Source: Nannocystis bainbridge
GTDB taxonomy: Bacteria > Myxococcota_A > Polyangia > Nannocystales > Nannocystaceae
Length of the DNA stretch: 64,000 bases
Assembly (NCBI RefSeq): GCF_028368995.1
Contig: NZ_JAQNDL010000001.1
Coordinates: 800,001-864,000 of the forward strand
Direction: 5' to 3'
The notes under the pieces are model-generated. The model saw only the letters and a list, made by a program, of their open reading frames with translations, had not been told where the DNA came from and made no database searches. The number at the start of each line of letters is the position of its first letter. Position 1 is the first letter of the stretch. Both the position numbers and the translations under genes were made by a program. Shown here piece after piece: positions 1 through 64,000 of this stretch.

Positions 1-10
1 CGACATCGGC

Positions 11-1798
11 ATGACTCGACCGTCCCGCAGCCTCCGGTTCTTCGCCGTCATCGGCGTCCTCTTTACTGCCCTCGTCGCCCTGGCGATGCTGACCGTCTCG
101 CTGCGTTGCGCCTGCGGCGGGCCCGGCGTCCCGGTCAAGACGGTGCTCGAGATCGACTTCGAGCGGCCCTTCCTCGAGCACCAGGCCGCCGACCCGGTCG
201 CGCGCGTGCTCGGCGGCGGCGGGCCCACGGTCGACGACCTCGTCGCCGCGCTCGAGAAGGCCCGCACCGACGACCGCGTGGTCGGCCTGGTCGCCCACGT
301 CGGCGGCGCCGGCTCCGGCTTCGCCCGCACCCAGGAGCTGCGCGACGCGATCGCCGGCTTCCGCGCCAGCGGCAAGTTCGCCGTCGCCTTCTCCGAGACC
401 TTCGGCGAGTTCGGGCCCGGCAACCAGGGCTACTACCTGGCCACCGCCTTCGACGAGATCTGGCTGCAGCCGTCCGGCGACGTCGGCCTCAACGGCCTGA
501 TGATGCAGGGCATGTTCTTCCGCGGCGCGCTCGACAAGCTCGACATCGCGGTCCGCATGGACCACCGCCACGAGTACAAGAACGCGCTCAACCAGTACAC
601 CGAGCGGGCCTTCACCCCGGCTCACAAGGAGGCCAGCCAGGCTGTCCTTTCGAGCATGTTCGATCAGCTCGTCGCCGGCATCGCCGAGGGCCGCAAGCTC
701 GCGCCCGAGGCCGTGCGCGCGCTGGTCGACCGCGGGCCGTTCCTCGGCCCCGAGGCCCACCAGGAGGGCCTGGTCGACAAGCTCGGCTACCGCGACGAGG
801 TCATGGACGCGGTCAAGGCCCGCGCCGGCGACGGCGCCGAGCTGCTGTGGCACGACCGTTACCTCGACCGCGCCGGCCGCCCGTGGACCCGCGGGGCCCG
901 GATCGCCGTGGTCTACGGCCTCGGCCCGGTCCAGCGCGGCGAGAGCAGCTTCGACCCGCTGTTCCGCGAGGCCACCATGGGCTCCGACACCGTCGCCGCG
1001 GCCCTGCGCGCCGCCATCGACGACCGCGAAGTCAAGGCGATCGTGTTCCGCGTCGACAGCCCCGGCGGCTCCTACGTCGCCTCCGACGCGATCTGGCGCG
1101 AGACGGTGCGGGCCAAGCAGGCCGGCAAGCCGATCATCGTCAGCATGGGCAACGTCGCCGGCTCGGGCGGCTACTTCGTCGCCATGCACGCGACCAAGAT
1201 CGTCGCCCAGCCCGGCACCATCACCGGCTCGATCGGCGTGCTCGGCGGCAAGATGATCACGCGTCAGCTGTTCGAGCGCCTCGGCGTCACCTACGACGCC
1301 ATCGGCAGCTCGGCCAACAGCGACTTCTTCAGCGAGACCCACGACTACAGCGCCCACGGCTGGCAGCGCTTCCAGGCCTGGCTCGACCGCGTCTACGTCG
1401 ACTTCACCAGCAAGGTCGCCGAGGGCCGCGGCCTGCCGATCGAGAAGGTCCGCGAGATCGCCAAGGGCCGGATCTGGACCGGCGCCGACGCCAAGCAGCT
1501 CGGCCTCGTCGACGAGCTCGGCGGCTGGCCGGTCGCCCTGCGCCTGGCCCGCGAGTCGGCCGGCCTGGCCGCCGACGCCGACATCGAGCTCAAGGTCTAC
1601 CCGGCGGAGAAGGGCCTGCTCGGCGCCCTCCTCGGCGGCGGCCACGGCGACAACAGCGAGTCGGTCGAGGCCCGCGTCCAGCTCACCATCGGCCTGGCCG
1701 ACGAGCTGCGCCCGGTCGCCGCCGAGCTGCGCGCCCTCGGCCTCGGCCCCGGCGCCCACGGCGTGATGAGCACCCTGCCGGTCGCCGTCGGCGAGTGA
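11..1798 (+). CDS. sppA: Signal peptide peptidase SppA (67-kDa type, protease IV)
   Basis: N-terminal TM; two S49 domains; motifs YYLATAFDEIWLQPSG, RVDSPGGS, SMGNVAGSGGY, TITGSIGV, KGRIWTGADAKQLGLVDELGG. Confidence 0.95.
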   Translation: MTRPSRSLRFFAVIGVLFTALVALAMLTVSLRCACGGPGVPVKTVLEIDFERPFLEHQAADPVARVLGGGGPTVDDLVAALEKARTDDRVVGLVAHVGGAGSGFARTQELRDAIAGFRASGKFAVAFSETFGEFGPGNQGYYLATAFDEIWLQPSGDVGLNGLMMQGMFFRGALDKLDIAVRMDHRHEYKNALNQYTERAFTPAHKEASQAVLSSMFDQLVAGIAEGRKLAPEAVRALVDRGPFLGPEAHQEGLVDKLGYRDEVMDAVKARAGDGAELLWHDRYLDRAGRPWTRGARIAVVYGLGPVQRGESSFDPLFREATMGSDTVAAALRAAIDDREVKAIVFRVDSPGGSYVASDAIWRETVRAKQAGKPIIVSMGNVAGSGGYFVAMHATKIVAQPGTITGSIGVLGGKMITRQLFERLGVTYDAIGSSANSDFFSETHDYSAHGWQRFQAWLDRVYVDFTSKVAEGRGLPIEKVREIAKGRIWTGADAKQLGLVDELGGWPVALRLARESAGLAADADIELKVYPAEKGLLGALLGGGHGDNSESVEARVQLTIGLADELRPVAAELRALGLGPGAHGVMSTLPVAVGE

Positions 1799-1999
1799 CC
1801 TGTCCTTCGGGACACACTTGAAAATCAGGCGTCGCGGCGCGAGGGCTGTCCTGCGGGGCAGCCCTTTCCCGTCGCGCAGGCGAGCCGAGCCGCCTGTCCT
1901 TCGGGACACCTCGCCCGCCCGCTTGCGCCCCCCGCCGCCATGCGTACGGTTCGATCGGCCCGGCGATGCGCCGGACGAACCCACAGGAGGGGAAGACCC

Positions 2000-2254
2000 A
2001 TGTCGGCCGTGCTCGCCTTCACCGCGCTCCTCGGACTGCTCGCCCCCGAATCGCCGCCGCCCGCCGAGCCCGAGCTGCCGAAGCGCGGCCCGCCGCTCGC
2101 CACCGACTGCGCGACCGACTGCGACGCGCGCTGCACCTGGGACGTCTGCCCGCACCCGCTCGGCTGCTTCGCCGCCCTCGACGAGGCCTGCCACACCGCC
2201 TGCCTGACCGAGAAGAAGGCGCAGTGCCCCAGCGAGCTGACGATCCCGCCGTGA
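2000..2254 (+). CDS. Small secreted Cys-rich protein (84 aa)
   Basis: AGGAGG RBS at 1985-1990 before ATG 2000; hydrophobic N-terminus; 8 Cys in the C-terminal half; GC3-rich codons. Confidence 0.7.
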   Translation: MSAVLAFTALLGLLAPESPPPAEPELPKRGPPLATDCATDCDARCTWDVCPHPLGCFAALDEACHTACLTEKKAQCPSELTIPP

Positions 2255-2487
2255 CCAGGCCTGTCCTTTCGGACATATCACAAAAGCGCCGCCCCGAAGG
2301 CCAGGCCCGCCGTGCGCGCGGCGAACATGTCCTTCAGGGCAGCAAATCAAACCGCGCGAATCGACGGACCTGTCCCTTCGAACAGCGACCGACAAAAGAC
2401 CGTCCTGAAGGGTGAGCCCGGCGATGCAGCCCGCTCGCCGGGCCCCCCTTCAGGACGGCTGAGAATCCTCCAGTCCCGCAGGGCAGC

Positions 2488-3960
2488 TCAGCGCCGGCGC
2501 CGACGCCGGACCGCGAACGCCCCCAGCAGCGCCAGGAGCCCCGCCCCCGAGCCGGACGACTGCGCGCAGCCGCAGCCGTCGTCGCTGTCCTGCTGGCCCC
2601 ACCCGGGCGGGAACAGCGGCCCGGGCGGCACCACGGGCCCGCCGCTGTCGGTAGCACCGGCGCCGCCGGCACCGCCGGTCGAATCGTCGGCCCCGGTCGA
2701 ATCGTCGGAATCGCTGTCGCCCTCGCCCTGCGAATCACCGGACGTCGACCCGGTCGACTCGCCGCCCTGCGGCTCGCTCTCACCGGTCGAGCCGCCCGGC
2801 TCGCCGCCAGGCATCGGCTCCCCGCCGCCGTTCGGCGCCTCGCCGGTGTCGCCCTCGCCGGGCTCGCTCGCGGCGACGACGGTGAAGCACACCGGATCCG
2901 ACATCACCACGTTGGGCTCGTCGTCACGCGCCTCGGCGGTCAGACAGAACGAGCCCTCGGGGAAGTTGGCGTCCTTCCATTCGTACGGCGGCGCCGTCAC
3001 CGGCGCGGCCTGGTCGACGCCGTCGACGTAGAGGTCGACCCGGGCCACGCCGACGTTGTCGCTGGCCTCGACGGTGATCGTCACCGCTGCCGGCGAGACG
3101 AACTCCTGGCCGTCCTGCGGGCTCGTGATCGCCACCGTCGGCGGGGTCGGGTCGGGCTCGTTGGCGCCGAACAGCCACATCAATTCGGCGTGCGAGTTCT
3201 GGCCCTTGTCGCAGAACTGCTTGTGCTGGGCGCCGCAGTGGACCTGCACCTTGGTGTCGAGCTTGAGGCACTCGTCGCGGAAGCTGGGGTCGCCGCCGGC
3301 GTTGTAAGGGTTCATGATGTCGTCGGGCTCGTTGACGTGCTCGAGCCCGTACGCGTGGGCGATCTCCTGGCTCATCGTCGTCGCCTGGGTCGCCGCCGAG
3401 TACTTGTCCTTGGCGCTGTGGAACGCCAGCACGACGTTGGAGGCGACCTTCTTGTCCTCGCAATCGAGCATCGCCACCCCGAGCACGCCGCCGCCGAACA
3501 CATTGGTCGGCGAATTGACGCACATCGTGTATTCGCCCTGGTCCGGCCGCTCGTCGGTGATCACCACCTTGTACTTGGCCCAGTCGGCCTTGACCGCCTG
3601 CAGCGAGGCCGCGCGCTTGCTGCCCTCGCCGTACGGCGCGTACTCCCCCGCGAACTCCTTGAAGGCGCTCTCGTCCTTCTTGGCGTCGTCCTTGCCCGTG
3701 GCCTTGAGGGTCACGCCGTCGTAGTTCAGGAAGAACACATTGGTCTGGGCCTGCCCGACGGCGCTCGGCGGCACGTTGGCCTTGAGGCGCGTCGTCCCCT
3801 GCGAGGCCGGCGGCAGCAGCGGAGCGGCGCGCACGCCGGTCGGCTCCGGCTCCGCGGCGGCGGATTGCACATACGGCGCCGCCCCCGCAGCATTGCTCAC
3901 GAGACATGTCGCAAAGGACAGGACGAACATGCGCTTCCGGCGATCGGTGGTGAATGTCAT
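2488..3960 (-). CDS. MYXO-CTERM-anchored metzincin-like protein with Ig-like (Big) domain, paralog 1
   Basis: Signal peptide; QEIAHAYGLEH followed by Met-turn DIMNP; PTVAITSP...VDLYVDG Ig-like domain; Gly/Ser/Asp linker; tail GCGCAQ..LLALLGAFAVRRRRRR; GGAG/GAGG upstream of ATG 3960. Confidence 0.85.
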   Translation of the reverse strand: MTFTTDRRKRMFVLSFATCLVSNAAGAAPYVQSAAAEPEPTGVRAAPLLPPASQGTTRLKANVPPSAVGQAQTNVFFLNYDGVTLKATGKDDAKKDESAFKEFAGEYAPYGEGSKRAASLQAVKADWAKYKVVITDERPDQGEYTMCVNSPTNVFGGGVLGVAMLDCEDKKVASNVVLAFHSAKDKYSAATQATTMSQEIAHAYGLEHVNEPDDIMNPYNAGGDPSFRDECLKLDTKVQVHCGAQHKQFCDKGQNSHAELMWLFGANEPDPTPPTVAITSPQDGQEFVSPAAVTITVEASDNVGVARVDLYVDGVDQAAPVTAPPYEWKDANFPEGSFCLTAEARDDEPNVVMSDPVCFTVVAASEPGEGDTGEAPNGGGEPMPGGEPGGSTGESEPQGGESTGSTSGDSQGEGDSDSDDSTGADDSTGGAGGAGATDSGGPVVPPGPLFPPGWGQQDSDDGCGCAQSSGSGAGLLALLGAFAVRRRRRR

Positions 3961-4285
3961 GTGCCTCACTCCGTTACGACATTTCACATAGGCAATTCAT
4001 GCCACCGTGCTCAAGCCTTATTTTCAGCGGCGCATGGACGATTCGCGCGGTGCGGACATTCCGCCGGCGCACCGCGAGCCCCGAGGCGTGTTGGAGGGAA
4101 TTGATGCATCCGTGTGAGGCTGCGCAAGTTCTTGCGCGCCGCTCGCCGCGCACGGCAAGTTCCGCACAGTCAACGCGCCGCACGCGCGTTGACAACGTCA
4201 ACCACGCACGGCGCGCCTGAAGCCGGCAAAAACTCGGGCCCGCCGCGGCTGCGCGGCAGGCCCGGGCGGTCGCTCCTCGCCGCGC

Positions 4286-5698
4286 TCAGCCGCGCCGGCG
4301 CCGCCGGACCAGCCCGAGCGCCACCAGCACCAGCAGCCCCGCCGCGCCCGGCCGGGCCGGCTGGGCGCAGCCGCAGCCCGTGTCGCCGCCGTCCTGGCCG
4401 AACCCCGGCGGCAGCGCCGAGCTGTCGGACGACGGCAGCAGGCCGCCGTCGTCGCCGCTGTCGCTGCCCGGCTCCGGCTCGGGCTCCGGCTCACCGGTCT
4501 CGAGGCCACCGGTCTCGCCGCCGGTGGTCGGCGGCTCGCCGGTGGTCGGGTCGGGCTCGCCGCTGGTGCTCGAAGGCCCGGTCGTGGTGCCCTCATTCTG
4601 CTTCACCACCGAGAAGCAGACCTCGGCCGACATCGTCGAGTTGGGCTCGTCGTCGATCGCCTGGGCCGCCACGCAATAAGTCCCCTCGGGGAAGGCCGCG
4701 TCGGACCACTGATACGGCGGCGTCGAGTCGGGCACGCCTTGATTGGCGCCGTCGATGAAGAGGTTGACCTCGGCGACCCCGATGTTGTCGTTGGCCTCGG
4801 CGGTGATCGTGATCGTCGCCGGGGCGACGAACTGATCGCCGTTCTTCGGGTTCGTGATCGTCACCGACGGCGGCGCCGCGTCCGGGGTCGCGCTGCCGAA
4901 CAGCCACAACAGCTCCTGGTGCGAGTTCTGCTGGCCGTTGTTGCAGAACTGGTTGTGCTGGGCCCCGCACTGGATCGGGTTGCCGCCGCCGTCGAGGTTC
5001 AGACACTGGTCGAGGAAGCTCGGATCGCCGCCCGCGTTGTACGGGTTCATGATGTCGTTGGGCTGATTGACGTGCTCGAGCCCGTACGCGTGGGCGATCT
5101 CCTGGCTCATCGTCGTCGCCTGGGTCGCCGCCGAGAACTGATCGTTGGCGCTGTGGAACGCCAGCACGATGTTGGCCGCCATGTTGTCGTTGCAATCGAG
5201 CGGCGCCACCCCGAGCACGCCGCCGCCGAACACGTTCGTCGGCGAATTGACGCACATCGTGTAGAGCCCGCCGCCGGGCCGCACGTCGGTGATCGTCACG
5301 TCGTACGGGGCCCAGTCGGACTTGACCGCCTGCAGCGAGGCGGTGCGCTTGTTGCCGGCCCCGTACGGCTGGAAGTTGGCGGCGAACTCGGCGAACACCG
5401 TGGTGTTGGTCGCCGAATTGTCCTGCCCGCCCTGCTGCAGCGTCACGCCGTCGTAGTTCAGGAAGAACACGTTGGCCTGCGCGTGCCCGGCCGCGGTCGC
5501 GCGCGTGCGGTCGGCCAGGTCGAGCCCGTCCTGCGCCGGCGGGACCATCGGCGTCGCCCGCCAGGCCGCCGGCTCGGGCGCCTCCGGCGCAGCCGTTGGC
5601 TGCACGAACGGAGCGGCGAATGCGCTCGGAGTCAACAGGCACACCCCGGCGGCGACGGCCACGGACTGCGATCGGAAGGCGGCGAACGGCAGGATCAT
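4286..5698 (-). CDS. MYXO-CTERM-anchored metzincin-like protein with Ig-like domain, paralog 2
   Basis: Same architecture and long near-identical blocks as 2488-3960 (NVFFLNYDGVTL, CVNSPTNVFGGGVLGVA, SQEIAHAYGLEHVN); tail GCGCAQ..LLVLVALGLVRRRRRG. Confidence 0.88.
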   Translation of the reverse strand: MILPFAAFRSQSVAVAAGVCLLTPSAFAAPFVQPTAAPEAPEPAAWRATPMVPPAQDGLDLADRTRATAAGHAQANVFFLNYDGVTLQQGGQDNSATNTTVFAEFAANFQPYGAGNKRTASLQAVKSDWAPYDVTITDVRPGGGLYTMCVNSPTNVFGGGVLGVAPLDCNDNMAANIVLAFHSANDQFSAATQATTMSQEIAHAYGLEHVNQPNDIMNPYNAGGDPSFLDQCLNLDGGGNPIQCGAQHNQFCNNGQQNSHQELLWLFGSATPDAAPPSVTITNPKNGDQFVAPATITITAEANDNIGVAEVNLFIDGANQGVPDSTPPYQWSDAAFPEGTYCVAAQAIDDEPNSTMSAEVCFSVVKQNEGTTTGPSSTSGEPDPTTGEPPTTGGETGGLETGEPEPEPEPGSDSGDDGGLLPSSDSSALPPGFGQDGGDTGCGCAQPARPGAAGLLVLVALGLVRRRRRG

Positions 5699-5925
5699 GG
5701 GGTTTGTCCAAGTTCCACCCTAGGCAATCCCTCGCCTGGCCTTCAAGCGCTAATTTCGACGGACGGCTGCAGAGAATCTGCGCCCGCGGACGCCCGGACA
5801 GCGGTCCGGGGCCCCCACGGCGCTCGCCAGGCGCGTGACGCTGCGCATGCAACGATGCCCCGCGGCCTGACGCACCCGGTTGGCACTGCCCGCACTCGCG
5901 CGCGTCGGCTACATTCACGGCCCGC

Positions 5926-6903
5926 ATGGTCGCCCGCCCCAGCGCGCAATCCACCCCCGCCGAGGTCCTCGTGCTCGGCGGCGGCGTCGCGGGCCTGACC
6001 ACCGCGCTGTGCCTGCTGCGGGCCGGAAAGCGCGTCCGCGTGGCCGCCCGGGCCTACCTCGCCGGCACCACCTCGGCCGTCGCCGCGGCCTTCTGGTACC
6101 CCTATCGCGCCTATCCCGAGGCGATGGTGGCACCGTGGGCCCGCGTCAGCTACGCGCGCTTCGCCGAGCTCACGCGCGCCACCCCGGAGGCCGGCGTGCT
6201 GCGGCGCGAGACCGTCGAGGTGTTCCCGCAGCCGGCCTCGCCGCCCGCCTGGGCCCTCGACCTGCCCGATTTCGAGACCTTGCCCGCGGCCGCCCTCCCG
6301 CCCGGGTACGGCGCGGGTTATCGATTCACCACCTTCGTGATCGAGACCACGATCTACTTGCCCTGGCTCATGCGCCAGGTCGAGGCGGCCGGCGGCGAGC
6401 TGACGACCCGCGCCTACGCGAACCTCGACGAGGCCGTCGCCGACTGCCCCGACGTCGTCGATTGCACCGGCCTCGGCGCCCGCGAGCTCGTCCCCGATCC
6501 CTCGGTCTACGCGGTGCGCGGTCAGGTCGTGAGGGTCAAAAACCCCGGGCTTTCTCGCGTGTGGATCGACGAGCACAGCGGCGACGGGATCACCTACATC
6601 GTGCCGCGCAGCGGTGACGTCGTGCTCGGCGGCACCGCGGACGAGCACGAAGAAGACACCACGCCCGACCCCGGCCGCACGCCCGCGATCGTCGAGCGCT
6701 GCGCTCGCCTCGAGCCGGCGCTGCGCGGCGCCGAGGTGGTCTCGGTCGTCGTCGGCCTCCGCCCCGTGCGCCCGACCGTCCGCCTCGAGGCCGAGGCGCG
6801 CCCCGGCGGCCGCATCGTCCACAACTACGGCCACGGCGGCGCCGGCGTCACCCTCTCGTGGGGCTGCGCCGAGGCGGCCGCTCAATTGATCCTCCACACC
6901 TGA
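5926..6903 (+). CDS. D-amino acid oxidase / FAD-dependent oxidoreductase (DAO family)
   Basis: GGGVAG dinucleotide motif, [36 protein letters not shown] (DAO signature). Confidence 0.92.
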
Positions 6904-6913
6904 CCTTCAAGCC

Positions 6914-7819
6914 ATGTCGCAAACGCTGACCCACCTGCGCCAGCTCGAGGCCGAGAGCGTCCACATCATCCGCGAGGTCGCGGCCGAGTTCGAGCGGCCG
7001 GTCCTCCTGTTCAGCGGCGGCAAGGACTCGGCCTGCATGCTGCACGTCGCGCGCAAGGCGTTCCACCCCGCGCCGCTGCCGTTCCCGCTGCTTCACATCA
7101 ATACGACCTGGGACTTCCGCGAGCTGCTCGAGTACCGCGATTGGTTCGCCGCCACCCACGGCATGAACCTCATCGTCTACACCAACGAGGCGGCGCTGGC
7201 CGAGGGCATCAACCCGTTCGACACGCCGACCCCCAAGTACAGCGCGGCGATGCAGACGCAGGCGCTGGTGCAGGCGCTGCGCCAGGGCGGCTACGACGCC
7301 GCGTTCGGCGGGGCCCGCCGCGACGAGGAGAAGGCCCGCGCCAAGGAGCGGGTCTACTCGTTCCGCAACAAGCAGATGCAGTGGGACCCGAAGAACCAGC
7401 GGCCCGAGCTCTGGAACACCTACAACGGCAAGGTCAACCCGGGCGAGAGCATCCGCGTGTTCCCGCTGTCGAACTGGACCGAGCTCGACGTGTGGCTGTA
7501 CATCCACCTCGAGCAGATCCCGCTGACCCCGCTCTACTTCGCCAGCGAGCGGCCCTGCATCGAGCGCAACGGGGCCATCATCGCCGTCGACGACGCCCGC
7601 ATGCGGCTGCTGCCCGGCGAGGTCCCGCGCCCGCGCACGGTCCGCTTCCGCACCCTCGGCTGCTACCCGCTGACCGGCGCCGTCGAGAGCCCCGCCGCCA
7701 CGGTGCCCGAGATCATCGAGGAGATGCTGGTCGCCACCCACTCCGAGCGCCAGGGCCGCCTCATCGACTACGACGAGGCCGGCAGCATGGAGCAGAAGAA
7801 GAAAGAGGGCTACTTCTAG
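6914..7819 (+). CDS. cysD: Sulfate adenylyltransferase subunit 2
   Basis: [70 protein letters not shown]. Confidence 0.98.
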
Positions 7820-7883
7820 CCCTGTCCTCCGGGGCATGTCCAAGCGGGCATGCCCCCCGGGACATGCCCTTTCGGACATGTCC
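7818..7883. repeat. 14-bp phased RRRCATGYYY array immediately after the cysD stop
   Basis: Cores CCTG 7821, CATG 7835, 7849, 7863, 7877 (exact 14-bp steps). Confidence 0.9.
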
Positions 7884-7976
7884 CGACAATTGTCCCTCTG
7901 CATGCTCGTGGACACGGAGCGCGGGATGACGGTGCCACGCCGATGGCGTATGGCGGCTTCAGGGGCGCCGCCCGAC

Positions 7977-8570
7977 CTACAACGCCGTGCCGGGCGGTCG
8001 CCGTGCCACCAAGTTGAACACCTCGGTGCCGAGCGCGATCTGCGTATCGATCGCGGTGATCAAGTCTACCGTCGGGATCAAGATGCCCTGCGTTCGAATG
8101 GTGTGGGTGTCGCGATATTTTTGGCGAATGCTGGCCAAGTTGTCGTCGACATAGCCGTAGAGCGCCTGCGCCTGATCGACACCTTCGAAGTAATTCGGTG
8201 ACCTTGACGCCGCATAATATCCATTGTACGGCTCGGGGAACGTGCCGAGGACCGACACTTCCGTGCCGCCCTCGGCGGGCTCGAGGAGCAAAAACAGCTG
8301 CTCACCGCCATTCGTGCACAACAGTGCGTATTTGCCGGCGGTGAGGCGCGCACGGACTTCTTCGAGTTGCAACACGATGTGGCTGAGATAGCCAAAGCTG
8401 TTGATGTCGTCGTTGAAGACGGGCGGCAGCATGTCGAACATCAAGACCGTGCGATCGAGCCGCGGCGTCCACGGCGGCCGGTCTCGCAAAAACGCCGCGA
8501 GCGTCATTGCACTCGGCGGCGGAAATGCATCGCGTTCGTCGTCTGGATCGACCACATAGAGCGTCAACAC
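7977..8570 (-). CDS. Hypothetical protein with atypical (lower-GC) composition, 197 aa
   Basis: GTG 8570 preceded by GGAG; globular-looking sequence (MLTLYVVDPDDERDAF...); visibly more A/T than flanks. Confidence 0.7.
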   Translation of the reverse strand: MLTLYVVDPDDERDAFPPPSAMTLAAFLRDRPPWTPRLDRTVLMFDMLPPVFNDDINSFGYLSHIVLQLEEVRARLTAGKYALLCTNGGEQLFLLLEPAEGGTEVSVLGTFPEPYNGYYAASRSPNYFEGVDQAQALYGYVDDNLASIRQKYRDTHTIRTQGILIPTVDLITAIDTQIALGTEVFNLVARRPPGTAL

Positions 8571-8861
8571 GGCATTTCTCCACGATGTGCGCGCCGCGCT
8601 TCGGTCGCTTGTTCGGTGTCGATGCCCATCGCTGCCTCCTGCGTACGGCCCGACGGTAGCATCGAACGCGGCGGTCAGAAAATGAACCCCCATCCCCGCG
8701 CTCTCCCCCGGCCTCACCCGGCCGTCAAGCGCGGCGGAGGCCAGCGGGCGGACCAGGGTGGCCCGCACGTGGGCCGGGTGACGCTCGGGCGCGCCCCCCT
8801 TCGTCGCCCCTCGCCCACCGCGCTCCGGCCGCGCCGCGACCGAAGTGTTAGGCTCGCCGCG

Positions 8862-9557
8862 ATGCGTCGCGTCGTGTCGGTCTTGATTGCCGTGTTCGTG
8901 ATCCTCGTGTTCCTCGGCACGATCGCATTTGCGATCGTCGCCCAGATGACCGACACGCCGCTCGAGCCCGCATACACGTTGATGCGCTTGCAGGCGGTGT
9001 GGGACGACGGCCGCTACGGCCTGAAGTACACCTTCGCCCTCACCTGGTTCTGCACCCTGTGCGCGCTGTTCGGCCCGCTCGGCCTGATCTCGATCAGCGT
9101 CGGTCCCGTGCGCAACGCCAGGTCGATGCCCGCGATGCCCGCGTGGCCGCGGCTCGAGTGGACCCGCATGCGCGAGGGCGCGCGGGCGCGCCTCGGCTTC
9201 GCGCTGACGGTCGTGAGCCTGCTGTTCGCCGGCGGGTGCCTGCTCGACCCCGAGATGTTCACGCCGGTCGGCTTCCTCGCCAAGATCTTCCTGATCTTCT
9301 TGCCCTTCACGCTGCTCGCCGGACCGGCGCTGCTGCTCGACGTGATCCTGCCCGCCAGCGTGCTGCGCGGCCCGATCACCGCGCTCGAGCGGGTGCCCGG
9401 CGCCACCGCGCAGCAGGCCGCGCAGCAGTTCGTCACTCTCGGCGAGCAGCGCATCGAGCTGCCCGCCGCGCTGTGGGAGCAGCTGAAGGTCGGCGAGGTC
9501 ATCGCCCTGCGCCGCAGCGGCGGCTTCGAGCGCGTGCTCGAGCTGGCGCGCGAGTGA
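8862..9557 (+). CDS. Hypothetical multi-pass membrane protein
   Basis: ATG 8862 preceded by TGnTAGGCT; about 4 hydrophobic segments, then a small beta-rich C-terminal domain. Confidence 0.8.
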   Translation: MRRVVSVLIAVFVILVFLGTIAFAIVAQMTDTPLEPAYTLMRLQAVWDDGRYGLKYTFALTWFCTLCALFGPLGLISISVGPVRNARSMPAMPAWPRLEWTRMREGARARLGFALTVVSLLFAGGCLLDPEMFTPVGFLAKIFLIFLPFTLLAGPALLLDVILPASVLRGPITALERVPGATAQQAAQQFVTLGEQRIELPAALWEQLKVGEVIALRRSGGFERVLELARE

Positions 9558-9827
9558 CCTGGCGCTCACAGCGAGCGTCGCCCTGCAACGGCAGCGCATC
9601 GCCGCCGACCGGCACGAAGCCGTTCTTGTGCAGCACCTCGCGGATCTGCAGCGGACCCAGGGTGAACGCTCGCCCGGCAGGGGCGCTCACCCTCGGTCAT
9701 CAAGCTGGCCTGCAAGACATCCCCCGCGGTCAGAGAGTCCTCGGCCCAGCGTCGGCGGACGGGCGCGCGCACGCACGCCCTCCGCGGCGCAGGGCGAGCG
9801 TGCAGCGGCACGCTCGCGGCCGAGCCC

Positions 9828-10427
9828 TCAGCCCTTCTTCTGCAGGGTGTCGCAGGCCTCCTTGTGGCGCGCGAGCGACTCCTGCGAGGCGATGCCGACC
9901 ATGTAGTTGTTCTTGCAGGTGACCTCGCGGTCGCCCGCCTTCATGTTGCGCACGAAGTTGTACTTCACCGCGCCGTAGCCGTCGGCGGTCCACTCGAGCG
10001 CCTCGGGGGTCTCGGTCGTGAAGGTCAGCTTGAGCTTGCCCTCGGAGGCGCTGGCGCCCTTCTCGAGGCTCTCCTTGAGGGTGGCGAGGTCGGTGTGCTT
10101 GGGCGCGAACGCGAGGTCGAAGCCAGCGGCGCGGCCGGCGGCGATGCGCGCCCCCTTGATACCATCCTGCATCACCTTGCCCTCTTTCGGACCCTTGGCG
10201 ACCCACCCGGCCCACTCCGGATCGGCGCTCGCCAGGTCGTGCTCGATCATCTCGACCGGCGCGTCGGCCTTCGGCGCGTCAGCCTTCGGCGCGTCGGCCT
10301 TCGGTGCGTCGGCCTTCGGCGCTTCGGCCTTGGCGTCGGCCTTGACGTCGGTCTTCTTGGCGTCGCCACCACAGGCGGCCAGCGCGATGACGAGAGGGAG
10401 GGCGAGGAAGCTGTGAATCTTCTGCAT
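9828..10427 (-). CDS. Lipoprotein with (KADAP)n linker
   Basis: Lipobox LAAC; 15-bp tandem repeats encoding KADAP; C-terminal globular domain with two Cys. Confidence 0.88.
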   Translation of the reverse strand: MQKIHSFLALPLVIALAACGGDAKKTDVKADAKAEAPKADAPKADAPKADAPKADAPVEMIEHDLASADPEWAGWVAKGPKEGKVMQDGIKGARIAAGRAAGFDLAFAPKHTDLATLKESLEKGASASEGKLKLTFTTETPEALEWTADGYGAVKYNFVRNMKAGDREVTCKNNYMVGIASQESLARHKEACDTLQKKG

Positions 10428-10459
10428 GCGCGGGCGACATACCCGACTCCCGGTACGCG

Positions 10460-11370
10460 TGGCAAGATCGCACCTGGCGAATCACGCCAGCGCAGCAAGA
10501 GTTTTCCTCGTCGGTGACGAGCGCGGCGCGGCGGTCGGGATCGCTGTCGAGGTGGCGATAGAGTGGGGGCCCGTCCCGGGTCACGAGGTCGACGCGGCCG
10601 CCCGTGTCGGCGCCGCTGAACATCGCCAGCTCACCGGGCAATACCTCCGGCTCGCCCCACACGCGGGCCTCGACGTTCCGTACGAGCACGGCGGAGCCCG
10701 ACACCGGATCGATCACGAAGTCGAGGCGGCCGTCGCCGTCGAAGTCGCCGACGTGTAAGGCCGCGTCGTCCCACCGGGTACGCTCGCAATCGGCTGCCAG
10801 GGTTTCGTAGCGGCGGGGCTCGGCGGTAACCGTAGGCAATGGACAGCTCGCTCTGCATGTCGGCTCGGCCATCGGCGTCGACGTCGTCGAGGTCGAGGTC
10901 CGCGCTGGCGAACGCCCTCGCGGGCCCGGAGAACACGACGAGAGGGGCGGCCCACCCCGGCTGACTGTCGGGCGGACGAGGTGTGCACTGACCTCCTCGC
11001 GCCCGAGCGCGACGACGTCGAACTGCGCGCCGGGACAGGCGAACACCATCTTGGTGCCATAGCGAAGGTTGTGACCTCGGGTCTCCGTCGACGTCGCGCA
11101 GGACCGTCGGCGCATGCACGGGCTCGAAGGTCGCCTGCGGCGCGTCGTCGACGAGCCCGGCGACCACGAACGCCTGGTCGCCGGTCAGCTCGTGCACCCC
11201 GTCGGGCTCGCCGGTGGTGGTCGTGGTGGTGGGGTCCGGCAAGATCACCGGTCATCGTCACCGCCGCGGTCGCCGAGCTGCGTCGCTGCGGCCGCCGCTG
11301 TCGCCGCTGGCCGCCAGAGCGAGCAGACCGAGGCACACACGAATCGTCTTGCAGTCACGGATGCGAATCA
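10460..11370 (-). pseudogene. Frameshifted FG-GAP/VCBS-repeat lipoprotein remnant
   Basis: Pieces in different minus frames: signal-like VCLGLLALAASGD, linker DPTTTTTTGEPD, repeats DVDGD, DVDADGRADM, VGDFDGDGRLDF; no single continuous ORF. Confidence 0.6.
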
Positions 11371-11554
11371 GCCCTCGATCGCCGCACTGTCGCGGAGAAC
11401 CGGACGCAAGCGGCGCGCGGGCCCGTGCACGGCCTCGCACGGGGGTAGGACCCCGGGGCCGCGGGCCCGCATCGCCCCGTTGCAGCGCTGTCATGACCCG
11501 GCGATCCACGCCGACGCGGTTGCGCGAGGCGGCGCCGTACGTCATCGTCGCAGG

Positions 11555-11932
11555 GTGAGCGGCCGTTCCCGTCCTGCCCGCGCCGGCTTCGTCGTCCTCC
11601 TCGCGGCCCTCGTCGCCCTCGTCGCCGGCTACCTCAACGACTGCTTCGTCGGCTTCGGCTTGTCCCCGAACGCGGGCTCGCCTGCGCCGGCCGCCGAGTC
11701 GGCCAAGCCCGCCGCGACCCCGGCGCAGACGAGGGTCCGCGTCGTCGTCCAGGGCGAGCAGTGCCGCCTCGGCGAGGCCAGCGAGGCGCGAGCCTGCGAC
11801 GCCGTGTGCGCCGACCAGGCCGCCGGCACCACCGTCGAGATCGAGGCCACCGCCGGCTCGCAGCGCGCCGTCGAGGCCCTGCGCGCCTGCCTGCAGGGCC
11901 GCGGCGCCAAGGCCCAGGTCGTATCGGAGTAG
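11555..11932 (+). CDS. Single-TM protein with a Cys-containing periplasmic domain (possibly ExbD-like fold)
   Basis: GTG 11555; TM FVVLLAALVALVAGYL; C-terminal VEIEATAGSQRAVEALRACLQGRG; 3 bp before the next gene. Confidence 0.7.
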   Translation: MSGRSRPARAGFVVLLAALVALVAGYLNDCFVGFGLSPNAGSPAPAAESAKPAATPAQTRVRVVVQGEQCRLGEASEARACDAVCADQAAGTTVEIEATAGSQRAVEALRACLQGRGAKAQVVSE

Positions 11933-11935
11933 CGC

Positions 11936-12502
11936 GTGTTCTGGCAGGCGCTGTTCGACCCCTTCAGCATCGTCGTCCTCGCCGCCGTCCTGGCGATGAC
12001 CGCCCTGTCGCTCGGCTGGCTGGCCGGCGCGGCCCGTCACCGCGACGTGCTCGCCGGCGGCCTCGTCGTCCTGCGCAAGATCGGCGCCCAGCTGGCCGAA
12101 AACCACCCGATCCGCCGCCGCCTCGAATCGGCCCCGGTGGTCGACCTCTCGTTCGAAGAGCTCGCCCGCCTCCTCAGCGGCCAGCAGGTCGAGCCGGCCG
12201 CGCGCGCGCTGATCCGCCTCGGCGAGCGGATCTCGTGGATCGAGCGGTTCGCCCAGCTGGCGGTGCACCTCGGGATCCTCGGCACCGTGTTCGCGCTGGT
12301 AAGCTCCGATCCGACCGACCTCGAGGGCTTCCGCGCCAGCCTGCCGATGGCCCTCGGCACCACCTTCTGGGGCCTCATCGGCGCGATCGCCCTGTCGCTG
12401 GTCGCCGGCGCCTGCGAGACCCTGCTCGAGCGCGCCTCGCAGCACGTGCGCGAGGCCCTGCTCGAGGGCCTCGAGCACCCGCCCGCGAGGCCCGAGCCGT
12501 GA
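11936..12502 (+). CDS. MotA/TolQ/ExbB proton-channel family protein
   Basis: Three TMs; AVHLGILGTVFAL and ALGTTFWGLIGAI match the ExbB/TolQ TM2-TM3 signature. Confidence 0.82.
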   Translation: MFWQALFDPFSIVVLAAVLAMTALSLGWLAGAARHRDVLAGGLVVLRKIGAQLAENHPIRRRLESAPVVDLSFEELARLLSGQQVEPAARALIRLGERISWIERFAQLAVHLGILGTVFALVSSDPTDLEGFRASLPMALGTTFWGLIGAIALSLVAGACETLLERASQHVREALLEGLEHPPARPEP

Positions 12503-13263
12503 AGCGCCGCCGTCGCCACGCCCTCGACCTGCTGCCGCTGCTCGACGTCTTCATGGTCGTGCTGTTCGTGTTCGCCACCATTCAGGAGGGCCAGCTCGAC
12601 GCCTCGACCGCCACCACCGCGGCCCTGCAGGCCGAGCTGCAGCAGCTGCGCGCGCAGCAGGTCGACCCCGCCGAGCTCGCGCGACTACGGCAGCAGGACG
12701 ACCCCACCGAGCTGGCGCAGCTGCGGCAGCAGCACGCCGCGGCCAGGGCCGAGGCCGAGGCCGCGCGGGCCGAGCTGGCGCGCGCGAGCGAGGCCCAGAC
12801 CGAGCTGCGGACCGCCCTCGCCGCGCTGCGCACCGCCACCGAGCAGGCCGCCGCGACCGCCACCACCTCCGGCGCCGAAGTCCTGCGCCGGCAGGAGGTC
12901 CTGGCGCGCCTGCTCGATCACTTCTCGGTGTTCGAGATCGAGGTCGACGGCGAGCTGGTCGGCGACGCCGTCGTCAACCATTGCTGCTACCGCACCGAGC
13001 CGCTCGCCGGGGCCTGGAAGCCGTGCGGCGTGGTGCCCGCGGCGCTCGGCGAGCTGCAGGACTGGCTCGCCGACGGCGGCGCCGGCCTGGTCGACGCCCT
13101 GCGCCGGACTCGCGGCGGCAACGCGATGACGATCGTGCGCCAGGACGAGGCCGCGACCTGGCGGGTCGCCCGCAAGCTCGAGGAGCACCTGCGCGAGCGC
13201 TTCCCCGAGCACAAGATCTACGGCGAGGGCGTCGCGACCCACTCGCTCGCCTGCCCCCGCTGA
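12499..13263 (+). CDS. ExbD/TolR/MotB-like partner with long coiled coil
   Basis: GTGA overlap with the ExbB-like gene; [19 protein letters not shown] with the conserved Asp; Ala/Gln coiled coil; C-terminal domain with Cys. Confidence 0.75.
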
Positions 13264-13271
13264 GCCACCGC

Positions 13272-13365
13272 GCACATGGCCCAAGAGGCATGTCTTCTCG
13301 GACATGCCCCTTCGAGCATGCCCGATACGACATGCGCTCCTGAGCATGTCCCAAAGGCCATCCCA
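13272..13365. repeat. 14-bp phased RRRCATGYYY array
   Basis: CATG at 13275, 13289, 13303, 13317, 13331, 13345; CATC at 13359. Confidence 0.93.
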
Positions 13366-13618
13366 TCGCCGCGACCCTGCCGACCCGCCGCGCAGCGCCT
13401 CGCGGCCACGCGCCAGCCCGCCGGAGCGTCGGGCCCCAAGACAGCCCCGATCCCCGCGCCCGCAGCGCGTGCGCGAACTCAACCTTCCGCGCCAGCGGCG
13501 ACCAGGCCCCGGGCAGCGACGCGGGCGCCCTCGCGGCCCGTCAGCGGCGACGGCGCGACGGCCCGTGGACCGTTGCCAGCGGCCCCCCTGGCCGCGCAAG
13601 CTCGTGGCCGCCGCCGCC

Positions 13619-15535
13619 ATGACCGACGACATTCACGCCTATCTCGAGCGCCACCAGCAGAAGGAGCTCCTGCGTCTCTTGACCTGCGGCAGCGTCGACG
13701 ACGGCAAGTCGACCCTGATCGGCCGGCTGATGCACGACACGCGGGCGATCTACGAGGACCAGCTGGCGGCGATCCGGCGCGACAGCGTGCGCCAGGGGAC
13801 CACCGGCGGCGAGCTCGACCTGGCGCTGCTGACCGACGGCCTGCGGGCCGAGCGCGAGCAGGGCATCACCATCGACGTCGCCTACCGCTACTTCAGCACC
13901 GACCGGCGCAAGTTCATCATCGCCGACTGCCCCGGGCACGAGCAGTACACCCGCAACATGGCGACCGGGGCCAGCACCTGCCAGCTCGCCATCATCCTGA
14001 TCGACGCGCGCCACGGCGTCATGCCGCAGACCCGGCGGCACAGCTTCATCTGCAGCCTCCTCGGCATCAAGCACCTGGTCGTCGCCGTCAACAAGATGGA
14101 CCTCGTGGGCTTCGACGAGGCCGTCTTCGAGGACATCCGGCGCGCCTACACCGACTTCGCCGCCGGCCTGCAGATCCACGACATCACCTTCATCCCGATG
14201 TCCGCGCGCGAGGGCGACAACGTCGTCGAGGCCGGCGAGCGCATGCCGTGGTACCAGGGCCCGCCGCTGCTGGCCCACCTCGAGACCGTGCACATCGCCA
14301 GCGACCGCAACCTCCGCGACCTCCGCTTGCCCGTGCAGCTGGTCCTGCGGCCGAGCCACGACTTCCGCGGCTTCGCCGGCTCGATCGCCTCCGGCGTCCT
14401 GCGCGTCGGTGACGAGGTCGTCGTCCTGCCGTCGCGCGCGCGCTCGACCGTCAAGCGGCTCGTCACCTTCGACGGCGACCTCGACGAGGCCTACGCGCCG
14501 ATGGCCGTCACCGTCGTGCTCGCCGACGAGGTCGACGTCAGCCGCGGCGACGTCATCGTCCGCCCCGGCGGCGAGCCGCAGCAGGCCAGCGAGGTCGAGG
14601 CCATGATCGTGTGGATGGACGAGCGGCCGCTGGTGCGCGGGCGCAGCTACCTGGTCAAGCACAACACCCGCACCGTGCCCGGCGAGCTCGAGGCCGTCCT
14701 TCACCGCGTCGACATCGCCACCCTCGATCGCCGCCCGGCCGACAGCCTGGCGATGAACGAGATCGGCCGCTGCCGGCTCGGCCTGCACCGCCCGATCGAC
14801 TTCGATCCGTACACCGTCAATCAGGCCACCGGCGGCTTCATCCTCATCGACCGCGCCACCAACGGCACCGTCGGCGCCGGCATGCTCTGTGATCGAGGCG
14901 ACCGCGGCGGCATCGGCGATTCGTGGGCCGCGCCCGGCGTCGAAGAGGGCGGCCGCGATCCTCGCAGCGCGGTCGCGCGTGAGGCCCGCGAGGCCCGCTT
15001 CGGCCAGCGCGCCGTCACCCTCTTGCTGACCGGCCTGCCCGGCTCCGGCAAGGCCACCCTCGCCTACGCGCTCGAGCAGCGGCTGTTCGCCGCCGGCCGC
15101 GCCGTCACCGTGCTCCACGGCCCGGCCATGCGCCGCGGCCTCGCGCGCGACCTCGGTTACACCGCCGACGACCGCAGCGAGAACCTGCGCCGCGCCGCCG
15201 AGGTCGCTCGCCTCTTCAACGAGGCCGGCCTGCTGTGCATCTGCGCCTTCGTGGCCCCGCACGAGGCCGTGCGCGCCCGGGCCCGCCAGGTCATCGGCGA
15301 CGGCCGTGTGCTCGAGGTCCACCTCTCGGCCCCGCTCGAAGTCTGCCGCGCGCGCGACCGCACCGGCATGTACGCCCGCGCCGACGCCGGCGAGCTCAAG
15401 GCCTTCCCCGGGGTCAGCGCCGCCTACGAGGCCCCCGCCCGCCCCGACCTGGTCCTGCCGACCCACGAGCTCGACGAGGCCGCCTGCGTCGACGCTCTGG
15501 TCGAGCTGCTGCGCTCGCGCGGCGCTCTCGGCTGA
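13619..15535 (+). CDS. cysNC: Sulfate adenylyltransferase subunit 1 fused to an APS-kinase domain (CysNC)
   Basis: [47 protein letters not shown]; C-terminal GLPGSGK...DRSENLRR...[11 protein letters not shown]. Confidence 0.96.
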
Positions 15536-15659
15536 CCTGCGCGTCGGGACCCTCGCGTCACGCTCGCGCGCGGCCTGCGACAGCAGGCCCGAACGCGGGG
15601 CCCGGCGAGCGCGCCGGACCCAGGCATGGAGCCCGGCGAGCGCGCCCACGCCGGGCGTC

Positions 15660-15697
15660 ACACCTGTCCCTTGCGACCTGCCCCTTCGGACAGGCTC
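15660..15697. repeat. Degenerate 14-bp phased array (CCTG/CAGG cores)
   Basis: CCTG 15663, CCTG 15677, CAGG 15691 with purine/pyrimidine flanks. Confidence 0.65.
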
Positions 15698-15730
15698 GCC
15701 GCCTCGCAGCGATCCTGCTATCCTGAGACT

Positions 15731-16309
15731 ATGGTCGATCCCGGCTCGCCCGTCCTCCCGCGCCACAGCGCCGCCCTCGGCCTCACCCTGTTCTCCGCCA
15801 TCGCCCTGCCGATCATCGGCGACGCCAGCCTGCTCGACTGGCTGCTGGCGATCGGCGCGCGCGATCCGGTCGCCGCCGTGTTCAGCCTCATCACCTTCGG
15901 CTCGCCGTTCCTGTTCGGCCTCGCCGTCGCCGCCGCCGGCCTGATGCGCGATCGCCAGCGCGCCGCCAGGATCATCGAGCTCCCGCTGTCGCTGACCCAC
16001 GCCCTCCTGGCGCTCCACGCCATCGCGCTGATCCAGGCCCCCGGCATCCCGATGCGGGTGTCGTTCATCGGCTTCACCGCCGTGGCCTGCATCTACTACA
16101 TCTACACCAAGGCCGAAGCCGAGGCCTCCGACCGCCCGGTCGGCGCGCGCTGGCTGACCCGCTGGGGCGGCGTCGTGCTGACCGGCACCACGCTCTGGAT
16201 GCACTTCCAGACCTTCGGCCACCGCCCGTTCGGCCTCGCCATTCACGTCATCCTCGCCGCCGCGTTCCTGCTCGCCGCCACCACCCCGCGCGAGCCCGCG
16301 AGCGCGTAG
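15731..16309 (+). CDS. Hypothetical integral membrane protein (about 6 TM)
   Basis: ATG preceded by TGcTATCCT; strongly hydrophobic; GC3-rich codons. Confidence 0.82.
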   Translation: MVDPGSPVLPRHSAALGLTLFSAIALPIIGDASLLDWLLAIGARDPVAAVFSLITFGSPFLFGLAVAAAGLMRDRQRAARIIELPLSLTHALLALHAIALIQAPGIPMRVSFIGFTAVACIYYIYTKAEAEASDRPVGARWLTRWGGVVLTGTTLWMHFQTFGHRPFGLAIHVILAAAFLLAATTPREPASA

Positions 16310-16520
16310 CGCCGCGATCGTCACCCAGCGACTCGCGATCCCGACTGGCGCTTCGCCAGTGGTCGCTCCCCGCGCACGCGCCAGTTCCCCGGACCGCCGC
16401 ATTGCCACCTGTCCTCTGAGACAGCCAGCGCCCGCCATCGCGCCCGGGGCCGCGCCGCTCGCGTGACATCGCCCGCCGAAGCCGCTTGCCTTCGGCGCCC
16501 TCGCCGTCGACCCTGGGGCC

Positions 16521-16940
16521 GTGATCCGACTCCTCTTCGTCCTCGCGCTGACCGCCTGCGAATCCCGGGGCGCCGCGGGCTCGCAGTGTTCGGCCGACGC
16601 CGACTGCAAGGACGGCCTCGCCTGTGTGCTCTCGGTCTGCGCCGACCCTGCCCTCTCCGGCCCCGTCGACGCGGCCCGCAAGAAGGCCCAGGAGCACCAG
16701 AAGCGCCTCCAGGAGGCCCAGCAGGAGGTCGCGGCGGAGCGCGCCAAGCTGGCGGGCGGCGACGAGCTCGAGGTCCTCGAGAAAGAGCTCGAGGGCCTCA
16801 AGAAGTCCCGCAAGGACGCCGAGCCCTACCTGGACTCCGGCTCGGAGCAGGATCGCCAGATGATCCGCAACACCATCCAGAACCTCGACGACGCCATCGC
16901 GGCGCACGAGGCCAAGATCGCGGCGCTCAAGGCTCGCTGA
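16521..16940 (+). CDS. Lipoprotein with small Cys knot and coiled coil
   Basis: Lipobox LTAC; CSADADCKDGLACVLSVC; Glu/Lys coiled coil. Confidence 0.82.
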   Translation: MIRLLFVLALTACESRGAAGSQCSADADCKDGLACVLSVCADPALSGPVDAARKKAQEHQKRLQEAQQEVAAERAKLAGGDELEVLEKELEGLKKSRKDAEPYLDSGSEQDRQMIRNTIQNLDDAIAAHEAKIAALKAR

Positions 16941-17192
16941 GACCGCGTCCGAAATTCTCGCCCCGAGAGGATGCGCCGCGCGTGTGATCCGGATCGCAGA
17001 ATCGACGCACCGGGCTGCGGCCACGCGCAGGCGCTCCCCCCGCGGCGCGGACGCCCCGCCGACGTCGCATGTCCCGAAGGACATCTCCAGATCGCCGCGA
17101 GCCCGGCCGCAGCCGGTCTCTCCAGCGCTCCGTCGCCCCGGCGCGGCCTGCCATGATTCGCCGGCCGGTGGTTCATTCGTATCTTCGGACGC

Positions 17193-18767
17193 ATGTCACG
17201 TCGCGTCGTCTTGCTGGTCGCCGCCACGGTCTCGTGCACCCGGCCCAACCCTTACTTCGCGCTCTCGGAGGGCGATCCGGCGCCGGTCGACGACGACGAC
17301 GACAGCCCTGACGACGGCGAAGCCCCGAGCGACAGCGGCGGCCCCACGACCGGCGTCACCACCGGCAGCGCCTCGACCGACGATCCCGATCACACCGGCT
17401 CGACGACCTCGACGACCAGCGAAGGCGCCTGCACCGACGATTGCCCCGCGCCCGCCGACGATTGCGAGGACGCCCTCGAGTGCGCCGGCAAGCTCGAATG
17501 GTTGCGCCGCAGCGGCGACGCGGCGATCCAGCGAGCCACCGACGTCGCCGTGCTGTCCGACGGCAGCGTGGTCGTCGTCGGCGAGTTCACCGGCGAGCTC
17601 GGCACCGCCCCCGACGTGATCGTCGCTCCTGCCGATCCGCTCGCGGGCGACAGCTTCGTCCTGCGCCTCGATCCCGCCGGCGAGCCGCTGTGGATCCGTC
17701 ACTTCGCCGGCGCCGGCCTGCAGCGAATCAGCGCCGTCGTCGCGCTCTCCGACGATCGGATCGCCGTCGCCGGCTCGTTCACCGGCCAGCTCTTGCTCGA
17801 TCCGCATCAGCTCGACGGCCTCGGCTCCCGGCCCGCCTTTGTCGCAGTCCTCGAACCCGACGGCGCCACCGCGATCCTCCACCCGATCGGCGGCGACGAC
17901 GTCGAGGCCCTCGACCTCGCGCGCACGCCCGCCGACGACCTCGTGGTCGTCGGCGATCACGACGGCGACATCGTCATCGCCGGCGACAAGACCAGCAGCC
18001 TCGATCGCGACCTCTTCGCCATCGGCCTCGATCCCGTCGCCGGCCCGACCTGGAGCTGGCTGCCGCTCGCGCCCGCCGATCAGACCGCCCACGCCGTCGC
18101 CGTCGCGCCCACCGGCGCCGTGTTGCTCGCCGGCGAGCTCGAGAGCGGCCTGCAGATCGCCGACATCAACCTCCTGGGTCAGGGCCGCGACGGCTTCCTC
18201 GCCGGCCTCGACGTCGAGGGTGTCCCGCAGTGGGGCGCCCAGCTCGGCGGTCCGGGCGACGATCGCGTGCGCGCGCTCGCGGCCGCGCCCGACGGCAGCT
18301 TCGTCGTCGCCGGCATCCACGGCGGCGGCCTCGACCTGGGCGACGGACCGCTGCCCACCCCGGCCGCTGGCGAGCTCGGTGGTTACCTCGCCGCCATCGA
18401 CCCCGACGGCGACCTGCTCTGGGCCCGCAGCGGCTTCATCCTCGGCGCCGAGCCGCCGGGCCTCGCCGTCGATCCCACCGGCCGCGTGCTCGCCTACTTG
18501 CCGCTCGGCGCCCAGCCGATCGATCTCGGCAGCGGCCCGCTCGGCGACGCGCCCGGGGCCCTGCTCGTCAAGCTCACCAGCGGCGGCAACTTCGTCTGGG
18601 GTCGGCACCTCGTCGGCGCCCTCGCGCCCGCCGGTCCTGGCCTCGGCGTCGGCCCTGCCGGCGAGATCGCCATCGCCGGCGCATTCGCCTCCGAGCTCAC
18701 CCACGACCCCCTGCAGGTCGTCTCCGCCGGCGCGCTCGACGTCTACGCCGGTCGCTTCCTGCCCTGA
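17193..18767 (+). CDS. Beta-propeller lipoprotein (SBBP-like repeats)
   Basis: Lipobox TVSC; Asp/Thr linker; repeated 'VAV..DG.VVVVG.F.G' and 'D.FV..LD..G..LW' blades. Confidence 0.85.
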   Translation: MSRRVVLLVAATVSCTRPNPYFALSEGDPAPVDDDDDSPDDGEAPSDSGGPTTGVTTGSASTDDPDHTGSTTSTTSEGACTDDCPAPADDCEDALECAGKLEWLRRSGDAAIQRATDVAVLSDGSVVVVGEFTGELGTAPDVIVAPADPLAGDSFVLRLDPAGEPLWIRHFAGAGLQRISAVVALSDDRIAVAGSFTGQLLLDPHQLDGLGSRPAFVAVLEPDGATAILHPIGGDDVEALDLARTPADDLVVVGDHDGDIVIAGDKTSSLDRDLFAIGLDPVAGPTWSWLPLAPADQTAHAVAVAPTGAVLLAGELESGLQIADINLLGQGRDGFLAGLDVEGVPQWGAQLGGPGDDRVRALAAAPDGSFVVAGIHGGGLDLGDGPLPTPAAGELGGYLAAIDPDGDLLWARSGFILGAEPPGLAVDPTGRVLAYLPLGAQPIDLGSGPLGDAPGALLVKLTSGGNFVWGRHLVGALAPAGPGLGVGPAGEIAIAGAFASELTHDPLQVVSAGALDVYAGRFLP

Positions 18768-18779
18768 CCGCGGAGCCCT

Positions 18780-19457
18780 ATGCTGCCGTTGACGCCCCCC
18801 CTCATGAACGACCTCGCCGCCACCTGGAGCCGCTGGAAGGAGGACACCTTCGGCACTGGTTATCACATCTGGCACGAGGGCCTCGACGTCGCGGCCGTCA
18901 CCAGGCTCAAAGGACAGGCGCGGACCCGGGCCCTCGCCATGTTGCAGCTCGGCCGCTCGCTCGGCGACGACCACGCCTCCGAGGCCCTCGCCGCCATGCG
19001 TGACCCACCGACCCTCGAAGCCATGCGGGTCCGCCTCGACGGCGGCGATCCTCCCCTCGATCCGTCCACCCGCGTCCGCTTCGTCCGCGCCCTCCACGAC
19101 GTCGCGCCCGACCCGCGGCTCGCCGATCACCTCGTCGCCATCCTCCAATCAACCTGGTCCAAAGGACAGCCATGGTCCGCGCGGGTCGACGCCGCCATGG
19201 CCCTGCGCGTCTTCGCCGGCCCGGCCGACGAGGCCGCCCTCCTCCACGCCGTCGCCGATCCCAGCTACCTCGTCCGCAGCCACGCCTGCGACTCGCTGCT
19301 GCACCGCTGGGGCGTCCGGCGGCGCCGGATCAGCGATCATCCGGCCCTGTTCGCGCTGATCCGCGGCCCTGACGACGACACCGTCCCGACCGCCGACGAC
19401 CTCGCGCGCTTCGCCGAGGCCCGGCGACGCCTGCAGGCCCTGCGCCCCGATCAATAA
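18780..19457 (+). CDS. HEAT-repeat-like hypothetical protein
   Basis: Helical repeats RVDAAMAL, LLHAVADPSYLVRSHACDSL; start may be 18804. Confidence 0.72.
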   Translation: MLPLTPPLMNDLAATWSRWKEDTFGTGYHIWHEGLDVAAVTRLKGQARTRALAMLQLGRSLGDDHASEALAAMRDPPTLEAMRVRLDGGDPPLDPSTRVRFVRALHDVAPDPRLADHLVAILQSTWSKGQPWSARVDAAMALRVFAGPADEAALLHAVADPSYLVRSHACDSLLHRWGVRRRRISDHPALFALIRGPDDDTVPTADDLARFAEARRRLQALRPDQ

Positions 19458-21808
19458 TCGAGGCGCAGCCCCAGCGACGGGAAGATCGGCAGCCCGAAGC
19501 CGCCGACCGTGTCGCGGAAATCATAGCTGTACACGTACATCTCGACGTTCTGATGGTTGTACACGTTGAGGATGTCGAGGTACGCGAGGAAGCTGACCCG
19601 CTTGTAGATCCAGCGCCGGTCGACGCGGATGTCGAGCTGATGGAAGGGCGGGAAGCGGGCCGAGTTCTGCAGCCCGCGGATCGGCAGGAAGCCGCCCTCG
19701 TACTCGAGCGAGCCGACCACTGGCGTGTACGGCTGGCCCGACACCAGACGGAACCGGCCGCCGATCTGCCAGCCGCGCCCCAGCTTGATCGACCCCACGA
19801 TCGTCAGGTTGTGCCGCTGGTCGAAGTCCCCCGGGCGGCGCCCGCCCGGATCGCCGTGCTGCTGCGCGAACAGCAGCTCGCTGTGCATCAGCGTGTACGC
19901 CAGCCAGCCGTACAGCCGGCGCGTCAGCGGCTTGCGCAGCAGCAGCTCGAGCCCGTACGTGCGCCCGTACGAGATCCGCGTGGCGAACCCGCCGAGGCTC
20001 ACCGGCGGCACCGCGTTGTCCTGATCGCGATAAAACCCCGTCGCGTCGATCGTCATGTCGGCCGGCAGGTCGTGCGACGCCCCTGCCGACAATTGCAGCG
20101 CCCGGATCACCCGCAGCGTGTTCTGCCCCGGCAGCACCGCGAACGCCGGCTCGAAGTTGGCGAAGTACGCCGGCAGCACCACCTGATTGGTCCCGATCTG
20201 CCCCGAGCTCGGCACGATGCGAGCGTCGACCCCGAACTCCGACTGCCGCGACTGCGAGTAGATGCCCGCGCCGAAGCGCAGGCGCCAGGCGTCGCTCACC
20301 TCCCACAGCCCGTTGATGCGCGGGTCGAGGGCGAACGCCCGCTCCGACCCGAGCGCGAACCCTGACGCGCGGAAGCCCGGCACCAGCAGCAGCGACCCGA
20401 GGCGCAGTCGCCCCGACGAGTACAGCCCGAGCCACGTCTGCTCGCCGCGCGCCGACTGCTCCGGCGGCGGCCAGCTGACCCCGTCGGGCACCTGGCCGCG
20501 GGCCCGGTAGTGATCGACGATCAGGTCCGCGCCGACGATCAGGTCGAACCGCTTCGACATCGAGCGCTGCAGCTCCGCCCGCAGCGACCCGACGTAGTCG
20601 CGGCGGAACTGCTCGCGCTCCTCGACCGGGATCAGCTGGCGGCCGACATCGAAGCGCAGCGCCGGCGACACCATCGTCGACCACGCCCCCATCTTCTTGC
20701 GATACGTGAAGTCGACGCGATGGAAGCTCGAGCGGTAGTCGACCGCGTCCTCGTAGCCGCCCTCCTTCTCGTAGTCGCGGAAGCGGAACCGGATGCGGTC
20801 GCCGGCCCCGAGCACGCGGGCCGAGATCGACGCCCCCTGCTTCAGCGGGAAGTCGACCATCGCCTGGTAATCGTAATAGGTCGGCAGCACCGTCCCGTTC
20901 GAGTCGGTGATCGACATGAACGCGCGCAGGCCCGCGTCCAGGTAGCCGCGCTGGGCCCCGACGATGAACGACCCGCGCTTCCCCAGCGGCCCCTCGACCA
21001 GCGCGCTCGCGGCTCGCAGGTCGACCCCGAGGTGCCCGTGGACCCCGTCGCGTCGCCCGCGGCGCGGCTCGATCACCACCATCCCGCCCGACGCGTTGCC
21101 GTAGCGGCTGTCGAAGTTGCCCGGCACGAAATCGAGGCGCTCGATCACATCACCCGGCACCACGCTCGCCAGCGCCAGCGCGTGGAACGCCCGCGGCACC
21201 GGGTGCTCGCCGACGAACACCCCCGACTGCAGCGGGCTCGCCCCGCGCAGCACCAGCAGCCCCAGCCCGCCCGGCGTGCGCGCCACCCCGGGCAGGTTCT
21301 GCAGCGCCCGCAGCGGATCGCCCTGGCTGCCGGGCATCGTCGCGATCTCCTCGCGCGACAGCGACCGCGCCCCCGCCTCGGGCCGCTTCTCCGTGGCGTC
21401 GCGGACCACCGTGCGATACGGGTTCCACTCGGTCGGCCGCGGGAACAGCTGCCGCTCCGTCGTCGCCCGCGCGAGGATCTCGAGCGTCTGCTCGAGCCGC
21501 TCGAACCCCGGCGTAGCGATCACCAGCCGCAGCTTCCCTGGCGGCAGGTCGACCGCGATCCGCCCCGCCGCGTCGGTCTCGACGATCGTCGTCTCGCCGC
21601 CGGCGCTCACCAGCACCACCCGCGCCTCGGCCAGCGCCGTGCGCAGCCCGGCCGCCCGCACCCGCGCCCGCAGCGTGCCGCAGTCGTCGCGCCCGGCGCA
21701 CGGCTCGCTGACCTGCGGCGGCGGCCGCGGCGGTGGGGCGGCATGCGCCTTCAGACATGCTCCAAAGTACATGACCAGAGCGACATGTCCCTGGCGCCAG
21801 CCGCTCAT
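19451..21808 (-). CDS. TonB-dependent outer-membrane receptor (myxobacterial type)
   Basis: CarboxypepD_reg-like N domain; plug motif MPGSQGDPLRALQNLPGV...LRG...FDSRYGNASGG; barrel end DQRHNL..LDIRVD..NVYN..PSLGLRLDY; ATGA overlap with upstream gene. Confidence 0.92.
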   Translation of the reverse strand: MSGWRQGHVALVMYFGACLKAHAAPPPRPPPQVSEPCAGRDDCGTLRARVRAAGLRTALAEARVVLVSAGGETTIVETDAAGRIAVDLPPGKLRLVIATPGFERLEQTLEILARATTERQLFPRPTEWNPYRTVVRDATEKRPEAGARSLSREEIATMPGSQGDPLRALQNLPGVARTPGGLGLLVLRGASPLQSGVFVGEHPVPRAFHALALASVVPGDVIERLDFVPGNFDSRYGNASGGMVVIEPRRGRRDGVHGHLGVDLRAASALVEGPLGKRGSFIVGAQRGYLDAGLRAFMSITDSNGTVLPTYYDYQAMVDFPLKQGASISARVLGAGDRIRFRFRDYEKEGGYEDAVDYRSSFHRVDFTYRKKMGAWSTMVSPALRFDVGRQLIPVEEREQFRRDYVGSLRAELQRSMSKRFDLIVGADLIVDHYRARGQVPDGVSWPPPEQSARGEQTWLGLYSSGRLRLGSLLLVPGFRASGFALGSERAFALDPRINGLWEVSDAWRLRFGAGIYSQSRQSEFGVDARIVPSSGQIGTNQVVLPAYFANFEPAFAVLPGQNTLRVIRALQLSAGASHDLPADMTIDATGFYRDQDNAVPPVSLGGFATRISYGRTYGLELLLRKPLTRRLYGWLAYTLMHSELLFAQQHGDPGGRRPGDFDQRHNLTIVGSIKLGRGWQIGGRFRLVSGQPYTPVVGSLEYEGGFLPIRGLQNSARFPPFHQLDIRVDRRWIYKRVSFLAYLDILNVYNHQNVEMYVYSYDFRDTVGGFGLPIFPSLGLRLDY
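21739..21790. repeat. 14-bp phased array inside the 5' end of the TonB-receptor CDS
   Basis: CATG at 21742, 21756, 21770, 21784. Confidence 0.85.
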
Positions 21809-22917
21809 CGCCCCGCGACCTCGACCCGCAGCCACGCCGTCGTGGCGCTGCGGCCGTCGGCGAGGATGACGTACAGGTGGTGCGTGCCCGGCTGCTCGGG
21901 CGCGCGCCACTCGACCTCGAAGCCCGGCCCGGCGGTCGCCTCGAACGGCGCCGGCACCGTCGCAAACCACGCCGCCCCGCGGATCTCGACGATCGGCGAC
22001 ACCGAGACCGCCAGCGTCGACTGGTCGACCGACACCGAGTAGTACGTCTGCGGCGGCGCCGCCTCGACCAGCGACAGCGTCAGCTCGTCACCTGTCCCAA
22101 CGGACAGGGTCGCCCCCGACTGCGCCTCGAGGAAGTACTCGCCGCCGCCCGGCGCCGGCACCCACGCCGCGAAGTGGGCGATCGCCGGCGCCACGTCCGG
22201 CTCGACCTGGCTGATCTGCCACGGCAGGTCCGACGGCCCCACCGGCGAGGTCGCCCCCATCGCCGCCCCCGCCACCACCGTGCGCCAAGTCGGCCCGATC
22301 CGCAGCGTGCGGACGAAGAACAGGCAGTCGCGCAGCGACGACGACGCGGTCGCCAGCGCGTCGGCGCGGCGCAGGCACTCCTGCGTGCTCGGCCCCTCGG
22401 GCGTGCCCGCCACCATCATCACGATCACGCCGATGCTGGCCGCGTCGACCACGTCGCGCAGCGGCCCGAGCTCGAACGTCGCCGCCGGCCCCGGATCCAG
22501 CGCGCAGGTGTCGAGGTTCGGCAGCGCGACCGGGCCGCACGGCAGCGCCTCCGTAAGGTCGACCACCTGGCCGCCGGTGCAGCCGATCCCGCCGCACACG
22601 AACCATCGCGGCTGCAGCGCCGCGACATCGACCGGCCCCTCGGGCCCGGCCACGAACGCGGTGGCCCGCACGCGGTCGCCGGGCATCGCCTCGACCACGG
22701 GGCCGCCGCCGGGCGGCGGGTCCGCGCCCCACGGCCCCGGCTCGATCACCTCGAAGCGCATCGCCAGCGCGTCGGTGTGATCGATCACCCAATACGGGCG
22801 CTCCTCGGGCAAGCAGCTCGCGCCCGCCAGCGCCGCCGCGACCATCACCAGGCTCGCGCCGATCGGCGCCGCGGCGCCCTCGCGGGCCCGGGAGCGCAGC
22901 CATGCGCGGAGCGGCAC
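21805..22917 (-). CDS. Lipoprotein co-transcribed with the TonB-dependent receptor
   Basis: Lipobox AGASC; Cys pairs; C-terminal WRAPEQPG..LYVILADGR; TAGGCT 6 nt upstream of GTG 22917. Confidence 0.82.
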   Translation of the reverse strand: MPLRAWLRSRAREGAAAPIGASLVMVAAALAGASCLPEERPYWVIDHTDALAMRFEVIEPGPWGADPPPGGGPVVEAMPGDRVRATAFVAGPEGPVDVAALQPRWFVCGGIGCTGGQVVDLTEALPCGPVALPNLDTCALDPGPAATFELGPLRDVVDAASIGVIVMMVAGTPEGPSTQECLRRADALATASSSLRDCLFFVRTLRIGPTWRTVVAGAAMGATSPVGPSDLPWQISQVEPDVAPAIAHFAAWVPAPGGGEYFLEAQSGATLSVGTGDELTLSLVEAAPPQTYYSVSVDQSTLAVSVSPIVEIRGAAWFATVPAPFEATAGPGFEVEWRAPEQPGTHHLYVILADGRSATTAWLRVEVAGR

Positions 22918-22983
22918 CGGGGGAGCCTAACCGCTCAGATTCTCGTTGTCGACCGCGCCCGCCTCCGCGATCCTCCGGCCCGC

Positions 22984-24045
22984 ATGGTCTCCTTGCACGA
23001 GACACTCCACCGGCCCTGGTTGACCGAGCTCTTGCGCAGCTGGCACGAGTTCAACAAGCGGCACCTCGGCGGCGCCCTCAAGCCGCCGGTGCTGCAGATC
23101 GATCTCTCGACCGCGCGCCTCGGTCACTGGCAGCGCGAGACGCGGACGCTCGGCCTGGCCCACGAGCACCTGCTGTCGCATCGATGGGACGACGTCCTCG
23201 ACACCCTCAAGCACGAGATGGCCCACCAGTACGTCGACGAGGTCCTCGGCGGCGACGTGCGCCCGCACGGCCCGCAGTTCGCCCGCGCCTGCGCCTTGCT
23301 CGAGATCCGGCCCGACGCCACCGGCAATCCGCGCGCCAGCGACGACCCGGCCGCGCGCGTGCTCAAGCGCGTGCAGAAGCTGCTCGCGCTGGCCACCAGC
23401 GCCAACCGCCACGAGGCCGAGGCGGCCATGGCCGCCGCCAACACCTTGCTGCTGCGCTACAACCTCGACCTGCCGCAGGACGGCCCGCCGCGCGACTACG
23501 AGGCGCGCCGCCTCGGCGACAGCGCCGCCGCGATCGGCCTCGAGGCCAAGCTCGTCAGCTCGATCCTCAGCGAGTTCTTCTTCGTCGAGTGCATCTGGGT
23601 CACCACCTACAACGCCCGCCGGCTCCGGACCGAGCGCGTGCTCGAGGTCCTCGGCACCGCCGAGAACCTCGAGATGGCCGCCTACGTCCACGACTTCCTG
23701 CACGCTTCCACCAAGCGCCTGTGGCAGCAGGCCAAGCAGGACATGGGCCTGCCCGCCAACCGCCGCCGGGAGTTCAGCGCCGGCCTCCTCACCGGCTTCC
23801 GCGACAAGCTCCGCGGCGAGCGCCAGCGCAACGAAGAGCAGGGCCTCGTGTGGCTCGGCGACGTCGACCTCGACCGTTACCTCCGCGGCCGCCACCCGTA
23901 CATCCGCAGCATGGGCTCCTCCGCCGTCCAGCGCGGCCGGGCCCACGCGGCTGGCCGCGCCGCCGGCGAGGGCCTCACGCTGCACAAGCCGGTCCGCGAG
24001 CACGCCAGCCGCGGCCTCGCCCTCCCGCGCGGCCGCGACGACTGA
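22984..24045 (+). CDS. SprT-like zinc metalloprotease domain + DUF2786 protein
   Basis: TLKHEMAHQYV (HExxH) and PHGPQF; RVQKLLALATSANRHEAEAA (DUF2786 signature). Confidence 0.88.
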   Translation: MVSLHETLHRPWLTELLRSWHEFNKRHLGGALKPPVLQIDLSTARLGHWQRETRTLGLAHEHLLSHRWDDVLDTLKHEMAHQYVDEVLGGDVRPHGPQFARACALLEIRPDATGNPRASDDPAARVLKRVQKLLALATSANRHEAEAAMAAANTLLLRYNLDLPQDGPPRDYEARRLGDSAAAIGLEAKLVSSILSEFFFVECIWVTTYNARRLRTERVLEVLGTAENLEMAAYVHDFLHASTKRLWQQAKQDMGLPANRRREFSAGLLTGFRDKLRGERQRNEEQGLVWLGDVDLDRYLRGRHPYIRSMGSSAVQRGRAHAAGRAAGEGLTLHKPVREHASRGLALPRGRDD

Positions 24046-24055
24046 CCGACCCTTG

Positions 24056-24121
24056 GGACATGTCCTCTCGACCATGCCCTGAAGGGCATGTCCCATCGAG
24101 CATATCCCAAAGCCCATGTCG
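24056..24121. repeat. 14-bp phased RRRCATGYYY array
   Basis: CATG 24059, 24073, 24087; CATA 24101; CATG 24115. Confidence 0.9.
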
Positions 24122-24310
24122 CAAATGGGGCCACGCCGGGCCGCGCTCACCTGCCACCGCTTCGCACACGGCGGCGCGCCCCGACAGCCTCGCCCCGTCA
24201 GTGACAGCGATGTCGCGGCGGCCCCGGCCCGATCCGCGCATTTGGGCCCGAACGGCCGCTGGAGGCCCTCAGACCGCCTTGGCACGCCTCCTGCTTTGTC
24301 CCCTCGCATC

Positions 24311-25366
24311 ATGCTCAGCCCGCGGATCGTCCTCAGCCTCGCCCTCCTGCCCGCCCTCGCCCTCGCGCCTGCGTGCGACGACAAGCAGGGCCCCAGCACC
24401 GGCGACGTGACCGACGACACCACCACCGACGGCCAGAGCAGCACCGCCGACGTCCCCGACGGCCCGCCCGAGCCCGACACCACCGAGGGCGAGGGCGCCA
24501 CCAGCAGCCCCGAAGTCCCCGAGGGCACCGACAGCGAGAGCGAGAGCGAGGGCGAGAGCGAGGGCGAGGACCAGCCCGAGCCGCCCCCGCCGGCGCCGCG
24601 CCCCCAGGCCGTCCAGCCCTGTGACGGCTGGGAGTGGCCGCATCAGCGCGAGTGCGACACCGAGGACGGCCAGATCGGCGTCCAGGTCTGCTTCGTCCAC
24701 GAGGGCCAGGAGCACTACACCGAGTGCGACAGCGACGAGCTGCCCGCCTGCCTCCCGGAAGACGGCTGGGACCTGGGCTGCATGGGTGAGTTCTGCGCCT
24801 TCGACGGCGCCGAGCTGTACCTCTACTCGTGGGCCGAGGACCGCTGCGACACCCCGCTCGTCCTCAACTTCGACGGCGCCCCGCTGCGCTTCGACGCCGC
24901 CTCCGCCGCCTCGTTCGACATCTCCGGCGTCGGCCAGTGCCTGAGCACCGACTGGCCGACCCTCCCGTGGCTCGCGCTCGACCGCGACCGCGACGGCGCG
25001 ATCGACAGCGGCCGCGAGCTGTTCGGCAGCGGCACCGTGCTGCGCAGCGGTCGTCGGGCCGGCCACGGCTTCGAGGCGCTGGCCGAGCACGACCTCAACC
25101 GCGACGGCAAAATCGACGCCGCCGACCCCGTGTTCGCCGAGCTCGTGCTCTGGTCCGACGGCGACGGCGATCGCCGCGGCGAGCTGTCCGAGCTGGTGCC
25201 CGTCGCCCACGTCGATCTCGTCGCCATCCACCTCGACGTGGCAGTGCGCGCCGAGTGCGACGACCGCGGCAACTGCGGCCGCGAGCGCGCCCGCTTCGAG
25301 TACAGAAACCTCGCCGGCGAGGTCCAGAGCGGCGAAGTCGTCGACGTCTACCTCGCCTGCCAGTGA
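24311..25366 (+). CDS. Calcium-binding lipoprotein (RTX-associated PLVLD-type Ca-binding domain)
   Basis: Lipobox APAC; acidic linker; TPLVLNFDG, LALDRDRDGAIDSGRELFG, GFEALAEHDLNRDGKIDAAD, LWSDGDGD. Confidence 0.85.
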   Translation: MLSPRIVLSLALLPALALAPACDDKQGPSTGDVTDDTTTDGQSSTADVPDGPPEPDTTEGEGATSSPEVPEGTDSESESEGESEGEDQPEPPPPAPRPQAVQPCDGWEWPHQRECDTEDGQIGVQVCFVHEGQEHYTECDSDELPACLPEDGWDLGCMGEFCAFDGAELYLYSWAEDRCDTPLVLNFDGAPLRFDAASAASFDISGVGQCLSTDWPTLPWLALDRDRDGAIDSGRELFGSGTVLRSGRRAGHGFEALAEHDLNRDGKIDAADPVFAELVLWSDGDGDRRGELSELVPVAHVDLVAIHLDVAVRAECDDRGNCGRERARFEYRNLAGEVQSGEVVDVYLACQ

Positions 25367-25515
25367 GCCTCCGCCCTCGTCCTCCATCAACCCCCCGCGC
25401 GCGGTCGCCTCTACAGGCGGTCGCGCGCGGTCCTTCGTGCTCCTGCCGCCGCTCCGGTCGGCGCCCCTTCACGCGGCGCTTGCCCTCCCCGGCGCCCCCG
25501 CGGCATGTTTCGCCC

Positions 25516-26679
25516 GTGTTCTCGCGCCGCACCGCCTGGCCGCCCGTCGACGACGCCCCGCTCGTCGCGCCGCCCGGCGCCCTCGACCTCACCGTCTCCA
25601 ACCCCACCGCCGTCGGCCTCTCGCACCCACCCGACTTTTGGGCCAGCCTCGGCGATCCCGGCAGCGCCGCCTACGACCCCGACCCGCTCGGCCTCCTGCA
25701 GGCGCGCGCCGCCGTCGCTGACTACTACCGCGCCCGCGCCCCCGGCCTCGCCCTCGACCTCGCCGACATCTGCCTGCTCGCCGGCACCAGCGAGGCCTAC
25801 GCCCACCTCCTCGCCGTGCTCTGCGACCCCGGCGACGTCGTCCTCGTGCCCCAGCCCGGCTACCCGCTGCTGCCGATGATCGCCGACCTCGCCCACGTCG
25901 AGCTGCGGCCCTATCCGCTCCTGTACGACGGGACATGGTCGATCGACCAGGCCGCCCTCGCCGCCGCCGTCTGCCCGCGGACCCGCGCGATCGTCCTCGT
26001 CGCCCCCAACAACCCCACCGGCAACTACCTCGCCGCCGACGAGCTCGCAGCCGTCGACGCCCTCGCCGCCGCTCACGGCCTCGGCGTGCTCGTCGACGAG
26101 GTCTTCTTCGACTATCCCATCGGACATGTCCCCGGGGCCAGCCCCCTCGACGCCCCGCGCCAGGCCCTCACCTTCGTGCTCTCCGGCCTGTCGAAGGTCG
26201 CCGCCCTGCCGCAGCTCAAGCTCGCCTGGGCCGTCGCCCGCGGCCCGCAGGCGCTCGTGCGCGAGGCCATGCGCCGGCTCGAGCTCGTCGCCGACACCTA
26301 CCTCAGCCTCGCCACTCCGGTGCAGCGGGCGGCCGCTACCCTCCTCGCCGCCGCCCCGGCCATGCAGGCGGCGATCTGCCGGCGCGTCCGCGCCAACCTC
26401 GACCGCCTGCGTCGCGCCTGCATCGGCACCGCGCTCGGCGTCCTCGACGTCGAGGCCGGCTGGACCGCGCTCGTCCGCATGCCGCACGTGCTCGACGACG
26501 GCGGCCACGGCTGGGCCCGCGAGCTCGCGCGCGTCGGCGTGCTCACCCAGCCCGGCGAGCTCTACGAGCTGCCCCCCGCCCACCTCGCGCTGTCCCTCAT
26601 CACCCCCGAGCCCGACTTCGCCGACGGCCTCGAACGCATCACGGAGCATGTCGCGCACGTGCTAGCCTCCGCCCCATGA
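25516..26679 (+). CDS. PLP-dependent aminotransferase class I/II
   Basis: DLTVSNPT, GTSEAY, PQPGYP, PNNPTG, DEVF, SGLSK (PLP Lys). Confidence 0.92.
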   Translation: MFSRRTAWPPVDDAPLVAPPGALDLTVSNPTAVGLSHPPDFWASLGDPGSAAYDPDPLGLLQARAAVADYYRARAPGLALDLADICLLAGTSEAYAHLLAVLCDPGDVVLVPQPGYPLLPMIADLAHVELRPYPLLYDGTWSIDQAALAAAVCPRTRAIVLVAPNNPTGNYLAADELAAVDALAAAHGLGVLVDEVFFDYPIGHVPGASPLDAPRQALTFVLSGLSKVAALPQLKLAWAVARGPQALVREAMRRLELVADTYLSLATPVQRAAATLLAAAPAMQAAICRRVRANLDRLRRACIGTALGVLDVEAGWTALVRMPHVLDDGGHGWARELARVGVLTQPGELYELPPAHLALSLITPEPDFADGLERITEHVAHVLASAP

Positions 26680-27326
26680 TCTCGCTGATCGGCCCCGACC
26701 TCGCCGCCTACGTCGACGCCCATACCACCGCCGAGTCGCCGCTGTTCGCCCGCCTGCGCGCCGAGACCCAGGCCGACCTCGCCTCGCCGCAGATGCAGGT
26801 CGGCCACGTCGAGGGCGCCCTCCTGCGGATCCTCGTCGCCGTCAGCCGCGCCCGCGACGTGCTCGAGATCGGCACCTTCAGCGGCTACTCCGGCCTCGCC
26901 ATGGCCAGCGCCCTGCCCGACGACGGCAAGCTCGTCACCTGCGACATCGACCCCGTCGCCACCGCCGTCGCCCGCCGTTACTTCGCCGAGTCCGGCCACG
27001 GCCACAAGATCGACCTCCGCCTCGCGCCCGCGCTCGACACCATCGCCGCGCTCGCCCGCGAAGGCCGCCGCTTCGACCTCGTCTTCATCGACGCCGACAA
27101 GCACAACTACATCAACTACTGGGACGCCGTGCTCCCGCTGGTCCCCGTCGGCGGCCTCGTCGTCGCCGACAACACCCTGTGGAGCGGCAAGGTCGTCGCC
27201 CCCAAGGAAGACAGCGACCACGCCATCGTCGCCTTCAACCGCCACGTCGCCGCCGACCTGCGCGTCGAGCACGTCCTCCTGTCCGTGCGCGACGGCGTCA
27301 TGCTCGCCCGCAAGCTGCGCGATTAG
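26676..27326 (+). CDS. SAM-dependent O-methyltransferase (caffeoyl-CoA OMT-like family)
   Basis: VLEIGTFSGYS, FDLVFIDADK, ADNTLWSG, RDG; ATGA overlap with the aminotransferase. Confidence 0.93.
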   Translation: MISLIGPDLAAYVDAHTTAESPLFARLRAETQADLASPQMQVGHVEGALLRILVAVSRARDVLEIGTFSGYSGLAMASALPDDGKLVTCDIDPVATAVARRYFAESGHGHKIDLRLAPALDTIAALAREGRRFDLVFIDADKHNYINYWDAVLPLVPVGGLVVADNTLWSGKVVAPKEDSDHAIVAFNRHVAADLRVEHVLLSVRDGVMLARKLRD

Positions 27327-27366
27327 ACATGTCCCTCGGGACATCCCCCGCCCTTCGGACATGTCC
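27325..27366. repeat. RRRCATGYYY cluster after the OMT stop
   Basis: AGACATGTCC (CATG 27328), CATC 27342, GGACATGTCC (CATG 27360). Confidence 0.75.
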
Positions 27367-27466
27367 CAAACACCCGCCGATGTCCGCGGCCTCCTCCGCC
27401 GTTCGGCCAGGTCCCAACCCCGGCCGAGCCCCGCCCCTCTCTCGCTCCTGACCTGACTTGAAAGCC

Positions 27467-28321
27467 ATGTCCCAAGCGCCCTCTTCATGGTTCTCCGCCG
27501 ACCCGGGCAAGGCCTGGACCGAGCGGTTCATCCTGCTCTACAGCCCGATCTGGATCGCCCTCGTCGGCTGGGCCCTGCTCAGCCGGGCCGTGCTCGCCTG
27601 GGACGACCTCACCTTCATGGGCTTCGGCCTGCTCGTCGGCGCCCCGCCGGTGCTGGTGCCCGCGCTGCTGCACCGCCGCCACCCGGCCCTGCGCGCGACC
27701 CCGTGGTACGACAGCTACTGGTTCAAGTTCAACGCCTGGATCTTCCTGTTCGTCTTCGTCGGCACGTACTTCCTGACCCACTACTTCTTCGACGTCCTCG
27801 GCATGCGCTACGCCTTCCCGACCCAGTGGAACGGCGGCGCCGCGCTGGTCGGCCGCTCGCGCGGCGAGATCCCGCTGTTCATGTACCCGCTGACGCAGGC
27901 CTACTTCGTGACCTACCACGTGGTCATGTTGGTCTGCATCCGCCGCGTCCGCGGCCTGCTCGGCCTCGCCGAACCTGGCGCCGAGGACATGTCCCCGAGA
28001 TCGACCCGGTTCGTGCGCCGGCTCGCCCTCGCCTGCGTCGTGGTCGGCCTCGCCTACGCCGTCTCGTTCGCCGAGACCTGGTTCATGGCCAGCGACGCCA
28101 TCAGCGAATACTTCCGCTACGCCGACAAGGCGCGCATGCTCAAGTACGGCTCGCTGTTCTACGCCTGCTACTTCCTCGTCAGCCTGCCGCTGCTGGAGCG
28201 CCTCGACCCCGCGGGCAAGCGCACCCCGCTCGGCCAGGCCGTGCTCTCGAGCCTCGCCGCCGGCATGCTCGTGTTCTTCATCCTCGACCTGCTCACCTGG
28301 GTCATCGGCCCGATCGTCTAG
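27467..28321 (+). CDS. CPI1: Cyclopropylsterol (cycloeucalenol) cycloisomerase homolog
   Basis: Colinear with plant CPI1 as I recall it: W..DP.K.W.E.F.L.YSP.W, YWFKFNAWI, GTYFLTHYFFDVLG, YHV, AETW, GSLFYACYF.VS.P, MLV..ILDL....GPIV. Confidence 0.88.
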   Translation: MSQAPSSWFSADPGKAWTERFILLYSPIWIALVGWALLSRAVLAWDDLTFMGFGLLVGAPPVLVPALLHRRHPALRATPWYDSYWFKFNAWIFLFVFVGTYFLTHYFFDVLGMRYAFPTQWNGGAALVGRSRGEIPLFMYPLTQAYFVTYHVVMLVCIRRVRGLLGLAEPGAEDMSPRSTRFVRRLALACVVVGLAYAVSFAETWFMASDAISEYFRYADKARMLKYGSLFYACYFLVSLPLLERLDPAGKRTPLGQAVLSSLAAGMLVFFILDLLTWVIGPIV

Positions 28322-28325
28322 CCGC

Positions 28326-28724
28326 ATGCGCCCGCCGACCCCCGACCCCCAGCTCGCCGACCTGTGGCTCGTGCTCGACGACGTGCACCCGGCCCTGCGC
28401 CAGCGCGGCCTCGACCCGGCCTCGCGCTGGCCGGTCCCCGCCGGCATTCGGCTGACGATCGGCCAGCGCCCCGCCGATCACATCCAGCTGCCGCTCACCC
28501 GCCAGGCCCTGCTCGGCGGCCAGACCGCCTACGTGTTCGTGCGCCGCGACGACGGCCGCGTCGAGGTCCAGCACACCGGCCACATCGGCCACTTCCGCCT
28601 CGGCGGCCGCGTCTTCAACAACACCGTGCAACCGCCGCCGGCCCTGGCCCCCGGCGAGGCCGTCGACCTGCTCACCGTCGACGGCGAGCTCGGCCTGCGC
28701 CTGCGCCTCCAGGCCGGCTCCTGA
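28326..28724 (+). CDS. Hypothetical protein, FHA-like beta fold
   Basis: LTIGQRP..HIQLP, VEVQHTG...FRLGG, LAPGEAVDL pattern resembles a degenerate FHA; 4 bp after the CPI1 homolog. Confidence 0.6.
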   Translation: MRPPTPDPQLADLWLVLDDVHPALRQRGLDPASRWPVPAGIRLTIGQRPADHIQLPLTRQALLGGQTAYVFVRRDDGRVEVQHTGHIGHFRLGGRVFNNTVQPPPALAPGEAVDLLTVDGELGLRLRLQAGS

Positions 28725-28735
28725 CCGGTATCGAG

Positions 28736-28801
28736 GGACATGCTCCGAGGGACATGTTCGATGGGACCTATCCTTACGAACATTCCCCGAGGGACATGTC
28801 C
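28736..28801. repeat. 14-bp phased array
   Basis: CATG 28739, 28753; CCTA 28767; CATT 28781; CATG 28795. Confidence 0.85.
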
Positions 28802-28813
28802 CAAACCGTCGCC

Positions 28814-29359
28814 ATGAAGCTGCGCCCCCTCCGCTGGCCCGCCGACGCCGACGCGCTGCGCGATCTGCCCGCCGCCTACAGCACCTCGGCCATCTTCGTG
28901 CCGGAGGTCGACGGCCTCGGCGTGCGCCTGCGAGAGACCCGGCTGCGCGTCCCCTTCGCCAAGACCTACCCCGCCGAGACCCTGCTCGAAGCCGCCGCGA
29001 CCGCCTCCTTCGCCGTGGTCGCCGAAGCGGCGGCCGGCGGGCTCGCTGGATTCACGGCGGTCCAGCTGCGGCCGTGGAACCGCAGCGCCGAGCTGAGCGC
29101 CCTCTTCGTCGCGCCCGACAGTCGCGGCCAGGGTCTCGGCAGGGCTCTCATGCTCGCCGCCATCGAGTTCGCCCGCGGCGAGCGCGTGCGGTGCCTGACC
29201 CTCGAGACGCAGTGCACCAACGCCCCCGCGATCCGGTTCTATCAGCGCGCCGGCTTCCAATTCTGCGGCGTGCACACCGCCCTGTACGACCCCGCCACGG
29301 TCGCGCCCGAGGAGGCCGCCGTGTTCTTCACGTACCCGCTCGACGCCGTGGGCGGCTGA
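28814..29359 (+). CDS. GNAT acetyltransferase, streptothricin/nourseothricin (Sat/Nat)-like
   Basis: WNR...LFVAPDSRGQGLGRALM, LETQCTNAPAIRFYQRAGF.FCG..TALYD...E.AVF. Confidence 0.85.
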   Translation: MKLRPLRWPADADALRDLPAAYSTSAIFVPEVDGLGVRLRETRLRVPFAKTYPAETLLEAAATASFAVVAEAAAGGLAGFTAVQLRPWNRSAELSALFVAPDSRGQGLGRALMLAAIEFARGERVRCLTLETQCTNAPAIRFYQRAGFQFCGVHTALYDPATVAPEEAAVFFTYPLDAVGG

Positions 29360-29399
29360 TTCCCGCCCCGCCCACGAGCTCCTCGCGCCCGGCTCGGCT

Positions 29400-30548
29400 T
29401 CAGAACCGCAGCGCCCCGCCCACGAACTCCCACGCCGTCCGCCGCCCGCGACGGTGCTGCAGCGCGTCGACCACCAGCCCGCCCGCGGCCGTCGCCGCCA
29501 GGCCGAGGCCTGCGCCGATCAGGCCGAAGCCGGTCATGTAAAGCACCTCGCCGCGCTCGACCGCCTCGCCGACCCACGCCTCGGCCGCGTTGGCAGTGAC
29601 GAAGAAGGTCGTCCCGTAGGCCAGCGTCGCCACCCCCGCCCCGGCCACCGCGCCGCCGGCGATCGCCTCGGCCGTCCACAGCCGGCGCCGCACCCCCTCG
29701 TCGCGCGCCAGCCCCGTCAATCCTGCCACCAACACCCCCGCGCCGAGCCCCAGCGCCACCGCCCCACCGCCGCCCCGCTCGGTCCAGATCGCCAGCGGAC
29801 GCCGGCAGCCGGCCGCGCTCGCGCCTGTCCCGCAGGACATGTCCTGCAGGACATTGTCGGCACCGCGCAGGCTGATCGCCGTGACCGCCGCCCCGCTGAC
29901 GATCCCCGCCCCGCCGATCAGCGGCGTGGCGATCGCCCACGAGCGCCGGCGCCGACGCTCGTCCGGCGCGCCCTCGGTCGCCCGCGGCAGCCGCGTCATG
30001 TCGGCCGCCAGCGTCGTCGCCTGGCCCTTCGCGCTGGTCACCTCGAGCCGCGCCTCCGCGAAGCCCGGGCGGGCGATCGTCACCACCCAGCGGCCCGGAT
30101 CGAGCACCAGGGTCGCCGCGCCGCCCTCGAGCAATTCGTCCCAGCGCGCCCGCAGCGTCAGCGCCTCGCCGTCGCCGTCGCGACGGGCCGTCAGCGTCAG
30201 CGCCTCGTCGGGGGCCACCGTCGGGTCGACCGCAAGATGCAGCGTGCCCGACTCGCGGACCGCCGACGCCGCCACCAGCTCGGCCACGTTGCGCGCGGTC
30301 CGATCTCGAGCTGCCCGCAAGGCCAGGTAACGCCGCGCCGCCAGCCGCGCGTGCGCCATGCGCCCCGCCTGCAACCACGCCTGGCTCGCCAGCAGCAGCC
30401 CCTGCGGGTGCCCCCCCGCGCGGAAGCAGGCCTCGCCGCGCCGCGCCGCGCCCTCGACCTGCCCGCGCCCCAGCGCCTCGCCGGCCGCGCGCACGCAGTC
30501 GGGCGCCGGCACCAGGACCATCCACAACGACAGCCCGAGCGCGCTCAC
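29400..30548 (-). CDS. TPR-like + PEGA-like membrane/exported protein
   Basis: GTGA overlap with the upstream gene; helical N-terminus, LDPGRWVVTIARPGF, glycine-rich hydrophobic C-terminal helices. Confidence 0.7.
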   Translation of the reverse strand: MSALGLSLWMVLVPAPDCVRAAGEALGRGQVEGAARRGEACFRAGGHPQGLLLASQAWLQAGRMAHARLAARRYLALRAARDRTARNVAELVAASAVRESGTLHLAVDPTVAPDEALTLTARRDGDGEALTLRARWDELLEGGAATLVLDPGRWVVTIARPGFAEARLEVTSAKGQATTLAADMTRLPRATEGAPDERRRRRSWAIATPLIGGAGIVSGAAVTAISLRGADNVLQDMSCGTGASAAGCRRPLAIWTERGGGGAVALGLGAGVLVAGLTGLARDEGVRRRLWTAEAIAGGAVAGAGVATLAYGTTFFVTANAAEAWVGEAVERGEVLYMTGFGLIGAGLGLAATAAGGLVVDALQHRRGRRTAWEFVGGALRF

Positions 30549-31630
30549 TGGATCTCCAGCCGCAACGGCACCACCAGCTGCGCCTGCGGCCCCGGCAAGA
30601 ACCGCGACTTCCCCAGCTCGTCCGCCACGCAGGCCCGCGCCGCCGCCGGCACCGCCCCATCGCCCGCCCGCACGCTCGCCCGCACGACCTCGCCCCCGCT
30701 CGCCACCACCAGGCTGCCGGTCAGCGCGGTGCGCCGACCGACGCCGATCGTGACATGCCCCAAGAGACAGGCCAATATTCGCGGCTCGGCCATCAGCGCC
30801 CGCGCCTGCCCGGCGATCTTGCGCCGCCGCTCGGCCGCCTCGCCATCGGCCTGCGCCACCGGCACCCACAACGACCCCGCGCCGCTCGCGTCACCGGCCG
30901 CCGCTTGCGAGTCCGCCGGAGCATCCGCCGGACCCGCTTCTGCCGCACGCCACCCGCCGTCACCCGCCGCGGAAACGTCACCAGCCCCCGGAGCTCCGCC
31001 CTCGACGGCACTCGCAGCCTCACCCTCGACAGCTTCAGCGCCGGGCCCCGCAGCCCCCCGCGCCTCGACACCGACCGCCCCCGCAGCGCCGCGCTCCTCG
31101 CCACCGACCGCTCCGCGGCCCTCCGCATCGGGCCCCCGCTCCTCGCCGTCCCGCGGGCCCGCCTCCGCACCTGGCGTTTCGGACATGCGCGAAACGACAT
31201 AAACCATCGCACATGTCCCGACGACCATGGCCCCGAGGACAGCCATTCGAAGGCCCGGGGCGAACGATCGCCGCGCCTGCGAGCCGGCGCGCGCCACCGC
31301 GGCCGAGAACCCTGGCGTTCGGCCCTGCGTCGTCGACCCCGTCGTCCGTGGCGCCTCGCGGATCGTCGACATCCCCGCGTCGCTGTCGCCCGCCGCCGGC
31401 TCGCGCGGAGCTAGATCTCGCGGGGCCCGGAGCATCGCCGCCGCGACCGCCCCTGCATCCGCCTCGCCGTCGCCCGCGCCGACCCCACGCCTCGCCGGAG
31501 CTCTCGCACGCGCGCCCGCCTCGCCCGCCTCATGCGCCGCCGCGCCGTCGTCTTCGTCGGCGCCCGCAACGGGTCCGCGCGTCGTCTCACCGGTCGTCGC
31601 GCTGCTCGTGCTGTCTCGCCACTCGGGCAT
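30545..31630 (-). CDS. Single-TM protein with a TonB-C/AgmX-PglI-like C-terminal domain
   Basis: Low-complexity N-terminus, TM near 31190-31250, Ala/Gly linker, C-terminal ILAC...VVASGGEVVRASV...ACVADELGKSRF; TATATT 7 nt upstream of ATG. Confidence 0.65.
   Translation of the reverse strand: MPEWRDSTSSATTGETTRGPVAGADEDDGAAAHEAGEAGARARAPARRGVGAGDGEADAGAVAAAMLRAPRDLAPREPAAGDSDAGMSTIREAPRTTGSTTQGRTPGFSAAVARAGSQARRSFAPGLRMAVLGAMVVGTCAMVYVVSRMSETPGAEAGPRDGEERGPDAEGRGAVGGEERGAAGAVGVEARGAAGPGAEAVEGEAASAVEGGAPGAGDVSAAGDGGWRAAEAGPADAPADSQAAAGDASGAGSLWVPVAQADGEAAERRRKIAGQARALMAEPRILACLLGHVTIGVGRRTALTGSLVVASGGEVVRASVRAGDGAVPAAARACVADELGKSRFLPGPQAQLVVPLRLEIQ
31181..31246. repeat. 14-bp phased array coinciding with a TM-helix coding segment
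   Basis: CATG 31184, CATA 31198, CATG 31212, CATG 31226, CAGC 31240. Confidence 0.8.
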
Positions 31631-31711
31631 CGTGCCGAATATACACGCCCGGCGAGCGGGGCGCGCGCAGGCGCGCATCGCGGCATTTGCTGCTACCCTC
31701 CGCGCCGCGAA

Positions 31712-33238
31712 ATGCCCGTCGAGCTCCACTTCGATCACGGCACGCTCATCATCCTCGGGGTCCCCGACGGTGACGCGCGGTTGGCTGCGCTCGTGAGCCT
31801 CGACAAGCGCACTGGCACGCATCGGGCACCTGCCCACCGATACCGCGCCATCGTCTCGCATCTCCACAACGCCCACATTCCTTACGTCGACAAAGCTCGC
31901 ATCTACGATCGCCTCGACCTCGCGCTGTCGGGCCCGCTCGATCCCTTCCCGCACCAGCGCGACGCTCTCGCTGCGTGGCGGGCCGCCGGGGGCGTCGGCG
32001 TCGTCGAGCTGCCGACCGGCGCCGGCAAGACCATCCTCGCCGTGCTCGCCATCGTCCACACCGGTCGGCCCGCGCTGATCGTCGTGCCCACCATCGACCT
32101 GATGTTGCAGTGGCAACAGGTCCTGGGCCACTGGCTGCAGCGCCCCATCGGTCTGCTCGGCGGCGGCAACAGCGACGCCCGCGAGATCACCGTCACCACC
32201 TACGACTCGGCCGCTGCCCAGACCGAGTTTCACGGCAACCGCCACGGTCTCCTCGTGTGCGACGAGTGCCACCACCTGCCCGCGCCCGCCTACCGCTTCA
32301 TCGCCCAGGGTTGCCTCGCCCCGTTCCGGCTCGGCCTCACCGCCACCTTCGAGCGCCCCGACGGCCTCCACAGCGTCGCCGCCGACCTCCTCGGCCCCGT
32401 CTGTTATCGGGCCAACATCGACGAGCTCGAGGGCGACTACCTCGCCCCCTACGAGGTCAAGTCACTCGCGGTCGCCCTGAGCGAAGAAGAGCAGGCCCGC
32501 TATGACGAGGCGCGCGCCCTCTACATCGATTTCCTGCGCGGCAGCGGCGTCAGCCTCGATCGCCCTGGCGGCTGGGCCCAGTTCATCGCTGTCTGCCACC
32601 GCAGCGAGGACGGACGCCAGGCGTTCGCCGCCTACCGCGAGCAGAAGCGGATCGCCTTCACCGCCGAGGCCAAGATCGAGGCCATGTGGCGCCTGCTCCT
32701 GCGTCACCGCCGCGACCGGATCCTCGTGTTCACCGAGGACAACGACACCGTCCACCGCCTGTCGCGCCTGTTCCTCCTGCCCGTCATCACCCACCAGACC
32801 CCGCCGAAGGAGCGCGTCTCGCTGCTGGCCCAGTTCGCCTCCGGCGCCCTGCCGGTGCTGCTCACCTCCAAGGTCCTCAACGAAGGCGTCGACGTCCCCG
32901 ACGCCAACGTCGGCATCATCCTCTCCGGCAGCGGCTCGGTCCGCGAGCACGTGCAGCGCCTCGGGCGAATCTTGCGCAAGAAAGAGGGCAAGCGCGCCAC
33001 CCTCTACGAGCTCTGCACCGCCGTCGCCGCCGAGCACGGCGTCAGCGAGCGCCGCCGCCAGCACCGCGCCTACCAGAAGGAGCCGCAGCCCCGCCGCGGC
33101 CCCGCCGTCCTGCGCCCCGGCCCGCTCGACCAGATCCCCGGCGACATGGCCGATGCACCAGGTCCTTCAGAACATGTCTCCGAAGACATGTCCGAAGCGC
33201 CACCCCGTCCCCGCTCGACCGCCGAGGGCGAATGCTGA
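31712..33238 (+). CDS. XPB/Rad25-like superfamily 2 helicase
   Basis: LPTGAGKT, VVPTIDL, DECHHL, LGLTATFER, VLNEGVDVP, QRLGRILR. Confidence 0.93.
   Translation: MPVELHFDHGTLIILGVPDGDARLAALVSLDKRTGTHRAPAHRYRAIVSHLHNAHIPYVDKARIYDRLDLALSGPLDPFPHQRDALAAWRAAGGVGVVELPTGAGKTILAVLAIVHTGRPALIVVPTIDLMLQWQQVLGHWLQRPIGLLGGGNSDAREITVTTYDSAAAQTEFHGNRHGLLVCDECHHLPAPAYRFIAQGCLAPFRLGLTATFERPDGLHSVAADLLGPVCYRANIDELEGDYLAPYEVKSLAVALSEEEQARYDEARALYIDFLRGSGVSLDRPGGWAQFIAVCHRSEDGRQAFAAYREQKRIAFTAEAKIEAMWRLLLRHRRDRILVFTEDNDTVHRLSRLFLLPVITHQTPPKERVSLLAQFASGALPVLLTSKVLNEGVDVPDANVGIILSGSGSVREHVQRLGRILRKKEGKRATLYELCTAVAAEHGVSERRRQHRAYQKEPQPRRGPAVLRPGPLDQIPGDMADAPGPSEHVSEDMSEAPPRPRSTAEGEC
33142..33193. repeat. 14-bp phased array in the helicase C-terminal tail
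   Basis: CATG 33145, CAGG 33159, CATG 33173, CATG 33187. Confidence 0.8.
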
Positions 33239-33480
33239 CCTCCGCTCCGCCGCCCTCGCTCGCGCGAGGCCACCTCACCGCCGGTTCGCCTCGCCAGACC
33301 CGGGAGGGCGAATGCTGACCTCCGCTCCGCCGCCCTCGCTCGCGCGAGACCACCTCACCGCCGGTTCGCCTCGCCAGACCCCGGAGGGCGAATGCTGACC
33401 TCCGCTCCGCCGCCCTCGCTCGCGCGAGACCCCCTCGCCGCCGGTTCGCCTCGCCAGACCCCGGAGGCCGAATGCTGACC
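33224..33480 (+). repeat. Three near-identical 80-bp tandem repeats spanning the helicase-stop / DUF790-start junction
   Basis: GAGG(G/C)CGAATGCTGACC recurs with ATG at 33232, 33312, 33392, 33472; units differ at only a few bases. Confidence 0.95.
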
Positions 33481-34677
33481 CGCGACCTCCTCGTGTTCCG
33501 CCGGGTCAAGGGCGAGCGCCTGCGCCCCACCTTCGTCGACCCTGACGACGACGATCACCTGGCCACCGCCGGCGCCCTGATCGAGCTCCTCAGCCACGGC
33601 GCCGGCGAGCCGCGCGGCGCCGTCGACGAGGCCGCCGACGCCATCTGCGGCGAGGCGCGCAAGGTCAAGGTCGCGCGCGGCCTCTACAAGCTGCTCACCG
33701 ACCGCTGCGAGTGGGACGACCCCGGCGACACCGCCATGAGCCTGCGCGCCGTCGCCTTCGCCCGCAGCGCCGAGGTCCTGCGCGACCTGTCCGAAGCGTC
33801 CTCGCTGTCCGACTACCTGGCCGCCATCGCCGCCGGCCTGCCGCGCCCGCTCGCCGACGTGCGGGCCCACCTCTACGACGACCTCGCCGAGCACCGGCGC
33901 CTGCTGTCCGCCAAGCTGCCGACCCCGGCCGCGCTGCTGGCCCGCTACAACCTCGCGCTGGCCCAGGGCCTCGTGCTCTACGCCGGCAGCCTCGACGTCC
34001 GGACCACCAGCCCCGGCCCGCTCGAGCTGCGCAAGCTGCTGCGCTGGCTCCGCTTCTCACGCCTGGTCGCCGACGTGCGCCGCGACGGCGACGGCTGGCA
34101 CCTGCGGATCGAAGGCCCGGCCGCGCAGCTCGACATGCAGAAGAAGTACGGCCTGCAGCTCGCTACCTTCCTCGGCGCCGTCCCGGTGCTCGGCAAGTTC
34201 ACCGTCGAGGCCGACATCGACCTGCCGCGCCAGTCTCGCGGCCGGCTCTACCTCGATCACAAAGACCCGCTCCGGGCGCTCGACGACGGCCCGCTCGGCC
34301 ACATCCCGCCGGAGATCGAGCTCGGCATGGCGAGCCTCGGCGACGCCCGCTGGACCCTCGAGCCGATGCCCGAGCTGCGCCACGTCGGCGCCGCCGGCAT
34401 GTGCGTGCCCGACTTCGGCCTGCGCGACGCCGCCACCGGCAAGTGCGTCGCCGTCGAGCTGTTCCACCGCTGGCACCGCCACGCCCTCCTGCGCCGCCTC
34501 GAGGAGCTCGCCGCCCGCCCCGACCCGCTCTTCCTCGTCGGCGTCGACCTCACCCTCGCCAAGGACGAGGCCCTCGCCGCCCGCCTCGCCGCCGCCCCCC
34601 AGGTCTTCACATTTAATAAGTTTCCGACCTGGAAGCGCCTGCAGCCGCTGCTAGAGCCGCTCGGCAGCCTGCTCTGA
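33472..34677 (+). CDS. DUF790 family protein (Bax1-like endonuclease partner of XPB)
   Basis: MLTRDLL start, YNLALAQGL, IEGP..L....KYGLQLA.FL, VPDF...VEL PD-(D/E)xK-like motif; directly downstream of an XPB-like helicase. Confidence 0.88.
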   Translation: MLTRDLLVFRRVKGERLRPTFVDPDDDDHLATAGALIELLSHGAGEPRGAVDEAADAICGEARKVKVARGLYKLLTDRCEWDDPGDTAMSLRAVAFARSAEVLRDLSEASSLSDYLAAIAAGLPRPLADVRAHLYDDLAEHRRLLSAKLPTPAALLARYNLALAQGLVLYAGSLDVRTTSPGPLELRKLLRWLRFSRLVADVRRDGDGWHLRIEGPAAQLDMQKKYGLQLATFLGAVPVLGKFTVEADIDLPRQSRGRLYLDHKDPLRALDDGPLGHIPPEIELGMASLGDARWTLEPMPELRHVGAAGMCVPDFGLRDAATGKCVAVELFHRWHRHALLRRLEELAARPDPLFLVGVDLTLAKDEALAARLAAAPQVFTFNKFPTWKRLQPLLEPLGSLL

Positions 34678-34678
34678 A

Positions 34679-34772
34679 CGCCATGCCCCTCGGGACATGT
34701 TCTAAACGACATGCACATTCGCCCATGTCGTTTAGAACATGTTCAATAGGACATGTTCAATAGGACATGTTC
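34679..34772. repeat. 14-bp phased RRRCATGYYY array, seven units
   Basis: CATG at 34682, 34696, 34710, 34724, 34738, 34752, 34766; last units are exact copies (ACATGTTCAATAGG). Confidence 0.95.
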
Positions 34773-34816
34773 AAGGATCGCCGAGCTCCTCGCGGTCCGC
34801 GCCGCGCTCAGGCACG

Positions 34817-34991
34817 CGAGCCCGTCGTCGTCGCTCGATGGTCCGCATGACGCCGCGAGCAGTCGCCAGTCCCCGAGCTCGTCGTCGTCGCTCGATGGGT
34901 CCGCATGACGCCGCGACCCATCACCAGGCCCCCGAGCTCGTCGTCGTCGCTCCATAGTCCGCAGGACGCCGCGAGCCGTCACCAGACCCCG
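34817..34991. repeat. Three imperfect 57-59-bp tandem repeats
   Basis: CGAGC(T/C)CGTCGTCGTCGCTC...GTCCGCA(T/G)GACGCCGCGA starting at 34817, 34874, 34933. Confidence 0.85.
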
Positions 34992-35067
34992 GATTCGTCG
35001 GTCCTGGCGCACATGCCCGATCGGCCATCTCGCCCCGGACCGCGCTAGCGCGCTCACCCTGGCGCGC

Positions 35068-35538
35068 TCACGCTTGCGGGTCGAGGTTGTCGCGCACCAT
35101 CTCGGTCGTGCGCGCGATCGCCTCGATCTCCTGCGGCGAGAACCCGGCGAACGCGCGGTCGAGCAGCGCGTTCGACACCTCGAGCAGCTTCGGCAGCGCC
35201 GCGTAGGCGCGGCGGGTCGGTCGCACCAGGATCGCACGGCTGTCGGTCGGGTCGGACGTGCGCTCGACCCAGCCCACGCCTTCGAGCGCGCGCACGAAGC
35301 GGCCGACCGTCACCTCCGACAGGCCCATCAGGTTCGCTAGCTGGCGGGCCGTCTGCGGCGCGCGCTCTTGAAACAGGTGGATGAGCACGCCGAGCTGCGC
35401 TGGCGTCACGTCCTGGAGCCCCGACTCGACCAGCAGGTCCGCCACCTTGCGCTCGAGCTCGCGGTGGATCCGCGACAGGTTGAGGTACGCCTCGCTTTGC
35501 AGCCGCCGCAGGCGCAGCTCGGACCCGGTCGTCGCCAT
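35068..35538 (-). CDS. MarR family transcriptional regulator
   Basis: VTPAQLGVL, QLANLMGLSEVTVGRFVRALE..GWVER..DPTDSRA. Confidence 0.92.
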   Translation of the reverse strand: MATTGSELRLRRLQSEAYLNLSRIHRELERKVADLLVESGLQDVTPAQLGVLIHLFQERAPQTARQLANLMGLSEVTVGRFVRALEGVGWVERTSDPTDSRAILVRPTRRAYAALPKLLEVSNALLDRAFAGFSPQEIEAIARTTEMVRDNLDPQA

Positions 35539-35729
35539 CGACCGCGCTTTCTACCAGAGCCGCGGCGCCGCAGGCTGCGCGTCCGATCGTCACCGCCGGC
35601 GCGCGCGAGCTGACAAAATGTCACGCTTACGCACCGGTCCACGTGTGGCAAGCCGCGCCACGTCAAACTCCCGCGAGGTCTTCACGTGTGGCATCCTGGT
35701 TGCACAGCCGTCGAGCGCTGCCACCGCCT

Positions 35730-37844
35730 ATGCGTCCGCACGACCTTTCGCGTCCTGCTGCTCTCCTCCTCGCCGGCCTGTGCGCCCTCGGACCGTCCGC
35801 CGAAGCCACCGCCCAGACCCCGCCCCCGAGCGGCGGCACCGGTTCAGGGGCCTCGTTCCCGCCGGCCGACGCGTTCACGATCCAGTACTGGCTCGTCAAC
35901 GAGAAGGGCAACTTCCTCCGGCCGCTGACGGAGAAGTACTTCAATCAGTTCATCAACCGGGCCCGCTGCCAGTGCGGGCAGCAGATCGGCGTCATCATCC
36001 GCCTCAAGAAGACGATGGCGGCCTATTCCACCGGCGAACAGCTCCAGAGCTTCGTCGGCACCCAGTGCTCGACCGCCGAGACCGCGCTCGCCGGCCAGTT
36101 CCGCCGCTGCGCCCAGTTCGGGGCCGAGCTGGTGTCCACCTATCAGCAGGGCATCACCACCTCGTTCCACCCGATCTGGCTGGCCAACGGCGTCAATCCC
36201 GACACGCCCTCGCGCAATCCGGGCGAGGCGTTCACCGCCGGCAAGTGCGACGCCAACGTCACCGGCGAGGCCGGCGTGTGGATGTGCGCGCCCAACATGA
36301 ACAACATGGGCAACTGCCAGGCCGACGAGTTCTTCGTCCAGGGCGCGCAGAACATCAACCTGCCGAGCAGGACCGGCGGCATCAAGTACGACTTTCAGCC
36401 GCCGCTGCTCAAGATCACGAACTTCACTGCCGAGCCGGGTGACAACGCCGTCGTCCTCAGCTGGCAGGCTGGCTCGGGCGACGTCAACGGCTTCCGCATC
36501 CTGTGCGAGGACGCCGCCACCGGCCAGCCCGTCGCGGGTCTTGCGAAGCCCTTCGCCCACCCGTACGAGACCATCCCCAACGGTCAGTTCTACTTCACCA
36601 AGGACAACCTCTGCCCGAACGGCCCCTTCAGCACCTTCAACTCCGGTGAGGACAACCCGCTCGGCACCACCAGCGACGGTGACGACAGCGACACCGACGG
36701 CATTGGCGGCACCGACTCGGTCGGCGACTCCGCCGGTGACACCGACGGCAGCGAACCGAACACCGAGTGCGGCAACGAGATCATCGAGGCCGGCGAAGAG
36801 TGCGACGACGGCGATGCCAACGCCGATGACGCGGCGTGCGGCAGCGACTGCACGCGCAGTCGCTGCGGGGACGGTCGAGTCCAGGCCGACGTCGAGGAGT
36901 GCGACGACGGCAACGACGAGGACGGCGACGCCTGCACGAACGCCTGCAAGAACGCCATCTGCGGCGACGGCAGCCTCTGGGTCGGCATGGAGAACTGCGA
37001 CATGGGCGCTGTCAACGCCGACGGCGGCGCGTCCCCATGCAACACGGAGTGCCAGGTCGTCGACTGCGCCAGCATGATGAACGGCTGCCCCGAATGCGGC
37101 GACGGCGTCCTGGTCGCTCCCAACTGCGATGACGGCCCGCTGAACTCCGACCACGCCACCTGCAAAAACGACTGCACGTGGAACGTGTGCGGCGACGGCT
37201 TCGTGTTCAGTGACCCGCCGGACGGCGGCATCCCGGAGGAGTGCGACGACGGCAACGACGATGACACCGACGCTTGCACGAAAGAGTGCCTGCGGGCCGT
37301 CTGCGGCGACGGCTTCTTGTGGGCGGGCGTCGAGCAGTGCGACGACGGCAACGACATCGACGACGACGATTGCGCCAACAATTGCCGCGAGCCCGCCTGC
37401 GGCGACAACATCGTCCAGTCCGGCGAAGAGTGCGACAACGGCGTCAACAACAGCGCCACCTCGAGCTGCAGCCCCGATTGCAAGTTCACCGCCAGCCCGG
37501 GGATGTTGAACCTCGACTGGCGCTACGTCTGCAGCGACCACATCCCGTTCAGCACCAAGAGCTACCGGATCCGCGGCCTCGAGAACGGCAAGGAGTACAA
37601 CTTCCTGCTCGTCCCGTACGACCTGATCGGCAACCCCGCGCCGGTCGACAACATCGTGCGCGCCATCCCCGTCGCTACCTACGACTTGTGGGAGCAGTGC
37701 GAGGAGGACGGCGGCATCTGCGGCGCCTCCGGCTATTGCAACGTTAGCGACGAATCGGGCGGCGGCCTGGCCCTGTTCACCGCCCTCGCAGCATTCGGCA
37801 TCGGCGGCCTCGGCGTCGCCAACCGGAGAAGGAACCGCGCGTGA
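35730..37844 (+). CDS. MYXO-CTERM-type surface protein with FN3-like domain and Myxococcus Cys-rich (DUF4215) repeats (MXAN_2561-like context)
   Basis: Signal peptide; repeated CGDG..EECDDGN...C...C; VVLSW and RIRGLENGKEYNF..YDLIGN; C-terminal Cys, TM and RRRNRA. Confidence 0.85.
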   Translation: MRPHDLSRPAALLLAGLCALGPSAEATAQTPPPSGGTGSGASFPPADAFTIQYWLVNEKGNFLRPLTEKYFNQFINRARCQCGQQIGVIIRLKKTMAAYSTGEQLQSFVGTQCSTAETALAGQFRRCAQFGAELVSTYQQGITTSFHPIWLANGVNPDTPSRNPGEAFTAGKCDANVTGEAGVWMCAPNMNNMGNCQADEFFVQGAQNINLPSRTGGIKYDFQPPLLKITNFTAEPGDNAVVLSWQAGSGDVNGFRILCEDAATGQPVAGLAKPFAHPYETIPNGQFYFTKDNLCPNGPFSTFNSGEDNPLGTTSDGDDSDTDGIGGTDSVGDSAGDTDGSEPNTECGNEIIEAGEECDDGDANADDAACGSDCTRSRCGDGRVQADVEECDDGNDEDGDACTNACKNAICGDGSLWVGMENCDMGAVNADGGASPCNTECQVVDCASMMNGCPECGDGVLVAPNCDDGPLNSDHATCKNDCTWNVCGDGFVFSDPPDGGIPEECDDGNDDDTDACTKECLRAVCGDGFLWAGVEQCDDGNDIDDDDCANNCREPACGDNIVQSGEECDNGVNNSATSSCSPDCKFTASPGMLNLDWRYVCSDHIPFSTKSYRIRGLENGKEYNFLLVPYDLIGNPAPVDNIVRAIPVATYDLWEQCEEDGGICGASGYCNVSDESGGGLALFTALAAFGIGGLGVANRRRNRA

Positions 37845-38908
37845 TCGCCTTCGCCTTGACCCTGGTCGCCGCGCCCGCGCCGGCCGACATGACGATCACC
37901 GGCGACGCCGGCACTCCTCCGCCGCCGCCGGCCCAGGGCGCGAGCGTCCCGCCCGCGCCTGCCCCCGAGTCCAGCTCGCCCGGCACGACCCCCGGCGAGA
38001 CCCGCCAGGGCGAGCTGTTCGGCCCGCCCTACGGCTCGCGCGTCGGCGAGAAGCGCGAGGGCGAGGTCTGGCGGCCGATCGAGGGCCCCACTTACGACAA
38101 GCAGCCGGTCCCGAGCGAGTCGGCGGTCACTGGCCAGAGCAACCCCGACCTCACCGACAGCCTCAGCAAGAAGAAGCAGGCCCCACCGACCGGCGAGAGC
38201 CGGCAGCGGTTCGCGCTCGAGGTCAAGATGGGCCCGTATCTGCCCGACGTCGACCGCAACTGGAGCGGCGAGGGCTTCGGCCCCTACGCCAAGGTCTTCG
38301 GCGAGACCGACTCGCGCGGCATCACCATCGGCCCGCCGAAAAAGAGCATTTACGGAGGTCTCGCCTTCGAGTGGCAGATCACCAAGAAGCTGGCCGGCCC
38401 GATCGGCATCGGTATTCAGTGGACCATGGCCCGCGACAAGGCCCAGGCCCCGCTCGCCGAGCCCCCGGACGAGGGCCCCACCCGCAGCCGCGCCGACACC
38501 GTGCGCTTCACCGTCATGCCGATCGCCTTCCAGGCGGTCTACCGCTTCGAACTGCTGGCCGACAAGGTCCGCTGGGCCCCGTTCGTCCCCTACGTCAAGG
38601 CCGGCGTCGCCTATGCCTTTTGGTGGACCAAGAACGGCAACGGCAACATCGCCGTCATCAAGGACGGCACCGAGGTCGTCGACCGCGGCCGCGGCGGCGT
38701 GTGGGGCTACCAGATCAACCTCGGCATGATGCTGCGGCTCGATTTCCTCGACCCCGGCACCGCCCGCACCTTCGACCGGATCTCCGGCATCAACCACACC
38801 TACATCATCGGCGAGTGGCAGCTGACCCGGCTCTCGAACTTCGGGCGCAAGGACAGCATGAACCTCGGCGACAGCACCTGGATGATCGGACTCGCCACCG
38901 AGTTCTGA
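37841..38908 (+). CDS. MXAN_2562-family outer-membrane beta-barrel protein
   Basis: GTGA overlap; FALEVKMGPYLPDVD, VPYVKAG.AYAFWW, LRLDFLDP..AR.FD..GINHTY; terminal Phe. Confidence 0.82.
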   Translation: MIAFALTLVAAPAPADMTITGDAGTPPPPPAQGASVPPAPAPESSSPGTTPGETRQGELFGPPYGSRVGEKREGEVWRPIEGPTYDKQPVPSESAVTGQSNPDLTDSLSKKKQAPPTGESRQRFALEVKMGPYLPDVDRNWSGEGFGPYAKVFGETDSRGITIGPPKKSIYGGLAFEWQITKKLAGPIGIGIQWTMARDKAQAPLAEPPDEGPTRSRADTVRFTVMPIAFQAVYRFELLADKVRWAPFVPYVKAGVAYAFWWTKNGNGNIAVIKDGTEVVDRGRGGVWGYQINLGMMLRLDFLDPGTARTFDRISGINHTYIIGEWQLTRLSNFGRKDSMNLGDSTWMIGLATEF

Positions 38909-38910
38909 GC

Positions 38911-39013
38911 CGGCCTGCGCGTCAGGACATGTGCATGAGGACATGGCCTCTTGCACATGTCCTGATGCACATCCCCTGAATCAATAGCCCTACATGTCCC
39001 TCGGGACATTGTC
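38911..39013. repeat. 14-bp phased array between convergent genes
   Basis: CCTG 38914, CATG 38928, 38942, 38956, CATC 38970; second pair CATG 38993, CATT 39007. Confidence 0.88.
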
Positions 39014-39024
39014 GGCACCGCGCC

Positions 39025-39558
39025 TCAGCGGTACACGTGCCCTTGCGCTTGCAGCGCGGCCTCGATGCGCGTCAGCTCGCGCAGGATCGCCTCGATGCGC
39101 ACATCCAGCGTCGGCCGTCCGGGCAGCTTCAAGCGGGCGCGCTCGAACGCCCCGTTCTCGGCCTCCATCGCCCCGCGGATCGCCCCAGCGCCGGCCCCGA
39201 GCGCCTCGAGCTCCTGGCGCTCGTGCGGCTGCAGCCCCTCGATCATCGCCAGCCACAGCCCGACCTCGCGGCTGGCGTCGAGCAGCACCGCGTCGAACCC
39301 CTCGACATCGTCGTCGGTGCGGGTCAGGTCGGTCGCCAGTTGGTCGCGCACCGCTTGCAGCGGCGACTCGAGCCAGATCCGCAGCGTCCGCGTCTCGCGG
39401 GCTACGCGGGCCAGCGTCTCGCTCAGGTGGGCCAGCTGCAGCGGCTTGTCCTGGCCCGACTCGAGGTAGCGGCGGGCCGCCGCGTCGGCGCGGCGCAGGC
39501 GGATGAACCCGTAGCCGACCAGCAGCACCGTCACCGCGGCGATGAAGAGCGTCTCCAT
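39025..39558 (-). CDS. Hypothetical membrane-anchored helical protein
   Basis: N-terminal TM then an amphipathic helical domain; GC3-rich codons. Confidence 0.8.
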   Translation of the reverse strand: METLFIAAVTVLLVGYGFIRLRRADAAARRYLESGQDKPLQLAHLSETLARVARETRTLRIWLESPLQAVRDQLATDLTRTDDDVEGFDAVLLDASREVGLWLAMIEGLQPHERQELEALGAGAGAIRGAMEAENGAFERARLKLPGRPTLDVRIEAILRELTRIEAALQAQGHVYR

Positions 39559-39868
39559 CTCACGCGGCGGCGCCGCCCGGATCGGCGGGGGCTGGGGCGC
39601 GCATCGTCGCGACGCGCGCGCAGGTCACGGACGTGTAACGTGACGCATCGCCGGGCGCGGCGCCGGGCGTGCGCTCGGAGCCCGACGGCGCGGTCACGGA
39701 CATGCCGCCGCGTCGCGTCTCGACGGTGGATCCGAGCTCGGGCGGCGCCGCGGACATGGGCTCTGCATCATAGCGCCGAAGCCTCGCTACCGTGACCGCC
39801 CCGCCGGTCCACCCGCGCGACGCGCCGTGCTTTCGGCCACATCGCTGCGGGTGTACGCTCGGCGCACC

Positions 39869-40042
39869 GTGGCCACGCCCAAGAAGTACCGCTGCCTCGT
39901 CTGCGAGCACATTTACGACCCCGTGGAAGGCGATCCCGGGAGCAACATCGCCCCCGGGACGGCGTTCGAGGACATCCCGGAGGACTGGTACTGCCCGGAC
40001 TGCGGCGCCACCAAGGCGGACTTCGAGCCCATCGAGGGGTGA
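39869..40042 (+). CDS. Rubredoxin
   Basis: [15 protein letters not shown]...[22 protein letters not shown]. Confidence 0.95.
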
Positions 40043-40356
40043 GTCCGGGGCAGGCCGCCCGCGTCCGGACCTGGCTCTTGGGACCTGTCCGGATGAGCTC
40101 GCCGAGACCTGCGGGCGCGGCCCTCGTCACGCTGTTCAGGCGCGCCCCGGGGCGCGCTTCGATCGTCGTCGGGCGAGCCGAGCGCCGCCTGCGCGGGCGC
40201 GCGCCGATGCATGGGTCCACACTCCCCCAGCCATCGCGGACGGCCGCCGTTCGCCAGCCTGCAGGGTTTCACGACAGGCTTCGAGACCCCAACGCGGCGC
40301 ACGTCCGTCCGAGTTTGCTCTGGACGAGGAACCGTAAACCTTGCACCCTGGAGGGC

Positions 40357-40773
40357 GTGACGACACGTGCTCCACGGGTCTTGGTTGTTGAGGACGACGC
40401 GGCGACGGCCAGGGTGGTCAAGGGCGCGCTGACCGAGGCCGGGTTCGTCGTCGAGACCCTGGACAAGGGCTTCCTGCTGGTCGCCGTCGTCATGCGGTTC
40501 CAGCCCGACATGGTGGTGCTCGACCTCAACCTGCCGGACATGCGGGGCGACACGGCCATGAAGATGGTCCGGCGGGCCACCAACGTCGGCGGCAAGACCC
40601 TGCCGGTGGTCATCCTCAGCGGCATGCCGATCGAGCAACTGATGGAGATCCAGGGCCACCTGGGCGCCGTGGGCTGCATCCAGAAGCCGGCCTCGCTCGA
40701 CACCATCGTCGACCGCCTGTGCCAGCTGCTGTCGTGGCCGCGCAAGGATCGCAAGCCCGAGGCCGCTACCTGA
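40357..40773 (+). CDS. Single-domain response regulator (receiver)
   Basis: VLVVEDD, PDMVVLDLNLPDMRG, VVILSG, QKP; GGAGG RBS before GTG. Confidence 0.92.
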   Translation: MTTRAPRVLVVEDDAATARVVKGALTEAGFVVETLDKGFLLVAVVMRFQPDMVVLDLNLPDMRGDTAMKMVRRATNVGGKTLPVVILSGMPIEQLMEIQGHLGAVGCIQKPASLDTIVDRLCQLLSWPRKDRKPEAAT

Positions 40774-40806
40774 CCGGCCGGGCGGCCGTCCCCATGCTGC
40801 CTGTAA

Positions 40807-40844
40807 GGACATGTCTCTCCTGGCATGTCCCAAGAGACATCCGA
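40807..40844. repeat. 14-bp phased array
   Basis: CATG 40810, 40824; CATC 40838. Confidence 0.8.
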
Positions 40845-40915
40845 AGAGCGACCGCGAGCTCGCCGCCGTGTAGATAGAGCTTGTGGCGAGCGGCGCGCGC
40901 CATGAATCTCGGCGG

Positions 40916-42280
40916 ATGCATTTGCCTGCCCTGCGGTTCACATCGCGAATTTGCGCCCTCTCCCTGCTGCTCGCCGCCTGCGGCGACGACCTCGGCGTCG
41001 GGACCGTCACCGACGGCGCGACGAGCACGAGCACCACGTCCACCGTCACCACCGACGACTCGACGAGCGAGCCGCTGCCGACCACCACCGATCCGACCAC
41101 CGGCGGCACGGCGACCGACGGCGAGTCGACGACCGATATCACCACGTCCACTACCGACGAGACGACTTCCACGACCACCACCGAGACCACGTCCACCACG
41201 GACGAGACTTCGACGTCCACCACCACGGACGAGACGACGACCACCACCACCACCACCGGCGACGCCGTGTGCGGCGACGGGGTGGTCGACGGCGGCGAGG
41301 AGTGCGACGACGGCAACGACGTCGACGAGGACGCCTGTACCAACGCGTGTATCTTCCCCGTCTGCGGCGACGCCATCGTCAACGGCGACGAGGCGTGCGA
41401 CGACGGCAACGCCATCGACGAGGACGCCTGTACCAACGCCTGCGCGCTCCCGGTCTGCGGCGACAACATCGTCGGCCCCGACGAACAGTGCGATGACGGC
41501 AACGTCGACGGCGGCGACGGCTGCGACCCCGAGTGCCAGCTCGAGCCGATCGAGCCCGTCACCTTCGAGTTCACGGGCGCGATCCAGGAGTACCTCGTGC
41601 CGCCCGGCGTCACCCAGGTGAAGCTCGAGGCCTGGGGAGCCGCCGGCGCGACCCCGACCAACAACCTCGCCGTCTGCAACGGCAACCCCGACAACGGCGG
41701 CAAGGGCGGCTACGCCGTCGGCGAGCTCACCGTCACGCCCGGGGACGTGCTGAAGATCCACGTCGGCGGCGCCGGCGGCCTCGGCAACGCACCCGGCTGG
41801 AACGGCGGCGGAGGCAGCTGCGGGGATCCCTCGACCTGCTCGGGCGGCGGCGGCGCCTCCGACGTGCGCACCGCGGCCGACCTCGCCTCGCGCGTCCTCG
41901 TCGCGGGCGGCGGCGGCGGGGCCGAACACTCATGCGGTGGCCAGGGCGGCGGCGCCGGCGGGGGTCTCGTGGGCGCGGCCGGGTTGGGCGGGGACTTCGT
42001 CACGGGCGACGCCCCCGGCGGCACGCAGCTCGCCGGCGGCGCCGGAGGCCTCGGCGCCGGCAACCAGAACGGCACCGCCGGCGCCGCCGGCGTCGGCGGC
42101 AACGGGGCCACGAGCCTGCACGCGGGCGGCGGCGGCGGCGGCTGGTTCGGCGGCGGCGGCGGCGGCCAGGACGGCCACGGCGGCGGCGGCTCGTCGTTCC
42201 TCGGCACGCTCACGAACGCCAGCACCACCCCCGGCCTGCAGGCCGGCGACGGCAAGATCGTCGTCACCCCGCTGATCTGA
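40916..42280 (+). CDS. Lipoprotein with Thr linker, DUF4215 Cys-rich repeats and a C-terminal glycine-rich domain
   Basis: Lipobox LAAC; three CGD..CDDGN repeats; FTGAIQEYLVP..V....EAWGAAG..GGKGG, VAGGGGG, GGGGSS motifs. Confidence 0.88.
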   Translation: MHLPALRFTSRICALSLLLAACGDDLGVGTVTDGATSTSTTSTVTTDDSTSEPLPTTTDPTTGGTATDGESTTDITTSTTDETTSTTTTETTSTTDETSTSTTTDETTTTTTTTGDAVCGDGVVDGGEECDDGNDVDEDACTNACIFPVCGDAIVNGDEACDDGNAIDEDACTNACALPVCGDNIVGPDEQCDDGNVDGGDGCDPECQLEPIEPVTFEFTGAIQEYLVPPGVTQVKLEAWGAAGATPTNNLAVCNGNPDNGGKGGYAVGELTVTPGDVLKIHVGGAGGLGNAPGWNGGGGSCGDPSTCSGGGGASDVRTAADLASRVLVAGGGGGAEHSCGGQGGGAGGGLVGAAGLGGDFVTGDAPGGTQLAGGAGGLGAGNQNGTAGAAGVGGNGATSLHAGGGGGGWFGGGGGGQDGHGGGGSSFLGTLTNASTTPGLQAGDGKIVVTPLI

Positions 42281-42308
42281 GCCGATCCTGTCCGCCAGGA
42301 CAGACTGC

Positions 42309-42440
42309 ACGGATGTCCTGACAGCCATGTCCTTCAGGACATCCTGAGACCACCCGGCCGTCGCCGCGCCGCGGATGTCCTGATGGACATGTCCATGCGG
42401 ACATCCCCGCGTGGGATGATATGTCCTTCAGGACATCTTA
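42309..42440. repeat. Three short 14-bp phased clusters
   Basis: GATG 42312/CATG 42326/CATC 42340; GATG 42374/CATG 42388/CATC 42402; TATG 42420/CATC 42434. Confidence 0.8.
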
Positions 42441-42587
42441 TCCGCGCGGGCCGCTCGACCTCGATCCGCCCGCGCAGTTCCGCGCGGCTCTACCTGTCTG
42501 AAAGGCCAGCTCGTTCGCGGCCCTGCTCGCGGGGGAGCGCACGCCGGCGCGGCGCCTCGCGCGGATCGCCTGCGTTAGCATCGCTCG

Positions 42588-43658
42588 ATGTCGGTCCGCC
42601 GCCGCGCCCTTGCGTTCGCCGTCCTGCCGCTGCTGCCTGGCTGCTTCAGGGACGACGGCGCCGCCCTGACCCAGACCGCCGCCTCGCTCGAGCCTGGCAC
42701 CTCGACCAGCACCGGCCCCACCACGGGCACCACCGGCGCGATCGATCCGACCACCACCACCAGCGGCGAGCCCGACACCGCCACCACCGACCCGGACACC
42801 ACCGGCACCACCGCGCCGCCGCTGTGCCCCGGCGAGATGCAGTGCACCCCCGGCGAGGTCATGGACACCGGGGCGCTGTGCGAGACGTGCGGCCGCGTGC
42901 GTCGCACCTGTCAGGACGACTGCACCTGGGGCGCCGACGCGTGCTTCGACGACCCCACCTCGTGCGCCTACTGGTACTTCGACGAAGTCCAGCTCGGCTG
43001 GGAGCGGATCGCCCTGCCCCAGCCGCCCCCGCGCCACGCCCCCGCGGCCCCGGCGATCGCCGCCTTCGATCTCCACACCCACGACCAGATCTTCGTCCTC
43101 ACCGCGACCACCTACCACGTGCTGCGCGGCAGCGACGGCAGCTGGCTCGCCTCGGGGCCGCTGGCCGACGTGTTCCCCGGGCTGCCGTTCCCGCTGCTGC
43201 AGTCGTACGCGGTCTACCAGCCCGACTTCGATAACTACATCGTCTACGCCGTCGGTGACCCGATCGCGCGGCTCTACTCGTTCGCCGTCGTGCCGGACGG
43301 CTTCATGACCGAGTACGCGACCGAGGACGCGTGCTGCGGCTCGTTCACCCAGCTCGTCAACCCTGGCACCCCCGCGGCGGTGCGCGACCTCTTCATCGAC
43401 CTCACCCCGCCGTTCTCGTGGGTGGGCGGCCAGTTCTACGCCACCTGCGTCGACGAACTCCTGCCTCTCACCCAATACGCCGCCTGGGTGACGCCGACCG
43501 ACGTGTTCGTCCAGGACCTCGCCTTCTGCTTCGAGATGGTCGCGCAGAGCCCGATCGCCCAGTTCCCGCCGTTCGCCGCCCCCGGCGCCCCGCCCGGCGA
43601 GCGGATCGGCGGCGTCGCCATGCTCGGCGAGCGCCTCTACGTGTTCGCCGGCGAGTGA
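42588..43658 (+). CDS. Cys-containing lipoprotein, unknown function
   Basis: Lipobox LPGC; Thr linker; CTPGE..CETCG..RTCQDDCTWG; TAGCAT 6 nt before ATG. Confidence 0.85.
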   Translation: MSVRRRALAFAVLPLLPGCFRDDGAALTQTAASLEPGTSTSTGPTTGTTGAIDPTTTTSGEPDTATTDPDTTGTTAPPLCPGEMQCTPGEVMDTGALCETCGRVRRTCQDDCTWGADACFDDPTSCAYWYFDEVQLGWERIALPQPPPRHAPAAPAIAAFDLHTHDQIFVLTATTYHVLRGSDGSWLASGPLADVFPGLPFPLLQSYAVYQPDFDNYIVYAVGDPIARLYSFAVVPDGFMTEYATEDACCGSFTQLVNPGTPAAVRDLFIDLTPPFSWVGGQFYATCVDELLPLTQYAAWVTPTDVFVQDLAFCFEMVAQSPIAQFPPFAAPGAPPGERIGGVAMLGERLYVFAGE

Positions 43659-44977
43659 CCTGCCCCTTCGGACCTTTCCGATTCGCCCTGTTCGTTCGCA
43701 CCTGTTCTTTCGAGCCTGCGCGAAAGGACAGCCCACGGCAGGCACAGCGCCGCCGCCACCCCACACACCCCCGGCGCCGCCGCCCCGAGCGCCCCCAGGC
43801 CGCTGTACAGCCAGCCCGCGGCCACGTCCCCGCCGCGGTACACGGCGGTGTCGATCAGGTGCTTGGCCTTGTACTTGGCCTCGCGCCCGGCCTGGGTGAA
43901 CAGCACCTCGCGGGCCGGCTTGGCCAGCGAGAAGTCGGCCGCCCGGCGCAGCACCTGGAACCCGATCAGCACCGCCAGCACCGGCGACGTCGCCAGCACC
44001 ACGAAGCCGATCAGCGAGATCACCGGCAGCAGCGCCAGCGTCCAGCCGACCCCGAGCCTGGGGATGATGCGCCCGACCGCCAGCCCTTGCAGCGCCACGC
44101 TGATCGCGTTGACGGCCAGGTCGGCCCTGGCGAACAGCGCCGTGCGCTCGGCCGGGTCGGCGATCGCCGCCTTGACGATGCGCGCCTGCTCGAAGTAGGC
44201 GAACGTCGCCGTCGTGGTCAGCAGCAGGATCCACAGCGAGATCCCGCGCAACCGCGGCGAGCGGGCGATCAGCACGAACGCCGCCAGCGCCCCGCCGCCG
44301 ATCGGCCGGGCGTCCATCGACATGACCTCCTGGACATGTTCCGAAGAACCTGTCCGAAGCGACCGCATCAGCCCGCGCGCGCACGCGATCGCGCCCTCGA
44401 GGAACAGCGCTGCCAGCAGCACCAGCGCCGGCGCGCCGAGGTGGGGCACCAGCGCCGCGGTCAGCAGCGGGCCCAGGATCGCGCCCGCGCTGCCGCCCGC
44501 CGCCACCAGCCCGAACAGCCGCTCCCCCTGTTCGCGCCGCCACAGATCGGCCATCAGCTCCCAGAACACCGACACGACCAGCAGGTTGTAGACCGCCGCC
44601 CACACGAAGAAGCTGCGGGCCGTCCACACCAGCACGGGCCCGTCGGCCAGCGCGAACAGGCCGACGAACCCGAGCAGCACCAGCGCGCAGAAGCGGTACA
44701 CCAGCGGCACGATCGTGCGCCGGCCGAACCGCGCCACCACCCACGAATAGGCCGGCACCGCCGCCAGCATCACCACGAAGGTCGCCGAGAACAGCCACGG
44801 CAGCCCGTCGACCCCGCCGGCCGTGCCCATCTCGTCGCGCAGCGGCCTCAGGATGTAAAACGAGCACAGGGCGCAGAACAGCAGCCCCGCCGACCACAGC
44901 GCCCCCGGCAACTCCTCGCGCTGCAGCGGCGCGATCGCCCGCGCCACCCGCCACACCCGGCCATCGACATCTGCCAT
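43637..44977 (-). CDS. MFS transporter of the NTP/NDP exchange (TLC-like) family
   Basis: FYILRPLRD, FFVWAAVYNLLVVSVFW, RLFGLVAAGGSAGAILGP, KPAREVLF, KYKAKHLIDTAVYRGGD. Confidence 0.9.
   Translation of the reverse strand: MADVDGRVWRVARAIAPLQREELPGALWSAGLLFCALCSFYILRPLRDEMGTAGGVDGLPWLFSATFVVMLAAVPAYSWVVARFGRRTIVPLVYRFCALVLLGFVGLFALADGPVLVWTARSFFVWAAVYNLLVVSVFWELMADLWRREQGERLFGLVAAGGSAGAILGPLLTAALVPHLGAPALVLLAALFLEGAIACARGLMRSLRTGSSEHVQEVMSMDARPIGGGALAAFVLIARSPRLRGISLWILLLTTTATFAYFEQARIVKAAIADPAERTALFARADLAVNAISVALQGLAVGRIIPRLGVGWTLALLPVISLIGFVVLATSPVLAVLIGFQVLRRAADFSLAKPAREVLFTQAGREAKYKAKHLIDTAVYRGGDVAAGWLYSGLGALGAAAPGVCGVAAALCLPWAVLSRRLERTGANEQGESERSEGAGHSPANT
43656..43735. repeat. Degenerate 14-bp phased array (CCTG cores) in the transporter C-terminal tail
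   Basis: CCTG 43659, CCTT 43673, CCTG 43687, 43701, 43715, CAGC 43729. Confidence 0.75.
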
Positions 44978-45105
44978 CGCCGCGATTGTAGAGGACGCCC
45001 CCCTCGCCGCCCCCGGCCGCGCAGCGTGCGGGCCCGTCACCGCCTCACGTCGGCGATGCGAAACCCGTGCCCGGGTCCGCGGGTCCCAGCACCACCGAGC
45101 CCTGC

Positions 45106-46308
45106 ATGAGCCTCGCACGTCGTCGCTTCCTCCGTCTCGCCAGCGCCGCCCTCGGCCTCGCCGCCTGTCGTCCCGGCCCCGGTGAACAGACCGCCGCGCC
45201 CCCTTCGGACGGCGCCCCGCCGCCCGCCGATCCGCCGCTGCGCCCCGAGCCTGTCCTGCTCGGCGGGCCCAAGCAGAAGATCCTGATCCTCGGCGGCACC
45301 GCCTTCCTCGGCCCGCAGCTCGTCGAGGCCGCCCAGGCCCGCGGCCACAGCGTCACCCTGTTCAACCGCGGCAAGACCCGGCCCGAGCTGTTCCCCGACG
45401 TCGAGAAGCTGCGCGGCGACCGTGACGGCGACCTCAAGGCGCTGCAGGGCCGCACCTGGGACACCGTCATCGACACCTCCGGCTACGTCCCGCGGATCGT
45501 CAAGGCCTCGGCCGAGCTGCTGGCGCCGAACGTCCGCCAGTACGTGTTCGTCTCCACCATCTCCGTCTACGCCGACACCAGCAAGCTCGGCATCGACGAG
45601 GACGCCCCCGTCGCCGTCGCCCCCGATCCCACGACCGAGGACATCCCGGCCCACTACGGCGCGCTCAAGGCCCTGTGTGAGCAGGCGGCCGAGGCCGCGG
45701 TGCCCGGCCGCACCACCGTCATTCGCCCCGGCCTCATCGTCGGCCCGGGCGACGGCAGCGACCGCTTCACCTACTGGCCGGCGCGCGTGGCCGCCGGCGG
45801 CGAGGTGCTCGCGCCCGGCGATCCGAGCACCCCGGTGCAGTTCATCGATGTCCGCGACCTCGCCGAGTTCATCATCGCCGCGATCGAGGGCGGCCACGTC
45901 GGCGTCTACAACGCCGACGGCGCGCCGCTGCCGATGGGCGAGCTGCTGACCGGCAGCAAGGCCGCGCTGGCCAGCAACGCCGAGTTCACATGGGTCGATC
46001 GTCAGTTCCTGGCCGACAACAAGGTCGAGCCGTGGAGCGACCTGCCGGTGTGGCTCCCGCCCGACCCCGGGTTCGAGGGCGCGGCTACCTTCCGCATCGA
46101 CCGCGCCACCGCGATCGGCCTCAAGTTCCGCCCGCTGGCCGAGACCGTGACCTCTACAGTTGCCTGGTGGAACACCCTGCCCGAGCCGCGCCGGGCCAAG
46201 ATGCGGGCCGGCATCACCCGCGAGCGCGAGGCCCAGCTGCTGGCCGCCTGGCACGCCGCCCACCCGGCCCCGGGCAAGCCCAAGGCCAAGAAGAAGAAAG
46301 CCGCGTAG
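45106..46308 (+). CDS. NAD-dependent epimerase/dehydratase (atypical SDR) with a Tat lipoprotein signal
   Basis: RRRFL...LGLAAC; ILILGGTAFLG, FNRGKT, STISVY, YGALKALCE, RPGLIVGP, QFIDVRDLA. Confidence 0.9.
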   Translation: MSLARRRFLRLASAALGLAACRPGPGEQTAAPPSDGAPPPADPPLRPEPVLLGGPKQKILILGGTAFLGPQLVEAAQARGHSVTLFNRGKTRPELFPDVEKLRGDRDGDLKALQGRTWDTVIDTSGYVPRIVKASAELLAPNVRQYVFVSTISVYADTSKLGIDEDAPVAVAPDPTTEDIPAHYGALKALCEQAAEAAVPGRTTVIRPGLIVGPGDGSDRFTYWPARVAAGGEVLAPGDPSTPVQFIDVRDLAEFIIAAIEGGHVGVYNADGAPLPMGELLTGSKAALASNAEFTWVDRQFLADNKVEPWSDLPVWLPPDPGFEGAATFRIDRATAIGLKFRPLAETVTSTVAWWNTLPEPRRAKMRAGITREREAQLLAAWHAAHPAPGKPKAKKKKAA

Positions 46309-46399
46309 GCTGCCCCTCGGGGCATGCCCGTAGAGACATGACCGAAGGGGCATGTCCATCCGGGCATGTCCATCCGAGCATGCCCTGAGGACCAGCCGC
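46306..46399. repeat. 14-bp phased RRRCATGYYY array between convergent genes
   Basis: GCTG 46309, CATG 46323, 46337, 46351, 46365, 46379, CAGC 46393. Confidence 0.93.
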
Positions 46400-46455
46400 G
46401 TCGCCGCGGCTCACCGCCTCGCGTCGTCGCCGGCGCGAGGCTCACCGCCCTCGCC

Positions 46456-49400
46456 TCAGGCGCCGCGCCGGCGCCGGCGCATCAGCCCCACCAGCGCCAG
46501 CAGCCCCGCCCCGGCCCAGCCGCCGCCCGCGTCGCTGCGGCAGGCGCAGCCGTCGTCCTGCCCGGCCTGCGGCGAAGTCGTGCCCGAGTCGGGCTCGCCG
46601 CTCGAGCTGTCCGTCGCCTCGGTCGTGCTGCTCGCGCTGCCCTCGCTGTCGCTGGTGGTCGGCGTCGCGCCGACGCAGTCGCCCGGATCGGCCACCCACC
46701 CGGGGAACGGCGTGTTCGTCACGCCCGAGAAGCCGAGGTTGTCGAGGTCCCAGCCGGGCGCCGCGGTCGCGAAGTCGCTGCCCTGACGGAAGCGCACGCG
46801 GACCTCCTTGCCCGCGAACGCCATGCCCAGGTCGACCTCGACGTGGTCGAGCAGCGGGTACGACGGGCTGACGCGCACATAGCCCGGCCGGTTCGACAGC
46901 GGGTTGTCGCTGCTGGCGATCGTGCCCGAGTAAGCGGGATCGCCGTACTTCGCCAGGTCCTCCCAGGTCTTGCCGCCGTCGCTCGAGATCTCGACCACCC
47001 CGCCGTCCCACGCGAGGATGTTGGCGTCCTGGTCGGGCGACGAGTCGAAGTAGTACGCGTGGTCGAACGAGATCACGAGCGGCTGATCGGCCGCGACCTT
47101 CATCGTCGGCGACAGCAGCCAGGTGTCGGACTTGGCGTCCGGGTCGTCGACGTGCCAGCCCGTGCCGCTCGAAGCGTTGGCCAGACGCGCCCACAGGTCC
47201 TTGCCGCCGGTCCCGCTCGCGGCCCACAGCGTGTCCGCGGCCTCGACGTCGTCGACCGACGACGAGGCCGCCATCGGGTCGCCGTTCAGCACCACCTTCA
47301 GCTCGCGCACCGCCTCGGCCTCGCAGCCGCCCGGCGTCGTCATCTTGAGCGAGAACGTCGCCGCCTCGACCCCCGGCAGCGCCTCGGGCAGCGCGAACGG
47401 GAGCTGCAGGGTCGCCGAGCTGCGCGGCGCCAGGGTGTCGAGCGCGATCGTCGTCTCGCCGGCGAACGTCACGCTCGGGCTCGAGCTCGAGATCGTGAGC
47501 TGCGCCCCGGCCAGGTCGGCGCCGCCGAGGTTCTCGATGGCAATCGTCAGCAGGCCGGGCTCGCCGACGTCGACCACCCCGTCCTGGTCGCACGACATCG
47601 TCGCGTCGTCGACCGTCGCCGCCGCCAGCACCCCGAGCGGCCGGACCTCGAAGTCCTCCATCACCCCGTCGAACAGCAGCGAGTCGCGCGTCGGCGCGAC
47701 CGCGCAGGTGCCCGCGCCGCGGCGGGCGAACGCCGTCGCCGCCGCCGCGAAGTCGCCCGGGTCGGCGACCGCCATGGCCGCCAGCAGCGCGTCGCGCTGC
47801 TCGGTGTACGTCGGCCCGACCGGCGCCATCATCATGCCGGTGACGACGTAGTCGCTCATCGCCCGCCGCACCTCGTCGAAGCTCTTGCGCCCCGCGTTGA
47901 CCTTGTGCAGCGCGACGTAGACCTCCCACAGCATCGTCGCCCACACCTCGCCGGCGTTGTGGACCTCGTAGTTGGGCGCGCCGAACACGTCGTTGATCGG
48001 GTGCTGATCGGGCAGCGGCTCGCCGTCGGCGATGTGGCGGAAGGTCAGCGCGTTCTTGGTGATGTCGACCGAATACGGCACCCGGCGCACGCCGAAGTAA
48101 TGCGTCGGGTCGGGGCCGGTGTAGTTGGCGTCGGCGTAGGTCCCGTCGAGATCGTCACCTGACCGCAAGGCCATGTGGATCGCCAGGAAATCGCCCCAGC
48201 CCTCGCCCTGGGCCCGGCACTGCATGCTGACGCACTCGACCAGGCGGTTGTGGATGAAGTGGCCCCACTCGTGCGCCACCACCAGGTTCTCGATCGTGCC
48301 GTCGCGCTCGGGCGGGCTGTTGCCGACCATGTGGGCGGTCAGCGGGCCGTTTTGCAGCTGGGCCTTGAGCGCGTCGCCGTCGCTCTTCGACAGGCCCTGG
48401 CCCGGGATCGTCGGGTCGTCGATCATGTGATCGGGCCCCGGCGGGTAGGCCGGCTGGTCGGCGAGGATGTCGGGATAGATGACGCCGACCGCCCCGGCCG
48501 CCTCGGCGAGGTTGGCCTTGAGCTCGAAGGCGCAGGTGCCCCGATCGATCAGCGCGATCTTGCCGGTGAGGTCGTTCTGCGGCGGCTCGCAGCCGTCGCT
48601 CGGGCTCTTGCCGGCGCCGTCGTCGACCACCACCAGCTCGGCGGTGACGTCGTAGATCTTGGGGCCGAAATCCGCCTGACCGACCTCGAACGGCGCGTCC
48701 TCGATCGTCAGCGACAGGTCGGTCGAGGCCGCGCTGTACACGAACATGTGCATGTGCGACGGCTCGCCGTCCTCGAGCGTCACCATGTACGCGTTGTCGC
48801 GCAGGCCGTCGAACACGCCGTCCTGGGCCAGCGTCAGCAGCGGGTCGCCGCCCTGCCCGCCGCGGCCGAAATTGTCGGCCTGGGCGTTGCCGGCGCCCTC
48901 GTCGAAGCCCGAGTCGTACCACCAGTCGTGAAGGTAGTTGGTGACGTAGAACAGCTGCGTGGCCGCGGCCTTGCACTGCTCTTCGCTGGCGCCCGGCTCC
49001 TGCGTCAGGTCGTAGGCGCGGTCGAACACGCCGGGCGCGGTGACCGACGCGCGGAAGTCCTTGGCGCCGATCTTCTGGTCGCCGGCGCGGTTGCAGAACG
49101 CGTCGACGTTGTTGCCGACGGTCTCGGTGGCCCCGGGCGGCAGCCACGGATCGGGCTCACCCTCGGGGTTGGTGTTGAGGCCCTCGATCGTCACCAGCAC
49201 CGGCGCCGGACCGATCATCGGCGCGCCGGTCGGCTCCCCGAGCGGGTGCGGCGTGTAGTCCTCCATCGGCCCGTCGAGCGGGCGGTGATCGCCGTCGTCG
49301 TCGGCCCACACGCGGTACGCGTAGGCGTCGCGCTGCTTGGCGTCCTGGCGCTCCAGCACCCGCCCATCGTCGGCCGCGATCACGTAGAGGAACGCCTCCG

Positions 49401-50109
49401 GCTGGCCGCCCGCGGTCGCGGCCTGGACCTCGACGCGGTGGGCCGGCACCAGCGATCCTCCGACCGGGAAGTACACCGGCCGCACGCGGGCCGGCCGCGA
49501 CAGCGTGAGCCCGGCCGGCGCCTTGGCCAGCGTATACGGCACCCGCCCCGCGGCGTCGGCCGCCCGGGTCGCGACCCACCTGTCCGCCGGGACATATACG
49601 CCGAACAGGTCGCGCAGGGCCGCCGTCACGCTCTCGGGCGCGCTCACGGCCGCCGCGCGGGCGCTGCTGGCCACCGCCGCCGGGTGCGGGCTGCCCCCGA
49701 TCGCGCGCAGGCCGAGGTCGCGGCCCAGCAAGATCTTGATATCACCGTGAAGGACATCGACGCCGGCGACCGTCGGCCGCAGGATCACCACGATCCCGCC
49801 GCGGCCGGTGTCGTGGACGTGGACCAGGCGGACATCGGCGAGGGCCGCCCGCGGCGCGGCATAGACGTGGCGCAGGCGCTCCAGGTGGTGGCGCGCGGCC
49901 TGCTCGGGCGAAGCCCCGCGCGGGGCCGGGCCCGTCGCCCACACGAACGACGGCACCCCGGCGTGCCGCGAGGCGACCACCACGTCGCTGGCGACCCGCC
50001 CGGCCACCGTCGGCGCCGGCGACCCGGACGCATAAACGGGCGCGAGCGCGGTCGTCAGTGTCAAAAGATATCCGCAGGGGACGAAGCCTATCCTCGATCG
50101 ATGGTGCAT
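46456..50109 (-). CDS. M36 (fungalysin) metallopeptidase with PA domain and MYXO-CTERM anchor
   Basis: FTP/PepSY-like propeptide, QLFYVTNYLHD, GFDEGAGNAQ, PA domain GKIALIDRGTC, AHEWGH, GEGWGDF, EVHNAGEVW; tail GCAC..LLALVGLMRRRRRGA. Confidence 0.94.
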   Translation of the reverse strand: MHHRSRIGFVPCGYLLTLTTALAPVYASGSPAPTVAGRVASDVVVASRHAGVPSFVWATGPAPRGASPEQAARHHLERLRHVYAAPRAALADVRLVHVHDTGRGGIVVILRPTVAGVDVLHGDIKILLGRDLGLRAIGGSPHPAAVASSARAAAVSAPESVTAALRDLFGVYVPADRWVATRAADAAGRVPYTLAKAPAGLTLSRPARVRPVYFPVGGSLVPAHRVEVQAATAGGQPEAFLYVIAADDGRVLERQDAKQRDAYAYRVWADDDGDHRPLDGPMEDYTPHPLGEPTGAPMIGPAPVLVTIEGLNTNPEGEPDPWLPPGATETVGNNVDAFCNRAGDQKIGAKDFRASVTAPGVFDRAYDLTQEPGASEEQCKAAATQLFYVTNYLHDWWYDSGFDEGAGNAQADNFGRGGQGGDPLLTLAQDGVFDGLRDNAYMVTLEDGEPSHMHMFVYSAASTDLSLTIEDAPFEVGQADFGPKIYDVTAELVVVDDGAGKSPSDGCEPPQNDLTGKIALIDRGTCAFELKANLAEAAGAVGVIYPDILADQPAYPPGPDHMIDDPTIPGQGLSKSDGDALKAQLQNGPLTAHMVGNSPPERDGTIENLVVAHEWGHFIHNRLVECVSMQCRAQGEGWGDFLAIHMALRSGDDLDGTYADANYTGPDPTHYFGVRRVPYSVDITKNALTFRHIADGEPLPDQHPINDVFGAPNYEVHNAGEVWATMLWEVYVALHKVNAGRKSFDEVRRAMSDYVVTGMMMAPVGPTYTEQRDALLAAMAVADPGDFAAAATAFARRGAGTCAVAPTRDSLLFDGVMEDFEVRPLGVLAAATVDDATMSCDQDGVVDVGEPGLLTIAIENLGGADLAGAQLTISSSSPSVTFAGETTIALDTLAPRSSATLQLPFALPEALPGVEAATFSLKMTTPGGCEAEAVRELKVVLNGDPMAASSSVDDVEAADTLWAASGTGGKDLWARLANASSGTGWHVDDPDAKSDTWLLSPTMKVAADQPLVISFDHAYYFDSSPDQDANILAWDGGVVEISSDGGKTWEDLAKYGDPAYSGTIASSDNPLSNRPGYVRVSPSYPLLDHVEVDLGMAFAGKEVRVRFRQGSDFATAAPGWDLDNLGFSGVTNTPFPGWVADPGDCVGATPTTSDSEGSASSTTEATDSSSGEPDSGTTSPQAGQDDGCACRSDAGGGWAGAGLLALVGLMRRRRRGA

Positions 50110-50409
50110 CGGCGCCGAGCTTAGCCAATGGACCTCCCGTGTCGAGCCGCGTCGGTACGAGCCGCCGCGGGCGTGGCCGCGCGCCAGAGCTGCGACGCGC
50201 ACCGACCTGACCGTTCGTACAGATGCTGCGTGACCCCATCGCCCGACGGTCGCGCTGCGTCGCCGCGGTGGCCTCGACCGCCACGCCCGAACAGTCGGCC
50301 CGCCGCGCGGCCCTGCCCACGTCCGCGGACAACGCGCCTAACCGCCCGCAACCCCGGCCCGCGCGTGCAACTGGCGGTACCGTCGCGTCCGCGGCGGTTC
50401 TGCGGCATC

Positions 50410-51726
50410 ATGATCGGCGTGCTTGGATTTCACCCTTATCGATTCCTACCTGGCCTTTTGGTCATATGCGCCTGTCCTGACGAGAGCACCGTGCCCGGCC
50501 CCCTCGACACCGACGCCAGCAGCGACGGCAGCGCGAGCGTGGGGGCCACCACTGGGCTGTCCGACGCTTCAACGACGACTTTGGGGCCGACCGACCCCGA
50601 CTCTACCCCGACCACCAGCGACACCGTGGACCCGACGTCCGTCGGCACCGGCGGCGGCGACGGCTCGACCACCTTCGATCCGCCCGCCGCCTGCGGCCCG
50701 CCGTGCGACGACTTCTCGGCGCACGAAGGCACCGTGACGCTCGGCGGCGGCGGGGCCAACTTCGCCTGCGTCAACCACATCGACGGCGACCTTTACATCG
50801 GCGCCAACGCGACGCTGCAGGAGATCGCCAGCCTCGGCAACCTCGAGTGGGTCGAGGGCGCGGTGACCATCGCCGGTAACCTCGCGCTCGCCGATCTGTC
50901 GGGCCTCGCCTGCCTGCGCGACATCGAGGCGCTGAAGCTGACCGGCATGCCGCAGCTCGCCGATCTCGACGCCCTGGCCCGCCTGCGCGTCGCCCCGCGC
51001 CTCGAGTTCGAGCGCCTCGGCATCACCGCGCTGCCGAGCTTCGCCCCCGAGTTCGCCGGCGTCGCCTCGCTGGTGCTGCGCGACAACGACGCGCTCGTCG
51101 ACCTCCACGCCGCCGCCAATTGGGGCGCCGCCGGACCGCTCGAGCTGCGCATCGAGAGCAACGCGGCGCTGGCGAGCATCGCCGGGCTCGCCGGGCCCCT
51201 GGCCGACAACGGCGCCGGCACGGTCCACCTCGCCCTGCTCGACCTGCCCGAGCTGACCTCGCTGGTCGGCCTCGAGCCGCTGCTGCAGGCCGACCTCCAC
51301 TTCGAGCGCCTGCCGAAGCTCACCGACCTCGCCCCGCTGTCAGGCCTCCTCAGCGGCGGCCAGATCGTCTTCAACGCCTTGCCCGCGCTCACCGACCTCG
51401 AAGGCCTCGGGTCGCTCGTCACCGTCGGCACCTTCACCCTCGGCGACTGCTCCCACGGCGACGACGGCGGCCTCGATCACCTGGCCAGCCTCGCCGGCCT
51501 GGACAGCCTGGCCGCGGTGGGTCACTTCGCGCTGGCCGACAACGACCAGCTCGCCTCGCTGGCCGGCGCCCCGCAGCTCGGCGCCGTGGGCGGCTTCTCC
51601 TCGGTCGGCAACCCGGCCCTGATCCAGAGCGACTACGACGCGTTCTTCACCCAGCTCGAGGCGGCCCCGTGGGGCTGCGTCGGCGACTGGGGCCGCTGCG
51701 AGTGCTTCCCGGTCAACCCCGGGTGA
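50410..51726 (+). CDS. Lipoprotein with receptor-L/leucine-rich repeats
   Basis: Lipobox-like ICAC; Thr/Ser linker; repeated 'L..N..L..L.GL..L..V.G' units. Confidence 0.82.
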   Translation: MIGVLGFHPYRFLPGLLVICACPDESTVPGPLDTDASSDGSASVGATTGLSDASTTTLGPTDPDSTPTTSDTVDPTSVGTGGGDGSTTFDPPAACGPPCDDFSAHEGTVTLGGGGANFACVNHIDGDLYIGANATLQEIASLGNLEWVEGAVTIAGNLALADLSGLACLRDIEALKLTGMPQLADLDALARLRVAPRLEFERLGITALPSFAPEFAGVASLVLRDNDALVDLHAAANWGAAGPLELRIESNAALASIAGLAGPLADNGAGTVHLALLDLPELTSLVGLEPLLQADLHFERLPKLTDLAPLSGLLSGGQIVFNALPALTDLEGLGSLVTVGTFTLGDCSHGDDGGLDHLASLAGLDSLAAVGHFALADNDQLASLAGAPQLGAVGGFSSVGNPALIQSDYDAFFTQLEAAPWGCVGDWGRCECFPVNPG

Positions 51727-51732
51727 CCGATC

Positions 51733-51798
51733 GGACATGCCCTCCGGGGCATGTCTCAAGGCGCATGTTCTTCGGGACCTGACCTCCGGGGCATGTCC
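51733..51798. repeat. 14-bp phased array between convergent genes, overlapping a CDS 3' end
   Basis: CATG 51736, 51750, 51764; CCTG 51778; CATG 51792. Confidence 0.9.
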
Positions 51799-52802
51799 CT
51801 CGCGCCACCCTCGATCAGCAGCAGCGCGGCGGCGCACAGCTCGAGGTGGCCGTGGAAGCGGGCCATGCGGAAGTAGCCGTGGCAGGCCGCCATCAGGTCG
51901 CGCGCGGCCCACAGCGCCAGCGCGGTGGCGACGGCGATCGCGGCCCACAGCAGCGGCCGGCCCATGTCGGCCTCCAGCCCGGCCCAGCGGGCCCGGTAGG
52001 TCGGCGGGGTCGCGCGCGCGCGGTCCTCGTCAGGCAAGAGGCCCAGCCACACGCCGTAGTGGATCGTCTGCGCGAAGCAGAACAGCAGCACCAGCCGCAG
52101 CGCCCACTCCGGGCCGACCCCGGGCGACAGCCGCCACACCTGGTACTGCGGGCCCATGCCGCCGCCGAACCACTGCAGCCCGCCGCTGGCGCGCACGGCC
52201 GCCAGCGCGACGTCGCTGACGAGGAAGGCGCTGGCCAGGGCCATCAGCGCCAGCGGCAGCCAGTGCAGCCGCGACTTCCGCGGCCGCCACGCCCACCACA
52301 GCAGCACGGCGATCGCGTTGTGGAGGTGGGCGAACACGACGTCGCCGGTGCGCCCGAGCGCGGCGAAGCTGCCGGCCAAGCCCGCGACCATCACGACCCC
52401 GAGCACGCGCCGAGCGGGGCTCGCCCGCGCGACCGCGGCCGCCAGCCCGGCGGCGAGGAAGCCCCACAGCAGGTGGCCGCCGAGCGCGACGTAAGCGAGC
52501 GGCGGCCCGGCCAGGACCACCAGCGCCAGGCGCCGGTGATAACCTGGCCGAACGAGCATGTACCGAAGGTCAGCCACGAGGTGCGGCACGCCCCACACCA
52601 GCGGCCCGAGGATCAGCAGCCACAGCGGCGCGATCAAGGTCGCCGCCAGCGCGGTGCCCACCATCGTCGAGCCGAGCACGGCGATCCGCAGATCGCGGCG
52701 ACGGATCAGCGGCCGCACCACGGGGCCGAGCCGGCGCAGCCACCATCGCCGCACGAAGTCGGCCGCGCCGATCGGGCCGTGGAGGAGCGTGCTCGTGGTC
52801 AT
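51756..52802 (-). CDS. His-motif integral membrane protein (putative membrane metalloenzyme)
   Basis: Many TMs; GVPHLVAD, AHLHN, QTIHY, FHGHLE. Confidence 0.8.
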   Translation of the reverse strand: MTTSTLLHGPIGAADFVRRWWLRRLGPVVRPLIRRRDLRIAVLGSTMVGTALAATLIAPLWLLILGPLVWGVPHLVADLRYMLVRPGYHRRLALVVLAGPPLAYVALGGHLLWGFLAAGLAAAVARASPARRVLGVVMVAGLAGSFAALGRTGDVVFAHLHNAIAVLLWWAWRPRKSRLHWLPLALMALASAFLVSDVALAAVRASGGLQWFGGGMGPQYQVWRLSPGVGPEWALRLVLLFCFAQTIHYGVWLGLLPDEDRARATPPTYRARWAGLEADMGRPLLWAAIAVATALALWAARDLMAACHGYFRMARFHGHLELCAAALLLIEGGARDMPRRSGPEEHAP

Positions 52803-52921
52803 GCCCGTCGTCGCCGCCGCGCGGCCCACAGCGCCAGCACCAGCAGCCAGCCGGCGATGTGGCAGCCGGCCTTCTTCGGCGGCGGGCCCGGCGGGATGTC
52901 CACGCGCGCGGTCAGCGTCAT
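52799..52921 (-). CDS. 40-aa ORF consisting essentially of a MYXO-CTERM-like tail
   Basis: MTLTARVDIPPGPPPKKAGCHIAGWLLVLALWAARRRRRA; ATGA overlap with the downstream membrane gene; TGcCATCGT 6 nt upstream. Confidence 0.5.
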   Translation of the reverse strand: MTLTARVDIPPGPPPKKAGCHIAGWLLVLALWAARRRRRA

Positions 52922-53071
52922 GCCGGTACGATGGCACACGCGCCCGCGACCGGGAAGCACGCGCCTGCGCGCCGACGCGAGCCCGAGTTCGACGCGACCG
53001 CTCGCTCTCCTCCAAACCGCCTTGCGGCCCGGAGAGGTGCGCCGGCGCGGGCGATCGCGTACCGTCGCTGC

Positions 53072-53845
53072 GTGCTCGCCTCGCCGACCGGCGCCTTTCT
53101 GGCCGACCCGCTGGTCGGACCGACGCTGCTGGTGCTCGCCGGCGTGGTCGCGGGCGTGCTCAACACCCTCGCCGGCGGCGGCTCCTTCGTCATCTTGCCG
53201 ATCCTGATCGGCCTCGGCCTGCCGCCCGGGGTCGCCAACGCCACCAGCCGGATCGGCGTGCTCGCCCACGGCTCGGCCGCGGCGCTCACCTTCGCGCGCG
53301 ACCGCGCCCTGCACACCGGTCTCGTCGCTCGCCTGGCGCCTGCCATGTGCGCCGGGGCCCTGCTCGGCGCCTGGCTGGCGACGCAGACCAGCGACGCCGT
53401 GCTGCGCCCGCTGATCGGCGGGGTCCTTGTCGCGTGGGCGCTGTTCCTGGTCTTTCGGCCAGGTAGCATGACGAAGCCGCCGCCCGAGCCGCGCCCGCCC
53501 GGCACCACCGCCCACGCGCTGGCGCTGCTCATCGGCGTCTACGGCGGCTTCCTGCAGGCCGGCGTCGGTTTTCCGTTGATCGCCCTGTTCGTGTCGCACC
53601 TCGGCCACGACCTGCTGCGCGCCAACGCGGCCAAGGTGGCGCTGGTGTTCGTGTACACGCTGCTGGTGGTGGCCGTGTTCGCGGCCGCGGGCCAGATCGA
53701 CTGGCCGCGCGCGGGGCAGCTGGCGATCGGGATGACCTTCGGCGGCTGGCTGGGCGCGCGCATGCAGATCCGCGCCGGCGCGCCGCTGGTCCGCTGGACG
53801 ATCGTGGTGATGGTGCTGGTCAGCGGCGCTTCCTTGCTGGTCTGA
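53072..53845 (+). CDS. TauE/SafE (TSUP) sulfite exporter family protein
   Basis: GVLNTLAGGGS, ANATSR, GVYGGFLQAGVG, ANAAK; about 8 TMs; TACCGT 6 nt before GTG. Confidence 0.9.
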   Translation: MLASPTGAFLADPLVGPTLLVLAGVVAGVLNTLAGGGSFVILPILIGLGLPPGVANATSRIGVLAHGSAAALTFARDRALHTGLVARLAPAMCAGALLGAWLATQTSDAVLRPLIGGVLVAWALFLVFRPGSMTKPPPEPRPPGTTAHALALLIGVYGGFLQAGVGFPLIALFVSHLGHDLLRANAAKVALVFVYTLLVVAVFAAAGQIDWPRAGQLAIGMTFGGWLGARMQIRAGAPLVRWTIVVMVLVSGASLLV

Positions 53846-54081
53846 AGGACAGGTTGATTCGAACCCAGGTACATGACCCTCGGGACATGTCCTTCTCACC
53901 ACGTCCTTGAAGGACGCCGCGCACGCGAGGCCCGGTGTCAAGGTCCGCGTGCGCCGCAGCAGTGACCGGGAGTCGCATCCACCGCCGTGGGCCGCGACCT
54001 CGGGGGCGGTCCGAGCCGCGAAGCGGTGCTGCGCGGTTCCACGCGGTGCCGTCGGCGGGCGCCTCGGCTATACGTCCGGGC

Positions 54082-54843
54082 ATGGTCCCGCTGGACGCGA
54101 CTCAGGTCCTCGCGCTGCTTGAGCACCTCCCGATCGCGCTGTACGTGATGCGGGACGGCGTGCTGCAGTGGTGCAACGACAAGTTCTTGCGCCTGTGCGA
54201 GTGCTCCCTGGAGGCCGCGCTGGGCCAGAACTTCGTCCGCTTCATCGCCCCCGAGGACCGCGAGTTCGTCGTCGACCGCTACCGCCGGCGGATCTCCGGC
54301 GAGCCCGTGCCCGAGCACTACGAGTTCTCCGCCATCGGCCTCGAGACCGGCAAGCGCACGCCGATCCACATGTCCGTGCACGTCACCCAGATCGCCGGCA
54401 TCCGCTACAGCATCGGCGTCGTCGTCGATCTCACCGCCCAGGCCAGCGTCGCGGCCGGGCTCGCCACCACCGCCGGGGTCGAGCGCAGCTACCCGACCCC
54501 GGTCTTGCGGGTCGCCGCCGGGGTGCTGGTGGTGCCGCTCGTCGGCCACTACCACGCCGCCCGGGTCCAGAGCCTCAACCAGAGCGTGCTGGCCGCGATC
54601 GGCGAGCAGCGGGCCCACGCGCTGATCCTCGACGTCACCGGGGTCGTCGACGCCGACGAGCGCGTCGCCGACTACCTCGGTCGCACCGCCGCGGCCGCTC
54701 GCCTGCTCGGCGCGCAGTGCGTGCTGGCCGGCGTGTCCCCGTCGCTCGCGCAGCTGCTCGTCACTTCCGCGGCCACGCTCACCCACCTGACGACCGCCGC
54801 GACCCTCGAGGACGCGCTGGCCCAGGTGCGTCAGCCCGGCTGA
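54082..54843 (+). CDS. PAS + STAS (RsbR-like) protein
   Basis: PAS: N.KF.......G.NF..FIAPEDR; STAS: TPVLRV..GVLVVPLVG, LILDVTGV, RLLGA.CVLAGVSP. Confidence 0.9.
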   Translation: MVPLDATQVLALLEHLPIALYVMRDGVLQWCNDKFLRLCECSLEAALGQNFVRFIAPEDREFVVDRYRRRISGEPVPEHYEFSAIGLETGKRTPIHMSVHVTQIAGIRYSIGVVVDLTAQASVAAGLATTAGVERSYPTPVLRVAAGVLVVPLVGHYHAARVQSLNQSVLAAIGEQRAHALILDVTGVVDADERVADYLGRTAAAARLLGAQCVLAGVSPSLAQLLVTSAATLTHLTTAATLEDALAQVRQPG

Positions 54844-54934
54844 GACGCGGCCTTTCACCTTCGGGGCGTTTTTATAGGGACATGTCTCGAGAGACATGTC
54901 CTTTCCCCAAGCCCGCGCCCTCCGTGCGTGGCGC

Positions 54935-55888
54935 TCACCCCCGAAGTGGCACCGCGGCCGCCAGTGACGCTCGGGCCGCCGCGCGCTCGCCTGCCCCTGC
55001 GTAAAGCGCATCGCCCAGCGCCTCCGTCCACGCCGGCGTCGAGCCGCAGCACGAGCCGACCAGGTGCAGCCCCGCGTCTCTCGCCAGCGCGGCCACCTCG
55101 GTGGCGAACGCCGCGGCCGGGACCGCGTGCGTCACGAATCGCCCCGGCTCCGCGCGGCCGGTGTGCGGATAGGTCCCGAGGAGCATGTCCGAAGCACCGG
55201 CCGCGGCCACCAGCGCCGGGATCGCCGCCGGCAAGTACGTCAGCTCCGTGCAGTTGATCAGCAGCGCCTGCACCGCGAGCCCGCGCAGCCCGGCCACCAG
55301 CGCTTCGAGCGACTCGCCGGCCAGCAGGCGCCCGTCGGCGCGGCACACCACCGCCAGCCACACCGGCAGCCCGAGCCCTTGCCCGGCCGCCACCGCGGCC
55401 ACCGCCTCGTCGATCCGGCCCATCGTCTCGACCAGCAGCAGGTCGCAGCCGGCCGCCGCCAGCGTCTCGGCCATCACCCGGTGCTCCGGCCCCGCATGGC
55501 TGCCGGGCGACTCGGCCGGGCGGAAGCAGTCCTCGAGCGGGCTCACCGACCCGGCGATCCGCGCCGCGCTCGCGCCGGTCGGGTCCTCCGCCGCGAACTG
55601 CTCGCGCGCCTCGCGGGCCAGCGTCACCGCCCGCCGGGTCAGCGCCTCCGCCTCGTGCGCCCGTCCGCCCGCGGCCAGGTTGCGCGCGTGGGTGCGGAAC
55701 GTGTTCGTCGTGATCACCTGCGCCCCGGCGCGCAGGTAGTCGAGGTGGACCTGCCGCACCACCTCGGGCGCCTCGATCAGCGCGTGCGCCGACCACAGCG
55801 GCGCGTCCATGCGGGCGCCGCGGCGCTCCAGCTCGGTGCCCATCGCCCCGTCGAGCAGGGCCGGCGTCGGCCACGGCTTCACGGACAT
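54935..55888 (-). CDS. Homocysteine S-methyltransferase family protein
   Basis: LLDGAMGTEL, HLDYLRAGA..ITTNTF, LLVET, INCT, GSCCGSTP zinc motif; start could be GTG 55882. Confidence 0.92.
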   Translation of the reverse strand: MSVKPWPTPALLDGAMGTELERRGARMDAPLWSAHALIEAPEVVRQVHLDYLRAGAQVITTNTFRTHARNLAAGGRAHEAEALTRRAVTLAREAREQFAAEDPTGASAARIAGSVSPLEDCFRPAESPGSHAGPEHRVMAETLAAAGCDLLLVETMGRIDEAVAAVAAGQGLGLPVWLAVVCRADGRLLAGESLEALVAGLRGLAVQALLINCTELTYLPAAIPALVAAAGASDMLLGTYPHTGRAEPGRFVTHAVPAAAFATEVAALARDAGLHLVGSCCGSTPAWTEALGDALYAGAGERAAARASLAAAVPLRG

Positions 55889-55976
55889 GCCCTTTCAGAC
55901 ATGTCCCCTCGCGCATGCCCTAAAAGACATGCCCATACAGACATGTCCCCTCGCGCATGCCCGAGAGGACATGTCC
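55883..55976. repeat. 14-bp phased RRRCATGYYY array, seven units, with a 42-bp higher-order duplication
   Basis: CATG at 55886, 55900, 55914, 55928, 55942, 55956, 55970; CAGACATGTCCCCTCGCGCATGCCC at 55896 and 55938. Confidence 0.95.
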
Positions 55977-56060
55977 CCGGGGCCCACTCGCCGCGGGGGC
56001 CTGCGCCCCTCCGCGCGCGCGCCCGGCCGTCGCCGCGCCCGCGCGCCGAAGGCCGGCGGC

Positions 56061-56600
56061 TCAGCGCATGAACTCGTCCTTCATCAGGCAGAACTTGGGG
56101 TCGTTCGGCTGGCCGATGGTCGGCATGATGCGGCACTCGTAGCCCTCGCGCGGACAGTCCGCGTTGTCGGTGCACTCGACGACGCAGCCCTCGAAGTACA
56201 TGTCGGCGCCGATGCAGGTCACGCCCTCGCCGCAGATCGGGTCGTCGGGCACGTAGGCGGTCTGCGGCGGCAGCTCGCACAGCTTGCTGCAGTAGCCGCA
56301 GGGCAGGTCGTAGAGCTCGAGGATGTCGGTGAGGCACACGCCGCCCTCGCCGAGGACCGCCACGCACTCGTCGTCGGCGCTGCACGGGAACCCGAACTCG
56401 TCCATCACCCCGCCGATCGCGCCGGCCTGGCCCGGCTCGCAGACGATGCCGCCGGTGTCGCCGGTGGTCGGCGCGCCCGTGCCGTCGGTCGTCGGATTTT
56501 CGGTGGTGCTCGGCGTGTTGTCGGTGTCGCCGCTGCCGCCGTTGCAGGCGGGCAGGACGAGGAGCATGCAGGCGAGGCCAGCTACGATGTTCTTGCGCAT
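56061..56600 (-). CDS. Cys-rich lipoprotein
   Basis: Lipobox LPAC; Thr linker; GFPCSADDEC...GYCSKLC...CVVECTDNADCPREGYEC. Confidence 0.88.
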   Translation of the reverse strand: MRKNIVAGLACMLLVLPACNGGSGDTDNTPSTTENPTTDGTGAPTTGDTGGIVCEPGQAGAIGGVMDEFGFPCSADDECVAVLGEGGVCLTDILELYDLPCGYCSKLCELPPQTAYVPDDPICGEGVTCIGADMYFEGCVVECTDNADCPREGYECRIMPTIGQPNDPKFCLMKDEFMR

Positions 56601-56663
56601 TGGAGCCGGACGTTAGGCCACGGCGGGCAGGCCGCCAACAAACATGCGCGCGGCGGCTTTCGC

Positions 56664-57875
56664 TCAAGTGCGCTCGAGCACAAGCGCGATCCCCTGACCG
56701 ACGCCGATGCACATGGACGCCAGCCCCCAGCGCACGCGGGCGCGGGCCATGCCGTGCGCCAGCGTCGTGGTGATGCGAGCGCCGGAGCAGCCGAGCGGGT
56801 GGCCGAGAGCGATGGCGCCGCCGCCGGGGTTGACCTTGGCCGGGTCGAGGTCGAGGGCGCGGATCGAGGCGACCGTCTGCGACGCGAACGCCTCGTTGAG
56901 CTCGATCGCCCCGAGGTCCGCCGCCTGCAGGCCGGCCCGCTTGAGCGCGCGGCGGCTGGCCGGCGCCGGACCGATCCCCATGACCCCGGGCGCCACGCCG
57001 GCGTGGCCCCACGCGGCGATGCGGGCCATCGGTCGCAGGCCGAGGTTGTGCGCCTGCTCGGCGCTGGTGATCAGCAGCGCCGCGGCGCCGTCGTTGAGCG
57101 GCGAGCTGTTGCCGGCGGTCACGCTGCCACCGGCCTTGAACACCGGCTTGAGCTTGGCCAGCGCGGCCAGAGTAGTGTCGCGGCGGACGCTCTCGTCGAC
57201 GCTGACGCGCGTCGGATCGGCGCCCTTGGGCCCCGGGATCTCGACCGGCACGATCTCGTTGTCGAACCAACCCTCGTCCTGCGCCGCCGCGGCCTTGGTG
57301 TGGCTGCCGAGCGCCCACGCGTCCTGGTCGGCGCGGCTGACGTGGTAGCGCTCGGCCACGTTCTCGGCGGTGATGCCGAGCGGCTCCGCGCCGTAGAGGC
57401 GCTCCATCGCCGGGTTGGTCATGCGCCAGCCGAGCGACGTGTCGAACAGCTGGGCGTCGCGGGCGAACGCGTCGCCCGCCTTCGGCATCACGTACGGCGC
57501 GCGGGTCATGCTCTCGACGCCGCCGGCGATGTACACCGAGCCCTCGCCGACCATGATGCTCTTGGCCGCCTGGATGATGGCCTCCATGCCGGAGCCGCAC
57601 AGGCGATTGACGGTGACGCCGGGGATCTCGACCGGCAGCCCGGCCAGCAGCAGGGCCATGCGCGCGACGTTGCGGTTGTCCTCGCCGGCTTGGTTGGCCG
57701 CGCCGAAGTACACGTCCTCGAGCTGCTCCATCGCCGGGCTGTAGTGCTCGGCGAGGTGGCGGACCACGTGAGACGCGAGGTCGTCGGGCCGTACCGGCGC
57801 GAGCGCGCCGCGGAGCCGTCCGATCGGCGTGCGGACGGCGGCGACGATGACGGGCGTGCGAGCATCGGAGGTCAT
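56664..57875 (-). CDS. Thiolase (acetyl-CoA C-acyltransferase, PcaF/PaaJ-like)
   Basis: NQAGEDNRNVARM, NRLCGSG, GGVESM, NEAF, GAIALGHPLG, MCIGVGQG. Confidence 0.96.
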   Translation of the reverse strand: MTSDARTPVIVAAVRTPIGRLRGALAPVRPDDLASHVVRHLAEHYSPAMEQLEDVYFGAANQAGEDNRNVARMALLLAGLPVEIPGVTVNRLCGSGMEAIIQAAKSIMVGEGSVYIAGGVESMTRAPYVMPKAGDAFARDAQLFDTSLGWRMTNPAMERLYGAEPLGITAENVAERYHVSRADQDAWALGSHTKAAAAQDEGWFDNEIVPVEIPGPKGADPTRVSVDESVRRDTTLAALAKLKPVFKAGGSVTAGNSSPLNDGAAALLITSAEQAHNLGLRPMARIAAWGHAGVAPGVMGIGPAPASRRALKRAGLQAADLGAIELNEAFASQTVASIRALDLDPAKVNPGGGAIALGHPLGCSGARITTTLAHGMARARVRWGLASMCIGVGQGIALVLERT

Positions 57876-58101
57876 GTCCCTTGGGGGTTATCACGACCGC
57901 CCGCGGGCTCAGGCCACGTTTCAGTTGCGCTCGCTCACGCGAACCGCGCGCCCGCCGTGCGGAGGACGGTCACACGCCGCGAAACCACGCCCCGCCCGGC
58001 TCGCCGCGCCCCCGCCGTGACGCCCGCGCCCGCGGCCGAGCGCCGCATCGGCGGCGGATTTGGTTCCGCGGCGGCGGCGGCGGAGCTACCCTCCCGGGGT
58101 C

Positions 58102-61100
58102 GTGAGTCGCGACGACAACACGCAGCTCTCGCTCGAGGAGGCGATGTCGTTCCGCTCGGGCGACGACCTCACGGGCGACGGCGAGAACCCGCCGTCGCAC
58201 CCGCCCGAGCCCGACCCGGGCGAGAGCGCCCAGTTCGTCAGCTTCGCCGCCGACAAGCGCTTCAACATCGTCCGTCGCGTCGGCGCCGGCGGCATGGGCG
58301 TGGTGTACGAGGCCATCGATCGCGAGCGGGCCCACCCGGTCGCGCTCAAGACCCTGCTCAACGTCAGCCCCGGCGCGCTCTACCGGTTCAAGCGCGAGTT
58401 CCGGGCCCTCGCCGACGTCGCCCATCCGAACGTCATCCAGCTGCACGAGCTGTTCTTCGAGGGCGAGCAGATCTTCTTCACGATGGAGTACATCGACGGG
58501 CTCGAGTTCGTCGAGTACGTGCGCGGCGAGGCCGAGGACCCGACCGACGCCGATCCCGCGGCGCTGGCCGCCGAGCGCGAGCAGGGCTGGGAGCGCCTGC
58601 GGGCCGCGCTGCGCCAGCTGGCCGCCGGCCTCGGCGCGCTGCATGCCGCCGGCAAGCTGCACCGCGACATCAAGCCGTCGAACGTCCTCATCACCCGCGA
58701 GGGTCGGCTCGTCATCCTCGACTTCGGCCTCGTCAGCGACTCGATCACCGAGACCGTGCGCAGCACCGAGGCCGGCGGCGTGGTCGGCACGCCGGCGTAC
58801 ATCTCGCCCGAGCAGGCCGGCGGCCAGCCGGCGTCGGCCGCCTCCGACTGGTACGCCGTCGGCGTGATGGTCTTCCAGGCGCTGACCGGCGAGCTGCCGT
58901 TCAAGGGCCGGGGCCTCAAGATCATGATCGCCAAGCAGGAGCGGGACGCGCCGGTCCCCTCGAGCATCGTCTCGGGCCTGCCCAAGGATCTCGAGGAGCT
59001 GTGCCTCGCGCTGCTGAACCGCGACCCCAAGGCCCGGCCCGGCAGCGCCGAGGTGCTGCAGCGCGTCGGCAGCGGCCCGACCGGCATCCGCCCGCGCGCC
59101 GCCGCCAACCAGGAGCGCGACCTGTTCGTCGGCCGCGAGGGCCAGCTGCGCGCCCTGCAGGACGCCGCCGCCGCCACGCAGAAGGGCCGCGCCGCGCTGG
59201 TCCAGGTCTACGGCCGCAGCGGCATGGGCAAGAGCGCCCTCGTGCGCGAGTTTTTGGCCCGCCTGCAGCGCGGCCCGGCGGTGGTGCTCGCCGGTCGCTG
59301 CTACGAGCGCGAGTCGGTGTCGTTCAAGGCCCTCGACTCGCTGATCGACGCGCTCGCCAAGCACCTGCTGCGCCTGCAAGAGGCCAAGGTCGCCGAGCTG
59401 ATCCCGCGCGACGTCCACGCGCTGGCCCGCGTGTTCCCGGTGCTGCAGCGGGTCAAGGCCGTGACGCAGGCCCCGCGCCGCTCGGTCGACATCCCCGATC
59501 CGCGTGAGCTGCGGCGGCGGGCCTTCGCCGCGCTCAAGGAGCTGCTGGCGCGCCTGGCCGACCGCGCCCCGCTGGTGCTGCACATCGACGACCTCCAGTG
59601 GGGCGACCGCGACAGCGCCGCGCTGCTCGCCGACCTGCTGCGCCCGCCCGACGCGCCGGCCCTGCTGCTGATCGCCAGCTACCGCACCGAGGCCCACAAC
59701 GGCGCGGTGCTCAAGACCCTGCGCGAGGCGGCCCGCGGCGAGCTCGATCTCCGCGAGCTGCACATCGGCCCGCTGTCCGAGGTCGACGCTGAGGACCTCG
59801 CGCAGTCGCTCCTGCCCGCCAACCTGCGCTCGCGGGCCCGCCAGCTCGCGCGCGAGGCCCAGGGCAACCCGCTGTTCGTCAGCGAGCTCGTGCGCCACCT
59901 GCTGGCCACCGGCGAGCGCCCCGGCGAGCGCGGCGAGGTCACCCTCGACCGCGTCCTCCTCACCCGCATCGACGCCCTGCCTCCGCCCGCCCGGCGCCTG
60001 CTCGAGATCGCCGCCGTCGCCGGCGGCCCCGTCGATCTGCGCCTCGCCGGCGCCGCCGCCGGCCTGCCCGAGACCCACGCCGCGCTCGCCACCCTGCGCA
60101 GCGAGCACCTCGTGCTGACCCGCAGCGGCGACAGCGAGATCATCGAGACCTATCACGACCGCGTGCGCGAGCTGGTGCTCGCCGCGCTGCCGCCCGACGA
60201 CCTCAAGGCCCGCCACCGCGACCTCGCCATCGCCATGGAGAACCACGGCGAGCGCGACAGCGACACCCTCGCGCTGCACTACCGCGAGGCCGGCGAGTGG
60301 GAGCGCGCCGGCGACTACGCGCAGATGGCCGCCGACCAGGCCGCCGCCGCCCTCGCCTTCGACCGCGCCGCCCGCCTCTACCGCCTCGCCCTCGAGTTCA
60401 AGCCGCACAGCGACAAGGGCCGCGCCGAGCTCAGCGTCCGCCTCGCCGACGCGCTCGCCAACGCCGGCCGCGGCGTCAAGGCGGCCCGCCTCTACCTCGA
60501 GGCCGCCGCCTCCGAGCCGCCGGCCCGCGCGCTCGAGCTGCGGCGCCGCGCCGGCGAGCAGTTCCTGCGCGCCGGCCAGCTCCCCGAGGGCATGACGACG
60601 ATCCGCCAGGTCCTGGCCGCCGCCGGCATGAGCCTGCCCGCCACCAGCCGCGCCCTCCACACCAGCCTCGCGTGGGAGCGGGCCCGCTGGCGCCTGCGCG
60701 GCCTCGGCCTGCGCGAGCGCGACCCCAAGACCGTAAACCCCGACGACCTCGTGCGCCTGGCCGTGTGCCGGACCCTGTCGTCGAGCCTGTCGGTCCACGA
60801 CCTCCCGCTCACCGCGCTGTTCCAGGCGCGTTATCTCAACCTGGCCTACAAGACAGGTAACATCTTCCACGCCGCCTGCGCGCTCGCGGCCGAGGTCGCG
60901 TTCGTCTCGTCCGGCGGCGAGGCCGACCGCGCCCGCACCGAGAAGCTCGCCAGCGCCGCCCAGGCCATGCTGCAGCGCACCCCCGAGGCGCTGCCGCGCG
61001 GCCTCCTGGCGCTGTCGCGCGGGGTCGCGGCGTTCCACTTCGGCCGCTGGCGCGAGAGCATCGTCCTGCTCGAGCAGTCGGAGCAGATCCTGCGCGGCGA

Positions 61101-61908
61101 GTGCACCGGCACCAACTTCGAGATCGTGTCGGGCCAGTCGCACCGGCTGATCGCCCACTTCCTGCTCGGCGACCTGCGCGTGGTCGGCCAGCGGCTGGCG
61201 ACCTTCATCGCCGAGGCCCGCGACCGCGACGACAGCTGGTCCGACGCGCTGCTGCGCGGCGGGCCGCAGGTCGCCTACTGGCTGGCCGAGGACGACCTCC
61301 TGCGGGCCCGCGCCGAGATCGGCTACGTGCAGCAGCGCCTGCCCGAGGAGTCGCTCGGCGCGCCGCGGCTGTGGACCTTCGTCGGCAGCCTGCTGGTCGA
61401 CTTCTACGGCGACGACCCGGCCGCCCCGTGGGGCCGCGTCGAGCGCGAGTTCGCCGACCTCGAGACCTCGTTCCTGTTCCACAGCCAGTGGGCCCACGTC
61501 GTGCTCGGCTTCCTGCGGGCCCAGGCGGCCCTGCTGCGCCTCGTCTCCGACCACGGCGACAGCGAGCGCGCCGGCCTGGTCCGCCTGGTCGAGCACGAGG
61601 CCTCGCGCCTGGCCCTCGAGACAGCCCCGTGGGCCCGCCCGCTCGGCGAGCTGGTCGGCGCCGGCCTGGCCGCCGTGCAGGGCCAGCGGGAGCGCGCCCT
61701 GGCCGGCCTGCGCGCCGCCGAGCCGGGCCTGCGCGGCGCCGACATGGCGCTCTACGCCGCCGCCGCCCGCCGTCGCCTCGGCGAGCTCACCGGCGGCGAC
61801 AAGGGCGCCGAGCTGATCGCCGCCGCCGACATCGCCCTCGGCGAGCAGGGCGTGCGCCGCCCCGACCGCATGACCCGCGCGCTCCTGCCCGGCTTCCCCA
61901 GCCGCTGA
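58102..61908 (+). CDS. Hanks-type Ser/Thr kinase fused to an AAA/P-loop ATPase and a TPR-like helical region
   Basis: GAGGMGVVY, VALK, HRDIKPSN, DFGL, GTPAYISPE; GRSGMGKS Walker A, IDDLQWGD Walker B, GNPLF. Confidence 0.95.
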   Translation: MSRDDNTQLSLEEAMSFRSGDDLTGDGENPPSHPPEPDPGESAQFVSFAADKRFNIVRRVGAGGMGVVYEAIDRERAHPVALKTLLNVSPGALYRFKREFRALADVAHPNVIQLHELFFEGEQIFFTMEYIDGLEFVEYVRGEAEDPTDADPAALAAEREQGWERLRAALRQLAAGLGALHAAGKLHRDIKPSNVLITREGRLVILDFGLVSDSITETVRSTEAGGVVGTPAYISPEQAGGQPASAASDWYAVGVMVFQALTGELPFKGRGLKIMIAKQERDAPVPSSIVSGLPKDLEELCLALLNRDPKARPGSAEVLQRVGSGPTGIRPRAAANQERDLFVGREGQLRALQDAAAATQKGRAALVQVYGRSGMGKSALVREFLARLQRGPAVVLAGRCYERESVSFKALDSLIDALAKHLLRLQEAKVAELIPRDVHALARVFPVLQRVKAVTQAPRRSVDIPDPRELRRRAFAALKELLARLADRAPLVLHIDDLQWGDRDSAALLADLLRPPDAPALLLIASYRTEAHNGAVLKTLREAARGELDLRELHIGPLSEVDAEDLAQSLLPANLRSRARQLAREAQGNPLFVSELVRHLLATGERPGERGEVTLDRVLLTRIDALPPPARRLLEIAAVAGGPVDLRLAGAAAGLPETHAALATLRSEHLVLTRSGDSEIIETYHDRVRELVLAALPPDDLKARHRDLAIAMENHGERDSDTLALHYREAGEWERAGDYAQMAADQAAAALAFDRAARLYRLALEFKPHSDKGRAELSVRLADALANAGRGVKAARLYLEAAASEPPARALELRRRAGEQFLRAGQLPEGMTTIRQVLAAAGMSLPATSRALHTSLAWERARWRLRGLGLRERDPKTVNPDDLVRLAVCRTLSSSLSVHDLPLTALFQARYLNLAYKTGNIFHAACALAAEVAFVSSGGEADRARTEKLASAAQAMLQRTPEALPRGLLALSRGVAAFHFGRWRESIVLLEQSEQILRGECTGTNFEIVSGQSHRLIAHFLLGDLRVVGQRLATFIAEARDRDDSWSDALLRGGPQVAYWLAEDDLLRARAEIGYVQQRLPEESLGAPRLWTFVGSLLVDFYGDDPAAPWGRVEREFADLETSFLFHSQWAHVVLGFLRAQAALLRLVSDHGDSERAGLVRLVEHEASRLALETAPWARPLGELVGAGLAAVQGQRERALAGLRAAEPGLRGADMALYAAAARRRLGELTGGDKGAELIAAADIALGEQGVRRPDRMTRALLPGFPSR

Positions 61909-61909
61909 A

Positions 61910-61989
61910 CGACCTGTCTGCGCGGGCATGTCCCCACGGACATGCGCTGCGGGACATGTCCTTTCGAGCATGCTCCAGAGAGCGTGTCC
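61910..61989. repeat. 14-bp phased array after the kinase stop
   Basis: CCTG 61913, CATG 61927, 61941, 61955, 61969, CGTG 61983. Confidence 0.93.
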
Positions 61990-62082
61990 CTCCGTTCAGG
62001 CCGCGCTCCGCCGTCGGGCCGCGAGCGTCGCGCTCGTCGCTCCCGCACCCGCGTTCCCCGGCCCGTCAGCGACCGCGCCCGC

Positions 62083-63108
62083 TCACTGCCGCAGCAGCCA
62101 CCAGTCGAACCGCTGCTCTTGCGCGCAGGCGCCCGGCTCGAACGACTGGCCGTTATAGGCCTCGAACGTCGCGCTCGCCAGCTTCACCGACGCGTGCGAC
62201 CCCTGCTCGACCTCGACCGGCTCCTCGCCGACGAAGCGCAGGCGGTACTCGACCGCCTTGTCGGGGCAGCAGTCGCCCGGGTCGGCGCAGCCGCACTCGA
62301 CCCCCGCCGGCACCAGCTGGACCGCCAGCTTGGCCGCCGAGATGCTCTCCACCGCCGGGTCGACCGACACCGTGTCGTGGCCGAGGATCACCAGCGGCGC
62401 CTTCTTCCCCGGCGCGTTGCTGTTGTCCGACCACAGCGCCATCTGCTTGAACTGGCACGGCTGCGGCGCCGGCACGTCGATCGCCCCGTGAGCCGACAGG
62501 TACACGCACATCGAGAGCTCGATCTCCTCCGCCGGCTCGGGGGTGGAGAACCCGAATTGCAGCGTCTGCGAGAAGTTGCAGCCGCTGCAGCCCGCCCCCG
62601 GATCGGCCGAACAGGCGACGGCCGTGACGAACCCGCCCTCGACGCTGATGATCCGGTAGTTGCGCCCCGGGAGGTCGAGGCAGGCCTGCGGCACGAGGCC
62701 GCTCCACTGCCGCGCCCGCAGCTCCGCCGGCCCGTACGCGGTCGCACCGCACGCGGGCAGGGCGTCCTCGGTGGTCGTGCTCGTCGAGCTCGAAGTATCG
62801 CCCGAGCTCGTGGTCGTCGAGGTCGTCGTCAGGTCCGGCCCGCTCGTCACCACGTTGCCGCTGGTCGAAGTCGTCGAGGTCGAGGGGCTCGGATCCTCCG
62901 AGGTGCTCGTCTCCTCGCTGGTGGTCGAGTCCGTCGTCGTCGTCGTCGAAGTGTCCGGCCCGTCGACCGTCGCCCCGCTCGCCTGCCCGCCGCTCGAACT
63001 GCCGGGCCCCTCGGTGACCATGAAGGCAGGGTTGTCTTTCCAGCAGCCGGCGAGCACCAGCCCGCATCCCGCCACCACCGCCGCCCGTCGCCCTGCCATG
63101 CCCCGCAT
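62083..63108 (-). CDS. Lipoprotein with Ser/Thr linker and Cys-rich C-terminal domain
   Basis: Lipobox LAGC-WKDNPAF; TATCGT 6 nt upstream of ATG 63108. Confidence 0.85.
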   Translation of the reverse strand: MRGMAGRRAAVVAGCGLVLAGCWKDNPAFMVTEGPGSSSGGQASGATVDGPDTSTTTTTDSTTSEETSTSEDPSPSTSTTSTSGNVVTSGPDLTTTSTTTSSGDTSSSTSTTTEDALPACGATAYGPAELRARQWSGLVPQACLDLPGRNYRIISVEGGFVTAVACSADPGAGCSGCNFSQTLQFGFSTPEPAEEIELSMCVYLSAHGAIDVPAPQPCQFKQMALWSDNSNAPGKKAPLVILGHDTVSVDPAVESISAAKLAVQLVPAGVECGCADPGDCCPDKAVEYRLRFVGEEPVEVEQGSHASVKLASATFEAYNGQSFEPGACAQEQRFDWWLLRQ

Positions 63109-63467
63109 CCTGCGACGATACCTGTCACATTCCGGCAAGGCGCGGGCGTCCTGGAGCCGGACCCCCGCGTGAGCCACCTCTGTGCGCCGCCCGGGGCGTT
63201 TTCGCGGCAAAACCGACGTTCCAGCGCGCTCTGCGTTCGCAAATCCGGGCCACACCGGGCCCGATCCATCCACCGACCCGAGCGCGATGACGAATGCCAC
63301 CGATTTCGCGCGCCGAGAGCTCGGCTCGCCGGCAATGGCGATGCTGTCTCTCGGGACATCCATTGCGATGCCGCATGCGCACCCGGGCCCGACTCGCGGT
63401 CACCGCCGCCCGCGCGCGCACCCCTCGTGCCCCGCGGCGCGCCCGAGCGCACGAGCACCCGGGCGCG

Positions 63468-63610
63468 CCCGCACATCGTGCTCCGCGGCGCTCCTGGACG
63501 CGCGAGCACCTCGTGCTCCGCGGCGCTTCAAGGCCCACGAGCATCCCGATCTCCGCGGCGCTCCCGGGCGTGCGAGCACCTCGGGCCCCGCAGCACTTCC
63601 GGGCCCACGT
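63468..63610. repeat. Four imperfect 35-bp tandem repeats with an internal hairpin
   Basis: GCAC(A/C)TCG / GCATCCCG units at 63471, 63506, 63541, 63576; GAGCACCTCGTGCTC inverted repeat in the best copy. Confidence 0.75.
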
Positions 63611-63928
63611 CGACGCCGCGCACCCTCCCCACGTCAACCCCGCAGCAGCCCGGATCCGCGGCTCTCGCGTGCGCCCGGCCTATGCATCGACATGTCTCTC
63701 AAGACATCTCAAATTCCATACGTCTCCGTCCATTCCTTCGTCGATCACACGCCTGCCCGATCGCCCCAGCCGGGCGGCTGTCGACGCCCCCGCACGTTGC
63801 GAGTGCGCGCATACACGCCCCTCCGCGAGGTCGCCCGACACCGCCCGACCCGACCCCGCAGCCCCCTCCTCCCCGCAATTGATCGCCTCTTGACTGGCGG
63901 CCCCTCATTCACCGCCCAACTCCTGGGC

Positions 63929-64000
63929 ATGCGACGATTCACCCTCGCGCTCGCTGTGGCTCTCGGCGCCGGCCTCGCCCTCGGCGGGGTCGCCGGCGCG
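63929..64000 (+). CDS. Start of an exported protein, truncated by the window edge
   Basis: MRRFTLALAVALGAGLALGGVAGA signal peptide. Confidence 0.65.
   Translation, partial: MRRFTLALAVALGAGLALGGVAGA

Follow-up and report, generated by a model that had tools for sequence, protein, structure and literature searches.

The phased CATG arrays of Nannocystis described here are a new, selected family of gene-end repeats, REP-like yet structurally distinct, for which we infer a mechanism below. They were shown to form a DNA element family that sits at gene ends and is specific to one lineage: among the named genomes, the diverged-unit array form occurred in Nannocystis only. The 14-bp periodicity is real and large. 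In the window (the whole 64-kb stretch of DNA analyzed, to which all coordinates refer), the 256 CATG tetramers formed 43 pairs at a distance of 14 bp, 31 at 28 bp, 22 at 42 bp, and 12 at 56 bp, with none at 13 bp and one at 15 bp. Across 100 dinucleotide-preserving shuffles of the window, CATG-N10-CATG occurred 0.60 +/- 0.75 times (largest count, 3), and 0 of 100 reached the 43 observed. The 11-Mb genome held 3,736 pairs at 14 bp, 2,073 at 28 bp, and 1,586 at 42 bp, with 72, 262, and 79 off phase at 13, 15, and 16 bp; the expected background is ~100 pairs per distance (~290 for multiples of 3). The 14-bp recurrence that had been noticed in a sequence-only reading of this DNA was thus confirmed in window and genome alike. 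Genome arrays numbered 2,074, with at least three cores in 954, and 18 arrays with at least two exact in-phase CATG cores lay in the window. The arrays and modules of the window, none assigned to a strand, were the following:

7818..7883, array: edge CCTG (7821) and 4 CATG cores; in the convergent gap 6914-7819(+) / 7977-8444(-), beginning 2 nt past a TAG stop
13272..13365, array: 6 CATG and edge CATC (13359); 9 bp past the stop of 12499-13263(+)
21739..21790, array: 4 CATG cores; downstream of 21805-22848(-)
24056..24121, array: 4 CATG and internal CATA (24101); 11 bp past the stop of 22984-24045(+)
28736..28801, array: CATG, CATG, CCTA, CATT, CATG in phase; past the stop of 28326-28724(+)
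31181..31232, array: 3 CATG and internal CATA; long gap in which no gene is called
33142..33193, array: 3 CATG and internal CAGG; adjoins an 80-bp tandem repeat
34679..34772, array: 7 CATG cores; convergent gap, beginning 2 nt past a TGA stop
38911..38976, array: edge CCTG (38914), 3 CATG, edge CATC (38970); convergent gap
40807..40844, short array: 2 CATG and edge CATC
46306..46399, array: edge GCTG (46309), 5 CATG, edge CAGC (46393); convergent gap, adjoining the TAG stop of 45106-46308(+)
51733..51798, array: 4 CATG and internal CCTG; convergent gap
53869..53892, two-core array: past the stop of 53072-53845(+)
54878..54901, two-core array: past the stop of 54082-54843(+)
55883..55976, array: 7 CATG cores; both flanking genes on (-)
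61910..61989, array: edge CCTG (61913), 4 CATG, edge CGTG (61983); convergent gap
1799..1816, single module: CCTGTCC-TTCG-GGACACA; directly past a TGA stop
2260..2277, single module: CCTGTCC-TTTC-GGACATA
2369..2386, single module: CCTGTCC-CTTC-GAACAGC
15663..15694, two degenerate modules: CCTG, CCTG, CAGG in phase
16408..16425, single module: CCTGTCC-TCTG-AGACAGC
17068..17085, single module: CATGTCC-CGAA-GGACATC
27328..27345, single module: CATGTCC-CTCG-GGACATC
63691..63708, single module: CATGTCT-CTCA-AGACATC

Two further 2-core matches, at 26647 and 44321, fall within genes and probably arose by chance. All ten arrays singled out earlier as best examples were found in place, but the unit counts then given take in degenerate edge or internal cores. 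Most of the supposed pairs and triplets (1799, 2260, 2369, 15663, 16408, 17068, 27328, 40070, and 63691) were not CATG pairs; most of those listed proved to be single spacer-centered modules, CCTGTCC-N4-GGACAx.

A 14-bp inverted repeat, TGTCC-N4-GGACA, describes the module better; abutting copies of it make CATG (CA from one, TG from the next). The functional unit appears to be centered on the spacer, as a 5-N4-5 inverted repeat, rather than on CATG, and this description replaces the CATG-centered palindrome RRRCATGYYY first put forward. The consensus, (C)[A/C]TG-TCC-N4-GGA-CA[T/G](G), occurs singly or head to tail; the unit profile over the genome's arrays was G (.71), G (.70), A (.59), CATG, T (.55), C (.76), C (.75). 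Spacers were ~55% A+T in a genome of 72% GC, and flanks dropped to background level within one unit. Spacer tetramers were diverse (the commonest made up 3% of 2,733), so array units were not copied recently; among 1,510 adjacent units, only 81 were at least 8/10 alike. Tandem Repeats Finder picked up only 3 of the window's arrays, most units being too diverged for a recent minisatellite. With diverged units, few long repeats, and background-level flanks, the arrays are, as originally argued, neither a recent minisatellite nor copies of a MITE. Multiples of three units were not favored among array lengths in the genome, which leaves the proposal that 42 bp make 4 helical turns a matter of arithmetic.

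Gene contexts were taken from a crude GC3-based gene caller, by which only 82% of the genome is coding. By these calls, the 954 arrays with at least three cores fell in convergent gaps (488), tandem gaps (334), divergent gaps (35), and called coding sequence (97); the corresponding gap totals for the genome were 1,511 (convergent), 4,495 (tandem), and 1,520 (divergent). An array of at least two cores was present in 669 of 1,558 convergent gaps (43%), and enrichment in convergent over tandem gaps was 3.3-fold. Arrays in tandem gaps lay at a median of 21 bp past the upstream stop and 212 bp ahead of the next start, and promoter regions were avoided. These figures bear out the claim that arrays begin near a stop codon, often between convergent genes; a role in segregation or at ori/ter, also suggested, is without support, since array density was alike across all contigs.

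Of 67 array-by-relative pairs, 61 had at least two phased cores at the relative's orthologous site and 51 had at least three. In an equal-length subset of 52 units, compared aligner-free, CATG was kept in 38; identity was.75-.85 in the core,.83/.87 in the outer arm, and.42-.62 in spacers. The aligned set (231 unit pairs) gave.78-.97 for the core and.42-.56 for spacers, and the outer C and G of the decamer were the most conserved positions. All five units of 51733..51798, CCTG included, were kept in 4 relatives (5 genomes in total), and 21739..21790 stood in the same register in alignment with 5 relatives, ungapped with 2. Such comparisons showed purifying selection on core, arms, and exact spacing, with drift in the 4-nt spacers, in line with the earlier remark that spacers vary whereas phase and core are kept. 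They likewise showed arrays that grow and shrink by whole units. The array at 34682 has 7 units vs only 1-2 in close relatives; within it, 14 bp have recently been triplicated and there is an inverted duplication. At 55886, core counts are 0, 2, 2, 4, and 7, the 7 being those of the window's array (which holds a 42-bp, 3-unit duplication) and relatives having 0 to 4. One array-poor relative lacks 55883..55976, its two flanking genes being 7 nt apart, and two lack 61910..61989 at the orthologous gene end. Arrays were thus missing from array-poor Nannocystis lineages at 2 of 2 orthologous loci inspected, which implies gain or expansion in one clade.

Array conservation points to a putative reader marking gene ends. 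The 286 internal variant cores included CCTG (53), CAGG (43), CATT (51), AATG (38), CATA (20), and TATG (18), and counts remained symmetric after orienting by transcription; wobble-compatible variants were nearly missing (3 CGTG plus 5 CACG, or 8/286). This spectrum opposes the mutational one: at A/T sites outside cores, changes comprised 4,394 transitions vs 1,894 A>C/T>G (A-to-G 2.3 times A-to-C). At the base 5' of TG, 3,805 non-coding modules had mostly A (71%), then C (25%), and rarely G (3%), against a genome G content of 36%, and opposite T at array edges C (a C-U mismatch) was found 452 times vs 74 for G (a G-U wobble). Spacing was rigid, with no excess at 13, 15, or 16 bp despite heavily substituted spacers. 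Arms showed no covariation across the spacer (Watson-Crick frequencies of.44/.60/.57 vs.42/.57/.57 in shuffles), and standard pairs filled 83.3% of cells vs 84.2% when shuffled, with 443 of 500 shuffles at or above the real value. The pair adjoining the core was unpaired in 22 of 41 window segments; that arms are often not complementary had been noticed at the outset. Absent covariation, unslipped spacing, and strand-symmetric transversion variants (CCTG/CAGG and AATG/CATT) favor base-specific double-stranded reading, the view taken in the sequence-only reading as well.

Taken whole, the account that we tentatively prefer, as plausible if short of probable, is of a gene-end family read as double-stranded DNA by a putative dimeric protein and marking or insulating the ends of transcription units. 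A sequence-specific, two-fold symmetric protein would bind each 14-bp module as one dimer, with dimers adjoining one another along the array. Once occupied, the array might serve as a terminator of the roadblock type, or else supercoils building between convergent genes might meet a barrier or a topoisomerase site there. Arrays would also be transcribed into 3' ends and fold into hairpins, adding weaker RNA-level selection on the arms. One difficulty is that, with a roadblock 2-15 bp past the stop, RNA polymerase would still need to be admitted into the first units; another is that inner units of long arrays prefer asymmetric ACATGC/GCATGT over palindromic ACATGT/GCATGC. On the sense strand, arms had an excess of G in their purine half and of U in their pyrimidine half. 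The sense-strand ratio of GCATGT to ACATGC was 3.35:1 where sense is leading and 0.92:1 where it is lagging, which corresponds to a transcription effect of ~1.8-fold atop a replication effect; spacers showed almost no transcription effect. This weak transcription-oriented bias suggests some RNA-level effect as well. The consensus alone suffices to give arrays a stable predicted RNA fold (~-25 kcal/mol for 4-5 units), and sense-strand RNA had a folding advantage of 3.0 +/- 0.84 kcal/mol over antisense (n = 135). Neither the arm bias nor the sense advantage is predicted by a purely double-stranded reader.

Both fit a REP-like RNA element, which we regard as possible though doubtful: arrays would act only after transcription, as 3' UTR clusters of hairpins with a 7-bp stem and 4-nt loop (CAUGYYY-N4-RRRCAUG) or of longer fold-backs, for bidirectional termination or to shield upstream mRNA from 3' exonucleases, functions reported for the REPs of E. 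coli. Stable folds, placement directly past stop codons, and convergent enrichment agree with this, and arm G/U enrichment beside unbiased spacers is what tolerance of G-U but not A-C would give. In 20 kb scanned, 0 of 12 canonical hairpin-plus-T-run terminators coincided with arrays, all lying at least 200 bp away, so transcripts may end by some other means; REP325 of E. coli is reported as a dual terminator and stabilizer (bioRxiv 10.64898/2026.03.23.713779). Against it, compensatory covariation was absent, and real arrays had no folding advantage over ones recombined from units drawn at random from the family (difference, -0.45 +/- 0.45 kcal/mol). Pairing-friendly CGUG is the rarest core variant whereas mismatch-making CCUG/CAGG are common and conserved, and C-U mismatches outnumber G-U wobbles at the edges. 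Hairpins need no fixed loop length, yet loop length is constant, and structure alone leaves one sequence at ~2,000 loci unaccounted for. The original argument against selection for RNA hairpins therefore holds as regards covariation, but stable folds and arm bias remain.

A selfish or neutral repeat, mobile (REPIN/MITE-like) or a product of 14-bp slippage, without host function and accumulating at gene 3' ends where insertions are harmless, is unlikely. Strongly differing unit numbers between close relatives (34682 and 55886), recent 14-bp and 42-bp duplications, gain or expansion in one clade, and promoter avoidance, typical of tolerated insertions, are all compatible with it. Yet neither a Y1 transposase nor a high-copy insertion sequence was found in the genome (assembly 90.5% complete), long repeats were few, no conserved termini or target duplications extended past the module, and spacers are too diverse for recent copies. 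Slippage or drift does not give conserved cores, arms, and spacing beside near-saturated spacers, and the core variants run counter to the mutational spectrum. Very improbable is an epigenetic role by analogy with SeqA on GATC clusters, in which a CATG-specific DNA methyltransferase would mark cores for a reader of clustered (hemi)methylated sites: a 4-bp palindrome is typical of methyltransferase targets and strand-symmetric constraints would suit it, but such an enzyme would have no site in the tolerated CCTG/CAGG and AATG/CATT, and arms and 5-N4-5 geometry are as constrained as the core.

As gene-end elements putatively read in double-stranded form, the arrays resemble the REP/BIME families of enterobacteria and pseudomonads in having hundreds to thousands of short palindromic units within a narrow taxon, extragenic, at gene 3' ends, enriched between convergent genes, and single or clustered. 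Binding of gyrase and of the nucleoid protein IHF has been proposed for REPs. Termination and mRNA stabilization are among the other roles proposed for them (bioRxiv 10.64898/2026.03.23.713779). Unlike REPs (~35 nt), the module measures 14 bp and its copies abut strictly in phase, the 4-nt spacers being free; hairpin covariation is absent, no RAYT/Y1 transposase was found in the genome, and core variants point to base-specific double-stranded reading. Bidirectional intrinsic terminators likewise lie between convergent genes, with symmetric sequence and hairpin potential on both strands, but their stems are locus specific whereas the arrays share one sequence genome-wide, lack flanking A/U tracts, and are passed over by a terminator scan. 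The eukaryotic p53 response element is RRRCWWGYYY; the decamer consensus RRRCATGYYY is identical to it, with the outer C/G most conserved, a formal resemblance only. The Nannocystis unit is spacer-centered, and neither a P53 nor an NDT80 DNA-binding domain could be detected in the genome. Phased arrays bound by polymerizing dimers include omega-protein heptads, ParR-parC iterons, Fur hexamer arrays, and MetJ metboxes. Like these, the arrays consist of short head-to-tail or inverted repeats at a fixed period, rigidly spaced, variable in array length, apparently free of any RNA structure requirement, and here putatively bound by one dimer per repeat. Operator and centromere arrays number one or a few per replicon and lie in promoters or at partition sites, close to a known cognate gene, whereas in Nannocystis ~2,000 arrays sit at gene 3' ends and avoid promoters.

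The sequence-only reading had claimed that CATG cores recur in phase every 14 bp. This was borne out in the window (C1:800001-864000 of a five-contig, 11.05-Mb assembly with 72% GC), where 256 CATG sites formed 43 pairs at a distance of 14 bp, 31 at 28 bp, 22 at 42 bp, and 12 at 56 bp, with 0 pairs at 13 bp and 1 at 15 bp. The expectation for CATG-N10-CATG from 100 dinucleotide-preserving shuffles was 0.60 ± 0.75, with a maximum of 3. The genome-wide scan for peaks at 14, 28, and 42 bp that the same reading had called for returned 3,736, 2,073, and 1,586 pairs, respectively, over a background of ~100 CATG pairs per distance (~290 at multiples of three), and no shift of 1 bp was tolerated (72 pairs at 13 bp, 262 at 15 bp, and 79 at 16 bp). 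Chaining of cores across the whole genome yielded 2,074 arrays, distributed over every contig, whose lengths showed no preference for even unit numbers or multiples of three.

Arrays of CATG cores phased at exactly 14 bp in the whole genome, by number of cores
2 cores: 1,120 arrays
3 cores: 347 arrays
4 cores: 276 arrays
5 cores: 210 arrays
6 cores: 91 arrays
7 cores: 24 arrays
8-16 cores: 6 arrays

All ten arrays named from the sequence lay where they had been placed, but the unit counts given for them take in degenerate cores. The longest array of the genome (C3:1237916-1238185), unusually A+T-rich and flanked by two co-directional genes, held 16 exact cores in 20 unit positions.

The averaged unit was GGACATGTCC followed by four A+T-richer bases. 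In the outermost flanking unit at 1,908 array edges, TG (.49/.69) and YCC (.56/.57) were kept but RRR-CA was not, and the module is therefore better drawn as a 14-bp, 5-N4-5 inverted repeat, TGTCC-N4-GGACA; the CATG core arises where copies abut, CA from one and TG from the next. Most of the core "pairs" listed earlier turned out to be single modules. In the set of 3,805 strict non-coding modules, TG was preceded by A in 71%, C in 25%, and G in 3%, and CA was followed by T in 73% and G in 22%; isolated modules had the form CCTGTCC-N4-GGACAGG. Palindrome extension around isolated CATG units was weak, as was long-range complementarity between spacers (inverted matches at lag 2, 32 vs 14). Preferred tetraloops (GNRA or UUCG) were rejected, as no spacer was dominant, the commonest tetramer making up 3% of 2,733 spacers, and counts were strand-symmetric. 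Genome-wide, the inner units of arrays with at least four cores favored the asymmetric hexamers ACATGC and GCATGT over the palindromic ACATGT and GCATGC (in arrays of 5-6 cores, for example, 285 and 226 observed vs 233 and 172 expected), and ACATGT was dominant in two-core arrays. Longer intergenic tandem repeats also stood beside or close to arrays in the window (33217-33480, 34809-34990, and 63412-63609; 80 bp × 3.3 with 95% matches, 58 bp × 3.1, and units of 25-51 bp), and the locus orthologous to 34780-35060 carried, in two relatives, a different tandem repeat of ~84 bp in several copies.

Gene contexts were taken from our own crude GC3-based gene caller, whose coding calls cover only 82% of the genome, so that genes are missed.

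Context of the 954 arrays with at least 3 cores
Convergent gap: 488 arrays (1,511 such gaps in the genome)
Tandem gap: 334 arrays (4,495 such gaps in the genome)
Divergent gap: 35 arrays (1,520 such gaps in the genome)
Called coding sequence: 97 arrays

The claimed positions, between convergent genes and shortly after stop codons, held genome-wide: at least 2 phased cores were present in 669 of 1,558 convergent gaps (43%) vs 12-13% of tandem gaps, and arrays in tandem gaps lay a median of 21 bp past the upstream stop and 212 bp ahead of the next start. Most of the 35 "divergent" arrays lay in long gaps, where genes probably went uncalled, and as pointers to an autoregulated gene for an array-binding protein (here, the reader) they gave no lead; no candidate for such a protein emerged. 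Genes flanking arrays in the window were unrelated housekeeping and signaling genes, with PAPS reductase, an SprT-like protein, DUF790, an epimerase, an M36 peptidase, and a Ser/Thr kinase-STAND protein among the neighbors. Between window positions 30001 and 50000, none of 12 sites resembling canonical intrinsic terminators (a G+C-rich hairpin plus a T/U run; 4.9 expected by chance) coincided with any of the 7 arrays there. Most of these sites fell inside coding sequence according to the crude calls, and classical intrinsic terminators therefore appear rare at gene ends in that stretch.

The family is narrowly distributed. A loose four-core pattern occurred 869 times in the source genome, 409-527 times in five large genomes of the same genus, just 1-13 times in five smaller, fragmented ones, and in 0 of 30 relatives outside the genus (14 from the family's other genera, 16 from the class). 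The strict four-core R/Y pattern occurred 118 times in the source genome and in none of 400 further genomes from the phylum. Across the named collection searched, which holds one genome per species, the strict five-core pattern matched 37 stretches, 34 of them in Nannocystis records; the remaining three (Pseudomonas, Alteromonas, and a verrucomicrobial MAG) were exact 14-bp minisatellites, a different thing. No phased tetramer that might mark an analogous element with another core was found in 200 kb of one sister-genus genome or in 41 kb of a second. Searches of the covered literature on Nannocystis and myxobacterial repeats and palindromes, which takes in only a minority of subscription journals, turned up no description of the element.

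Syntenic regions of five array-rich relatives aligned at ~88% identity, with the alignments interrupted at arrays. Arrays occupied the same sites in these genomes, with the units of those at window positions 51736 and 21742 in register across 5 and 6 genomes; a degenerate CCTG unit was likewise kept among relatives, and spacers varied freely. Over 610 kb and two relatives, at least 2 phased cores stood at the orthologous site in 61 of 67 array-by-relative pairs and at least 3 in 51, and register to a unique flank was retained in 30 of the 61 (chance, ~1 in 7 for either flank). In an aligned set, identity was.78-.97 for cores and.42-.56 for spacers, aligners favoring core matches; an aligner-free, base-by-base comparison covered 52 units in 13 equal-length pairs.

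Conservation across 52 units, aligner-free
Core identity:.75-.85
Outer arm identity:.83/.87
Spacer identity:.42-.62
Intact CATG: 38 of 52 units

Whole units also changed: the array at 34682 (34679-34772) has 7 units vs 1-2 in relatives, and the number of cores at 55886 ranged among genomes through 0, 2, 2, 4, and 7, with a 42-bp duplication in the source genome. In one array-poor relative the 55886 site is the 7-nt junction of two genes, and the 61913 array is missing in two array-poor relatives. Retention at the same sites together with absence in array-poor relatives indicates that the family expanded within one clade and has been maintained there since. With its first core (window 55880-55890), the 55886 array overlaps the region where the downstream (-) gene starts, and orthologues in relatives show CATG start-codon contexts; this array may thus have been seeded by an ATG start with a C before it.

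Among the possible explanations, excision footprints, template switching, and RNA-polymerase pause motifs found no support from any test. The likeness of RRRCATGYYY to a p53-type element found no counterpart in protein domains, PF00870 having 0 matches in the genome at E ≤ 1; the NDT80 domain (PF05224) also had 0 matches at E ≤ 1, but that search carries no information because its control matched nowhere. A MITE was rejected on array flanks that reach background composition within one unit, on the lack of conserved termini beyond the module, and on the scarcity of long repeats; self-megablast of the genome, searched for a parent insertion sequence, gave just 81 clusters of repeats of at least 400 bp, the top one with 10 hits. 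At contig ends, 12-21 kb of sequence (C1 4515656-4536530, C2 3021502-3033751, and C5 707284-720618) recurs elsewhere in the assembly, probably through assembly overlap or large duplication. Recent copying is excluded because the spacers are diverse. In agreement with the earlier claim that this is no recent minisatellite, Tandem Repeats Finder detected 3 of the window's arrays, and neighboring units were mostly diverged, with at least 8 of 10 inter-core bases alike in 81 of 1,510 neighbors vs 26 in the control. Rfam gave 0 hits in the window at the gathering threshold.

The main rival is a REP-like role at the RNA level, which accounts for the position at gene ends and for a sense-strand bias. 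In tandem gaps, GCATGT exceeded ACATGC on the sense strand by a ratio of 3.35 where sense is leading and 0.92 where it is lagging, and convergent gaps gave a leading-strand ratio of 1.34, which indicates separate replication and transcription effects. In spacers the replication skew was strong (GC skew ±0.22-0.24) and the transcription effect almost nil, whereas arms shifted by ~.08; sense RNA was more stable than antisense by 3.0 ± 0.84 kcal/mol. A further point for an RNA component is the stable fold that the arrays are predicted to form from their consensus alone. Skew is also a property of this genome at large: GC skew is very strong (~±0.08 per 50 kb on all contigs) with almost no gene-strand bias, its sign flips around C3:1.5 Mb, possibly at an origin or terminus, and array spacers, purine-rich on the leading strand, exceed it three-fold.

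What an RNA role does not account for is the constant loop length and the spectrum of variant cores. Loop length was invariant, and, in line with the argument of the sequence-only reading against RNA hairpins, the arms showed no covariation: pairing across the spacer was.44/.60/.57 vs.42/.57/.57 when shuffled, pairing within the unit beside the core fell below the shuffle value (z = -10), and the window's 43 segments had 83.3% standard pairs vs 84.2% when shuffled, the fifth pair being unpaired in 22 of 41. Real arrays differed from arrays rebuilt from random family units by -0.45 ± 0.45 kcal/mol (n=250), which is not significant. The most telling point against hairpins is the scarcity of wobble-compatible CGTG/CACG, with 8 among 286 internal variant cores vs 96 CCTG/CAGG, 89 CATT/AATG, and 38 CATA/TATG; these counts were still symmetric once oriented by transcription, and elsewhere A/T-site transitions numbered 4,394 vs 1,894 A>C changes.

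Rigid spacing, amino/keto degeneracy (A or C, G or T), strand symmetry, and half-site independence fit a candidate two-fold symmetric protein that would read double-stranded DNA, with one dimer on each 14-bp module, and the position at gene ends suggests that the arrays would mark transcription-unit ends or insulate them. Action at the DNA and RNA levels together may apply. The preference of long arrays for ACATGC/GCATGT is not accounted for, nor is the way in which a roadblock would begin 2-15 bp past a stop codon. In its fullest form, which we put forward tentatively and with the balance of probability against it, the proposal is that in the large-genome Nannocystis clade a dedicated protein of recent origin would polymerize on phased 14-bp palindromes at ~2,000 gene ends, its nucleoprotein filaments ending or insulating transcription units or managing supercoils between convergent genes, as a protein-based system for gene ends, programmed by sequence, for which no counterpart in bacteria has been described. 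Were this true, the recent origin means that array-poor relatives could expose the reader gene.

Little is understood of the way transcription units end in very GC-rich bacteria without canonical terminators, and what REP-type repeats do has been disputed for four decades. The present family is an unusually clean case, with a short module in thousands of independent, diverged copies, in which selection on both sequence and spacing is clearly visible, and comparison is possible with close relatives whose arrays are 25-60 times fewer. A dedicated reader, if it exists, would represent a new type of chromosome or transcription organizer and would also provide a compact, portable insulator for the engineering of myxobacteria, a group of important natural-product makers; should the arrays act as RNA, theirs would be a new terminator or stabilizer architecture.

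Set beside known systems, the arrays share a fixed period without slack of ±1 bp with protein-bound phased repeat arrays of the iteron or operator type. They differ from REP/REPIN elements: a cognate Y1 transposase (RAYT, PF01797) is expected of these, whereas the genome (90.5% complete) had 0 matches and 6 of 14 control genomes had matches, and a stem-loop kept by compensatory change is likewise expected, whereas the arrays have an inverted repeat with pairing not above shuffles. With REP/REPIN they share an extragenic location biased toward 3' ends and convergent gaps, and for one such element, E. coli REP325, action as both a terminator and an mRNA stabilizer is reported (bioRxiv 10.64898/2026.03.23.713779).
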